Below, one piece after another: positions 1 to 39,161 of a stretch of 39,161 nt of DNA. Numbering within the stretch: position 1 is the first letter of the stretch; the number at the start of each line of letters is the position of its first letter. The DNA lies in contig JBDRLB010000040.1 in assembly GCA_043813365.1 (NCBI GenBank), positions 1-39,161 of the forward strand, written 5' to 3'. The notes under the pieces were generated by a model that worked only from the letters and a program-made list of their open reading frames with translations, was not told the origin of the DNA and made no database searches. Made by a program: the position numbers and the translations under genes. The DNA comes from Candidatus Micrarchaeota archaeon. Lineage in GTDB: Archaea; Micrarchaeota; Micrarchaeia; Norongarragalinales; SBBD01.

Positions 1-16
1 ATGCGCCAGCCTTGAG

Positions 17-65
17 TTTACGCGGAGTTAAACCGAATAATAATTAGCTTCCGTATGCACAGGTA
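17..65 (+). other. Canonical tRNA intron (position 37/38), 49 nt
   Basis: Bulge-helix-bulge motif: central helix CTTG (11-14)/CAGG (60-63), bulges AG|T (15-17) and TA|A (64-66); removal restores a 7-nt anticodon loop. Confidence 0.9.
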
Positions 66-97
66 AGCTGGTTTCCGCAAGGATTCGGGAGTTCGAA

Positions 98-239
98 TGC
101 CTTGCCCCTTTCTTTATAAAAGAAAGCGGCGGTGGCTCCGCTGGAAAGAAAATGTTTTGATCTGAAAAATCAAATTCGCTTTTCTTTTGCGGCGCCATAC
201 GCTTTTCTTTTCGTGGAAAAGAAAAGCAAGGCGTGAAAA
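98..239 (+). other. Non-canonical T-loop tRNA intron (59/60), 142 nt, palindromic
   Basis: Relaxed BHB: central helix TTCG (92-95)/TGAA (234-237), bulges AA|T (96-98) and AA|T (238-240), inner helix GCCTTGC (99-105)/GCAAGGC (226-232) with one extra G233; splicing gives T loop TTCGAAT. Confidence 0.87.
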
Positions 240-279
240 TCTCCCCCCCGGCGTTCAATGTTTCGTATAAGTGATCAAT

Positions 280-1218
280 ATGGGAGATTATGACGTGATA
301 ATCATCGGAGGCGGGCCGGCAGGGCTCACAGCAGGCATCTATTGCAGCAGGAAGAAGCTGAAGAATGCCATAATTACCGTTGACACCGGAGGCCAGACGA
401 ACCTCACGAACCACATCGAGAACTATCCTGGGACAGGCGCTTTGCCCGGCCCGGATCTGATGGAAAAATTCAAATCCGAGGCGGAGAAGTTCGGCGCGAA
501 AATAATTTACTCCCAGGTGAAAAAGGCGGAAAAAACAAATGACGGCAACTTCAATGTGATTGCTTCCGATGGGAAAACGTATTCCTCGAGAGCGCTCATC
601 CTATGCTTTGGTTCGCTCCCGAAAATGCTCGGCGTTCCCCGGGAGGACAAGTTCCTCGGAAGGGGCGTTTCCACCTGCACCACTTGTGATGCGCCGCTGT
701 TCAAGAATAAAATAACCGCAGTTGTGGGTGGAGGGAATTCGGCCGTGGAAGGTGCTTTGGAGCTCTCAACCATTGCAAGCAAGGTGTACCTGATCCATAG
801 GAGGAAGGAATTCCGCGCGGACCCGATAACAATCGAGAAGCTGAAGCAGAAAGGAAATGTGGAGCTCATACTGGATGCTGTTGTGGAAGAAATCGCAGGG
901 GAAAAGAACGTGAAATCCGTAAAATTGAAAATGAAGGACGGGAAGGCACGCGAAATCCCAATTGACGGGCTGTTCATTGAGATCGGTTATGAAGTAAAAA
1001 CGGACATAGTAAGGGAGCTGGTTAAAATCAACGAAAAGAATGAAATTATTATTGATGCCAACAACCGCACATCCGTTCCCGGAGTTTTCGCAGCGGGGGA
1101 TGTGACAACCGTTGCATTCAAGCAGACCGTCATATCGGCCGGGGAGGGCGCGAAGGCCGCATTGGAATGCTACAAATACCTTACGGGCGGGAAAATCGAT
1201 TCGGTTGATTGGACCTGA
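280..1218 (+). CDS. trxB: Thioredoxin-disulfide reductase
   Basis: GGGPAG FAD motif, CTTC active site in GVSTCTTCD, GGGNSA plus HRRKEFRA NADPH motif, TSVPGVFAAGD. ATG at 280 preferred over GTG at 271. Confidence 0.93.
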   Translation: MGDYDVIIIGGGPAGLTAGIYCSRKKLKNAIITVDTGGQTNLTNHIENYPGTGALPGPDLMEKFKSEAEKFGAKIIYSQVKKAEKTNDGNFNVIASDGKTYSSRALILCFGSLPKMLGVPREDKFLGRGVSTCTTCDAPLFKNKITAVVGGGNSAVEGALELSTIASKVYLIHRRKEFRADPITIEKLKQKGNVELILDAVVEEIAGEKNVKSVKLKMKDGKAREIPIDGLFIEIGYEVKTDIVRELVKINEKNEIIIDANNRTSVPGVFAAGDVTTVAFKQTVISAGEGAKAALECYKYLTGGKIDSVDWT

Positions 1219-1300
1219 ATTTAACATCCTTTTTAAACCCTTTTTTAATGTCCCACCAAACCGTTTATAACTGCCCCGAACCCTTAACCTAGCTGTCTTT

Positions 1301-1768
1301 ATGGACAATGAATCGCAGGAAATGTACCTGAGGACCATTTATGAGTTTGAGGAAGACGGAAAGTATGCGCGTGTGACCGATCTTTCCACCAAATTGAAAG
1401 TCGCTCCGGCGAGCGTAACCGAAATGGTCGGCAAGCTCGTAAAAAAGGGCTTGGTTAACCATAAGGCATATGGCGGCATAACCCTAACAAAAAAGGGGAA
1501 AAAAGGGGGAGAGCGCCTAATTCGGAAATTCCGGCTTTTAGGCTGCTTTTTGCGCGAATATCTGGGAATCACGAATTGCCTGCATGATGCATGCCGGCTG
1601 GAGCACGTATTCTCGGATGAAGCAGAATGCAGACTATGCGTCCTGATGGGCCATCCTACCAGATGCCCTAACGGCACGGTCATTCCGAAATGCAACAGCT
1701 CCCGGCCCTGCAGCGAGTGCATGAGGATAATGCGCAGGAAGATCCGACCACTTAAGAAAAAGAAGTAG
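1301..1768 (+). CDS. DtxR/MntR-family metal-dependent transcriptional regulator
   Basis: EMYLRTIY...ASVTEMV...ITLT...ACRLEH...HPTRCPNG pattern; Cys-rich basic tail. Confidence 0.88.
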   Translation: MDNESQEMYLRTIYEFEEDGKYARVTDLSTKLKVAPASVTEMVGKLVKKGLVNHKAYGGITLTKKGKKGGERLIRKFRLLGCFLREYLGITNCLHDACRLEHVFSDEAECRLCVLMGHPTRCPNGTVIPKCNSSRPCSECMRIMRRKIRPLKKKK

Positions 1769-1800
1769 CTTTTTTTATTTGCAATTGTGAAAGTGCTCCC

Positions 1801-2523
1801 TCATCCCATTATTTTTAGCATAAGCAAAAGGAAGGGCTGATGCAAAAGGTAAATTATAAGCGTATGCCTGCCGAGGAAAAAGATCGGTTTGATTGCATCC
1901 CTAACCGGACCCAATAAGCCTACTGGTTTCCTTCCGGCAAACACGCTTTTCCCAACTGTCATTCCCAGCAAAAACACCCCGAACCAGGGCAAAATCGGGA
2001 AATAATCGAATGTGTACCAGCCGGCCGGCCAGAAACCCAGCCAGAGGAGGTATGCGAATTCGAATGTAAACTGCTGTAGCCATAAACCAATGGTAATCAA
2101 CGATGCCGAAAGGGCCAAAATCATTCTAGAGCTAATTTTCCTTTTCAAAATTGGAATTGCCAACAATGTCGCGATGCCGATGAGGTGCAGCACGCCGAAC
2201 CAGATTGTCGCTTTAGGTTCATAGAGCCAGGTGGTGATGGTAATCGTGATCCCCAGCGCAAATATTCCCAAACCCCTTGATAGGTATTTGTTGCGGATGA
2301 ATTTTCCAGTTTTATTCGCGTTCCGGGAATACGAAATGGAAAGTGAAACTCCCGCTATTGATACGAATGCGATCGCAACCAGCCTCCCGAGCCACCAAAG
2401 CAGCCCCTCATTCACTGGGAATTCTGCCGTCCCCAAATAATCGAGCGCGAACATCCAGTTGAACGCTACCATTCCAACTACTGAAAGTCCCCGGAAGAAA
2501 TCGATTTCCCAAAATCTGCCCAT
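1801..2523 (-). CDS. DUF1624 / heparan-alpha-glucosaminide N-acetyltransferase-like membrane protein
   Basis: RFWEIDFFRG, FGVLHLIG, DYFPILPWFG, GRHTLIIYLLHQP motifs; multiple TM segments. Confidence 0.85.
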   Translation of the reverse strand: MGRFWEIDFFRGLSVVGMVAFNWMFALDYLGTAEFPVNEGLLWWLGRLVAIAFVSIAGVSLSISYSRNANKTGKFIRNKYLSRGLGIFALGITITITTWLYEPKATIWFGVLHLIGIATLLAIPILKRKISSRMILALSASLITIGLWLQQFTFEFAYLLWLGFWPAGWYTFDYFPILPWFGVFLLGMTVGKSVFAGRKPVGLLGPVRDAIKPIFFLGRHTLIIYLLHQPFLLLMLKIMG

Positions 2524-2590
2524 GGTAAGGTTGGAACGCAGAAATTTTTAAGGCGGGCGCTTTCGACGTGCAATTATGCTAATCGCCGGG

Positions 2591-3805
2591 CTACTGCTGC
2601 AGCGTTATTTCCGCCGTTGCGTTAGCCCTGATGTCGAAGTATTTCGCCCCATCAGGAAGCAGGCCTATGTTGGTGAAAACGAACCAGCCGTCATCAGCGA
2701 AAAACCCGATTTTCCTGTAATTCTGCATGAACACCGGGTATTCCTTGATTTCAGGCGAGAGCAGGAACGTCGGCGCCCAAGAGAGATTGTACATATTGGT
2801 GATATTCATCCCGGGCTTCGAATCGAAATCGTAGTAATATGCGGAATCGGTGTATATTCCATTGCTGCTGATGAATTCCACATACCCGGTAGTGTTGAAG
2901 CACTCGGGGCACCTCTCGCCTCCCTTGATGTAAATCGCAGAAACCAGGCCCTTGATTTCGCCGGTTTTTAAATCACGATAAGGCGGATTGATCCCCCTAA
3001 GCACATAATTGCCATCGTTTTCCAAAGTGCCCATTTTTTCCAGCTCGGATGTGAGGTTTTCCCCGTAAATTGCAATGTCCTTGGAAACGATTATCGCAGG
3101 AAGCCTCTGGATGCCATATTTCTCAATGAGATCCTTGCCCTCGGTCCCATTGGAATCGATAATTTTTTCTTCCGTTATGGCAACCCCCCAAACCTCATTC
3201 AGGAATTGGCCCAGCACCGTTACGTTGTATATCATGTACGGGGAGAAATCTATTGACGCTTTGCCGCATTCCTCGCAGCTGGAATCTATGACCGTGCTGA
3301 TCTTCACCCTCCCGACAATTTCCTTGTTGTTTAGGAGGTCCATGTAAGGCGGCGCGATGTCTACAAGCAGCCATTTCCCATCAAAATTCTTGCCCGCTTT
3401 GAGCAGGAGGTCCTCCAATTCGGGCATCTTCGAGATTTCGCCTGAAATGAGCATTGTGGGAACCTTGGTGATGTTGTACTTCTGGATAAGGTCCTTACCT
3501 TCCTGCGAATCATATGAGTATTTCTGAATATTGAGCTCCCCACCCATCTGCTGGATCACGAAAGCGATCGCGTCAATATTGAAGCAGTCCTCGCATTCGG
3601 GAACGGTAATTCCGGTCAAGTCGAGGTTGATTTTCGGCATTTCCGTTGAAGTGGGCGTCGGGGTCACAGTTGAAACCTGCACGCTCGGTGTGCTTCCAGA
3701 TTGGTACTGATTCTGTATGTTTTGGACGACCAGAAATGCCCCCCATAACACCGCAATTATAAGTATGACGATGACCAGCTTCTGGAAAATGCCCTTGAAT
3801 TCCAT
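2591..3805 (-). CDS. Membrane-anchored protein with three thioredoxin-like CxxC repeats
   Basis: N-terminal TM helix, Thr/Pro linker, three units with CEDC, CEEC, CPEC, each followed by a G(K/M)xxxxxYxxxxxP-hydrophobic motif. Confidence 0.7.
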   Translation of the reverse strand: MEFKGIFQKLVIVILIIAVLWGAFLVVQNIQNQYQSGSTPSVQVSTVTPTPTSTEMPKINLDLTGITVPECEDCFNIDAIAFVIQQMGGELNIQKYSYDSQEGKDLIQKYNITKVPTMLISGEISKMPELEDLLLKAGKNFDGKWLLVDIAPPYMDLLNNKEIVGRVKISTVIDSSCEECGKASIDFSPYMIYNVTVLGQFLNEVWGVAITEEKIIDSNGTEGKDLIEKYGIQRLPAIIVSKDIAIYGENLTSELEKMGTLENDGNYVLRGINPPYRDLKTGEIKGLVSAIYIKGGERCPECFNTTGYVEFISSNGIYTDSAYYYDFDSKPGMNITNMYNLSWAPTFLLSPEIKEYPVFMQNYRKIGFFADDGWFVFTNIGLLPDGAKYFDIRANATAEITLQQ

Positions 3806-3884
3806 CTTCTCACCCTCTTGAAATAGCTAAGAATATCCAATGTTAAGTTTTTAAACGCAACCAAATTCTTATTAGCCGGTAGTG

Positions 3885-4295
3885 ATGAACGAGGAAGGCG
3901 CCATCCGGAAAATACTGATGGATTACCGGAGGGTTGCTGTCGTGGGGATCTCGGATGAAAGCGATAAAGCAGGTTATTTCGTCCCCGCCTACCTTAAAGA
4001 AAACGGCTATGAGATAATCCCCGTTAACCCCAAATCGGTTGAGTGGAAGGGAAAATACTCCTATGAATCGCTTGAAAAGGTTCCCATTGCAATTGACGTG
4101 GTGCTGATTTTCCGGAAGCCCGAATTTGTCCCGGACATCGTAGCAAGCGCCGTGAAAATCCATGCGAAAGCGGTTTGGATGCAGGAGGGCATAATCCATG
4201 AGGAAGCCGCAAAGCTGGCAGAAGATTACGGATTATTGGTAGTGATGGACAGGTGCATGATGAAGGAGCACAAGAAACTTTACAATAGGCGTTGA
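3885..4295 (+). CDS. CoA-binding protein (YccU-like)
   Basis: VAVVGIS, IIPVNP, DVVLIFR, AVWMQEGI, VVMDRCM motifs. Confidence 0.92.
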   Translation: MNEEGAIRKILMDYRRVAVVGISDESDKAGYFVPAYLKENGYEIIPVNPKSVEWKGKYSYESLEKVPIAIDVVLIFRKPEFVPDIVASAVKIHAKAVWMQEGIIHEEAAKLAEDYGLLVVMDRCMMKEHKKLYNRR

Positions 4296-4323
4296 GGCCG
4301 AATCTTGTGCTATTTCCTTATTT

Positions 4324-5256
4324 TCATTTTGCGAGCTCCTCATCAATTATTCTGCTCAATTCATTGACGCTCGAAGGCCCGATTATCGGCCGGCCATTAA
4401 TGAAGAACGTGGGAGTTCCGTAAATCCCCTCGGCAACTCCCTCGCCGAAACTCTTTTCGATTTCCGTTTTGTATTTTCCGTCAATCAAGCATACGTTGAA
4501 ACTCCCTTCATTCAGTCCCAATTGCCTTGCCAGCTCCGTCAATGATGATATTCCGCCGCTCCTGACCTTTTCCTGATTGTCAAACAGCGCCTGATGGTAT
4601 TCCCAGAATTTCCCCTGGTCTGCCGCGCATTCGGCGGCTTCGCTGGATTCCATGCTGAAATTGTGCGAAGGAAGGGGGAACGGCTTGAACACGAATCGGA
4701 TCTTATCCCCGTATTTTTTCCTGATCTCCCCGACGTTGGGCTGCGCCTGCTTCGTATACGGGCAAGTATAGCAGCCGACCTCAATGAGCGTGATTTTAGC
4801 ATCAATGGGCCCGATAATATGGCTGCCCAGATCCGAGGGTGCCATTAATGTATTGTTGCTCAATCCCGGCACCAAGCATTCATTCTCATGCGGCTGATTG
4901 CTCCCGAGCGGATCGAAGATGCAGAAAGCGTTCGAGTCCGGGCCGTTGCAATTCCCGTAGAGCGCGTAATTGTACAACCCCTGAATGATGAAGAATGTTG
5001 AAATGAGGAAGAGCGCCACAAACAGCCAGGAAAGCAATTCGAAATATTTGTTCACATATTTTGTCAGAATGGGGGAAATTTTGAATGTTCTGGAAAGGAT
5101 TCCCCTCCTTAACCGGTCGTCCAAGCCGCCCTGGCACGGCTTCAGCTGCGCCATCCTGAATACGCACTCGAACGCCTCTTTTGCAAGCGAACGGTATTTT
5201 GCGCTGAAAATCCCCAGTACCCCGAATACCACCAACCCGATTATGCAAAGAACCAT
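4324..5256 (-). CDS. Membrane-anchored DsbA-family protein
   Basis: G-PIDAKITLIE, CPY, FPLPSH, AAECAADQGKFWEYH, GIYGTPTFFING; N-terminal TM segments. Confidence 0.85.
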   Translation of the reverse strand: MVLCIIGLVVFGVLGIFSAKYRSLAKEAFECVFRMAQLKPCQGGLDDRLRRGILSRTFKISPILTKYVNKYFELLSWLFVALFLISTFFIIQGLYNYALYGNCNGPDSNAFCIFDPLGSNQPHENECLVPGLSNNTLMAPSDLGSHIIGPIDAKITLIEVGCYTCPYTKQAQPNVGEIRKKYGDKIRFVFKPFPLPSHNFSMESSEAAECAADQGKFWEYHQALFDNQEKVRSGGISSLTELARQLGLNEGSFNVCLIDGKYKTEIEKSFGEGVAEGIYGTPTFFINGRPIIGPSSVNELSRIIDEELAK

Positions 5257-5368
5257 TCGACCACTCCCATAAATGTTTACTAACTATATAAAAAGCATAT
5301 CTTTTTCGTTCGCATTCGAACAAATATTCGGATAGTCGGATTTTGCCTTATTCCATTTTATTCCTAAA

Positions 5369-6121
5369 TCATATCGAATTGTTGATTGCCTTGATGTTCA
5401 TCCGCTCGTATTTTTCCAGGCTGGTTTTTTGCATTTGGGAGAGCTTCACTATGGGTGAACCCCAATGCATCGCGATCCAATCTCCCGGCTTTAGCTCATT
5501 CCCCAAATCCGCAATGTCGGTTTTCAGGGGAATTTCAATTTTCCTGTACCCCTTCCAAATGAATTTCCGCCTCCTCATGTCTATGGGCTCGAATTCAACT
5601 TGCGCGATTTTCGTGGGCATATCGTATGTCTCATCCTTGATATGGCGAACGATCCCGAAAGGCACCCTGCACTTGTCCGCATTCGCAATATTCCATGGAA
5701 CTTTACCGGTGATGAACCTGACATAGTAAACGTGGAAGGAGTGGTGCGGAACAATCCCATTCGGAAGGTATTTTGCCAATTTTGCCGCCTTATACTTGTT
5801 CATTTTCCCTTTTCCCGTAAGGTCTTCCAATATCATTGCCTGCATCATTTCCTTTGGGATATTTTCAAGCAGTCCGTTCCCCAGCCAATACGCTTCGCAA
5901 ACTTCGTAATCGAAGGGATCCATGCCGTTCGCATTTGCGATCAGCTTCAGGTACGGGTAATGGCCCTCGAATTTTGTTATGGCGTTCTGGAGCGCAATCG
6001 CATTGGCCCTGCTTTTATCCTTGAGGTAATCCGAGAATATTTTATGGAAATCATTCGGACCGCAATATTTAAGCCGGTTTGTCACGCTCCCGAACCTTGC
6101 GGCGAGCTCTACGCCTTCCAT
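5369..6121 (-). CDS. DUF6390-like protein (hydrogenase-locus associated)
   Basis: NRLKYCGP, FEGHYPYL, EAYWLGN, PHHSFHV, DKCRV, GDWIAMHWG motifs; overlaps the upstream EamA gene. Confidence 0.75.
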   Translation of the reverse strand: MEGVELAARFGSVTNRLKYCGPNDFHKIFSDYLKDKSRANAIALQNAITKFEGHYPYLKLIANANGMDPFDYEVCEAYWLGNGLLENIPKEMMQAMILEDLTGKGKMNKYKAAKLAKYLPNGIVPHHSFHVYYVRFITGKVPWNIANADKCRVPFGIVRHIKDETYDMPTKIAQVEFEPIDMRRRKFIWKGYRKIEIPLKTDIADLGNELKPGDWIAMHWGSPIVKLSQMQKTSLEKYERMNIKAINNSI

Positions 6122-7047
6122 TCAGATCCCCCCAAAATTTTCGATTTCAGCAGGCTGAAGGAGGAACCGAGCTGGGAAATTCCCACAATCGCCAATATGC
6201 CCGCTGTTATCAGCAGCAACCCGAATGCATCGGAAATTGAAGGCGCTTTCCCGAGGAACGTGTAATTTAGGAAAGCGGTAATGGGCCCTCCCAGTGTGAG
6301 TATTGCAGTTGCTGTAGTAGCCCTTGCATGCTTGAGCGCCGAATAGAATGTGGAAACGAACAGGAAAAGGAATGCCCCGCCTACGGCGACCAATCCGAAA
6401 TTGAGTGAAAATACAGTGCTAACCAGGGGAGCTTTGCCTGCAACCGTCAGGTACACTGCTATTGCAATAAGCCCGAAGGATAGCCTTCCGAAACCTACAA
6501 CTGCAGGGGAGATTCCCTTATTCTCCATCACCCACTTCGAAAGTACGTATTCGAATGCCCAAATGATTGTTGCGGCGAGTATCAGCAATTCACCCATTCC
6601 AATTGCAAATGCATCTGATTTCCCCAACAAAAACGCGTTCCCCACCAACACTATCCCCGCGCCAATAGCCGCGTTCCTCGAGGGCTTTTCCCTAAGGATC
6701 AGCATTGCGAAAATTGCGGAGAAAACGAACACCAGCCTATAGAGGAACGACCCCTTTATTGCAGGAATCATGCTCAGCCCCTGGAAAAACAGGAGGAATG
6801 GAATCCCTCCCCCAATGATCCCAATGAGAAGCAGCCATTTAAGCTGGCGAACCCCGAATCCAGCAAATATTTTCCTTTGATGCATAAATAACAAAGCGGC
6901 TCCCAGGAATGTTGCCGCGGCTGCATTTTTCAGGAATGTGAACGCGAACGGATCGAGCGAATTCACCGCACTGCCGCTTACAAAAACGGAAATCCCGCTG
7001 ATCAGCGCGGTAGCGAATGCAAATAAAATCCCTTTCTCCTCACCCAT
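6109..7047 (-). CDS. DMT/EamA-family transporter
   Basis: About 10 TM helices in two EamA halves; LILREK and GELLILAATIIWA motifs. Confidence 0.88.
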   Translation of the reverse strand: MGEEKGILFAFATALISGISVFVSGSAVNSLDPFAFTFLKNAAAATFLGAALLFMHQRKIFAGFGVRQLKWLLLIGIIGGGIPFLLFFQGLSMIPAIKGSFLYRLVFVFSAIFAMLILREKPSRNAAIGAGIVLVGNAFLLGKSDAFAIGMGELLILAATIIWAFEYVLSKWVMENKGISPAVVGFGRLSFGLIAIAVYLTVAGKAPLVSTVFSLNFGLVAVGGAFLFLFVSTFYSALKHARATTATAILTLGGPITAFLNYTFLGKAPSISDAFGLLLITAGILAIVGISQLGSSFSLLKSKILGGSEWKA

Positions 7048-7144
7048 AGTACCCCCCAGTTTTTGTTAATGCATCAACGTTAAAAAAGGCTTATGCCGTA
7101 TTTGCTCCATTATCTTTTCCGAATCAATTAAACGGTCGTTTTAA

Positions 7145-7633
7145 ATGGCGAAGAAACTCAAGGTGGGATTGTTTTCCTTCTCGTGCTGCGAGGACAGCTC
7201 GATATTGTTCCTGGAAATCCTCAACGAGCACTACAAGGAATGGCTTCCCCTTCTTGATTTCAGGTATGCGCGCGTGCTTAAGACGAAGAACGAGCTTTCC
7301 GACATTGATGTCGCGTTCGTGGAGGGCGCAATAGCAAACGAGCATGACCGGCAGAAGGTGCTTGAGATCCGGAAAAATTCCAAAAAAGTAGTTGCGATCG
7401 GCTCCTGCGCATGCACCGGCCTTCCTGCGGGGCAACGGAACACTTTCAATGAAAGCCAGAAAAAGGAAATCAAGTTCCTGGTGCAGAAATTCAACATGCT
7501 GGATAAAGTGCTTTCCATCCCGCAGGTGGTGCAGGTTGATGACCTCGTAGTAGGATGCCCAATGGATGAGCAGAAGTTCGTTGAAGTGCTGGGAAAATAC
7601 CTGAAGGAGTTTGGAGTGGATGGGAAAAATTGA
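7145..7633 (+). CDS. [NiFe]-hydrogenase small subunit, proximal-cluster domain only
   Basis: FSCCEDS, DVAFVEGAI, VVAIGSCACTG, GCP; only 162 aa; directly upstream of the large subunit. Confidence 0.82.
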   Translation: MAKKLKVGLFSFSCCEDSSILFLEILNEHYKEWLPLLDFRYARVLKTKNELSDIDVAFVEGAIANEHDRQKVLEIRKNSKKVVAIGSCACTGLPAGQRNTFNESQKKEIKFLVQKFNMLDKVLSIPQVVQVDDLVVGCPMDEQKFVEVLGKYLKEFGVDGKN

Positions 7634-7645
7634 AGTGGTTTTTGT

Positions 7646-8923
7646 ATGCACGAGGATTTCGACATCAATCTGGAGGCAATAAGCAAGATAGAGGGCCACG
7701 CTGCGCTTTCCTTGAAGGTGAGGAATGACGAAGTGGAGGATGTGGAATTCAAAATCGTGGAGCAGAAGCGTTTCTACACGCAGGCAGTGCGGGGCAAGCC
7801 TGCCGTGAACGTGGCGCAGCTTGTCTCAAGGATTTGCGGCACCTGCTCAATTGCGCATCTCACATGCTGCCTCGAAGCCGTTGAGGATGCACTGAAGGTG
7901 GAGCCGTCCGATCAGACGCGCATTCTCCGCAAACTTACAACCTACGGGATGTACATCCGCGACCATGCGATGCATCTTTACATGTTTTCCCTTCCCGATG
8001 TTTTCAAAGTCGATTCGATCCTTGCACTCGCTGACACCCACCATGAGCTAGTCGACCAGTGCTTCCAGGTTAAAGCTGCCGGAAATAATATGAGCAAATT
8101 GGTAGCGGGAAAGGCGATCCATGCCACTTACCCCATAGTTGGGGGGCATTCGCAAATACCCGACAAGGAGGGAGTGAAGAAATCAATTGCGGAGCTCAAG
8201 GCCGCAAGGGAGCAATTGTGGGACATGATGGAAATCTACAAGAATTGCGATTTCCATTTCGAGCGGCCGACGCGATTTGTTTGCACGATGAATGATGATT
8301 TTTCCTACCGGGGCGACGAGATAATCAATTCCGAAGGGCTGCCCATCCCCAAATCCCATTATTTATGGCATCTCCAGCGGGTCATTATCCCTTACTCCAC
8401 TTCAACCGGCTTCCAATTCAGGGGGAAGGAATTCATGGTCGGCTCGCTCGCGAGAATAAACCTGAAGAAAAATTCGCTCCATAAGGACACGCGTAAGGAT
8501 GCATCCTCATACATTTCGCAATTCCCTTCCATGGACATTTACAGGAACAACCTCGCGCAGGCAATCGAGACGCTCCACTCCATCGACCATTCCATTGAGC
8601 TTCTGGAAACAACGGACTTCAAGCCAGATCCGCCGGTCCAGGTGAAGCCGCAGGCTGGTGTGGGAATCGCTGCCATCGAAGCGCCGCGAGGGACACTTTA
8701 TTACCACATCGAAGTTGATGAATACGGCAAGGTCCGCCAGCTCAATCTGGTAATACCGACCGCGCAAAACCAGGTAAATATGGGGTTCGATGTGAAAAAG
8801 CTTGTTGAGGAGAATCTCGACAAGCCGAGGGACGTGCTAGAGTTCGAAATAGAGAAGCTGATACGCGCCTACGACCCCTGCATGAGCTGTGCGACCCATT
8901 TCCTAAAAGTCAAGTGGCTTTAG
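7646..8923 (+). CDS. [NiFe]-hydrogenase large subunit (group 3b-like)
   Basis: KIEGH, L1 motif RICGTCSIAH, EAPRGTLYY, PTAQN, L2 motif RAYDPCMSCATH plus short C-terminal extension FLKVKWL. Confidence 0.93.
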   Translation: MHEDFDINLEAISKIEGHAALSLKVRNDEVEDVEFKIVEQKRFYTQAVRGKPAVNVAQLVSRICGTCSIAHLTCCLEAVEDALKVEPSDQTRILRKLTTYGMYIRDHAMHLYMFSLPDVFKVDSILALADTHHELVDQCFQVKAAGNNMSKLVAGKAIHATYPIVGGHSQIPDKEGVKKSIAELKAAREQLWDMMEIYKNCDFHFERPTRFVCTMNDDFSYRGDEIINSEGLPIPKSHYLWHLQRVIIPYSTSTGFQFRGKEFMVGSLARINLKKNSLHKDTRKDASSYISQFPSMDIYRNNLAQAIETLHSIDHSIELLETTDFKPDPPVQVKPQAGVGIAAIEAPRGTLYYHIEVDEYGKVRQLNLVIPTAQNQVNMGFDVKKLVEENLDKPRDVLEFEIEKLIRAYDPCMSCATHFLKVKWL

Positions 8924-8926
8924 GCA

Positions 8927-9313
8927 TCAAATATATCGAGGCATGAGCGATTTGAGCTCTTCCAACGCCTTCTTTTTCGGATACCTCTGGGGGACGCCGA
9001 AAATCAACACAGAATCAAGCCTGCCTGATTTTTTGAGTAACTTCAGCGTAATCCCCAAGTCAAAGTCGTGCATTGAGATGATGCGGTCAAGGTGCAATGA
9101 TTCGATATCGGTAATCACTTCCACTTTTTTTATCCCTTGCACAGAATCAATGATCACAAGTTCCCTTCCGCAATCCTCTATCTGCTCGACCGCATCGACC
9201 TCCTCGAAATCAATTTGAGGGAACTCCTTCCGGAGCTGCGGCAATATTTTTAGCGGAACGCTGTCCTGCGGCACAAGCATGTTCCCGAAAACAAGTATTT
9301 TCCTTTTTTGCAT
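8927..9313 (-). CDS. Hydrogenase maturation protease-like protein (HycI/HyaD fold, divergent)
   Basis: ILVFGNMLVPQDS, VIIDSVQG, SMHDFDL, LIFGVP; convergent with the large subunit gene. Confidence 0.65.
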   Translation of the reverse strand: MQKRKILVFGNMLVPQDSVPLKILPQLRKEFPQIDFEEVDAVEQIEDCGRELVIIDSVQGIKKVEVITDIESLHLDRIISMHDFDLGITLKLLKKSGRLDSVLIFGVPQRYPKKKALEELKSLMPRYI

Positions 9314-9421
9314 AAAATGAAACCCGACAATCCAGTGGGATTTTCATCTGGAATATTTTTTCCCAATTCGTTACCAAACGCATCTTTTTTAATTGTCCCT
9401 GCTTTAATCACAGCGGTTCAT

Positions 9422-10165
9422 ATGGAATTCAAGGCAGAAACGCTCGACATCCGGACTTACTTTGACAAGGCCACATCAGAAATCCCGCATACGCGCATAT
9501 ACAAATTCAAAATCCTGGAGGGTGTTGATTTCCAATACAAGGCAGGCCAGTTCTGCCAAATTTCATTAGATGATTTTCCCTTGAGGGGCAATCCAAACCT
9601 CTTAAAGTGGTCATCATACTCCATAGCTTCATCCCCAGACCAGAAAGGCCACTTGGAGTTTTCAATACGGCTGCTTGACACGCCCGGTTTCACGAACCAT
9701 CTCCGCGAAGCCTGCGCCGTTGGCACGAAAGTGAACATCCGCGGCCCGTTCGGCGTTTTCACCATGATCCCGGATCCCAAAAGGCTCATGTTCGTCTGCA
9801 CCGGCACAGGCATTGCGCCCTTGATCTCCCACATCTGGTCATTGCTGAATTCCGGTTCCCAAATCCCCATCACGTTGTTTTTCGGCTTCAAGAACCCGGA
9901 TGTTTACATTTTCCGGGAAGAACTGGAGCAGATGGCAAAAGAGCATGCCAACTTCAAGCTGGAGCCTACAATAACGGATGCTGGAAGGGAGGACTGGAGC
10001 GGAAGGGTCGGCATTTTCCACGATTTCCTCCCGAATTTTCCGTTTGAGAAGCCGGAAGAGACGGACGTTTACATCTGCGGCAACCCTAAAATGGTGGACG
10101 ATGTGAAGCAGATTTTGCCGCAAATCGGATTCAAGCCTGAGAAAATTCATATAGAGCCATGGTGA
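9422..10165 (+). CDS. FAD/NAD(P)-binding oxidoreductase (ferredoxin-NADP reductase family)
   Basis: YKAGQF, SYSIAS, GPFGVF, TGTGIAP, YICGNPKMV, C-terminal IHIEPW. ATG at 9422. Confidence 0.87.
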   Translation: MEFKAETLDIRTYFDKATSEIPHTRIYKFKILEGVDFQYKAGQFCQISLDDFPLRGNPNLLKWSSYSIASSPDQKGHLEFSIRLLDTPGFTNHLREACAVGTKVNIRGPFGVFTMIPDPKRLMFVCTGTGIAPLISHIWSLLNSGSQIPITLFFGFKNPDVYIFREELEQMAKEHANFKLEPTITDAGREDWSGRVGIFHDFLPNFPFEKPEETDVYICGNPKMVDDVKQILPQIGFKPEKIHIEPW

Positions 10166-10171
10166 AACAAC

Positions 10172-10246
10172 ATGAAATCGAAGAAGAAGGCCGTAAAAAA
10201 AACTGAAAAAAAGAAGGAACGCAAGGGCTGCTGCGGCTGCTGTTAA
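10172..10246 (+). CDS. 24-aa Lys-rich peptide ending GCCGCC (putative metal-binding microprotein)
   Basis: MKSKKKAVKKTEKKKERKGCCGCC*; GGTGA ribosome-binding site at 10161-10165, 6 nt before the ATG. Below the ORF-track cutoff. Confidence 0.6.
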   Translation: MKSKKKAVKKTEKKKERKGCCGCC

Positions 10247-10273
10247 AGAATAGCGACTTCACTTTATAGATTG

Positions 10274-10762
10274 TCACCGTTCGAGGAGCGATTTTTTCAG
10301 CTCCTCCTTCAGGTGGACGACCCTCATCTTTCCGGATTTCTGCACATCGATGATGCCCATCGACTCCAGCTTTGCTACGATGCGGTGCGCTTTCAGCCGG
10401 GTCATCCCGTCAAGCCTGGAAATTTCCGCCTGCAGTATTTTCCCGTTGTTCCTCAGTAGCTCCTTTATCACCTGCTTCTCCTCCTTGTCCATGAACCTGA
10501 GAACCAGCTCTGCAACTGCCTTCGCTTCAAGCCCCTTCTTCTCCACCTTTTCCCCCAGCAGGTAAAATACGGCCGCACCGACAATAACCCCGACAATCGC
10601 AAGCAATACCATCAGCTCCACATGGAAACCGAAGAGCAGGTGGTACATTGAGGAAAGTGCGGAATTGTCCGGTGCCTGGAATGAGAACACGGTCAGGAAT
10701 ATCAGCAGCGCAAAAAGCGCTATCAGCAATATTGCGAATGCGGTTTTTTTCATAGAAGCCAT
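10274..10762 (-). CDS. Membrane-anchored winged-HTH transcriptional regulator
   Basis: Two N-terminal TM helices then EKQVIKELL..GKILQAEI...KAHRIVAKLESMGII...GKMRVV; AGGTG RBS upstream of ATG 10762. Confidence 0.8.
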   Translation of the reverse strand: MASMKKTAFAILLIALFALLIFLTVFSFQAPDNSALSSMYHLLFGFHVELMVLLAIVGVIVGAAVFYLLGEKVEKKGLEAKAVAELVLRFMDKEEKQVIKELLRNNGKILQAEISRLDGMTRLKAHRIVAKLESMGIIDVQKSGKMRVVHLKEELKKSLLER

Positions 10763-10791
10763 TGTTTCCACCTGATTTCATATTTTCATGT

Positions 10792-10882
10792 TGTTTCAAT
10801 AATCTGAAACACTTCTGCCTCCTGTTTCGTGTTTTTGAAACAATACTGTTGGTTGTTTCAAGAATTTATATATATTGTTTCA
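10792..10882. promoter_or_regulatory. Array of palindromic operators TGTTTCR-N6-TGAAACA in the divergent promoter region
   Basis: Full sites at 10792-10811 and 10823-10842 with identical spacing; half sites TGTTTCA at 10854-10860 and 10876-10882 flanking TTTATATA (10865-10872). Confidence 0.75.
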
Positions 10883-10968
10883 ACCATAAGCTTATGTCCG
10901 GAAATTGGATATTTTTGCATATTGTAGTTTATTGGCTGTAGTATGTTTTGTAAGAACGGGGTGTGGTT

Positions 10969-11397
10969 ATGGAAAGGAGCATGCTCATGCTAATCGCAGT
11001 GTCGATTGCAGGGGTTTTGGGGCTGGTGATGTTTGCACAGATGACGGCGCCCGCTGCATCTGCCGTGGAGGAGGTGCGTTTGCAGCCGACTTTTATTTTA
11101 GGAAGCGGCGAACCTACGGCCAATGCCGGGGAAGTGCAGATAGTTGAAATACGAGCGCTTGGGACCGGTTTTTACGATAAGCAAGAAGTGCGGGTAAAGG
11201 CGGGTGTGCCCGTCAGGCTCCGCTTTTCAGCAGAACTGAGTTCTGGCTGCGGCAGGCAGCTTGTGATGCCGGATTTCGGCGTCAACCTTATTTCAAGGAG
11301 CGGTGAAACAGTTGAGGCGGAATTCACGCCCCAAAAGGGCCAATATCCGTATAGGTGCGGAATGAACATGTTCCGCGGCGTGTTATATGCCAACTGA
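10969..11397 (+). CDS. Membrane-anchored cupredoxin-domain protein (CupA-like)
   Basis: N-terminal TM; VKAGVPVRL, SGCG, YPYRCGMNMFRG. Confidence 0.85.
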   Translation: MERSMLMLIAVSIAGVLGLVMFAQMTAPAASAVEEVRLQPTFILGSGEPTANAGEVQIVEIRALGTGFYDKQEVRVKAGVPVRLRFSAELSSGCGRQLVMPDFGVNLISRSGETVEAEFTPQKGQYPYRCGMNMFRGVLYAN

Positions 11398-11414
11398 TTC
11401 GAGGGTGATTGGTG

Positions 11415-11627
11415 ATGAGGAAAGTGTTCAAGGTTGAAGGGATGCACTGCAATAGCTGCAACTGGCTTATTTCAGAGAATGTCAAGGAAGTGAAAGGCGT
11501 GACGGATGTGAAGGCGGATTTCCGCACCCGTGAAACGGTCGTGGAATTCGAGAAGCCGGCAACCGAGGAAATGGTCGTTAAGGCAATAGAAAAAGAGGGG
11601 GATTACCGGGTGGAGAGCACAAGCTGA
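11415..11627 (+). CDS. copZ: HMA copper chaperone
   Basis: KVEGMHCNSC motif, 70 aa; GAGGGTGA RBS. Confidence 0.85.
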   Translation: MRKVFKVEGMHCNSCNWLISENVKEVKGVTDVKADFRTRETVVEFEKPATEEMVVKAIEKEGDYRVESTS

Positions 11628-11645
11628 ATTACTATTGGTGATAAA

Positions 11646-12560
11646 ATGGCGGAAAAGACCGTTTTCATAAAGGAATTGAATTGCGAGGCGTGCGAAAAAG
11701 TCGTGGGAAGGGTGGCAGCAAAACACGGGGTCCGGCTTGAAAATGTCGATTTCCAGCAAAAACGGGCAATGCTGGAGGGAGAAGCCGCGCAAATGGACGG
11801 CATGGCGCAGGAGCTGGAGGAAATGGGGTACTCGACGTCCTTCGAAAGGGTCCCGAGGATCGGGAAAGGGAAGCTGCGCCTCAAGAATTTCATACGCGGC
11901 TCCATTTTCGGCCGAGAAAATTACAAAACCGAATCGAGGGGGTTGGAGCTTCTCGTATTTTCGTTTATCCTCCTAGCTGTTGCAACCATCGGGATGAATT
12001 CAGCCGGGCTTTTGACTTCCGACAACATGAATTATGCTGTCCTTTCGCTAATTTCGAGCTCGATAATAATCGCCGTAGCTTGGCAGGTCGAAGCATACCG
12101 GGATTCGTTCACCCACATGAACGGGATGATGATAGGCATGACTTTGGGGATGACTGCTGGCTTTTTGGCAGGTGCGCTGATCGGGGCAACCAACGGGATG
12201 TTCCTGGGATCCGTATACGGAATGCTGATTGGGATGCTCGCAGGTGCATATCTCGGCTATTGCTGCGGGGTCATGGGCATACTGGAAGGGCTGATGGGAG
12301 GGGTCATGGCCGGCACCATGGGCGCAATGCTTTCCGTCATGATGGTTTTCGACAATTTGAAACTTTTCCTCCCGATACTTTTGGGCAGTTTCATGCTTAT
12401 CATGTTCGGGCTTAGCTACATGATTTACAAGGAGAATGTCGGCTTCAAGGCGGAGAGGCCTGGAATTGGCATATTTCTTGCAATCGCGTTATTGATACAC
12501 CTGCTCACTCTGCTGATAATGGTATACGGTCCCAAATCAGCAGCGGTTTTATTAGGGTAA
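11646..12560 (+). CDS. HMA domain fused to a Met/Gly-rich multi-pass membrane domain
   Basis: N-terminal LNCEAC; then HMNGMMIGMTLGMTAG...YCCG...EGLMGGVMAGTMGAMLSVMM within TM helices. Confidence 0.75.
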   Translation: MAEKTVFIKELNCEACEKVVGRVAAKHGVRLENVDFQQKRAMLEGEAAQMDGMAQELEEMGYSTSFERVPRIGKGKLRLKNFIRGSIFGRENYKTESRGLELLVFSFILLAVATIGMNSAGLLTSDNMNYAVLSLISSSIIIAVAWQVEAYRDSFTHMNGMMIGMTLGMTAGFLAGALIGATNGMFLGSVYGMLIGMLAGAYLGYCCGVMGILEGLMGGVMAGTMGAMLSVMMVFDNLKLFLPILLGSFMLIMFGLSYMIYKENVGFKAERPGIGIFLAIALLIHLLTLLIMVYGPKSAAVLLG

Positions 12561-12589
12561 TTGCAAGGCAAATATTTTAGGTGAAATGA

Positions 12590-14797
12590 ATGAAAGCAAA
12601 ATTCGACATTATCGGCATGCATTGCGCAACCTGCAGCCTGCGCATCACGAAGGCGCTTAAGAAAACGCCCGGTGTGCTTGATGCGAATGTCAATTACGCG
12701 GCTGAAAAGGCGGATGTCGAGTATGACGAGGCAAAAGTTACGCTGAATGAAATGATGGGCGCGGTTTCAGCGCAAGGCTACAAGGCGATTCCTCAAGAGA
12801 ACACGGACTTGGGCCAAAATGCACACTCGATTGCTCATAACGCCGGCAGCGGCCACACCCACGCTGAAATGCTCCGGAAGGATGAATTCGAGCATCTGAA
12901 GAAAAAGGTGCTCGTCTCATTTGCACTTGCAATCCCGGCATTCCTTGTCGGGATGTTCGGGATGGATTGGCCGAACCAGATGCTTATCCTTTTCTTCCTT
13001 GCAACACCGGTGCAATTCTGGGCCGGAAGGCAATTCTATGGCGGCGCCATTTCCGCCCTGAAGGCACGGACCGCGAACATGGATACCCTCGTGGCAATGG
13101 GCACCTCCGTCGCGTACGCTTATTCCGTCGTGGCGCTTTTCGGTTACGTGCAGGAGCAATATTTCGAGATCAGTGCGGTATTGATCTCTTTCGTGCTTCT
13201 GGGGAAATACCTCGAAGCATTCACAAAGGGGAAGGCGGGCGAGGCAATCAAGAAATTGATGGGCCTCTCCCCCAAAACCGCAATAGTCGTGAGGGGCGGC
13301 AAGGAGTACAAATTGCCAATCGAACAGGTAGTAGTTGGGGATTTGGTAAGGGTTCGCCCCGGAGAAAAAATCCCAGTTGACGGCGTTGTAATGAGCGGGG
13401 ATTCCACTGTTGATGAATCAATGCTTACCGGGGAATCAATGCCCGTTGGGAAAACAAAGGGCTTGAAGGTGTTCGGCGCAACCATCAATAAGCATGGCAC
13501 GATCACTTTCAGGGCGGAGAAGGTCGGGAAGGACACGGTCCTTGCGCAGATTGTGAAGATAGTGGAGGAGGCGCAGGGCAGCAGGGCGCCGATACAGCGT
13601 TTTGCTGATGAAATTTCGGCAAAATTCGTCCCTGCTGTAATTGTGATCGCCATCCTCGCCTTTGCAGGCTGGATGCTACTCGGGCAGCCATTCCATTTCG
13701 CGCTCCTTGCGGGCGTTTCCGTGCTTGTTATAGCGTGCCCTTGTGCCCTGGGCCTAGCAACGCCTACTGCGATAATGGTGGGCACAGGAATGGGCGCGGA
13801 GAAGGGGATACTGATCAAAAACCCAGAAGCGCTCGAGCGGACCGGGAAAATCAATGCGATAGTGTTCGACAAAACCGGCACGATCACTGCAGGCAAGCCC
13901 GTAGTTACGGACATATTGCCGCTGGGGAATCTGAAAGAAAAGGAAATTTTGCAGATTTCGGCCTCTTTGGAAAAACCCAGTGAGCATCCCCTTGCTGAGG
14001 CAATTGTAGGCGCGGCAACGGAAGGGAAAATCAGCCTGAAAAAAATATCTGGGTTCGAGGCAGTTCCTGGCAAGGGAGTTGGTGGTAAAATAGGCGGCCA
14101 AAATTATTTCATGGGCTCTCCCAAACTGATGAAAGTTAAAAATAGCCGGCTGGAAGCTCTTGAGGAAGCGGGAAAAACGACCATGGTGCTTTTTGAAGGG
14201 AGGGAAGGGAACCTGAAAGCACTTGGAATCATCGCTGTCAGGGATGAGTTGAAACCCAATGCAAGGAGGGCTGTTGAGCATTTGAGGAGGATGGGAATAG
14301 AATCCGTTCTCCTTACTGGTGACAATGAAAGGACCGCGAAAGCGATTGCCAGGGAGGCGGGAATCAGGAAAGTAATGGCAAATGTTCTTCCGCATGAGAA
14401 ATCCGCCAAAATCAAGGAGCTCCAAAAAACGGGCAAAGTGGTGGCAATGGTGGGCGACGGGATAAATGATGCACCTGCTTTGGCACAGGCTGATGTGGGA
14501 ATTGCAATGGCCAGCGGAACAGATGTTGCGATGGAAAGCGGCAGCATTGTTTTAATGAAGAGCAACGTTGAAGACGTGCCCCGCTCGCTTCAATTGGGAA
14601 GGAAAACTCTTTCGAAAATCAAGCAGGGGCTTTTCTGGGCGCTGATATATAATATTGTAGGGATACCTGTTGCAGCAGGGGTGCTCTACCCCTCAACGGG
14701 AATTCTCCTTTCGCCGGCAATTGCAGGTGCAGCAATGGCGATGAGCTCGGTTTCGGTTGTGGTGAATGCGCTTACATTGAAGTTGACTAGGCTATGA
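12590..14797 (+). CDS. copA: Cu(+)-translocating P1B-type ATPase
   Basis: GMHCATC, His-rich linker, [31 protein letters not shown] and MAMSSVSV. Confidence 0.96.
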
Positions 14798-14840
14798 TGT
14801 TCAATGAACTAATAATTGGGTCGGGGCAGATTAATTTTTT

Positions 14841-15419
14841 TCAACCTAATCTTTTTTTCCTCCGGTATAGTTCTGCAGTCTCCCTGATTCCCCGATCCAT
14901 TCCCTTTAGCCAAAGTGCAATCCTGGTTTGGGTATCCGGCTCCAGCCCGACCCTGCTTACCTGCTTTAGTCTCGGGGCCTCCGCACCTGCGCTTGTCTTC
15001 ACAAATCTGTAGCCGAATTTCCGCAGATGCTTTACTGCAAGGATTTCCATGAGGAATGGGAGCCCACTGGCCTTTTTTCCCGGCAGGTTGACTCTCGGAT
15101 TGTAAAGTTTGCTTTCAGCTGTCTCAGGATCCCTATCCCATTTTTCAAAATATATATGGCCGACGTAGGGGATATTTGTGTGTCCCAAAACGTCGAGGAG
15201 TTCCTCTGCATAATGGGCCGGAATGCGGATTTTATTTATGAGACTGTGGATCTCGTTGAAAGGAGGCTGAAATGCAGTTTCTGGCAAATCCTCCTTTTTC
15301 CCAGCTATCCGGAATTGGAAATTCAAACTGTCTGGAAGTTTCATATTTCGGACTTTTTCTGTGGGCACATTGCAGTATACTCCAAGGTACGCCCGTTTTT
15401 CCGGCTTCTTTTCTTCCAT
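14841..15419 (-). CDS. Hypothetical protein (possibly degenerate GNAT-like C-terminus)
   Basis: 192-aa ORF filling the gap between copA and smc; weak resemblance to GNAT motif A/B (SGLPFLME...LRKFGY...RVGL). Confidence 0.55.
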   Translation of the reverse strand: MEEKKPEKRAYLGVYCNVPTEKVRNMKLPDSLNFQFRIAGKKEDLPETAFQPPFNEIHSLINKIRIPAHYAEELLDVLGHTNIPYVGHIYFEKWDRDPETAESKLYNPRVNLPGKKASGLPFLMEILAVKHLRKFGYRFVKTSAGAEAPRLKQVSRVGLEPDTQTRIALWLKGMDRGIRETAELYRRKKRLG

Positions 15420-15497
15420 GAATACAATTCTCCCGCCATACTATTTTAAAGGATGCGTGCGTATTGTAAAAACAGCAATTCCCACTGTGAGAAGCCG

Positions 15498-18400
15498 ATG
15501 TTCGTCGAAAGCGTCCAGCTCAAAAATTTCAAGTCCTTCAAGGATGCGAAAATACACCTAGTGAAGGGCTTCAATGCGGTCATCGGGCCCAACGGCTCCG
15601 GCAAGAGCAATATTGTTGATGCAATCCTATTCTCATTAGGGGAAAGCCGCATACGCAATTTGCGCGCCAAGAAAACACCCGACCTGATTTACACCCATTC
15701 CAGAATTGCAGAGGTGGATCTGCTGCTTTCAGACGGGAAAGGGGAGAAGGTGGAGATAAGCCGCGCAATCAGGAAAGACGGGAAGCTGCGCTACCGCATG
15801 AACGGCAGGCATGTCCACAAATATGTGATCGAGGATTATTTGCATTCGCAGGGCATCTCAACATACAATATAATACAGCAGGGGCAGGTGCAGCAGATTG
15901 TTGAGATGAATTCCAAGGAGCGCCGCACACTAGTTGACAATATCGCCAACGTGCTAGAATACGAGGAGAAGAAGAAGGAATCGCTCTCAGAGCTGGGGAA
16001 AGTTGACGACCGGCTCAAGGAGGCAAGCGTCATCATGGGCGAGCGGGAGGGGATGCTTGAAAAGCTGAAAAAGGACAAGGCGGATGCGGAGAGGTTCCTC
16101 CATTTGCAGCAGGAGATTGATCAGCTCCGCGCAACACTGCTTTCAATCGACCTCAAAGCCGTAGAAATAGAATTCGAGAATTCCGTCAATTCCATGGTTG
16201 ATTTGAACTCGAAGAACGACCAGGTCCAGAAGGAGATCAACCGTTTTTCCGAAGAGATTGCAAGGCTGCAGGCGAAGAAGGACGAGATCCACGGCAAAAT
16301 TTCCGAGAGGAGCGAGGGGAAGCAGCTTGTTCTGGAAAAGGAAATCGAGAGCCTGAGGGGGGAGATGGAGCATGCGAAAGCCGTCATCGAGGAAAGGAAG
16401 CAGCTGCTGCATAAAAACAATGAGAAAATCTCCGCGATGCAGCTCGAGAAGATGCGCGCATCTGATGAGGTGAAGGGCGCAAGGAAAAAGCTGGAGGAGG
16501 CTGCTGCTGAAATAAAGTCGCTCTCCAGCATAATGGGCGAGGAGCAGAAAAGCCTGGATGCGGTTGTGAAGGAAAGCAGCAAATTCACGGATGATTTCTT
16601 CAAGAGCAAGAAGGGCTACGATGATGCACAGGCGGAGATGCTTGCGATCAAGGAGAAACTGAACGCATTGCAGGCGGAAGCGGGGAAGCTGCAGGAAGTG
16701 CAGCACCTCAAGGAAAATGAGCTGAAAAGGCTGAAGCAGGGCCAGAAGGAGGACTATTCGGACAAAATCAACGCAGCTGAGGAGGCCAAGAAGAAACTCC
16801 ACTCCGAGATGGGCGCAATCACGAAAAAACTTGACGAGCAGTTCGGGAGGGAAAAGGAGCTGAATGGGCAGATAGCAGAAACTGAAAAGGAGCTGCTTGC
16901 CGCGAGAATCAAAAGCACTGAAATAACCACCCGTCTCCAGCACTCAAAGGAAGCGGAAGTTTCGCGGGCGCAGCAGTTTGTTCTCGAGGAAAAGGGAAAG
17001 ATGCAGGGCATCCACGGCACCGTAGAGGAGCTTTGCTCATATGATTCGAAATACTCCCTTCCCGTGCAGGTCGCATTAGGGGGCAGGATGAATTTCGTTG
17101 TAGTTGAGAATGTGAAGGTTGCGGAAAAACTCATCAACCACCTTAAGGAGAGGAAATTGGGCCGCGTTTCATTCATTCCGATGGACAAAATACGCCCATA
17201 CGAGCTTAGGAAGGAGGAACTCGCATTGGAGAAGGAGAAGGGTGCCCTCGGTTTCCTGATCAACCTCATTGAATTTGACAAGAAATACCAGAAAGCATTC
17301 TCATTTGCGCTCACCAATTCGCTGCTCACAACCAGCATGAGGGAATCCGAGCAGCTTATAGGGAAGGTGCGGCTCGTGACGATGGATGGGGAGCTGATCG
17401 AGCAGGCGGGGCTTGTCACGGGCGGAAGTTACACTGAACGGGTCAACCTGCAAAAACTGAAGGATGCGCTTGAAGTGCATGAAAAGAAAGCTGCGGAAAT
17501 GAAGGCGCTCAAGGAATCCATCCTTGGGGAGCTTTACTCCATCCAGGAAACGATGGGCATGGAAAGGAAGAAAAAATCCGAAATGGAAGTCAAGGCGCGC
17601 GCATTCGAGCTGGAAATCGGGAATTACAGCAAATTGGAGGCGGATTTCGATGAGAAAACGCGCAATGTCCGGGAAGCGATGAAGGAATTGCAATCGGAAA
17701 TGGACCGCGCCTCGAAGCAGATAGGGAAATACGACGAGGAAAAATCCAGCCTCGTTAAGAAATTATCCGACCTCAACATACTTTCGCTTGAGCTGAAATC
17801 CAAAATCGATATAGAGAAGGAGAAGAATTTCGGCATTGCATTGAAGGAAAGGGAAAAGCGCCTTGCGGACCTCAAGTTCCAGATGAGCGACTACCAGAAC
17901 CGGCAGGAGTCCCTCACAACGCAGTTCAATGCGTATGAGAGGGAGCATAAGAATTTGGAGAAGATGGAATCCGACTTGAAAGATGAGCTGAAGGCTGCAA
18001 AGGATGAAATTTCCAAATCGGAGCAGGTAATAAGGGAAACTGCGAAAATCACCTCCGAAAAGAACACCGAGCTGAAATCAATCTCAACGTTGCTTAACGA
18101 TCTGCTGGAGGAGCGCGAAAAGCTCGACAAGCAGATCTACAAGGCAGCAACTGAGAAAGGAAAGTGGGAATTTGAGAGGGAAAAGATCGTTTCGGAGAAG
18201 CAGAAGAAGGAAGTCAACCGCGCGGTAGCGGAAACCAACCTGACAAACCTCAAGGCGGAATTCATGAAATACGAGCATATGGAGCTGCTTAAGATCACCG
18301 ACAAGGCGGAACTTGTTTTCAAAGCGAGGAAAGCGGAGGAGGAGCTCGGCGGCATCGGAAGCGTGAACATGAAGGCCGTTGATGAGTATGAGATCCGCTC

Positions 18401-18974
18401 AAAGGATTTCGAGGAGCAGAAATTGAAGGTGCAGCAGCTCGCAAACGAGAAGAAGGCCATTGAGGACATGATCAATGCAATAGAAGGCAAGAAGATCAGC
18501 ACCTTCATGGCCGCTTTCCATGCTGTCAACCAGAGCTTCATCAACCTCTTCTCGCAGATATTCAAGGGCAAGGGCACGCTCTTCCTTGAAAACGAGGCGA
18601 ATCCGTTCGAGGGTGGGCTCACAATAAAGGCGCAGCTGGAGAACAAGGAGGTGAAATACCTCGAACTCATGAGCGGCGGCGAGAAATCCCTCATTGCCAT
18701 ACTTTTCCTATTCGCGATCCAGTCCTACAACCCCTCCTCCCTATATATATTGGACGAGGCGGATGCGGCACTTGACCAGGAGAACTCGAGGAAGCTGGCA
18801 TTGCTGGTAAAGGAGCTCTCGAAGAACTCCCAGATACTTTGCGTGACGCATAACCAGATTACTTACAAGACATCGGATTGCCTCATCGGGGTAAGCATGG
18901 TCAAGGGTGCCTCGCAGCTTGTAGAGGTGCAGCTGGCGGAAAAGCAGGTTGCGGCGCAGGCGGGCAACACTTGA
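15498..18974 (+). CDS. smc: Chromosome segregation protein SMC
   Basis: LKNFKSF, Walker A GPNGSGKSN, Q-loop, long coiled coils, hinge GRVSFIP, MSGGEK signature, LDEADAALD. ATG at 15498. Confidence 0.97.
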   Translation: MFVESVQLKNFKSFKDAKIHLVKGFNAVIGPNGSGKSNIVDAILFSLGESRIRNLRAKKTPDLIYTHSRIAEVDLLLSDGKGEKVEISRAIRKDGKLRYRMNGRHVHKYVIEDYLHSQGISTYNIIQQGQVQQIVEMNSKERRTLVDNIANVLEYEEKKKESLSELGKVDDRLKEASVIMGEREGMLEKLKKDKADAERFLHLQQEIDQLRATLLSIDLKAVEIEFENSVNSMVDLNSKNDQVQKEINRFSEEIARLQAKKDEIHGKISERSEGKQLVLEKEIESLRGEMEHAKAVIEERKQLLHKNNEKISAMQLEKMRASDEVKGARKKLEEAAAEIKSLSSIMGEEQKSLDAVVKESSKFTDDFFKSKKGYDDAQAEMLAIKEKLNALQAEAGKLQEVQHLKENELKRLKQGQKEDYSDKINAAEEAKKKLHSEMGAITKKLDEQFGREKELNGQIAETEKELLAARIKSTEITTRLQHSKEAEVSRAQQFVLEEKGKMQGIHGTVEELCSYDSKYSLPVQVALGGRMNFVVVENVKVAEKLINHLKERKLGRVSFIPMDKIRPYELRKEELALEKEKGALGFLINLIEFDKKYQKAFSFALTNSLLTTSMRESEQLIGKVRLVTMDGELIEQAGLVTGGSYTERVNLQKLKDALEVHEKKAAEMKALKESILGELYSIQETMGMERKKKSEMEVKARAFELEIGNYSKLEADFDEKTRNVREAMKELQSEMDRASKQIGKYDEEKSSLVKKLSDLNILSLELKSKIDIEKEKNFGIALKEREKRLADLKFQMSDYQNRQESLTTQFNAYEREHKNLEKMESDLKDELKAAKDEISKSEQVIRETAKITSEKNTELKSISTLLNDLLEEREKLDKQIYKAATEKGKWEFEREKIVSEKQKKEVNRAVAETNLTNLKAEFMKYEHMELLKITDKAELVFKARKAEEELGGIGSVNMKAVDEYEIRSKDFEEQKLKVQQLANEKKAIEDMINAIEGKKISTFMAAFHAVNQSFINLFSQIFKGKGTLFLENEANPFEGGLTIKAQLENKEVKYLELMSGGEKSLIAILFLFAIQSYNPSSLYILDEADAALDQENSRKLALLVKELSKNSQILCVTHNQITYKTSDCLIGVSMVKGASQLVEVQLAEKQVAAQAGNT

Positions 18975-19042
18975 GTGTGTTCGAAAGGTATTTAAACTAA
19001 ACTCGATAATTCTTTCTTGTTTCTGATTATAGGTGGTATCCG

Positions 19043-19300
19043 ATGGTAAAATTCGCAATCGCAAAGCAGCTTGCGGGCAAACGCGTCATCACTACCGATG
19101 GCGAGGAGCTCGGGAGGATAGTTGACCTTTACCTGAGCGAACTCACCGGCAAGCTCGAGAGCGTGCTCGTTGAGCCCAACCCGGACTCCACCCTCGCAGT
19201 AAGGGCGAAGAAGGAGGGCGCCGGCCTGATCACCATCCCGTACTCTGCCGTGCTTGACGTGAAGGATGTGATGGTTGTTGACAGGAGGAATCTCACCTAA
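19043..19300 (+). CDS. PRC-barrel domain protein (CdpB-like)
   Basis: LAGKRVITTDGEELGRIVDL...IPYSAVLDVKDVMVV; AGGTGG RBS. Confidence 0.88.
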   Translation: MVKFAIAKQLAGKRVITTDGEELGRIVDLYLSELTGKLESVLVEPNPDSTLAVRAKKEGAGLITIPYSAVLDVKDVMVVDRRNLT

Positions 19301-19315
19301 TTTCAGGAAGATCAA

Positions 19316-19762
19316 ATGGATCGACGGCGCGACCAGCAGGTCAAGGCCATTGCGGATGCGCTGCGCGCATACCAGACCAATCTTCATTCCCGAATAAGGA
19401 ATCTTAGGGATTTACCCGCGTTCACTGCGCAAACGGATGCCTTCTCAATAAGTCATCCCCATTTTATATCGGCCGACTGGATTTTGAGGGAAAGGAACAA
19501 GATAATCAGTGCCCTTGCAAGGAATGCCCGCTTGCTTGAGAACGTCCACTATAAACTTGTGGTTACGGGAAGGAAAAATCGCGATTCGCGGATGCTGTCC
19601 GGGGGGCTTAGGAAACCGCCCAAGGAGCACCTTACTTTGACGCTCACATTGACGGATCCAACTTTAGCCGATCCAGTTTTCAGGGAATTTGGCAAACCGA
19701 CGCCAATTTCGGAGGAAGAGCAGCGGCGCAAAAAATACATTCGGGAAGTTCTTGGCAGATGA
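19316..19762 (+). CDS. Hypothetical basic protein
   Basis: 148-aa ATG ORF filling the gap between the PRC-barrel gene and polB; no motif recognised. Confidence 0.55.
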   Translation: MDRRRDQQVKAIADALRAYQTNLHSRIRNLRDLPAFTAQTDAFSISHPHFISADWILRERNKIISALARNARLLENVHYKLVVTGRKNRDSRMLSGGLRKPPKEHLTLTLTLTDPTLADPVFREFGKPTPISEEEQRRKKYIREVLGR

Positions 19763-19768
19763 TTGCAT

Positions 19769-22237
19769 TCACCAGTCGCTCAGGCTCTTTTGCTGCCCCT
19801 TCAGCTTCAGGCTGTCCGCATCCATCCCGAAAGCGGACAGGATTTTAAGGACTGCTGGAAGAACCTGGTTGTTGATGTAATAATCCGGATCATAATCCTT
19901 GGCCATTTCCGCAATAGTTGCTTTTTCCGAAATAGTCTTCCCCTGCTTGGTGATGACGTAGCTTATCATGGGCATGTCGTCAAGCACCATTCCGGCCTTC
20001 TTTGCTTTCTGCACAGCGCTTACTTCCGGGGAAATAATATCATACATCCCTGCCTGCTTCTTCAGCTGGGTCATTATGGACAGCTGGTCAAGGTGCACTT
20101 TCCCCGATTTCAGCTCGTCAATTGTATTTTTCGTCAATTCGATCGCCTTCGTCACATCGCCCTCCTTCAATATTATTTCGAGCACCTTCCTTTGCGTATC
20201 CTTGGCTATTTTGCTCCAGTCCCTCCTTACGAGCTCAAACCCGCGGATTTTGATTTTCCCCTCCTTGTTTATGAGCGCGTATTTTTTCTTCGCTCCCTTC
20301 TCCTCCTGCTTTTTGCTCACGAAAATGCCCCGAGGGTAGATGTCCTCCAGCTCGAGTTCCATTGTTTCGGGCAATTCCGAATTGATCGCATGCTGGAAAT
20401 CGTGCACCTTCTTCTCGTCGCTTACCTTTCCGTAAAGTATGAAAATGGAATCCGTGTCCCCGTAAAGCACCTCGAATCCCGCCTCCTTCGCCTTTTCCAT
20501 CGTTTTCTGGATGTATTCGCGTGCATATGCCGTAACCGATTCGCCCGCCTCCCTCGAGTAGTAGCGCGAACGCGCATAAAGCAGGTATCCGTACATGGAG
20601 TTAGCGACAATTTTCAACGCCCACTGCCTTGCATCCATCTGCCGGTACTCCACGCTCTCCGATTTCCCCTCCTTCTTCATTTTTTTCATTTTGTCCTTTA
20701 TCTGGAAGCGCGCGTTCAGCACGTTCTGCAGCACCCTTGGCACCAATCCTTTTTTTCTTTTGCAGAATTTATGCCCCTGCGGGGAAACGAATGCCTCCTC
20801 CTTTGAGCAGCACTTGCAATTCAGCGTGGAGGAATCGATGTTATGGGAAATAATGATGGAAGGATACAGGCTCCTGAAATCAAGCACTGCAATGTTTTCA
20901 TACACTCCGGGGTTTGGCAATTTTACAAATGCGCCCTCGACGGGATTAGCTGAGCGCTTCTGCACTTCCTCATACCTCGGCTTGCTCAAAATGATCTCCC
21001 CGCTGTTGAACGCCTCACGCATCAAAAGCATTTCAACAAGCTGCCCGGAAGTGCTCCTGCTGGCATCGAAAATTGTCATTCCGGTGAGCCTCGATAATTC
21101 AGTTTCAAGCGGGAGCACATGGTTTGCAAGCCTGAACGCCGCAACCGCATCGTTTTCGCAATAATCCGCCAGATGGTTCAGTTTCTGGGGGTCGTTCGAG
21201 TCCCACACCCTCCAAATATCCTCCTTCCTGACGTCCAACTTCTTCCCTCCCAAAATTTCCATGTATGCGACTTCCAGCGTCAGCCTTGGCAGTTTGTAAG
21301 CGCCGATCACATTCAGGAAAGAAACCACGGGAAAAACGTCGAAATGTATGCGGCCGTTCAATGAAGTTTGGGAGCGGATCCCCAGCGATTTGCTTTTAGG
21401 CGGCGCCCTGTCCCTTCCGAGGTGCATTTCCGCCCTCGTTGCTTTCGCGCGGTCCCTCAGGTACGGGAGGTCGAACTGGTCGCCATTGTATGTTGCAATG
21501 AAATCGACCTGCTTTTTCTTCAGGAACAATGCGAATTTTTCCAGCATCTCCTTTTCTGTTGGGAAAATTTCCGTGTTTGATTCGCGGACTTTTTTCTGGA
21601 AAGTGAAAATGCCTTTTTCGCCCTCATCCGCCCATCCAAGCATTATCACGGGGTCCGCCATCGGGTTCGGGACGGTTTTCGGGTTATAGGTTTCGATGTC
21701 CAGCCCCATCATATTAAGCGGGACCTCTGAATAATGCTCCTCCTTCACCTGATGGATTTTATTTATCATCCGATTGTCTCCAAGCTCGATTTCAACAAGC
21801 CCCATCGGCGTGAGCGCCTTGTCAATAAGGTACCTTTTCGTATATGATATCCCGTGCTCGAACGTCTCCCCGAATCTCTTCACTTCCTCCCGCATTTTGG
21901 TGACGTCAGAGGGATGCTGGCAAATCACCTTCAAAAAATCCTGCTCTTCCAGAAGTAATTTTCGCTTCGCCAATTCGACCCTTTTAATTTTTACCTCCTT
22001 CCCCCTGTCGAAAGAGCGCAATTTTGAAACCTCGTCCCGAATCCGATTGATTTCATCCGGACTCCCATCAGCCTTGAGGAAAAAATACGGCTCGAAATTA
22101 GAATCGTATGCCCGGAATGTTTTTTTTGTTTCCGCATCCTTCAAAAGGAGCCTGAGGAGCGATGTGCTGTTCTTCATCACGTACCCGACGTCGAGGAGAT
22201 ATGCGCGCTTCGTTGATGCCATTAGAATCAAATCCAT
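19769..22237 (-). CDS. polB: Family B DNA polymerase (archaeal PolB3-like)
   Basis: Exo motifs DIET and YNGDQFD, YCEND; polymerase motifs DFRSLYPSII, KIVANSMYGY, YGDTDS, KKKYA; alternative start at 22222. No intein. Confidence 0.97.
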   Translation of the reverse strand: MDLILMASTKRAYLLDVGYVMKNSTSLLRLLLKDAETKKTFRAYDSNFEPYFFLKADGSPDEINRIRDEVSKLRSFDRGKEVKIKRVELAKRKLLLEEQDFLKVICQHPSDVTKMREEVKRFGETFEHGISYTKRYLIDKALTPMGLVEIELGDNRMINKIHQVKEEHYSEVPLNMMGLDIETYNPKTVPNPMADPVIMLGWADEGEKGIFTFQKKVRESNTEIFPTEKEMLEKFALFLKKKQVDFIATYNGDQFDLPYLRDRAKATRAEMHLGRDRAPPKSKSLGIRSQTSLNGRIHFDVFPVVSFLNVIGAYKLPRLTLEVAYMEILGGKKLDVRKEDIWRVWDSNDPQKLNHLADYCENDAVAAFRLANHVLPLETELSRLTGMTIFDASRSTSGQLVEMLLMREAFNSGEIILSKPRYEEVQKRSANPVEGAFVKLPNPGVYENIAVLDFRSLYPSIIISHNIDSSTLNCKCCSKEEAFVSPQGHKFCKRKKGLVPRVLQNVLNARFQIKDKMKKMKKEGKSESVEYRQMDARQWALKIVANSMYGYLLYARSRYYSREAGESVTAYAREYIQKTMEKAKEAGFEVLYGDTDSIFILYGKVSDEKKVHDFQHAINSELPETMELELEDIYPRGIFVSKKQEEKGAKKKYALINKEGKIKIRGFELVRRDWSKIAKDTQRKVLEIILKEGDVTKAIELTKNTIDELKSGKVHLDQLSIMTQLKKQAGMYDIISPEVSAVQKAKKAGMVLDDMPMISYVITKQGKTISEKATIAEMAKDYDPDYYINNQVLPAVLKILSAFGMDADSLKLKGQQKSLSDW

Positions 22238-22282
22238 TAGAACGCGAAGATATTAAATTGGTGCATTGGATGGGGAAAAAAA

Positions 22283-22411
22283 TCATTCGCCCATCATGTA
22301 GCCGTATGAGATGATGAAGTTCGCAACACCGAGGAACCAGTGCACACTGAGGAAAAGTATCGCGCTAATCACAAGCGCGAACATGAAAAAACTATCCTTT
22401 CCCATGGGCAT
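22283..22411 (-). CDS. Small single-pass membrane protein (about 42 aa)
   Basis: MPMGKDSFFMFALVISAILFLSVHWFLGVANFIISYGYMMGE; strongly hydrophobic; start uncertain (22405/22411/22417). Confidence 0.4.
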   Translation of the reverse strand: MPMGKDSFFMFALVISAILFLSVHWFLGVANFIISYGYMMGE

Positions 22412-22725
22412 ATGCATCGCGGATTTTCCATTATTTGCTCTTCCCTGCTTAATATTTTTTTCGGTATGCCTAAAAATGTACATTTTTTTGATCGAAGGCC
22501 CGCACAAATCCGATTCTGCAACATTTAGCTGGATTTGCGCAATTTTTTTGCGGTTTCCGGAAAGCCTCTGGGTAAAAATACCATACCTTGTGACCACCGT
22601 AGGGGAAAAACACAATTATTCCGATTTTTCCGTCTCCGTAATGCAAAAGTATTTAAAGGTATTCTGTTAATTTGTTGATGAAACACAATTTATCCTAAAT
22701 TAAGGTTTTTGGCGAGGCGATACCC

Positions 22726-23790
22726 ATGGAAAGCATAATCAAATCTGCCCTTCAGTCAGCTCCTACTGGAGTCCGCGGCGAGGAATTCGAGCACATCAAG
22801 ATTGCCGTCATCGGAGTCGGGGGAGGCGGCAACAACACCGTGAACCGCCTGAGGAAACTCGGCGTGAAAGGAGCGGACCTTATTGCTTGCAACACCGACA
22901 GGCAGCACCTGAACATCGTTGAGGAGGGCGTGAGAAAATTCCTGATCGGGAAATCAGTTACGAAGGGCCTTGGGGCAGGCGGCTACCCGGAAGTAGGCGC
23001 AAAATGCGCGGAAATGGACCGGGATGAAATCCGCAGGGCAATTGAGGGCTCGCATTTGGTATTCATTTGCGCAGGCATGGGCGGCGGCACCGGGACTGGC
23101 GCAGCGCCGATCATTGCTGAAATCGCAAAGGAGATGGGCGCAATTGTCGTTGCAATGGTAACTTACCCGTTCGCCCTTGAAAGGGCAAGGGTATCCAAAG
23201 CGGAAGACGGGCTTGCGCGCCTGAGAAACGTTGCGGATTCCGTAATCATACTGGATAACAACAGGCTCGTACAGATTGTGCCGAACCTTCCAATGAACCA
23301 GGCGTTCCTGGTTGCTGATGAAATACTTGCAAAGGCAATTGGCGGGCTGGTTTTCACGATTACACAGCCTTCGCTTGTCAATATCGACTTCGCGGACGTG
23401 CGCTCCATAATGGGCGCTGGCGATGTCGGGATGATTGCTGTTGGGAGCGGAAAAGGGCCCAACAAGGTCGATGATGCAGTTGAAGGGGTAATGAAAAACC
23501 GCTTGCTGGATGTTGATTTTGCGGGCGCAAAGGGCGCCCTGATCCACATTGCCGGAGGTGCCGACCTTACCCTCGGTGATGCAATCCGCGCCGGAGAGAG
23601 GATAACCGAGCAGATGGATGCACGCGCTTCGGTCAAATGGGGTGCAAGGCTCCTGCCTGACTTCGATGGCAAGCTGGAAATTGTCGCAATAGTAACGGGC
23701 GTCACTTCCCCCCATATAGTTGGGAGGGAGTACGGCGTAAAGAAGGAACCGGCAAAGGAGCTCGGCTACGATATCGAAGTCATAGGATAA
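22726..23790 (+). CDS. ftsZ: Cell division protein FtsZ (first copy)
   Basis: [26 protein letters not shown]7 loop NIDFAD. Confidence 0.97.
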   Translation: MESIIKSALQSAPTGVRGEEFEHIKIAVIGVGGGGNNTVNRLRKLGVKGADLIACNTDRQHLNIVEEGVRKFLIGKSVTKGLGAGGYPEVGAKCAEMDRDEIRRAIEGSHLVFICAGMGGGTGTGAAPIIAEIAKEMGAIVVAMVTYPFALERARVSKAEDGLARLRNVADSVIILDNNRLVQIVPNLPMNQAFLVADEILAKAIGGLVFTITQPSLVNIDFADVRSIMGAGDVGMIAVGSGKGPNKVDDAVEGVMKNRLLDVDFAGAKGALIHIAGGADLTLGDAIRAGERITEQMDARASVKWGARLLPDFDGKLEIVAIVTGVTSPHIVGREYGVKKEPAKELGYDIEVIG

Positions 23791-23950
23791 TTTTCATTCA
23801 GGGGTTTTCCCCAATGTTATTTTTTCATGGAACCGCGCAGCGTTTTGCTGCCTCACCCGCATCATGTTTTTGCCTTTTCGGGCTAAAACCGCAGGCAATA
23901 ATCGCTTGCATATATCGTTGATTTGTCGGTACCCACCGGAGGATGAGAGA

Positions 23951-25027
23951 ATGGATAGTTTGATAGCCGATGCACTGAAATACAGTGCACACGAGAAGCT
24001 CCCCGAAGAGGGGAAGCAGTTCGCTCCCGCGAAACTGAAAATCTCAGTCGTAGGGGTAGGAGGCGCAGGCACGAATTGTGTCTCAAGGCTCAGCAAAATG
24101 GGCATCACAAGCGCCGAGACGATTGCCATCAATACCGATGCCAATCACCTGAGGCTCGTGGACGCAAACCGGAAGCTTCTGATCGGCGCATCCATGACCA
24201 AGGGCCTTGGCGCAGGGGGATTCCCCGAAGTGGGGGCAAAGGCAGCCGAATCCGCAAGGGACAAGCTGACTGAAGTTCTCAAGGACTCCGAATTGGTCTT
24301 TATTACCGCTGGAATGGGAGGCGGCACCGGAACCGGCGCTGCGCCTATAGTTGCAGAAATAGCAAAGAAGCAGGGAGCGATTACGGTCGGAATGGTCACC
24401 TTCCCGTTCGCGCTTGAACGCGCAAGGCTGGAAAAGGCGGACTCCGGGCTGGAAAGGCTCAGTGAAGTGTGCGATACCGTTGTTATAATAGATAACAATA
24501 AGCTCGTGCAGTTCGTTCCGAACCTTCCGATGAACCAGGCGTTCGCAGTTGCGGACACGCTGGTTGCTAAGGCAGTCAAGGGCATTGCGGATACCGTGAT
24601 GCTACCATCGCTGATGAACATTGACTTTGCCGACCTTCGGATGATCATGGGCAATGCGGGTACCGCCATGATATCCATCGGGGAGGCGAGCGGCACCGAC
24701 CGCGTGCAGCAGGCAATCCAGAGCACACTGGAGCACCCGCTGCTTGATGTCGACTATGCCGGTTCGAAGGGCGCGCTCATCCTGATCAACGGCGGTCCCC
24801 AGCTTACCCTGGGAGAGGCTGTGAAGATCGGTGAGGGCATTACTGCCGCATTCGACAGCAAGGCGTACGTGAAATGGGGCGCGAGGATCTCTCCGGATTT
24901 GGGGGACAAGATCATCGTGACCGCCGTAGTAACGGGCGTCACTTCGCCCAACGTGATCAAGCACGAGGAGAAGAAGAAGCAGGCTGTGAAGGAATCCCTC
25001 GGATTGGAGAACATCAATTTCATCTGA
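23951..25027 (+). CDS. ftsZ: Cell division protein FtsZ (second copy)
   Basis: [29 protein letters not shown] 23951 after GGAGG; start matches the N-terminus of the first copy. Confidence 0.96.
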
Positions 25028-25035
25028 GTTCTCCC

Positions 25036-25062
25036 TTTTTTTATTTTTTATTTTCTTTTTTT
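25036..25062 (+). terminator. Oligo-T archaeal terminator after the ftsZ pair
   Basis: TTTTTTTATTTTTTATTTTCTTTTTTT starting 9 nt after the stop codon. Confidence 0.6.
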
Positions 25063-25215
25063 GGGCAATTTTACTTTTTCTACTTGACTTTGAATATTTT
25101 ACATTAAAAATAAAGTTTATGCACAAACATCCTGCTTTTATCCAATAAATAGATTTAAATACTGCCTAATTATACTCATTTTCGTGTATACTAATTTTAT
25201 GCCAGGTGGTCTGCC

Positions 25216-27141
25216 GTGAACAGAATTGCCATATACCTGATAGCTCTAATAATACTTGCGGGATTCGTTTCCGCTGCTGATTTCAATGCTTTTACCGTCA
25301 CGGCATCGAGTTCCACTGTCGGTGCCACCGCAGTCTATAACCTCACCATCAATGTAACAAACGATTTCTACAATTCGAGCAATGTCTCGATTTATTTCCC
25401 AGCGAGTTTCAATGTCAGCCTTGCCGAGGTAACGTCTTCTGCCGGGCTTGGAGCCAATGGCATTACCACTGTAACTGGCCAGGAGGTCAAATTCACCTAT
25501 GATAATGCGACGATTGCCGCAGCGACAGAAATCTCCCTAGGCATTTCGTGGGTGGTCAACAGGCAGACAACCGGCGCATTCAACATTTCGGCACAGATAA
25601 ACAACGAAACCGATGATTATTTCCTTGACGGCGGCGGCTCCAACATCATGAACCTTGCGCCTGGAACGACACATTATATTATACAGACCTATTCCAGCAC
25701 AACGCCGACTGCAGGGGAATCAATTACCGGCCAATTCGTTGCACTTGACAAATATGGCAACGAGAGATCTGACTTTTTCAACTATACATCAACCGACACT
25801 TTGGCGACTTTCACAAACGGGACTGCAAACAACACAATCGGCATCTTCAACCTCAGGACTGCCGGTTCGCCCTTGATAAGGGTTATCAGTAATTATAATT
25901 CAAGTGCCCAGAACACGACTGCTTTCTCCGTTACAGCAGAAGCAACTCCCGCGTTCATCACGTTGGCGACGTTTCCCAGCACTGCGACTGCCGGAGTTAA
26001 CTTTACGGGCAGCTTCAACTCAACCGACCGGTTCGGGAACCTTATCAGTGACACGTACGATTTTTATTCCAGCGATGCTTCAGCGGTGCTTCCGGAGAAC
26101 AATACGGTCACAAACGGCGGCAGCCAGGGCGCATTCCAGTTGCGCACTTCAGGGGAGCAGACGATTTCCGTAGTTTCACACTCCAACACATCGATCACCA
26201 ATGTGTCGACGTTCCTCATCAACGCCTCGACCGTTACCAAGGTCCTTCTCAGCCCCATGGCTCCAACACTTGCTTTCGGAGGGACGCAGAAGTTCACTGC
26301 CACGGCTGTTGACGCATATGGCAACACTAACACAACAATCACAGGCAATTATACCCATTTGGTGTATTCATGGACCAACCTTACTGGAAATGGAACGCTG
26401 AATTCCAGCGGCTTCTTTACATCCGTTTCAGCAGGCATAGTCAATGTTGTGGTCAATTTCTCCGGGGTTACCAATACCACCAACGTCACAATTAATGCAG
26501 CTGCCACACCCACGCCCACTCCCGCAATCGTCAATTCCATATCTGGAGGGAACGTTTATGACGATGTTCCGCAATCGACCGTTACCCCAACACCAACTGC
26601 TTCTGCGACTCCTTCGGCAATACCCGCCAAGACGGTCGTTATGGATGAATATTCATCCGCAACCGCCACATTCGGAACATCGAGCACCTCACTGGACCTT
26701 TCATACACTGCTGGCAGGAACGGCTTTGCGGGCACGGTTTCCTATTCGCTCCCGCTTGATTACGATGAAGTGAAGGATAAAATCAGCTGCACTCCCAGCT
26801 GCAAAATCACGCGCGGTAGCGTAATCATCACTTGGGATGTGAGCCTGCAGCCAAACCAGGAGTTCAGGGGGACTGTTGTTGTCCAAAAGCCGATTGAGCC
26901 AGCAGTGATCACGAAAATACCTGCACCAGTTACGAAACTTTCGCAGCCAACAGTTAAGCCGACCTCTATTGCAACGGCCGTGCCTAGCAAAATGGCGACC
27001 GGCAATGTTGTCGGATCCGATTACACCCCGTCCTCCAGTGGAGACGGCAATTCGCTCTTCCTTTGGATCGTCGTAATAGGGCTGCTTGTAGGTGGCTGGG
27101 TCTACTTCAACAGCACCAAGAAAAAAGGGAAAGAGCACTAA
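25216..27141 (+). CDS. Secreted, C-terminally anchored surface glycoprotein (Ig-like beta repeats)
   Basis: Signal peptide; Thr/Ser/Asn-rich with many N-x-S/T sequons; repeated D(K/R/A)(Y/F)GN units; Pro/Thr linkers; C-terminal TM plus basic tail. Confidence 0.8.
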   Translation: MNRIAIYLIALIILAGFVSAADFNAFTVTASSSTVGATAVYNLTINVTNDFYNSSNVSIYFPASFNVSLAEVTSSAGLGANGITTVTGQEVKFTYDNATIAAATEISLGISWVVNRQTTGAFNISAQINNETDDYFLDGGGSNIMNLAPGTTHYIIQTYSSTTPTAGESITGQFVALDKYGNERSDFFNYTSTDTLATFTNGTANNTIGIFNLRTAGSPLIRVISNYNSSAQNTTAFSVTAEATPAFITLATFPSTATAGVNFTGSFNSTDRFGNLISDTYDFYSSDASAVLPENNTVTNGGSQGAFQLRTSGEQTISVVSHSNTSITNVSTFLINASTVTKVLLSPMAPTLAFGGTQKFTATAVDAYGNTNTTITGNYTHLVYSWTNLTGNGTLNSSGFFTSVSAGIVNVVVNFSGVTNTTNVTINAAATPTPTPAIVNSISGGNVYDDVPQSTVTPTPTASATPSAIPAKTVVMDEYSSATATFGTSSTSLDLSYTAGRNGFAGTVSYSLPLDYDEVKDKISCTPSCKITRGSVIITWDVSLQPNQEFRGTVVVQKPIEPAVITKIPAPVTKLSQPTVKPTSIATAVPSKMATGNVVGSDYTPSSSGDGNSLFLWIVVIGLLVGGWVYFNSTKKKGKEH

Positions 27142-27310
27142 ACTTCCCTTTTTGTGCATTTTTCTGTGCATATGTGTTTTGTTCCCTAGTCGGCCATTTT
27201 CAATTGGTTGTATGCCTCCGCGTTTTTCCAAACAATCAAACCGAAAAGTATTTATAGGAAGGTTGCTTTTTTTGCTTAATCCCACCAATAATCGAATAAT
27301 AGGTGTTCGT

Positions 27311-29038
27311 ATGAATGCGTTGAGGCTATTGCTTTTCTCTGCCGTCCTTGTTGGAATGTTCGCAACATCCGTTCCCGCACCGGAAGGGGATGCGGCCGTA
27401 CCGAACCTTATAAGCGCAAATGACCGGATGCCCGCCATTCCAAGCCTATATGCCAAACCTGTAATTACCGATGAGCTCGCAAAATGCCGCCTCATGACAA
27501 CAGAAACCGATAGGGCAGTGTGCCTGAGGAGGATTGGCGCCACCGATAATGAATTGCTCCCTTTCCAGAGATGCAAATTGCTCTCAGATGACGATTCGCG
27601 CGCGAGATGCATTGAAGGCATCCGGGAAAATGTGCTGAATTCGCTGCCCGAAACGCAGCTAAGGGCGTGCGCTGCCATTCTCGGCGAAGCTGAACGGGAA
27701 AGATGCAAGCTCGCTGTTGCGAAACCTGCTGTTGCGCCCGGAAAATTATGTGAAAAATTCACCGACGCGGAAGATATAAAGCAGTGCAGGCTCGCACTCA
27801 CCGAGGGCATTGAAGCGGGCGTCACCTTGAGGGAAACCGCATATGCGTGCGTTGAAAAATTCGGGAATGATGTCGAGGGAAAGATTGCCTGCATGCGGAG
27901 GATCCAGAACGAAGTAATGGCTATCAAGCTCGATTGCTCGGTTTACACAAATTCTGACCTGAAGGGAAGGTGTGAGGTTTGCTCTTCTTTGGCGGATGCC
28001 GAGGAGCGCAGCGCCTGCGTAAACCGGATGGGGGAATGCCGCCAGAAATTCGAGGAAAAGGACAAGGATGCACTAAAGGCGTGCATCATGGAGCTCAAGA
28101 ACGACGACGAGCGCGAGAACCGCTGCAAGAACATAGGGGACGCGGACCTAAAGGCGGAATGCCTGCGTACCGAATACGGGCTGCATGGCCTTAAGTCATG
28201 CGGCGACAGGAACGGAACAACAAATGCAAGCTGCGTCGCAGAGCGAAAGGAGAAAACCGAGGAGTACATCGGGATGCAGCTGCGCATGTTGCAGAATGCG
28301 ATCGACAAATTGGAGGCGAACGGATACCTGACGCAGGAGCAGATAACTGCAATCAAGGAGTATGTTGCGGAAAAGAGAACCGAATTTGAAAATGCGCAAA
28401 CCGCGGAACAAAAGCGTGCGATCATAAAGGAAGTCCTCCAGAGATGGGAGCAATTCCGGAAAAACCAGCTGTTCCAGTATCATATGGGGGAGATCAACAA
28501 ACGCGTTGAAATTATCCAGAACAAGATTGGGAAGGTCAGGGAATTGGGTGCAAAACTGAAGGAAGCAGGCAAGGATACTTCCAAGCTGGATGAGGCCATA
28601 TCGAAAGTGGATGCGGTGATCGCGGAATTGAAGAACTCCAAGACCTTCAAGGAGGCGCAAACCGGGCTCAACTCCCTGCAGGCATACGTTGCGCATCTGA
28701 TGAAAGTTGTCGCATACATCAGGGAGGGCAAGCCACTGACCGAGATTCCGAACCCCACAATAAAGCCCAAGCCAACAGAGAAGCCCAAAGAGGAGAAATA
28801 CCGCACCGAAATCTGCGACCAAGCGTCAAGCCCTGAAAACAAGGAGATTTGCCTCGGGAACCTGATGCTGATGTACCGGGCGATAACCAATTCCGACCAG
28901 TTGCAATGCACCGAACTTTCCGATCCGGATCTTAAGGCCGGCTGCCCGGAATGGGTCCTGGATTATAAGAATTACAATGCATGGTATGAAAAATACTACT
29001 ATGCCTTGATTGATCCCAACAAACCCGAAGGCGAATAA
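27311..29038 (+). CDS. Secreted Cys-pair repeat / coiled-coil protein
   Basis: Signal peptide from ATG 27311 (AGGTG RBS); 24 Cys in 12 pairs, mostly C-x11-C; central helical coiled-coil region. Confidence 0.78.
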   Translation: MNALRLLLFSAVLVGMFATSVPAPEGDAAVPNLISANDRMPAIPSLYAKPVITDELAKCRLMTTETDRAVCLRRIGATDNELLPFQRCKLLSDDDSRARCIEGIRENVLNSLPETQLRACAAILGEAERERCKLAVAKPAVAPGKLCEKFTDAEDIKQCRLALTEGIEAGVTLRETAYACVEKFGNDVEGKIACMRRIQNEVMAIKLDCSVYTNSDLKGRCEVCSSLADAEERSACVNRMGECRQKFEEKDKDALKACIMELKNDDERENRCKNIGDADLKAECLRTEYGLHGLKSCGDRNGTTNASCVAERKEKTEEYIGMQLRMLQNAIDKLEANGYLTQEQITAIKEYVAEKRTEFENAQTAEQKRAIIKEVLQRWEQFRKNQLFQYHMGEINKRVEIIQNKIGKVRELGAKLKEAGKDTSKLDEAISKVDAVIAELKNSKTFKEAQTGLNSLQAYVAHLMKVVAYIREGKPLTEIPNPTIKPKPTEKPKEEKYRTEICDQASSPENKEICLGNLMLMYRAITNSDQLQCTELSDPDLKAGCPEWVLDYKNYNAWYEKYYYALIDPNKPEGE

Positions 29039-29051
29039 CCTGGTGATATGA

Positions 29052-29306
29052 ATGAAAAACATTGTGATTGCTTTATTGCTTTGCGGAGTTGTGCTATTCG
29101 GCTGCACCGGCCCGGGCCCCCAGCCGACTTCCAAACCTACCGAGTTGCCAACAGAAAAGCCCGTTGCGACAGTTTCAATAGGCCCGGATATTGAAAAAGG
29201 TCTGCAATCGGATGCGGATTCAATGAAGGAATTGGAGGAGCTTACGAAGGAAATCGATTCCTCAGGCTCACAAATAACTGATGAGGATTTAAACAACCTA
29301 GGTTAA
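29052..29306 (+). CDS. Small lipoprotein
   Basis: MKNIVIALLLCGVVLFG-C lipobox-like signal; Pro/Thr linker; acidic helix. Confidence 0.75.
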   Translation: MKNIVIALLLCGVVLFGCTGPGPQPTSKPTELPTEKPVATVSIGPDIEKGLQSDADSMKELEELTKEIDSSGSQITDEDLNNLG

Positions 29307-29316
29307 TCATATTTAT

Positions 29317-29522
29317 GGCCGTTCCCGAGGTGCAAATGCGATCGCGGCAATTTCCTATCCGATTTTCAATTTCCGGAATTTGAGCAGCTAGCCTGTTTTC
29401 ATCTAATCTGGGTTGAACGTCGGTTTTAGGGACTTCCTCCGGAGGGGGAGCAATTCATGCCCCCATGGAATGGGGCATTCCAACTTCCGCCGCAATTGCA
29501 GTGCATGAGCCCGGGAACGGCC
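29317..29522 (+). ncRNA. Unidentified structured ncRNA candidate (about 206 nt, four-way junction)
   Basis: 11-bp terminal stem GGCCGTTCCCG/CGGGAACGGCC, nested stems and three arms with G-U pairs favouring the + strand; TTTAAA at 29288-29293 upstream; T-rich tract downstream. Confidence 0.65.
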
Positions 29523-29644
29523 TTTTCCTATTTCTTTTTCCGCAATGCTTGGGCAAGGCAAAACAACCTTTTTAAACGTTGATCGCTAGAATAATTCCCT
29601 CAAAATCTGATTCTTAAAGTCAGAAAGTTTAATGGTGTCCAGTT

Positions 29645-31831
29645 ATGGCGCGGAAAGAGAACATTGCGGATGAAGCACAGAAGATGATGTCCAACCGGGA
29701 AAATATCCGGAACATCGGGATTGTTGCACACGTAGACCACGGAAAGACCACGCTGAGCGACTCGCTTGTAGCGCTTGCAGGCCTGATCTCCCAAGAGCTT
29801 GCTGGAGAGCAAAGAGTTCTTGATTACGACGAGCAGGAGCAGGCGCGGGGGATTACCATCAAGGCCGCCAACATTTCAATCCCATATACCTATGAGGGTC
29901 AGCCCTACCTGATCAATCTCATTGATACGCCCGGCCACGTAGATTTCGGAGGCCATGTGACGAGGGCGATGCGTGCGGTTGACGGGGCAATAGTTGTCAT
30001 CGATTGCGTGGAAGGCATCATGCCCCAGACCGAAACCGTCCTTCGGCAGGCATTGAAAGAAAAGGTGAAGCCAGTTGTATTCATCAATAAAATAGACCGT
30101 TACATCAACGAGCTGAAATTGGATGCGGCGCAGATGCAGCAGCGCTTCCTGAAAATCATCACCGGCGTCAATAAGCTGATCACAACTTATGCCTCCGAGG
30201 AGTTCAAAACGGAGTGGCAAATCGAAGTTCCCAAGGGGAATGTGGCTTTCGGCACGGCTTTCAACAAATGGGCGATTTCCGGCAAGCAGATGAAAAAGGC
30301 AGGCATCACCTTCAAGGACATTTATCAGGCATGCGTCGAGGGCCAGCACAAGGACCTCCAGAAGAAAATCCCGCTTGGCCCCGTAATAATGGACATCATC
30401 ATCAATCACCTTCCCAACCCGCTGGTTGCGCAAAAATACCGTGTTCCAGTAATCTGGCATGGCGACCTGGATAGCGATTTAGGGAAGAGCATGACGAATG
30501 TGGATGCCGCAGGAAAGGCGTGCTTCATGGTAACTGCGATACAAATGGATCCCCATGCGGGAGAAGTGGCTGTAGGAAGGCTATATTCGGGCACGCTCCA
30601 CAAGGGAAGCGACCTATACCTTGCATCGCAATTCAAGAAGGAAAAGCTGCAGGGAGTGGCGGTTTACATGGGTCAAGACCGCGTAACGATCGATTCGGTG
30701 CCAGCTGGCAATATCGTGGCGCTTGTCGGGCTCAAGGAGGTCTATTCCGGGGAAACAGTTTCCGAGGATCAAGTCACGCCATTCGAGCAAATCAAGCATC
30801 ATTCCGTTCCTGTTGTCACGAAGAGCATCGAGGCGAAGAACCCCCGCGATCTAGTCAAGTTAGTTGAGGTCATGAAGAAACTAGGCAAGGAAGACCCTAC
30901 AATGAAGCTGGAGATCAACCAGGACACCGGTGAGCACCTCATTTCGGGCATGGGCGAGCTCCACCTCGAGATTATCGAGTATAAGATCAAGAACGAGAAT
31001 GGGGTTGACATAGTCACTTCGCCGCCAATAGTCGTTTACCAGGAGTCGGTTTTTGGCGAATCGCCCGAATTGGAAGGGAAATCGCCCAACAAGCACAACA
31101 AGTTCAAAATAGAGGTCAAGCCCGTTGAGAAATCCGTCATTGATGCTATTAACGACGGCACAATAGACGAGCACAAGAAGGTCAAGGAGCTAATAGAGCT
31201 CCTGATCAAAGCTGGCCTGCCCCGTGATGAGGCCAAATCCGTCATGTGCATACATAACGGCAATTTCTTCCTTGACATGACCAAAGGGGTGCAGTATTTG
31301 ACGGACATCAAGGAAACCATCATTACCGCATTTGAGGAGGCGATGAACCAGGGCCCGCTTGCGAAGGAGAAGTGCATAGGCGTCAAGGTAATACTTACGG
31401 ATGCTGCAATCCACGTTGACCCCGCTCACAGGGGGCCGGCACAGCTTTTCCCCGCCATTAAGCGGCCCATATACGCGGGTATGCTGATGGCCAAGGCAAC
31501 ATTGCTGGAGCCGAAGCAGAAATTGGTAGTCAATTCCCCCTCCGAATACCTAGGCAACATCACAACCAAAGTGCAGGGAAGGCGCGCAATCATCGAGAAC
31601 ATCGAGCAGGAGGGCGAAGTGGTCACGGTAACAGCAAAAATACCGGTTGCGGAGATGTTCGGCTTTGCGAATGAGATCCGCGGAGCCACCCAAGGGAGAG
31701 CTGCATGGTACTATGAATATGCCGGCTATGAGAAGCTCAACCCTGATATGCAGGCACGTGTGCAGGCACTGATCCGGAAGAGGAAGGGCGAGCCCGAAAC
31801 CGCTCCGACAGCGAAGGACTTCATGGAGTAA
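29645..31831 (+). CDS. fusA: Translation elongation factor aEF-2
   Basis: AHVDHGKTT, RGITI, DTPGHVDF, NKID, GMGELHLE, diphthamide loop DPAHRGPAQ. Confidence 0.98.
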   Translation: MARKENIADEAQKMMSNRENIRNIGIVAHVDHGKTTLSDSLVALAGLISQELAGEQRVLDYDEQEQARGITIKAANISIPYTYEGQPYLINLIDTPGHVDFGGHVTRAMRAVDGAIVVIDCVEGIMPQTETVLRQALKEKVKPVVFINKIDRYINELKLDAAQMQQRFLKIITGVNKLITTYASEEFKTEWQIEVPKGNVAFGTAFNKWAISGKQMKKAGITFKDIYQACVEGQHKDLQKKIPLGPVIMDIIINHLPNPLVAQKYRVPVIWHGDLDSDLGKSMTNVDAAGKACFMVTAIQMDPHAGEVAVGRLYSGTLHKGSDLYLASQFKKEKLQGVAVYMGQDRVTIDSVPAGNIVALVGLKEVYSGETVSEDQVTPFEQIKHHSVPVVTKSIEAKNPRDLVKLVEVMKKLGKEDPTMKLEINQDTGEHLISGMGELHLEIIEYKIKNENGVDIVTSPPIVVYQESVFGESPELEGKSPNKHNKFKIEVKPVEKSVIDAINDGTIDEHKKVKELIELLIKAGLPRDEAKSVMCIHNGNFFLDMTKGVQYLTDIKETIITAFEEAMNQGPLAKEKCIGVKVILTDAAIHVDPAHRGPAQLFPAIKRPIYAGMLMAKATLLEPKQKLVVNSPSEYLGNITTKVQGRRAIIENIEQEGEVVTVTAKIPVAEMFGFANEIRGATQGRAAWYYEYAGYEKLNPDMQARVQALIRKRKGEPETAPTAKDFME

Positions 31832-31846
31832 TGGATTATTTTACAA

Positions 31847-32413
31847 TTATTTTTTTTCCTCTAGTTTGACCTCCACCGGTTTCCTTTCGCCTTCAGCAGC
31901 TCCGAAATATTCCCTCGCAGGCATCCCCGCCAGACCGGCAATCACGTTCCAGGGGAATATTGCGATAGAGTTATTGTAATTCAGTGCAGTATCGTTATAG
32001 AAGGAGCGCGAATAAGCAATTCTCTCCTCAGCATCCGAAATCTCATCCTGCAAATGCAGGAAATTCTCATTTGCCTTCAATACGGGGTAATTTTCCGCGA
32101 CTGCTATAAGTGATTTTACGGATTTTTGCATCTGCTCGTTCGCGTTGAACTTTTCCCCGACTGTTTTAGCGCCTTCGAACATGCTCCTTGCTTTCGCGAT
32201 ATTTTCAAAAACGCTCCTCTCGAATTTCGCATAACCCTTTACGACTTCAACTAGATTCGGTATCAGATCATATCTCCTTTTCATCTGGATGTCAATCTGG
32301 CTCCACGAATCATGGCACCTCTCACGCAGTTGCACGAGCCGGTTGTACACGATTACGCAAGCGATTGCCAGCAAAACTAGCGATGCCCCGATTATTTGCA
32401 AAATGAAATCCAT
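31847..32413 (-). CDS. lemA: LemA family protein
   Basis: YNRLV, WSQIDIQMKRRYDLIPNLV, AENYPVLKANENF, RSFYND, FPWN. Confidence 0.93.
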   Translation of the reverse strand: MDFILQIIGASLVLLAIACVIVYNRLVQLRERCHDSWSQIDIQMKRRYDLIPNLVEVVKGYAKFERSVFENIAKARSMFEGAKTVGEKFNANEQMQKSVKSLIAVAENYPVLKANENFLHLQDEISDAEERIAYSRSFYNDTALNYNNSIAIFPWNVIAGLAGMPAREYFGAAEGERKPVEVKLEEKK

Positions 32414-32421
32414 TTTCAACC

Positions 32422-33159
32422 TCAATTCCCCATGATTGTTCCTAGCATTCCAAAGGGCGAAAATGAAAAGCTGAAAAATAACGCGCCCAAAATCATGAGC
32501 GCCCCGATTATCCCCAAAACATAACCTATTGCCGTATTGAGCTTGTCATCAGAGCGCATTTCCGCAATGAATTCCGTCTCCGTTTTCGTTGCAGCCGCAA
32601 TCGGCTCCGAAGCGCTCTTCTTCACGATGAGCCCTCCTTGGTCCTTGAAAACCATCCCATACACGAATGCTTTCTCAACAGGTATCGCGTACTCCCTCTT
32701 CCTCATGTGAAAACCTTCCGAACTATGCACCTTCACTCCCCTGATAAGATCCTGTTCTGCCCCATTCAGGTCAACACAGATTGATCCTGTTGGATCAACT
32801 AGCTGGAATTCAGCTGTTCTCACAATATCCTCGACCGTTTGCCAGTATCCGTGCTTCCTCCCCTTTGAATCCGTCTCCTCATGGTATTCCTCCGTGATGC
32901 TGTGTGACCAAACGCACTGGGAACCGCTGTATGGAGCGATCGCGGGCTTATTGCATACAATTTTGGAAAACGTTTTCACCGGTACCCCGTCAATCGCATC
33001 GTGGAGGTCAGTCGGGGGAAGCCTTTGGATTTTGTAGAGCGCCTTATCTTCATCCTTCGTTTTTTTCAGGATGAACCAGCCTACAGCAAGGAAAACCAAT
33101 CCCATTAAACCCAGAATCATCCTTGCTTCGGAAAAGAAACTGCCAATCGGATCCGCCAT
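32422..33159 (-). CDS. GIDE-domain membrane protein (paralog 3)
   Basis: TM - P(T)DLHDA...CVW...EEY...WQTV...F.LVDPTGSI.VDL.GA...KREY - TM; stop abuts lemA. Confidence 0.72.
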   Translation of the reverse strand: MADPIGSFFSEARMILGLMGLVFLAVGWFILKKTKDEDKALYKIQRLPPTDLHDAIDGVPVKTFSKIVCNKPAIAPYSGSQCVWSHSITEEYHEETDSKGRKHGYWQTVEDIVRTAEFQLVDPTGSICVDLNGAEQDLIRGVKVHSSEGFHMRKREYAIPVEKAFVYGMVFKDQGGLIVKKSASEPIAAATKTETEFIAEMRSDDKLNTAIGYVLGIIGALMILGALFFSFSFSPFGMLGTIMGN

Positions 33160-33208
33160 AATAAAACCATATTAGGAAAATCAATAACCCTTAATTAAGC
33201 CGCATTAT

Positions 33209-33898
33209 TCATTTCGCCAGCCACATCATTATACCGCTTCCAATCAGCAACCCGATTCCCAGGATTGCGCCCGCAATGATCTGCATCTTGTCGTCTCCGC
33301 ACATGTGCCTTATGAACTCTTTTTCCGTCCGGTAACTCGCTATTAGCGGCTCGATCTCATCCTTCGCAATAACAAGGCCGGCGGCATTCTTCCTGCTTTT
33401 TCCAAGCACGAAAATCCCGCTGTCGGGCCTAATTATCCACTCCCTTTTCCTCACCTTCCTTCCCATCTTCAATCCGAGGAAATCCGTGACGTTTTCAAGC
33501 CCCTCCTACCTTAAAACGTCCTCAGGGTCTATCCAATTCTTATCTGCGCCATTCAAGTCGACATTGATCCAGCCTGTCGCATCCCTCACCTCGAACGGAA
33601 TGGTCACAATCTTGTCCAGCACTGTAATCCACCTGCTGCTTTTCCCCTGCTTGCGGTATTCCTCCTTAAATGAATGGTAGTAAACGCACTCCCTATTGGC
33701 GAGTTCGGAAACCACCGTATTGATGGGCTCCACCTTCCCTGAAATTTTCATCAGCACGTTCTCAGTCGCATCCTCTAGCTCAGTTGGCGGCTGCCTTTCC
33801 AGCTTATACAATAACTCATCCTCCCCTTTCTGCGCCATTATTGCCGCAACTCCTAATGCAGTAAGGACGAACCCCAGCAAGATGTATTCGAATACCAT
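33209..33898 (-). pseudogene. GIDE-domain membrane protein (paralog 2) with one in-frame TAG at 33506-33508
   Basis: ORFs 33506-33898 and 33209-33472 are in one frame; readthrough gives DVLR*EGLENVTDFLGLKMGRKVRKREW, aligning with paralog QVLNWEG...RKREW. Confidence 0.78.
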
Positions 33899-33957
33899 GA
33901 AAAGGTTAATCTCCGGGGGTATAAATAGTTTTCAAAATCAGGAAAGCCACCAGTGAA

Positions 33958-34800
33958 TCAAATGCCCTTCCACCAACCAAGGACGAGTGAAATGTATATA
34001 CCGAACATGGCAATGCCACCTATTGCAGCAAGGTAGCCGAGTGCCATCTGCGTCTTGTCATCGCTTCTTTTCCCTTTCAGGTAATCCGCTTCGGTTTTTA
34101 TGCTCGCGACGAGCTTAACCCTCTGGTCCGGCTGCAGAGTCAAGCCTTCCGGCTCCTTTTTGGCCATTCCGTAGAGGAATAATTGCGAATCCGGCCGGAG
34201 TATCCATTCCCTTTTCCTTGCACGCACCGACCCAAGCCTGATTCCGCCGATTATTTCAACCCCGCTTTTATTGCCCTCCCAATTGAGCACTTGCTCGAAT
34301 TCCGAGTTGTTCATTTCGGCCTCATTCTGGCTAGCCAATAGCTGTTGCGGAGGGATGCTCTTCGAAACTTCCACCATCCTTCCCATCATCGCAATTGGAT
34401 TGGCCGGCGCATTTGTCATGCGCAAGGCATCGAGAATTTTCCTTTTTGCAGGCCCGAGCAAATCAACCCTTATTTTCCCGGTGCCGTCATCCAAATAAAA
34501 CGGCTCAAAGCCGTAATCATAGAATACGGTAACCCACTTGCTGCTTTTCCCCTGCTTGCGGTATTCCTCCTCCGTGCTAAGGAAGTAGACGCAATCCTGC
34601 TTCTGGTAATATGATTTGAGCAGTTTGATGGGTGCAATTTTTCCCCTCGCTTTGATTACTACGTCCGCAACCGCATCCTCCAATTCGATGGGAGGGAGCC
34701 TCTCTATTTTATAGAGCTCCTCATCTTCCTTGCGCTGGTTGTTGATCATCACGAGGCCAATACCAAGCCCGATTATGCCGAAAAGAAGAATTTGCCACAT
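33958..34800 (-). CDS. GIDE-domain membrane protein (paralog 1)
   Basis: TM - LYKIERLPP.ELEDA...DCVYF...EEYRKQGKSSKWVTV...PFYLDDGTGKIRVD...RKREWILRPD - TM. Confidence 0.75.
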   Translation of the reverse strand: MWQILLFGIIGLGIGLVMINNQRKEDEELYKIERLPPIELEDAVADVVIKARGKIAPIKLLKSYYQKQDCVYFLSTEEEYRKQGKSSKWVTVFYDYGFEPFYLDDGTGKIRVDLLGPAKRKILDALRMTNAPANPIAMMGRMVEVSKSIPPQQLLASQNEAEMNNSEFEQVLNWEGNKSGVEIIGGIRLGSVRARKREWILRPDSQLFLYGMAKKEPEGLTLQPDQRVKLVASIKTEADYLKGKRSDDKTQMALGYLAAIGGIAMFGIYISLVLGWWKGI

Positions 34801-34873
34801 AGCATAAGGAAATCATTAGAGGTTTATAAACAATTATTATCGGTTGCATTTTATTGCAAAATCAGGAAAAGCA

Positions 34874-35179
34874 TCAGCCCAAATTCATCTCAAGCAGGAC
34901 GGATTTCGGGATTTCCATCCTCATTATGTCGCGGAGCACGCGGTCATCCGCCTTTATCTCTATAAGGCGCTTATGGATCCGGAGCTGCCATTTTTCATAC
35001 GTGTCGGAGCCGTCGCCGCAGGGCGTTTTCCTAGTTGTTAGAGAGAGTTTTTTTGTAGGCAGGGGGATTGGCCCCCTGAACTCGACTCCGGCCTTCTTTG
35101 CAATATCCCTTATCTGGCCGCATACGCCATCAAGGTCCGCATAGCTCTGCGATTCCAGCTTGATCCTTGCCTTATTCAT
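34874..35179 (-). CDS. rpsJ: 30S ribosomal protein uS10
   Basis: KARIKL, GPIPLPTK, TRKTPCGDGSDTYEKWQLRIHKRLI. ATG at 35179. Confidence 0.97.
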   Translation of the reverse strand: MNKARIKLESQSYADLDGVCGQIRDIAKKAGVEFRGPIPLPTKKLSLTTRKTPCGDGSDTYEKWQLRIHKRLIEIKADDRVLRDIMRMEIPKSVLLEMNLG

Positions 35180-35323
35180 AAATTTCCACTTTGCTATGAA
35201 TACCAATTGGGAAACGAATCCCGCATATTCCAAAACTATCCATTCCAAACAAATCGCGAGTTGCCTCGCAATGCCTTCTCTCACATGAAAAAATTTAAAA
35301 AAACCAAAAAATTGCGATGAGGT

Positions 35324-36616
35324 TCACGCCACAGCCTTCCTTGGCACGACGTCCAATACGACGCCCGCTGCAACGGTCTGGCCCATATCCCTGATTGCAA
35401 ACCTTCCCAACGCCGGGTATTCCGAGTATTTCTCCACTACGGTTGCCTTGGTGGGCTTGACCTTCACGATCGCGACGTCACCCGTCTTGATGAAGTCAGG
35501 ATTCTTCTGGGCTGTTTGGCCAGTTTTGGGGTCCTTTTTCTCCAAAATTTCAGTTATCTGGCATGCGACCTGCGATGTGTGCAGGTGGAATACCGGAGTA
35601 TAATTCTTCCCGATTGCAGTCGGGTGGTTGAGGACGACGATTTGTGCGGTAAATTCTTCCGCAACCATTGGCGGATTTTTTGGGTCGCCAACAACCGAAC
35701 CCCTCTTTATCGCTTTCTTTTCAACGCCCTTCAGTGCGAAGCCTATGTTGTCCCCCGGAATTGCCTGTGCAAGCGATTGGTGGTGCATCTCGATGCTCTT
35801 TACCTCTGCAGTGACGTTCTCTGGCATTATCACAACGCTCATATTCGGCCTCAGGATTCCGCTTTCCACTCTTCCAACTGGAACGGTTCCTTGGCCGGTG
35901 ATGGTCAATACTTCCTGTATCGGAAGCCTCAGCGGCTTGTCCGTTGCCTTCTTTGGCTCGACTAACAAATCAAGAGCTTCCTTGAATGTGGGGCCGGAAT
36001 ACCATTCCATGTTGTTCTTCTTGTCCTTGCCTTCCCTCTGGCCGACATTGTCTCCCATATAGGCCGAAACCGGGATCACGGGTATTTTGTCAATTGGGTA
36101 TCCCATCGGCCGGATCTTGTCTACGAGCGCTTTTTTCACTTCCTCGTATTTCACGCGGTTGTAATCAACTGCATCCATCTTGTTGATCGCAATGATGAAC
36201 TGCGACACTCCAAGCACCTTCAAAAGGAATGCGTGCTCAATAGTCTGTGCCTGCACTCCCTCTTTCGCGGAGCAAACCAGCACTGCCGCATCAGCCTGCG
36301 ATGCTCCTGTAATCATGTTCTTTACGAAGTCCTTGTGTCCTGGTGCATCGATGATCGTGAAGTAGAATTTCTGCGTGTGGAAGTCGCGGTGGGCGATGTC
36401 AATTGTGACTCCCCTTTCCCTTTCCTCCTTCAGCTGGTCCATTGCGAATGCGAACTCGAAAGTCGCCTTCCCTACTTTTGCAGCCTCCTCCTTCAGTTTC
36501 CTGAGGTCGTTCTCCGTAAGTGCTCCGGTGTCGTACAATACCCTTCCCACAAGGGTGCTCTTCCCATGGTCCACGTGGCCGGTGAAGATCAAATTCAAGT
36601 GAGGTTTTTCTGCCAT
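35324..36616 (-). CDS. tuf: Translation elongation factor aEF-1alpha
   Basis: MAEKPHLN, GHVDHGKST, ERERGVTI, DAPGHKDFVKNMITGASQAD, NKMD, GRFAIRDMGQT. Confidence 0.98.
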   Translation of the reverse strand: MAEKPHLNLIFTGHVDHGKSTLVGRVLYDTGALTENDLRKLKEEAAKVGKATFEFAFAMDQLKEERERGVTIDIAHRDFHTQKFYFTIIDAPGHKDFVKNMITGASQADAAVLVCSAKEGVQAQTIEHAFLLKVLGVSQFIIAINKMDAVDYNRVKYEEVKKALVDKIRPMGYPIDKIPVIPVSAYMGDNVGQREGKDKKNNMEWYSGPTFKEALDLLVEPKKATDKPLRLPIQEVLTITGQGTVPVGRVESGILRPNMSVVIMPENVTAEVKSIEMHHQSLAQAIPGDNIGFALKGVEKKAIKRGSVVGDPKNPPMVAEEFTAQIVVLNHPTAIGKNYTPVFHLHTSQVACQITEILEKKDPKTGQTAQKNPDFIKTGDVAIVKVKPTKATVVEKYSEYPALGRFAIRDMGQTVAAGVVLDVVPRKAVA

Positions 36617-36888
36617 ATCTTCATACACCCGCAAATTGCTTTATTTCAAAAAATAAATATTTTTCCAGTTCCATGCCATACCGCAAGCTATTACTAGCTG
36701 TGCATTTCCCACAGAATCAGCCATGATGAGCCTCTCAGCTGAAAAGAACCATTTAAAGTACCGATTAATCTTTAAAAAGGTTGCGATTTCACCCCCCTCG
36801 TAAATGATGCTTGGCAAATCCCAATCAATATCAATAAATACTTATCCTCCAATTAAAAATAACCGTTCCTGATTATTAGGCGATAAAA

Positions 36889-37050
36889 ATGACCACTTAT
36901 TTCCCGAATGACGAGACAAGCTGGGCGCTTCTTGCGCTGATTTTGATATATGCAATGTTCAACAGCGGGGTGCAGTTCTCCCTGCCGGCAGTGGGCGCGA
37001 TGGTTTTCATCGGCTACATCATAATCGGCACTGCGCAGCAGCACCACTAA
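36889..37050 (+). CDS. Small two-helix membrane protein (53 aa)
   Basis: MTTYFPNDETSWALLALILIYAMFNSGVQFSLPAVGAMVFIGYIIIGTAQQHH*; AGGCGA upstream; stop overlaps the ribL stop. Not in the ORF track. Confidence 0.6.
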   Translation: MTTYFPNDETSWALLALILIYAMFNSGVQFSLPAVGAMVFIGYIIIGTAQQHH

Positions 37051-37475
37051 TTTTTCCTTATTTTCTTTTTCAACTTCGAGCTCTTGAACTGGTGCGGCTT
37101 GTACGCTTGCGCCCTCACTATTTTCTGAGGCCTGAATCCCTGTGCAACCAGCTGTTCCATCAGTTCTGCTGTTTTCATCGGCTGGTCGTACCCAAAAACT
37201 ATTATTTCCGGCTTATTGTCCAGAATGGGTTTAAGCGAATTTACTTTATCCCCCGGGATCACTTCATCCACTAGCGGCTCCTTTTGCACATGCGCCATCC
37301 TCTCCTTCTGGGAATACCATGGCTTCTTCCCCTTGAAATGCATTATCCGTGCATCGCTCGCAACAACAACAAGCAGCTTTGAATCCTTCCCGCCGATTTC
37401 CTTCGCCTGCCTGAAAAGCGACCGGTGGCCATCATGGATGACGTCGAATGCGCCGAATGTCATTACCTTTACCAT
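37047..37475 (-). CDS. ribL: Archaeal FAD synthetase / cytidylyltransferase family
   Basis: FGAFDVIHDGH (HxGH), VVVASD, KPEIIVFGYDQ, KSSKL. Confidence 0.75.
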   Translation of the reverse strand: MVKVMTFGAFDVIHDGHRSLFRQAKEIGGKDSKLLVVVASDARIMHFKGKKPWYSQKERMAHVQKEPLVDEVIPGDKVNSLKPILDNKPEIIVFGYDQPMKTAELMEQLVAQGFRPQKIVRAQAYKPHQFKSSKLKKKIRKN

Positions 37476-37529
37476 GCCATCACTCCAAAAATTAGAATTA
37501 GCAGTTTTTAGCCCTATCGTTTTGATGAA

Positions 37530-37682
37530 TCAGGGGCCTTCAAATCCGCATTCCTTGCAGCTGTATTTGTTCCCGTTTTCAGAGCAGCTCTTGCACCTTA
37601 CGATTTTGCCCTTGTCGCATTCCGGGCACGGGAATACGGTTGCCTCCTGCGCAATCCTTCCGCAGCTTGAACATGACCTCAT
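37530..37682 (-). CDS. Small zinc-finger protein (DUF1610 / HVO_2753 family)
   Basis: MRSCSSCG...FPCPECDKGKIVRCKSC...YSCKECGFEGP*; four CxxC pairs; AGGTGA RBS. Not in the ORF track. Confidence 0.9.
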   Translation of the reverse strand: MRSCSSCGRIAQEATVFPCPECDKGKIVRCKSCSENGNKYSCKECGFEGP

Positions 37683-37769
37683 TTTTTCTCACCTTATGAA
37701 TATTGGAGGCTATTTTTATCTAGATTCGTGTTTAAAAGGCATATCTCTGATAATATTACGTTTTTTAAC

Positions 37770-37951
37770 GGGCCCGTAGTATAACCTGGACAGAACGGAA
37801 GCTTGCGGAGCTTTAGATCTGGGTTCGAAATGCCTGGCACGCAATAAGGCAATATTTGATTGATAGGCAAATCAATATCCTTCTTTGGCGCGGAGCCATC
37901 GCACCTTTCTTCGGAAGAAAGGGGCAAGGCGCGGACATCCCGGCGGGCCCG
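37770..37951 (+). tRNA. tRNA-Arg(GCG) with a 108-nt T-loop intron (59/60)
   Basis: Acceptor GGGCCCG (37770-37776)/CGGGCCC (37944-37950) plus G; anticodon arm GAAGC-TT-GCG-GA-GCTTT; T stem CTGGG/CCCGG; exons 37770-37829 and 37938-37951 give 74 nt; TTTAAA upstream at 37731; oligo-T downstream. Confidence 0.95.
37830..37937 (+). other. Non-canonical T-loop tRNA intron (59/60), homologous to intron 98-239
   Basis: Strict BHB: GGG/CCC, central TTCG (37824-37827)/CGGA (37932-37935), bulges AA|A and CA|T, inner helix TGCCT/AGGCG. Confidence 0.92.
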
Positions 37952-38052
37952 TCCGGCTTTTTTACGTCTCAAACCGGCACTCAAGAATGGCGGTATTGTC
38001 CGAATTTGCCTGTAAGTGAAGGATATAAATACCCGGAAAGATTGTTGTTATT

Positions 38053-38799
38053 ATGGATTCTGACGTGCAGCTCTTCTGGAGCGGTGCTTACTTCCTTGGG
38101 CTATTTCTGCTATGGCTTTCGTTCTATCTCATCTCTGGACCAATCAAGAACTTGGAGCGGGTTTCTGGAAAATCCACCCATTACAAATACATTTTGCTTG
38201 CCCTGGGCTTTTTGGTTGTAAGGCCCCTCGTTGACGGCTATTTCAACTATTTCACAGGAAAGCCCGAAGGAGGGCTAATTGATTTTGCTTCAATATTGGC
38301 GGTTTTGATAGGCAGCATCCTAATGTTCATTCCAATCGTAAACCTGGCGAAAAGGTCCCTCTCGGAAAGCATGGGGATGAGCACATGGCTGTTTTACCTT
38401 CAGATGAGCATTGTTGCCTTCTTCTTCGTTACGCAAATACCCGTATTCTTCAACCAAATTGCCTCAGCTACCTACTTCATTACCGCCCTGATTTTGGGAA
38501 TGAGCCTGCGAATGATGTCCAACTTTACGGAGCAGTTTGAAATCATATTTCCACTAAGATGGCTGTTCGATACTGCCGCATGGGTGCTGCCGCTTGCCTT
38601 GGCGATAAGGGCATATTCCATATCCGTGGCAATAAGATTTGAAAGTTTTACGGTAGCGAGCTATGTTTCGGGGGAATTGCGGAGCGTTTTCATATTCTTG
38701 ATGTTTGTTTGCGGGCTTATGGCGTTCATTGGGGCGTACACATTGAGCAAATCGGTTTTGCAGGAGAGCGCGAAGAAACCCGATAGCCTGAACGCCTAG
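38053..38799 (+). CDS. Multi-pass membrane protein of unknown function
   Basis: 248-aa ORF with about 7 hydrophobic segments; no motif recognised. Confidence 0.72.
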   Translation: MDSDVQLFWSGAYFLGLFLLWLSFYLISGPIKNLERVSGKSTHYKYILLALGFLVVRPLVDGYFNYFTGKPEGGLIDFASILAVLIGSILMFIPIVNLAKRSLSESMGMSTWLFYLQMSIVAFFFVTQIPVFFNQIASATYFITALILGMSLRMMSNFTEQFEIIFPLRWLFDTAAWVLPLALAIRAYSISVAIRFESFTVASYVSGELRSVFIFLMFVCGLMAFIGAYTLSKSVLQESAKKPDSLNA

Positions 38800-38807
38800 T
38801 CGATCAT

Positions 38808-39161
38808 TTAGGGATTGTCAGAAGCATATTCAATTTCTTCCAGCAATTTTCTAACCTCAAAATCGAAGGAAACAAACATCACATGCTTATTAACCGAGTT
38901 TATTGAATAATCAAACTCCAAGAACCTGATCAAATTCCCAGTTACCTTTAGGGCGGTTAAACTTTCCAAAGGAATTGCGACATGCATTTTAGCAACGCTC
39001 ATCACAAGCCCCTTCAGATGAATTAGATAAATTCTGCTTTTTGTAAGCACGATAAGGCCCAGTTGCTGTTTCTCCTTCTCTCCGTCAAACTCATAGAAGT
39101 TGCCGTTCGTTGCTAACACTACTTCTTCTGATGGGGGTATAAGATTTCTCCATTCCACCAT
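38808..39161 (-). CDS. PH/GRAM-like domain protein (start at window edge, may extend)
   Basis: EEVVLA...GLIVLTKSRIYLIH...IPLESLTAL pattern typical of prokaryotic PH-like domains. Confidence 0.6.
   Translation of the reverse strand: MVEWRNLIPPSEEVVLATNGNFYEFDGEKEKQQLGLIVLTKSRIYLIHLKGLVMSVAKMHVAIPLESLTALKVTGNLIRFLEFDYSINSVNKHVMFVSFDFEVRKLLEEIEYASDNP

Follow-up and report, generated by a model that had tools for sequence, protein, structure and literature searches.

The DNA analysed here (the window) is a stretch of 39,161 nucleotides from a 1.34-Mb Micrarchaeota genome assembly (G000) that is 88.6% complete. It carries a tRNA-Ser(UGA) gene, truncated by the contig start, and a tRNA-Arg(GCG) gene at positions 37770-37951, each interrupted by an insert in the T loop between tRNA positions 59 and 60 (Table 1). 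No tRNA was called in the window by ARAGORN or by Rfam at the gathering score; the 5' exon of tRNA-Arg gives a partial match to RF00005 at 37776-37838 (19 bits). When its insert is deleted in silico, ARAGORN calls tRNA-Arg(gcg), with 108 nt among the accepted deletion lengths, and removal of other copies of the repeat described below leads to calls of Asn(gtt), Arg(tct), Val(gac) and Met(cat). The T stem of tRNA-Arg is formed by 37819-37823 and 37939-37943, and both junctions of its intron are crossed, without any difference, by unitigs of two other public DNA runs. The cloverleaf of tRNA-Ser(UGA) was parsed by hand against orthologues from congeneric genomes (the congeners compared are G001-G005); judged by these, about 21 nt are missing at the contig start, and the orthologues provide the lost 5' end (GCCGGGGTGGCAGAGTGGTTA...). 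Its anticodon stem pairs CCAGC (6-10) with GCTGG (67-71). This gene also contains a canonical 37/38 intron, absent from the initial annotation, which is present in the orthologues of G002 and G005 and lacking in that of G001.

Table 1. Coordinates of the exons, introns and repeat elements of the two tRNA genes
Feature	Positions	Strand	Remarks
tRNA-Ser(UGA) 5' exon, end	1..16	+	cut by contig start; anticodon TGA 13-15; hand parse
tRNA-Ser canonical 37/38 intron	17..65	+	49 nt, without repeat copy
tRNA-Ser middle exon	66..97	+	variable arm 72-86, T stem 87-91, TTCGAA 92-97
tRNA-Ser T-loop (59/60) intron	98..239	+	142 nt, full palindromic element; blastn, nhmmer, fold
Left half-element, Ser intron	99..162	+	terminus GCCTTGCC, hairpin 1, hairpin 2, AAAGAAAA; nhmmer E 3.6e-17
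Central hairpin TTTGAT..ATCAAA, Ser intron	155..175	+	paired in minimum-energy fold
Right half-element, Ser intron	167..232	-	inverted, end GCAAGGC; nhmmer E 1.7e-11
Adaptor TGAA, Ser intron	234..237	+	can pair with TTCG (92-95) as central 4-bp helix
tRNA-Ser 3' exon	240..253	+	T60, T stem 241-245, acceptor CCCCGGC 246-252, G73 at 253
tRNA-Arg(GCG) 5' exon (positions 1-59)	37770..37829	+	anticodon 37805-37807; TTCGAA 37824-37829
tRNA-Arg T-loop (59/60) intron	37830..37937	+	108 nt; blastn, nhmmer, fold
Right half-element, Arg intron	37870..37930	-	nhmmer E 2.2e-14
Adaptor CGGA, Arg intron	37932..37935	+	pairs with TTCG (37824-37827); minimum-energy fold and helix count
tRNA-Arg 3' exon	37938..37951	+	T60, T stem 37939-37943, acceptor 37944-37950, G73 at 37951

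The two T-loop introns are homologous, and both their position and the motifs described in the initial annotation were recovered. Blastn aligns positions 2-53 of the Ser intron with 37881-37930 at 79% identity, and it finds the exact 16-mer reported earlier between Ser 99-114 and the reverse strand of Arg 37930-37915, for which our own arithmetic gives a chance expectation of about 7e-6 in sequences of this size. A profile of the repeat family matches the right arm of the Arg intron and both halves of the Ser intron (Table 1). The unit of this family is a half-element of about 60 nt with two hairpins. Its terminus is (T/C)GCCTTGCC; hairpin 1 (CCTTTCTT..AAGAAAGG) comes next, then hairpin 2 (around GCG.TGGC.CCGC), and AAAGAAAA closes the unit. 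The full element, a palindrome of about 130 nt with the inverted repeats GCCTTGCC and GGCAAGGC as its termini, consists of two such halves in inverted arrangement about a central TTTGAT..ATCAAA. In the Arg intron the left arm is eroded (terminus TGCCTGGC, 37831-37838), the centre lies at 37855-37876, and the right half is intact.

The proposal that the introns belong to a multi-copy inverted-repeat family was borne out by a combined blastn and profile search, which located 32 half-copies in G000, distributed over 27 loci, and by the presence of the element in all five congeners. In tRNA contexts parsed by hand, within a partial tRNA census, 12 of the 27 loci are introns of 12 tRNA genes, so that related introns occur across tRNA species of one genome; nine of these are in the T loop and three in the anticodon loop at the canonical 37/38 site. 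Of the other 15 loci, six follow a tRNA gene at a distance of about 15-65 nt and nine lie between protein-coding genes. The suggestion that the element exclusively targets TTCGAA must accordingly be abandoned, since anticodon loops hold three of the 12 intron copies and 15 of the 27 loci are outside introns. Copies are found in both orientations relative to tRNAs, and solo halves are often bounded by imperfect direct repeats of 19-46 nt.

Several properties of the inserts are those of bulge-helix-bulge introns. Each lies within a tRNA whose cloverleaf is restored by its removal, each can form a strict or relaxed splicing motif, and the genome encodes a splicing endonuclease. The minimum-energy fold of the Arg intron contains an exact 3-4-3 bulge-helix-bulge motif; for the Ser intron a fold constrained to the strict motif has an energy of -64.6 kcal/mol and lies 2.5 kcal/mol above the minimum of -67.1, and its motif is therefore graded as relaxed. 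The earlier view that the intron ends rebuild this motif thus applies to both genes. Among 19 resolved T-loop introns that contain the element, a helix count together with manual reading of the introns gave all four central pairs in 13, three of four in three, and at most one in three. The broad-specificity endonuclease that had been postulated is also encoded: a 388-aa open reading frame on contig C73 has two PF01974 matches and aligns over its full length with the epsilon2 EndA of ARMAN-2 (4FZ2; E 2e-128). According to the available portion of PMC3239211, ARMAN-2 has introns at 59/60 and 53/54, and its epsilon2 EndA cuts a 59/60 intron in vitro. From the predicted motif and the endonuclease gene we infer that the introns described here are spliced; no RNA run was found that contains the stretch. 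The incompleteness of the assembly and the truncation of tRNA-Ser by the contig start would fit a different account, in which both loci are disrupted pseudogenes and working genes lie elsewhere. We consider this extremely unlikely, as the exons are conserved with their orthologues, the predicted splicing motif is present, and a limited search of the 88.6%-complete assembly yielded neither another gene for Ser(UGA) or Arg(GCG) nor a second anticodon stem-loop of either kind in a tRNA context. The locus C19:1974-2101, labelled Ser(tga) by ARAGORN, proved to be a Val(CAC) gene.

Matches to the element were found in 17 of 40 related genomes (G000 counted) and in eight of the nine genomes of the family; at E<=1e-10, four of five family genomes match, and a sample of genomes spanning 19 further families of the phylum gave no match. 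In congeners, copies occur in additional tRNAs: Gly(UCC), Ala(UGC), Asn(GUU) and Arg(UCU). The same adaptor, (R)TGAAAA, stands after the element in at least five different tRNAs. Taken together, we think it likely that the two inserts are tRNA introns of the protein-spliced, bulge-helix-bulge type, and that their body derives from a small palindromic repeat, non-coding and amplified in a single Micrarchaeota lineage.

Empty orthologous sites, whose existence bears on mobility, were found for both genes. The tRNA-Arg(GCG) gene is intron-less in three of five congeners (G001, G003 and G004), and of three syntenic orthologues of tRNA-Ser(UGA) one has an intact T loop (G002), one a half-element (G001) and one an unrelated 41-nt insert (G005); each such difference may reflect either gain or loss. 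Presence and absence at orthologous sites, as here, is the pattern of a transposed intron family of the Thermoproteales type. At the 37/38 site of Thr(UGU), opposite halves of the element are kept in G000 and G001, a case of erosion. The tRNA-Arg(GCG) genes of G002 and G005 have a different, short intron of 21 nt at 59/60, which agrees with the G000 intron in its first base and its adaptor; in G005 the first base is identical and the adaptor nearly so, with CGAACA compared with CGGACA in G000. Because of this resemblance, the element may have entered a pre-existing intron rather than made one. In the general form of this idea, the introns are older and the repeat inserts wherever it is tolerated; tRNA introns would collect copies because they are cut out of the RNA, and the element would be a passenger. 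The copies in 37/38 introns, a canonical type that is ancient in archaea, and the majority of loci outside introns agree with this, as does a second repeat family nested in the hairpin-1 loop of four copies, from which it follows that such repeats do insert into hairpin loops. Against it, a distance of 1-4 nt separates the 5' splice site from the element termini, which themselves constitute the inner helix, with no older flanking intron stem, both tRNAs have intron-less orthologues, and the short introns are equally explicable as deletion derivatives of element introns. We give a passenger role appreciable but minority weight.

It is also conceivable that the module is not selfish and is instead a selected functional RNA or DNA signal, such as a platform for proteins on pre-tRNA or a 3'-end structure behind genes. 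Both hairpins, the upkeep of which also counts for the intron reading, are maintained by compensatory changes (pairs CG 23 / TA 15 and CG 13 / GC 21), and coordinated 2-nt double gaps occur in 26 copies, compared with one-sided gaps in two. Sequence identity among copies is 80-93% between genomes that share about 70% identity in coding DNA, and at six of ten intergenic or tRNA-distal loci, including C44, the terminus lies 0-3 nt past a stop codon in constant orientation. We nevertheless regard a conserved signal as unlikely, for orthologous sites vary in presence and absence, copies decay to halves, host nested insertions and sit both ways relative to tRNAs, and the module has no match in Rfam even at E<=1.

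The preferred reading, that of a repeat which supplies the body of the introns, raises the question of how the element spreads; we infer that it moves as DNA. The earlier designation as a non-autonomous inverted-repeat mobile element stands as regards terminal repeats, copies at 27 loci and empty sites, and is not supported as regards a classical transposon signature and a mobilising enzyme. No target-site duplication was found at the Arg and Ser intron sites, and the lack of a duplication of fixed length argues that this is not a classical cut-and-paste element. Nor was an autonomous relative with the same ends found beside or between copies. The protein search covered five families (TnpB, phage integrase, reverse transcriptase, Y1 transposase and EndA) in the 88.6%-complete genome; TnpB and reverse transcriptase were not found, and no transposase flanked by these ends was recovered. 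A single IS200-like Y1 transposase gene (Y1_Tnp, C8:44-562) has flanking hairpins unlike the element. This gene is present in five of ten family genomes (G000 counted) and, within the genus, in G000 and G003 only, yet G001, G002, G004 and G005 each have 12-22 element matches. Its different end hairpins and its absence from four of five congeners that carry the element speak against it as the mobiliser.

Behind several copies there is an orphan duplicate of the tRNA's segment from the T loop to the 3' end, and such a duplication next to a tRNA is the pattern that integrases leave. The tRNA-adjacent copies could accordingly be attachment-site scars of plasmids or viruses that recombined in the T loop, a model proposed for Caldiarchaeum (available portion of PMC4033280). 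Here, however, the duplicates are just 55-110 nt apart with no gene, an integrase gene included, between them, similar duplicates flank copies at the ends of protein genes (C74, L172 and L178), many different tRNAs are concerned, only housekeeping genes lie between copies of the same orientation, and the one tyrosine recombinase gene found is at a contig end. Integration scars are thus a very unlikely source of these copies.

For the mobile repeat, which we favour, the following model can be proposed. Within a tRNA gene the inner helix would arise by pairing of the two element termini. The central helix would join TTCG or TTCA of the T loop to a 4-nt adaptor that immediately precedes the 3' splice site, and the T stem would serve as the outer helix. 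Since termini, adaptor and T stem would together build a splicing motif, an epsilon2-type endonuclease and a ligase could excise the insert, and the tRNA gene, its insert being removable, would stay functional. Copies would be gained and lost as the species of a genus diverge, and palindromes would decay to single halves.

Parts of this behaviour resemble known systems. Bacterial REP sequences and REPINs are short extragenic palindromes, in inverted doublets that fold into long hairpins, which are multi-copy, non-coding, often located behind genes and associated with RAYT transposases. The element described here is likewise a multi-copy, non-coding, inverted palindromic doublet; it differs in that no RAYT-like gene is flanked by it, the sole Y1 transposase having other hairpins and being absent from most element-bearing genomes, and REPINs are not known to act as tRNA introns. 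The MITEs of bacteria and archaea are small, non-autonomous and present in many copies with terminal inverted repeats; our element shares the terminal repeats and copy number and lacks a fixed-length target-site duplication and an autonomous relative with the same ends. In Caldiarchaeum, as described in the available portion of PMC4033280, an integrating element disrupts a tRNA gene and a 1.8-kb recombinase-coding insert separates the pieces. A tRNA fragment is there, as here, duplicated beside an intact or intron-bearing tRNA gene, but the gap in our case is a hairpin repeat of 55-110 nt only. Candidatus Micrarchaeum acidiphilum ARMAN-2, of the same phylum, shares the 59/60 introns and the full-length EndA homologue, and the available portion of PMC3239211 neither groups its introns into a sequence family nor describes them as repeats with copies elsewhere than in tRNA genes.

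The spread of related tRNA introns is already known from Thermoproteales (Fujishima et al. 2010, as summarised in the available portions of PMC4090602 and PMC4033280; re-analysis in 10.64898/2026.10.13.758758), and in the literature searched we found no description of a palindromic repeat nature or of copies outside tRNA genes. T-loop introns built of hairpin repeats offer a tangible clue to the origin and spread of tRNA introns in archaea. With the Thermoproteales type of intron family the Micrarchaeota element shares related introns in different tRNA species and variable occupancy of orthologous sites. The present case concerns another phylum and an epsilon2 endonuclease, and it has features that those summaries do not mention: the intron body is a palindromic hairpin repeat with further copies beyond tRNA genes, located downstream of them or following the stop codons of protein genes, and its solo halves have flanking direct repeats.

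In both tRNA genes of the window the T-loop is interrupted by an intron from one related set, of the kind that spreads from gene to gene; the introns are built from a REPIN/MITE-like hairpin palindrome with further copies outside tRNA genes. As the initial annotation had held, the two introns are homologous, with a similarity far above chance in blastn and nhmmer comparisons, and every detail it had listed was found, from the TGCCT(T/G)GC start and the central TTTGAT..ATCAA to the closing module, the four TTCG-pairing nucleotides and the exact 16-mer. Both genes are invisible to standard finders, ARAGORN reporting no tRNA in the window and Rfam none at gathering score; tRNA-Arg(gcg) is called by ARAGORN once its insert is deleted in silico. 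Genome-wide, ARAGORN reports 23 tRNA genes and RF00005 gives 18 matches above cut-off, several of them mis-called, and the tRNAs of such genomes will be under-counted in annotation. The window is contig C40 in full, from a genome of 1,335,696 bases in 78 contigs (49% G+C; completeness 88.6%, contamination 3%). A limited search of this 88.6%-complete assembly brought up no further Arg(GCG) or Ser(UGA) gene, and the missing 5' end of tRNA-Ser was not found on its other contigs. An ARAGORN 'Ser(tga)' call on contig C19 was rejected as a second Ser(UGA) gene: the gene there is Val(CAC), and it has an intron of its own. At the intron junctions, contigs from four DNA runs agree with the assembly; unitigs from two other public runs span both ends of the Arg intron unchanged.

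Coordinates of features in the window (bare positions) and on other contigs of the same genome (contig:position)
Feature	Location	Strand	Remarks
tRNA-Arg(GCG)	37770-37951	+	manual sequence reading
tRNA-Arg(GCG) intron	37830-37937		108 nt; between A59 and T60 of TTCGAA-T T-loop
tRNA-Ser(UGA) 5' end			truncated by contig start; ~21 nt absent, estimated from orthologues
tRNA-Ser(UGA) canonical 37/38 intron	17-65		overlooked by the initial annotation
tRNA-Ser(UGA) T-loop intron	98-239		142 nt; position identical to Arg insert (59/60)
tRNA-Arg(UCU)	C62:22916-23086		T-loop TCCGAAT
tRNA-Lys(UUU)	C44:16843-16916		T-loop TCCAAAT
tRNA-Val(CAC)	C19:1974-2100		T-loop TCCGATT
Half-element behind tRNA-Cys	C3:200-300		orthologous to locus L169 of congener G002
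Protein gene end with element	C74:3791-3945		gene ends TGG TTT TGA
IS200-like Y1 transposase gene	C8:44-562		172 aa
Second repeat family	C9:5009-5065, C42:33953-34008, C50:12284-12321, C75:17996-18034, C19:28386-28439		5 copies
Third hairpin family	C3:83, C19:2018, C19:32659, C43:324, C46:39134, C65:5730, C76:18315, C7:19686, C13:21267		at least 9 copies

An iterated nhmmer search seeded with the Ser intron converged on a half-element of ~60 nt, ordered as a (T/C)GCCTTGCC terminus, hairpin 1, hairpin 2 and then AAAGAAAA; two inverted halves about a TTTGAT..ATCAAA centre form a palindrome of ~130 nt. The genome yields 39 matches at E<=0.01, 31 of them strong (E<=4e-8), where two of the 39 are fragments of one interrupted copy and the remainder beyond the strong set are mostly palindromic self-matches. 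With a total of 32 half-copies at 27 loci, the multi-copy inverted-repeat family postulated by the initial annotation is present. The Ser intron is a complete palindromic element, and the Arg intron retains the right half, the centre and merely an 8-nt left terminus. Nine of the 27 loci, their flanks parsed by hand, are T-loop introns, in tRNAs Ser(UGA), Arg(GCG), Asn(GUU), Arg(UCU), Val(GAC), Met(CAU), a Leu, a probable Ser(GCU) and a C26 tRNA of unassigned identity; three are anticodon-loop introns (Leu(UAA), Arg(CCU) and Thr(UGU)), six lie ~15-65 nt downstream of tRNA genes, and nine lie between protein-coding genes. Because tRNA genes and their short flanks make up, by our estimate, only ~1% of the genome, the 18 loci at tRNAs represent a strong association. 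All full two-armed copies examined (five in this genome and at least seven in loci fetched from relatives) are within tRNA introns. Compensatory changes maintain both hairpins, as do 2-nt deletions made in step on the two strands, and Rfam detected no known RNA family inside the introns.

The proposal that the intron ends rebuild a BHB motif is supported by predicted folds. The minimum-energy fold of the Arg T arm with its intron is an exact 3-4-3 helix-bulge-helix-bulge-helix, in which the T stem forms the outer helix, TTCG/CGGA the central helix between bulges AAA and CAT, and the paired element termini (GCCTTGCC/GGCAAGGC) the inner helix. The minimum-energy fold of Ser has an inner helix two pairs longer, and its motif is relaxed, since the strict form (TTCG/TGAA) costs 2.5 kcal/mol more. 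Among the 19 element-bearing T-loop introns that could be resolved, the central helix has four pairs in 13, three in 3 and at most one in 3 (splice-site script output, hand-corrected). Likewise, the broad-specificity endonuclease expected of the host is encoded: a single EndA of 388 aa on C73, with two catalytic-domain matches, aligns over its full length with the ARMAN-2 epsilon2 enzyme (4FZ2; E 2e-128). Passages of the ARMAN-2 study (PMC3239211) describe cleavage by this enzyme type of strict and relaxed motifs in vitro, including that of a 59/60 intron.

Comparison with the five congeners (G001-G005) revealed filled, empty and eroded orthologous sites. The tRNA-Arg(GCG) gene has no intron and a TTCAAAT T-loop in G001, G003 and G004; in G002 and G005 (loci L148 and L154) it carries two different T-arm introns, of ~95 nt at 53/54 and of 21 nt at 59/60, the mirror positions around palindromic TTCGAA. 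At the syntenic tRNA-Ser(UGA), which in the window has both the canonical intron and the full palindrome, G001 lacks the canonical intron and bears the right half alone at 59/60, G002 has an intact T-loop, and G005 has a 41-nt insert at 59/60 unrelated to the element. In G002 the intron most similar to that of Ser, at 84% identity over the whole length, resides in tRNA-Gly(UCC). The Thr(UGU) intron retains opposite halves in this genome and in G001, as independent erosion of a full palindrome in the two genomes would predict. The intron sites bear no target duplication.

The element occurs in 17 of 40 related genomes (this one counted), including all five congeners (12-22 matches per genome) and 8 of the 9 genomes of the family, and is patchy in other families of the order. 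At E<=1e-10, four of five family genomes were positive, and the sampled genomes of 19 further families in the phylum gave no match. A scan of 185,579 genomes for the exact 16-mer gave at least 113 stretches, mostly chance bacterial matches; the archaeal matches among those listed bear Micrarchaeota or Norongarragalinales titles. Searching metagenomes with the gene that lies downstream of tRNA-Ser recovered 80 loci (best 61% amino-acid identity), whose first 700 bases, including the upstream flank, contained no element and no ARAGORN tRNA; this search therefore provided no strain-level pair of filled and empty sites.

Twelve of 61 half-copies in this genome and the fetched relatives have a flanking direct repeat better than any of 24-25 control flanks, and a thirteenth, on contig C2, has a weaker one. 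The layout is repeat, 0-6 nt, GCCTTGCC terminus, a half-element of 55-110 nt with or without a short spacer, and repeat, the repeats being imperfect and 19-46 nt long. At tRNA genes the orphan repeat is the segment from T-loop to 3' end plus 2-19 nt of trailer; a single case, L173, mirrors this at the 5' end. Repeats at C74 and at two loci of relatives (L172, L178) copy non-tRNA DNA, that of C74 being the 3' end of a protein gene. As this gene end is single and the element absent in all five congeners, the C74 structure is derived. The congeners (L200-L204) end the gene with TGG TT(T/C) TAG in place of TGA, so that the stop codon here was rebuilt at the element junction; after the second repeat copy there is again a GCCTTGC remnant. 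In six of ten intergenic or tRNA-distal loci examined (one of the six, on C44, read by hand), the terminus lies 0-3 nt past a stop codon, in constant orientation. Behind tRNA-Cys, where the half-element is orthologous in G002, G002 retains a clear orphan tRNA 3' copy, which has decayed here, indicating that the arrangement is older than the split between these genomes. A T-loop-like target at non-tRNA copies was considered and rejected: it occurs at two of about ten in this genome (TTTTGAAT at C7 and C74), which is not significant, and the GAA of the C74 site is absent in 5/5 orthologues. One reading that would fit all the non-intron copies is palindrome breakage and repair, in which a full palindrome would break near its centre and repair would copy the empty side before joining, leaving repeat-flanked half-copies.

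How the element reaches new sites was considered from the gene content of the genome. A transposase with the element's ends, a possibility raised in the initial annotation, was not borne out: a search of the 88.6%-complete genome for five protein families (TnpB, phage integrase, reverse transcriptase, Y1 transposase and EndA) returned, as its one transposase, an IS200-like Y1 gene with other hairpins. This gene has no TnpB partner in the genome, has a conserved structured leader shared by its counterparts in four further family genomes, and is missing in four of five congeners, which are element-rich; it was rejected as mobiliser. DNA transposition is thus left with no enzyme here, as no TnpB was found and the Y1 transposase is unrelated to the element, and reverse splicing has no reverse transcriptase, none being found in the genome. 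One tyrosine recombinase gene is present, at a contig end. An integrated element was likewise discounted, since ordinary genes lie between the same-orientation copies on C70 and C47 (an Elp3-like radical SAM protein, an acetyltransferase, a thioredoxin, a PIN/MazE pair, a SpoU methylase and a MinD/ParA protein). Overall, the observations of the initial annotation were confirmed and its interpretation was supported in part, for the repeat family, the splicing motif, the endonuclease and the empty sites.

The adaptor, the 4 nt before the 3' splice site, bears on the remaining routes. An adaptor (R)TGAAAA is common to at least five different tRNAs and CGGACA to Arg and the probable Ser(GCU), which shows that the whole intron, adaptor included, is the unit moving between T-loops. 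Recombination between tRNA genes could spread introns, although the flank they share is merely ~8 nt. Alternatively, elements may enter pre-existing introns, and the short Arg intron of G005 does share its first base and a near-identical adaptor with the Arg intron of the window. We consider it possible, if somewhat doubtful, that insertion of the palindromic element itself creates new non-canonical tRNA introns in Micrarchaeota. The element would bring its own inner helix and the palindromic T-loop TTCGAA could pair with a copy of itself, so that an insertion at 59/60 (53/54 on the other strand) would be excisable at once by an epsilon2 endonuclease; repeat-flanked solo halves would be the traces left where a palindrome broke and was repaired. 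If true, this would for the first time provide a concrete mechanism by which archaeal tRNA introns arrive.

Additional repeats and tRNA oddities were observed. A second repeat family, a double hairpin of ~40-57 nt about GGCCCCG, is nested in all five copies in a TTTCTT..AAGAAA hairpin loop, four times that of hairpin 1 of the main element and once that of a related hairpin; it also occurs in relatives (L170, L179, L182, L187). This family resembles a parasite living on the main parasite, with the hairpin loop as its target. A third family, CTTTTTCTTT-loop-AAAGAAAAAG with AAAAGAAAG a few bases later, occupies other tRNA introns (Cys, Val(CAC) and probable Ser(GCU)) and also lies directly upstream of two tRNA genes. 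Since some of its copies precede the same TTGATCTGCGAATCA centre, it shares modules with the main element. Position 55, a near-universal U in tRNAs, is C in the Arg(UCU), Lys(UUU) and Val(CAC) genes.

On how archaeal tRNA introns come to occupy new positions, a 2026 preprint on Asgard archaea (10.64898/2026.10.13.758758) reports no general arrival route. This Micrarchaeota lineage offers a tractable case: a recognisable repeat forms the body of many of its introns, orthologous sites occur both filled and empty, non-tRNA copies have flanking duplications, and the endonuclease is of a known, purifiable type. None of the full-text literature searched describes a family of palindromic repeats in the tRNA introns of Micrarchaeota. 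For ARMAN-2, PMC3239211 describes an epsilon2 enzyme together with introns at positions 59/60 and 53/54, and the ARMAN-2 tRNA-Pro(GGG) is likewise described with paired 53/54 and 59/60 introns, as in the tRNA-Arg(GCG) of G002 and G005. For Thermoproteales, related introns in different tRNAs, spread by an unknown mechanism, are summarised in PMC4090602 and PMC4033280; in Thermoproteales, as here, related introns have spread between tRNA genes.

Follow-up and report, generated by a model that had tools for sequence, protein, structure and literature searches.

A structured RNA of one DPANN order, probably excised at a relaxed BHB motif and closed into a 173-nt circle

The window (the whole stretch of DNA analysed, 39,161 nt) probably contains a dedicated, independent gene for a structured non-coding RNA that is cut at a BHB motif and ligated into a 173-nt circle (29336-29508). 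BHB cleavage followed by RtcB ligation has precedents in tRNA introns, in rRNA precursors, in a single permuted SRP RNA and in a single mRNA leader. At this locus the same route appears to serve as the dedicated maturation of a new, conserved and highly structured RNA that has neither a host gene nor a relative in Rfam, in organisms with small genomes and an endonuclease of unusually broad-specificity type. We take the product to act as a circle, putatively as a stable structural RNA or RNP scaffold, and not as a cis-regulator of its neighbours.

Results

Gene signals and neighbourhood of the element

The features of the element, in the order of their first nucleotide, are as follows.

29288 to 29293, + strand: TATA-like box TTTAAA, read in the sequence, ending 24 nt 5' of the start of the terminal stem
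29317 to 29329, + strand: 5' strand of P1, the terminal stem and outer helix h of the BHB, pairing with 29510-29522
29330 to 29333, + strand: GUGC, which forms the central helix H of the BHB (4 bp) with GCAU at 29503-29506
29334 to 29336, + strand: 5' cleavage loop AAA, opposite 2 nt at 29501-29502, with a putative cut after 29334 or 29335
29336 to 29508, + strand: mature RNA, taken from the back-joined X6 contig to be most likely a 173-nt covalently closed circle
29337 to 29348, + strand: 5' strand of the circle's basal stem (UGCG of inner helix h', then GCGGC), pairing with 29489-29500
29352 to 29432, + strand: long variable arm of several helices with the distal hairpin GCAGC/CUGUU (fold and RNAalifold)
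29433 to 29448, + strand: small hairpin with the 4-nt palindromic loop CCGG (29439-29442) and the supported core CCU 29436-38 / AGG 29443-45
29446 to 29450, + strand: 5' strand of the closing helix of the third arm, pairing with 29484-29488
29454 to 29460, + strand: UUCAUGC, proposed long-range partner of the junction loop GCAUGA/A (slash at the ligation site), a pairing suggested by covariation
29459 to 29481, + strand: candidate third-arm pseudoknot or switch, with S1 29459-63/29472-76 and S2 29467-71/29477-81
29503 to 29506, + strand: GCAU, the 3' side of helix H before excision and, in the circle, the opening 4 nt of the junction loop
29507 to 29509, + strand: 3-nt bulge GAG, 3' cleavage site, with a putative cut after 29507 or 29508
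29510 to 29522, + strand: P1, 3' strand of the terminal stem, pairing with 29317-29329 and putatively discarded with the 3' 'exon'
29523 to 29545, + strand: T-rich tract TTTTCCTATTTCTTTTTCC, read in the sequence, a putative archaeal terminator

The TTTAAA box (29288-29293) may be the promoter of the RNA gene, and each of the 14 homologues listed has an A/T-rich box about 25-30 nt upstream of its terminal stem (AAAGGTTTATATA in genus g3, TAGGYTTTTTATT in families f7 and f9). The T-tract at 29523-29545 is likely an archaeal terminator; T-runs stand 3' of P1 in most homologues, with none obvious in G015. A second box, TTTTTAAA at 29569-29576, lies downstream of the T-tract and is aEF2's own. A sequence-only reading of this DNA had named the TTTAAA, the T-rich tract after 29522 and a separate fusA TATA at 29569-29576, and all three lie where it had put them.

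The upstream ORF stops at 29306, 11 nt ahead of P1, and upstream synteny is kept within the genus. In the window, aEF2 follows on the same strand 120-175 nt downstream of the element, as it does in 3 of 5 congeners and both genus g3 genomes. This arrangement would suit a cis-acting leader of the elongation factor 2 gene or an intron in its 5' UTR, and a BHB intron in a 5' UTR has a precedent in HVO_1309 of Haloferax (PMC7714728; here and below, cited sources are used in the parts available to us). However, other genes lie downstream in G002 and G004, the element is followed by a convergent RNase HII gene in G015 and by a convergent aIF5A gene in G022, and the T-tract after P1 and the separate box of aEF2 also speak against a leader, which makes this alternative decidedly improbable. 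No conserved protein neighbour was found across the genomes compared. The element is single-copy in the 1.34-Mb assembly, and model R1 gave one match per genome with a match in the search of the order, the sole exception with any model being a weak second match in G009 (E 0.029). Its single copy, its own A/T box, the T-tract and the varying downstream neighbour together argue for a stand-alone gene.

Fold and covariation

The region 29310-29530 on the + strand has a minimum free energy of -96.9 kcal/mol, versus -70.2 +/- 4.6 for 200 shuffled sequences, none of which was as good (z -5.84); the minus-strand fold gave a z of -4.86. RNAalifold on six congeners returned 70 pairs, 23 of them with compensatory changes. 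In an alignment of 10 homologues, which had been fitted to the structural model, 94.6% of 632 pair cells were paired versus 76.1% in shuffles (0 of 500 reached the observed value), and pairing fell to 39-46% when the partners were slid. The covariance model scored 172.8-217.6 bits on the + orientation of six genus-g1 loci, and the reverse strand of five of these loci scored 23.1, 16.7, 11.6, 11.3 and 7.5 bits, the sixth not being among the matches listed; the cmsearch run, made without filters on 14 loci, gave 114 mostly spurious matches, and the strand comparison alone was taken from it. All helices named in the sequence-only reading, including GUGC/GCAU, the long arm and two shorter arms, are present and agree with the z of -5.84 and with covariation. 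The search for homologues and covariation that it had proposed yielded relatives in 18 of the 67 genomes of one order and, in the 10 homologues aligned, both-sided changes at 48 of 68 pairs.

The terminal stem is perfect over 11 bp (29317-29327/29512-29522), and the flanks of the element form a continuous helix of 11-14 bp. All 12 modelled pairs of P1 change on both sides in the 10 homologues (95.7% of cells paired), and P1 is kept as a helix only, its sequence being free; its 5' strand (29317-29329) is presumably discarded with the 5' 'exon'. In the basal stem (helix 3; 29337-29348/29489-29500), 11 of 12 pairs form, 7 of 10 pairs show both-sided changes and 96.9% of cells are paired across the 10 homologues. 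Both-sided changes were also found at 14 of the 16 pairs of the long arm (helix 6) in these homologues, and families f7 and f9 have swapped this arm for longer, different ones.

For the arm at 29433-29450, the hairpin proposed earlier holds and its register does not, as covariation favours CCU-(CCGG)-AGG. The core of this small hairpin (helix 8) covaries (CG:6/UA:4; CG:9/UA:1), and its loop reads CCGG, CGCG (G002 and G015) or CUAG (G026). The 3' G-run of the hairpin overlaps the closing helix of the third arm: the nucleotides 29446-29450 of the proposed G-strand also pair with 29484-29488 in a covarying helix (helix 9), in which all 6 pairs show both-sided changes and 96.6% of the cells pair (10 homologues). 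Within the third arm, S2 can be formed in seven genera with different sequences, namely GGAAU/AUUCC, GAACAG/CUGUUC versus GAACUG/CAGUUC, CGAAAC/GUUUCG, AAACCA/UGGUUU, CGGAA/UUCCG, UGAAC/GUUCG and UCGAAA/UUUCGA. The share of S2 cells paired is 87.5% in an imperfect alignment; the shuffle figures for S2 are unusable as a test because a minimum-energy fold takes only one of S1 and S2. The pairing TGGAATG/CATTCCA had been read as mutually exclusive with the first hairpin of this arm; it recurs in every genus with different sequences, and the two are compatible as an H-type pseudoknot, so that the pairing stands and the exclusivity does not.

The interior fold, the pseudoknot helices and the invariant loops are kept across three families. 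Interior covariation and invariant loops across this range point to selection on the excised part, and since base pairs are kept in the 10 homologues and codons are not, the changes argue against a small protein-coding gene. The terminal inverted repeats and two overlapping ORFs (41 aa on the + strand, 52 aa on the - strand) could otherwise be read as a mobile element (MITE) or such a gene. A MITE also sits badly with one copy per genome, apart from the weak second match in G009, and with the kept upstream synteny; many copies had been named as a sign of a MITE, and the assembly holds one. We give next to no credence to either.

A probable relaxed BHB motif at the base of the terminal stem

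A canonical BHB consists of two 3-nt bulges on opposite strands with a 4-bp helix between them (PMC5829648). At the inner end of P1, helix H reads GUGY/GCAY in 18 of 18 accepted members and is paired in 100% of cells in the 10 homologues, with the variants G.U to G-C and C-G to U.G. The conservation of GUGY can be explained as that of a complement to the conserved loop GCAY. On the 3' side, 3 nt lie between H and P1 in 18/18 members (GAA, GAG, GAU or GGA in relatives). On the 5' side, 2 nt stand opposite a 3-nt loop in 16 of 18 members, genus g3 having a 5x4 loop instead; the loop is ANA in 16/18. Both flanking helices of a BHB are present, h being P1, with 12 modelled pairs that all covary, and h' the basal stem. 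Judged from these sequences, P1 appears to end on its inner side in a relaxed BHB motif and not in a canonical one. The genome's own tRNA-Ile 37/38 intron provides a comparison: both of its bulges lie 3' of their H strand, as in the element, and its geometry, read from the sequence, puts each cut behind the second loop nucleotide, where the +1 reading of the RNA joint described below also falls.

The relaxed forms hBH and HBh' are substrates of broad-specificity endonucleases (PMC5829648). The element resembles them in that one bulge is canonical and the other disrupted, and in that its host has a long single-chain endonuclease; its disrupted side is a conserved 3x2 internal loop (ANA facing RA), a form not met in the available parts of PMC5829648. 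According to the same source, relaxed motifs are cleaved only by (alpha-beta)2 and epsilon2 enzymes, and an epsilon2 enzyme is known from Micrarchaeum relatives (PMC5829648). The splicing endonuclease encoded in the genome (contig C73, 2253-3419) has 388 aa, with two matches to tRNA_int_endo (PF01974; 75.6 and 27.5 bits) in one 392-codon frame, and its best PDB match is 4fz2_A (395 aa; E 2e-128, residues 12-388, full length). By these matches it is of the long single-chain type. RtcB is encoded as well (PF01139 at 322.6, 173.4 and 68.3 bits).

A back-joined RNA contig

In metatranscriptome run X6, a contig of 164 nt (depth 3.4) runs through 29400-29507 and then back to 29335-29388, a return of 173 nt. 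It has one mismatch, and one letter fits both sides, which places the joint at 29507/29335 or 29508/29336. Contigs of the DNA runs X1, X2 and X4 cross 29507/8 colinearly, without the joint. The RNA joint falls within the two loops that flank helix H, and its +1 reading lies after the second nucleotide of each. The evidence is one contig (mean word depth 3.4) from one metatranscriptome run of one study. Abundance, ends and strand cannot be read from contigs, and template switching by reverse transcriptase is a possible source of the joint. RNA of run X6 was seen only on 29335-29507 and on a conserved 37-nt piece of aEF2, and the gap over P1 and the neighbours is not counted as evidence because contigs cannot show absence. 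By this contig, the RNA most likely matures into a covalently closed 173-nt circle (29336-29508). Circularisation at the BHB-like GTGC/GCAT region had been raised from the letters alone, and the contig bears it out; the unit of about 206 nt proposed at the same time survives as the precursor and not as the mature form.

It is unlikely that the RNA is instead a linear non-coding RNA (about 206 nt) with the terminal stem as its closing helix, the back-joined contig being an artefact or minor by-product and the conserved base a protein-binding site. A long, covarying P1 is what would be expected of a functional part, the joint is supported by one contig only, and the motif departs from the canonical BHB. 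However, the joint matches to the nucleotide the loops that flank an invariant 4-bp helix, P1 is conserved as a helix and not in sequence, and a linear RNA does not account for the covariation, seen in G030, between the bulge nucleotide A29508 and a position far from it. Rolling-circle translation of the circle was considered and rejected, as the circle contains stop codons and the junction-spanning AUG frame has 19 codons in G000 and 14 in G001.

The junction loop and its proposed long-range partner

In the circle, the junction loop GCAUGA/A may pair across the ligation site with UUCAUGC (29454-29460). Over 14 sequences, 83 of the 84 cells at this position pair, versus 32-43% when the partner is slid, and, read by eye at the homologous site in 18 members, 124 of 126 cells are paired; the mismatches are central in G004 and terminal in G030. 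Two compensatory changes were found, U-A to C-G in genus g3 and A-U to G-C in G030. Because a 7-nt complement with G.U allowed arises in 10-24% of shuffled sequences, it is only the fixed position and the two double changes that argue for this helix. The change in g3 is also explained by helix H together with an extension of S1.

Comparison with known RNA classes

A very divergent housekeeping RNA had been offered as the other reading of the element, with SRP RNA, RNase P RNA and 5S rRNA as the classes to check. Rfam at gathering thresholds gave no match in the 39,161 nt, and a permissive scan (E up to 10) gave only four, with E 0.9-3.4 and far below the cut-off, none of them a partial match of the locus to SRP, RNase P or 5S. 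Other contigs of the genome carry SRP RNA (RF01857; 69 bits, full model), RNase P RNA (RF00373; 103.5 bits) and 5S rRNA (RF00001; 65 bits). With no Rfam match and separate genes elsewhere, the element is none of these three, and the divergent housekeeping RNA lacks support; the stand-alone novel non-coding RNA that had been set beside it is supported by the lack of an Rfam match, the single copy, the element's own signals and the changing downstream neighbour. The family also had no match in the literature searched.

A circularly permuted SRP RNA, RNase P RNA or tRNA, its order restored by circularisation as in the SRP RNA of Thermoproteus, would use the same mechanism (PMC4731332); moreover, covariance models can miss permuted genes, and the Rfam scans used the unpermuted sequence. 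Yet full-length genes for SRP RNA, RNase P RNA and 5S rRNA lie elsewhere in the genome, the permissive scan found no partial match at the locus, and a circle of 172-346 nt across genera is too long and variable for a tRNA. We thus regard a permuted known RNA as highly improbable.

The element was also considered as a tRNA intron and rejected: ARAGORN found no tRNA in the window, and the flanks form a helix and not cloverleaf exons. A related reading is that of an orphan BHB intron, a remnant of a decayed tRNA or rRNA host gene that is still excised and circularised and has no function. The excision geometry is that of tRNA introns, the ligated 'exons' would form a hairpin with the 7-nt loop G-U-G-C-A-A-G, which resembles an anticodon loop (U second, then GCA), and ARAGORN lists only 10 tRNAs in the genome, 6 with predicted introns. 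This reading is nevertheless improbable: the covarying interior, pseudoknot helices and invariant loops in three families indicate selection, there are no tRNA-like flanks, the upstream ORF ends 11 nt before P1, and the conservation of GUGY is accounted for by its complement GCAY. C/D box sRNAs, which count among the known circular RNAs of archaea, have the consensus boxes RUGAUGA (C) and CUGA (D), which form a K-turn. Neither box was read in the 173-nt sequence, and a K-turn at the base was rejected because, by eye, tandem G.A pairs do not follow a 3-nt bulge in any of the four possible registers at helix H.

Discussion

Proposed maturation pathway

For the circular RNA from its own gene, we propose the following route. 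Transcription would start about 25 nt past the TATA-like box and end in the T-tract, giving a precursor of about 206-230 nt whose 5' and 3' ends pair as the long, freely covarying P1. At the inner end of P1, the relaxed BHB (3' bulge GAN, helix GUGY/GCAY and 5' loop ANA with 2 nt opposite) would be cut by the 388-aa, 4fz2-like endonuclease after the second nucleotide of each loop, and RtcB would close the excised body into the 173-nt circle (29336-29508). The 'exons' would be the P1 hairpin only, presumably discarded. Release from helix H would then let the conserved 9-nt junction loop (R-A-G-C-A-U-G-A/A) pair with UUCAUGC beside the pseudoknotted third arm. As this long-range helix would span the ligation junction, only the circle would have the finished fold.

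A bolder version is possible, and we put it forward tentatively: the RNA may exist only as a circle, made from an intron-only gene, with the endonuclease and RtcB as obligatory factors of its maturation and folding and a 7-bp junction helix locking the basal stem onto the third arm. Such a circle might be the subunit of an undescribed RNP, or be catalytic or ligand-binding, and so far would belong to Norongarragalinales only.

Relation to known circular RNAs

The SRP RNA of Thermoproteus is reportedly circularised by BHB excision. Its gene is permuted, and circularisation restores function (PMC4731332). Like it, the element is a structured RNA, neither tRNA nor rRNA, that would be circularised; unlike that known universal RNA with a rearranged gene, it is colinear, belongs to no known family and occurs beside a normal SRP RNA gene elsewhere in the genome. 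Circles also arise from the tRNA-Trp intron, as a C/D box RNA (PMC12558985), and from metazoan tRNA introns, as tricRNAs (PMC4536317). The element shares with them the proposed BHB excision by the tRNA splicing endonuclease into a stable circle whose excised part is the functional product. In contrast to circular tRNA introns, it has no host tRNA, its 'exons' are a hairpin, no C/D boxes or K-turn were read in it, and its circles of 172-346 nt have a multi-arm, pseudoknotted fold.

Pre-16S and pre-23S rRNAs pass through circular intermediates (PMC12558985; bioRxiv 10.64898/2026.03.23.713588). There, as proposed here, the 5' and 3' flanks pair into a long processing stem, a BHB lies where this stem meets the enclosed RNA, and that RNA becomes a circle; those circles, however, are intermediates that are reopened (permuted 23S forms exist), whereas the element is a small RNA with nothing suggesting reopening. 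A case outside tRNA and rRNA is the BHB intron in the 5' UTR of HVO_1309 of Haloferax volcanii, likewise detected as circular RNA (PMC7714728), but that intron lies inside an mRNA, whereas the element is a separate transcription unit in varying contexts.

If our reading is true, it adds one more family to the short list of functional circular archaeal RNAs and offers a natural case in which closing the circle would complete a tertiary helix, and BHB-guided searches of intergenic regions in DPANN genomes would reveal RNA genes missed by covariance-model libraries. The element is short and well defined, which makes it directly testable with a transcript, recombinant enzymes and environmental RNA.

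Distribution of the family

By sequence comparison, the RNA family is so far restricted to one DPANN order, and the relatives with homologues are named Candidatus Micrarchaeota / Norongarragalinales. Among the 67 genomes of the order, model R1 matched in 10 and model R2 in 20, of which 18 were accepted after inspection; the R2 matches in G065 and G042 (24-26 bits) were rejected, having neither the 5' motif nor P1. A covariance model of 74 positions, covering the 3' part of the element, was used, and a homologue went undetected in 49 of the 67 genomes at a limited search sensitivity. At class level, R1 matched in 7 of 151 genomes, all of family f1, with few candidates scored per genome, so that this search is uninformative on absence. 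A motif pattern was found in 11 of 400 class genomes, versus 1 of 400 for its reversed control, and in 0 of 333 genomes outside the order. The looser pattern GTGYN{120,320}GCANNGCAYGA, run on five genomes, matched about as frequently as its reversed control and is noise, and the 648-aa upstream protein retrieved no relatives when used as a query against genome contigs. A pattern scan of metagenomes gave one locus (L132), which brought no extra diversity. Across genera the length of the circle ranges from 172 to 346 nt, and the genomes of the members found measure 0.9-1.6 Mb.

A single-copy structured RNA gene without match to known families

Between an 84-codon lipoprotein-like ORF (29052-29306) and the elongation factor 2 (aEF2) gene (29645-31831; Pfam GTP_EFTU, EFG_III, EFG_IV and EFG_C) lies a structured RNA gene that is real and well supported. 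All the helices named in the sequence-only reading were present, and the TTTAAA box (29288-29293), the T-rich tract past 29522 and a separate TTTTTAAA at 29569-29576 were located as claimed. The isolated fold of 29310-29530 (+) reached -96.9 kcal/mol against -70.2 +/- 4.6 for 200 dinucleotide shuffles (z -5.84), none of which was as good, while the minus strand folded more weakly (z -4.86).

Rfam 15 at gathering thresholds gave no match anywhere in the window, and a permissive scan of 29200-29660 returned only four (one microRNA, two snoRNAs and one lncRNA piece; E 0.9-3.4), all far under their cut-offs. ARAGORN found no tRNA in the window. The sequence-only reading had likewise failed to match the element to 5S rRNA, RNase P or canonical SRP helix 8. 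Genes for 5S rRNA, RNase P RNA and SRP RNA were found elsewhere in the assembly of this genome (G000; 1.34 Mb, 78 contigs, 88.6% complete): SRP RNA on contig C70:5477-5744 (L001; archaeal model end to end, 69 bits), RNase P RNA on C77 (103.5 bits) and 5S rRNA on C29 (65 bits). As its score is under the Rfam gathering score of 96.5, the SRP RNA would be missed by standard annotation. A repeat was ruled out, since BLAST detected only one copy of the element in the assembly (next best match 23 nt, E 0.02).

Distribution and covariation

BLAST recovered the element from all five other genomes of the genus (75-83% identity, E 2e-12 to 7e-36) and gave no convincing match among the other 54 relatives searched. 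RNAalifold predicted 70 pairs from the six-sequence genus alignment, 23 of them with compensatory changes. R1, a covariance model of the whole RNA, matched 10 of the 67 genomes of the order, including four distant ones at 33-56 bits across the whole model. The pattern of the two best-conserved motifs occurred in 11/400 genomes of the class compared with 1/400 for the reversed control, and in 0/333 class genomes outside the order. R2, a 74-position model of the 3' part, matched 20/67 order genomes at E up to 0.1, and 18 of these were accepted as members after inspection; the matches in G065 and G042, without the 5' motif and terminal stem, were rejected. Genome G009, which already has one copy, contains a second, weak R2 match (contig C97:11024-11090, minus strand; E 0.029, 24.9 bits).

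Genomes with a member, by family (zero counts mean undetected by the R1/R2 models and are not proof of absence)
f1: 8/10 (genera g1 6/6, g3 2/2, g2 0/1, g4 0/1)
f7: 3/6
f9: 7/12
f11: 0/26
f2: 0/7
Six single-genome families: 0/6

A 10-sequence alignment was fitted to R1 and is therefore biased towards the model, but the margin was large nonetheless: 94.6% of its 632 cells were standard pairs, compared with 76.1% in column shuffles and 39-46% with partners slid. Both sides had changed in 48/68 pairs, and five measures were reached by none of 500 shuffles. R1 scored the six g1 loci at 172.8-217.6 bits in plus orientation and, for the five of six listed, 7.5-23.1 bits on the reverse strand; the plus strand is the transcribed one.

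Gene neighbourhood and transcription signals

A 648-aa protein without a Pfam family and a small lipoprotein are encoded upstream of the element in 5/5 congeners. In the window, these are the genes at 27092-29038 (+) and 29052-29306 (+; 84 aa, with a lipoprotein-type signal, LFGC), and the pair is syntenic in the five congeners at 36-50% identity; a search of the genome contigs found no relative of the 648-aa protein. Downstream, aEF2 follows the element in only 3/5 congeners and in 2/2 genomes of genus g3. In other families the neighbours are different: ScpB and a convergent RNase HII in G015, and MarC, a convergent aIF5A and TatD in G022. An A/T-rich box lies ~25-30 nt before the terminal stem in 14/14 homologues examined, and a T-run follows the stem in most. 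Because the neighbours differ between families and the element has its own A/T box and T-run, it is not an aEF2 leader, and gene order links it to no protein partner; this bears out its earlier description as a stand-alone gene. The changing neighbours and separate transcription signals also argue against a cis-regulatory role for the genes beside it. Elsewhere in the window, a LemA-family gene (31847-32425, minus strand) overlaps by 4 nt a gene (32422-33159, minus strand) with a GIDE (E3 ubiquitin ligase-like) domain match.

A relaxed BHB motif and a back-joined RNA

The bulge-helix-bulge (BHB) motif is defined as a 4-bp helix between two 3-nt bulges, and its relaxed form, with one bulge disrupted, is described in PMC5829648 as cut by (alpha-beta)2 and epsilon2 endonucleases only, epsilon2 being known from Micrarchaeum relatives. 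In 18/18 members, the variable terminal stem P1 (29317-29329/29510-29522) adjoins an invariant 4-bp helix H formed by GUGY (5') and GCAY (3'). Between H and P1 the 3' strand carries a 3-nt bulge (GAA, GAG, GAU or GGA); between H and the inner helix the 5' strand carries a 3-nt loop (ANA in 16/18 members), opposite two nucleotides (RA, GU or CA), an arrangement replaced in genus g3 by a 5x4 loop. Judged by sequence, this stem base is a BHB motif of the relaxed form. In genus g17 (L093, L094 and L147), a break in the terminal stem lies directly 3' of the bulge: only 2-4 bp adjoin H, a perfect extra hairpin comes next on the 3' side (e.g. AAAGGCCUUUAUAAUAAAGGCCUUU), and the outer stem then resumes.

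For comparison, the 37/38 intron of tRNA-Ile(GAU) in G000 has CUGA/UCGG as helix H, both bulges lie 3' of their own H strand, and the cut falls after the second nucleotide in each bulge. The 7 nt of an anticodon loop are made up as 4 + 2 + 1, and these cut positions agree with this rule.

Part of the window is contained in X6, a public groundwater metatranscriptome run. One X6 contig (record 25, 164 nt, mean word depth 3.4) follows 29400-29507 with one mismatch and continues gaplessly at 29335-29388; the joint steps back 173 nt and, as one letter fits either side, reads equally as 29508 to 29336. Read so, each cut follows a second nucleotide, that of bulge GAG (29507-29509) and that of loop AAA (29334-29336). 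Contigs from three DNA runs are colinear across 29507/8 (X1 29432-29729; X2 29410-29589; X4 29493-29643). Therefore, the permuted form is present in the RNA library and the order in DNA is colinear. On this one contig from one RNA run, the product is probably a 173-nt circle, 29336-29508, as fits the possible circularisation at a BHB-like region near the base raised from sequence.

Splicing endonuclease, RtcB and tRNA genes

Contig C73 of G000 carries two tRNA_int_endo matches in one frame (75.6 and 27.5 bits). Residues 12-388 of the 388-aa protein align with PDB 4fz2_A (395 aa, 'tRNA intron endonuclease') at E 2e-128, and other endonucleases match its catalytic part only, at E 5e-24 or weaker. 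We take 4FZ2 to be the epsilon2 enzyme of ARMAN-2. The ligase RtcB is also encoded in the assembly. Its matches are fragmentary (C27:11425-13434 and C7:31021-31758; L100-L102): on C27, a single open frame of 719 codons holds model positions 1-50 and 42-194 with ~1.4 kb between them, an arrangement suggestive of an intein, and positions 186-426 are matched where C7 ends.

ARAGORN reported only 10 tRNAs in the 1.34-Mb assembly, 6 with predicted introns; two predicted introns are implausibly long (1253 and 2296 nt). Most tRNA genes of this organism are probably disrupted in ways that ARAGORN does not model. The ARAGORN result would be in keeping with a lineage rich in disrupted tRNA genes, a trait that PMC5829648 reports for organisms with such endonucleases.

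Arms of the probable circle

The predicted circle is 172-346 nt long depending on the genus, with enlarged arms in other genera.

Structural elements of the circle
29337-48/29489-500, +, basal stem, leading into a three-arm junction
29352-29432, +, long variable arm, first of the three junction arms
29446-50/29484-88, +, closing helix of the third arm, both sides changed in 6/6 pairs
29459-63/29472-76, +, S1 in the third arm, present in every genus
29467-71/29477-81, +, S2 in the third arm, pairing the S1 loop with the segment just 3' of S1, present in every genus

The second junction arm is a small hairpin with a supported core CCU/AGG and a 4-nt loop that is always palindromic (CCGG; CGCG in G002 and G015; CUAG in G026). 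S2 occurs as GGAAU/AUUCC, CGAAAC/GUUUCG, AAACCA/UGGUUU, CGGAA/UUCCG, UGAAC/GUUCG and UCGAAA/UUUCGA, and inside g3 GAACAG/CUGUUC stands against GAACUG/CAGUUC. S2 is the helix once called a mutually exclusive alternative. Since S1 and S2 share no core pairs, an H-type pseudoknot is just as likely as a switch.

A candidate helix across the ligation junction

The basal stem of the circle is capped by a 9-nt loop, R-A-G-C-A-U-G-A/A (slash, ligation site), the best-conserved sequence of the family. UUCAUGC (29454-29460), whose position 5' in the third arm is constant, is complementary to this loop. In 14 sequences, 83/84 cells were paired, compared with 32-43% with partners slid; at the homologous site in 18 members, read by eye, 124/126 cells were paired, and a best-site scan also gave 124/126 but chose another site in G030. 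The mismatches are central in G004 and terminal in G030. Pairs change from U-A to C-G in genus g3, from A-U to G-C in G030 (bulge GGA, partner ACUAUGC), and from G-C to G.U four times. The G030 change affects nucleotide 2 of the bulge, a position left unpaired in the precursor, so the BHB does not explain it; the g3 double change can also be put down to helix H and to an S1 extension. Since 10-24% of shuffled sequences contain some 7-nt complement (G.U allowed), the case rests on the fixed position and the two double changes. We infer a helix that joins the junction loop to UUCAUGC across the ligation site. GCAU would have to be released from helix H for this pairing, and the seventh pair would unite nucleotides from both sides of the ligation site. 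If the helix is real, the fold is complete only after cutting and joining.

Possible role and novelty

With low confidence, we favour a stable RNA, structural or an RNP scaffold, acting as a circle; its pattern of a conserved core bearing variable arms resembles that of RNase P or SRP RNAs. That it is a functionless orphan intron is argued against by an interior under selection across three families. The palindromic tetraloop raises the possibility that dimers may form.

A full-text search of the main texts of open-access papers for Micrarchae and circular RNA returned only papers on the endonuclease, and the titles and abstracts listed on BHB, archaeal circular RNA, and DPANN or Nanoarchaeum sRNA mentioned no such RNA. 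The same endonuclease and ligase mechanism is described for tRNA introns and pre-rRNAs (PMC12558985), the permuted Thermoproteus SRP RNA (PMC4731332) and the 5' UTR of HVO_1309 (PMC7714728). New here are a dedicated colinear gene, with the excised circle as its sole evident product, and an RNA family without a relative in Rfam.
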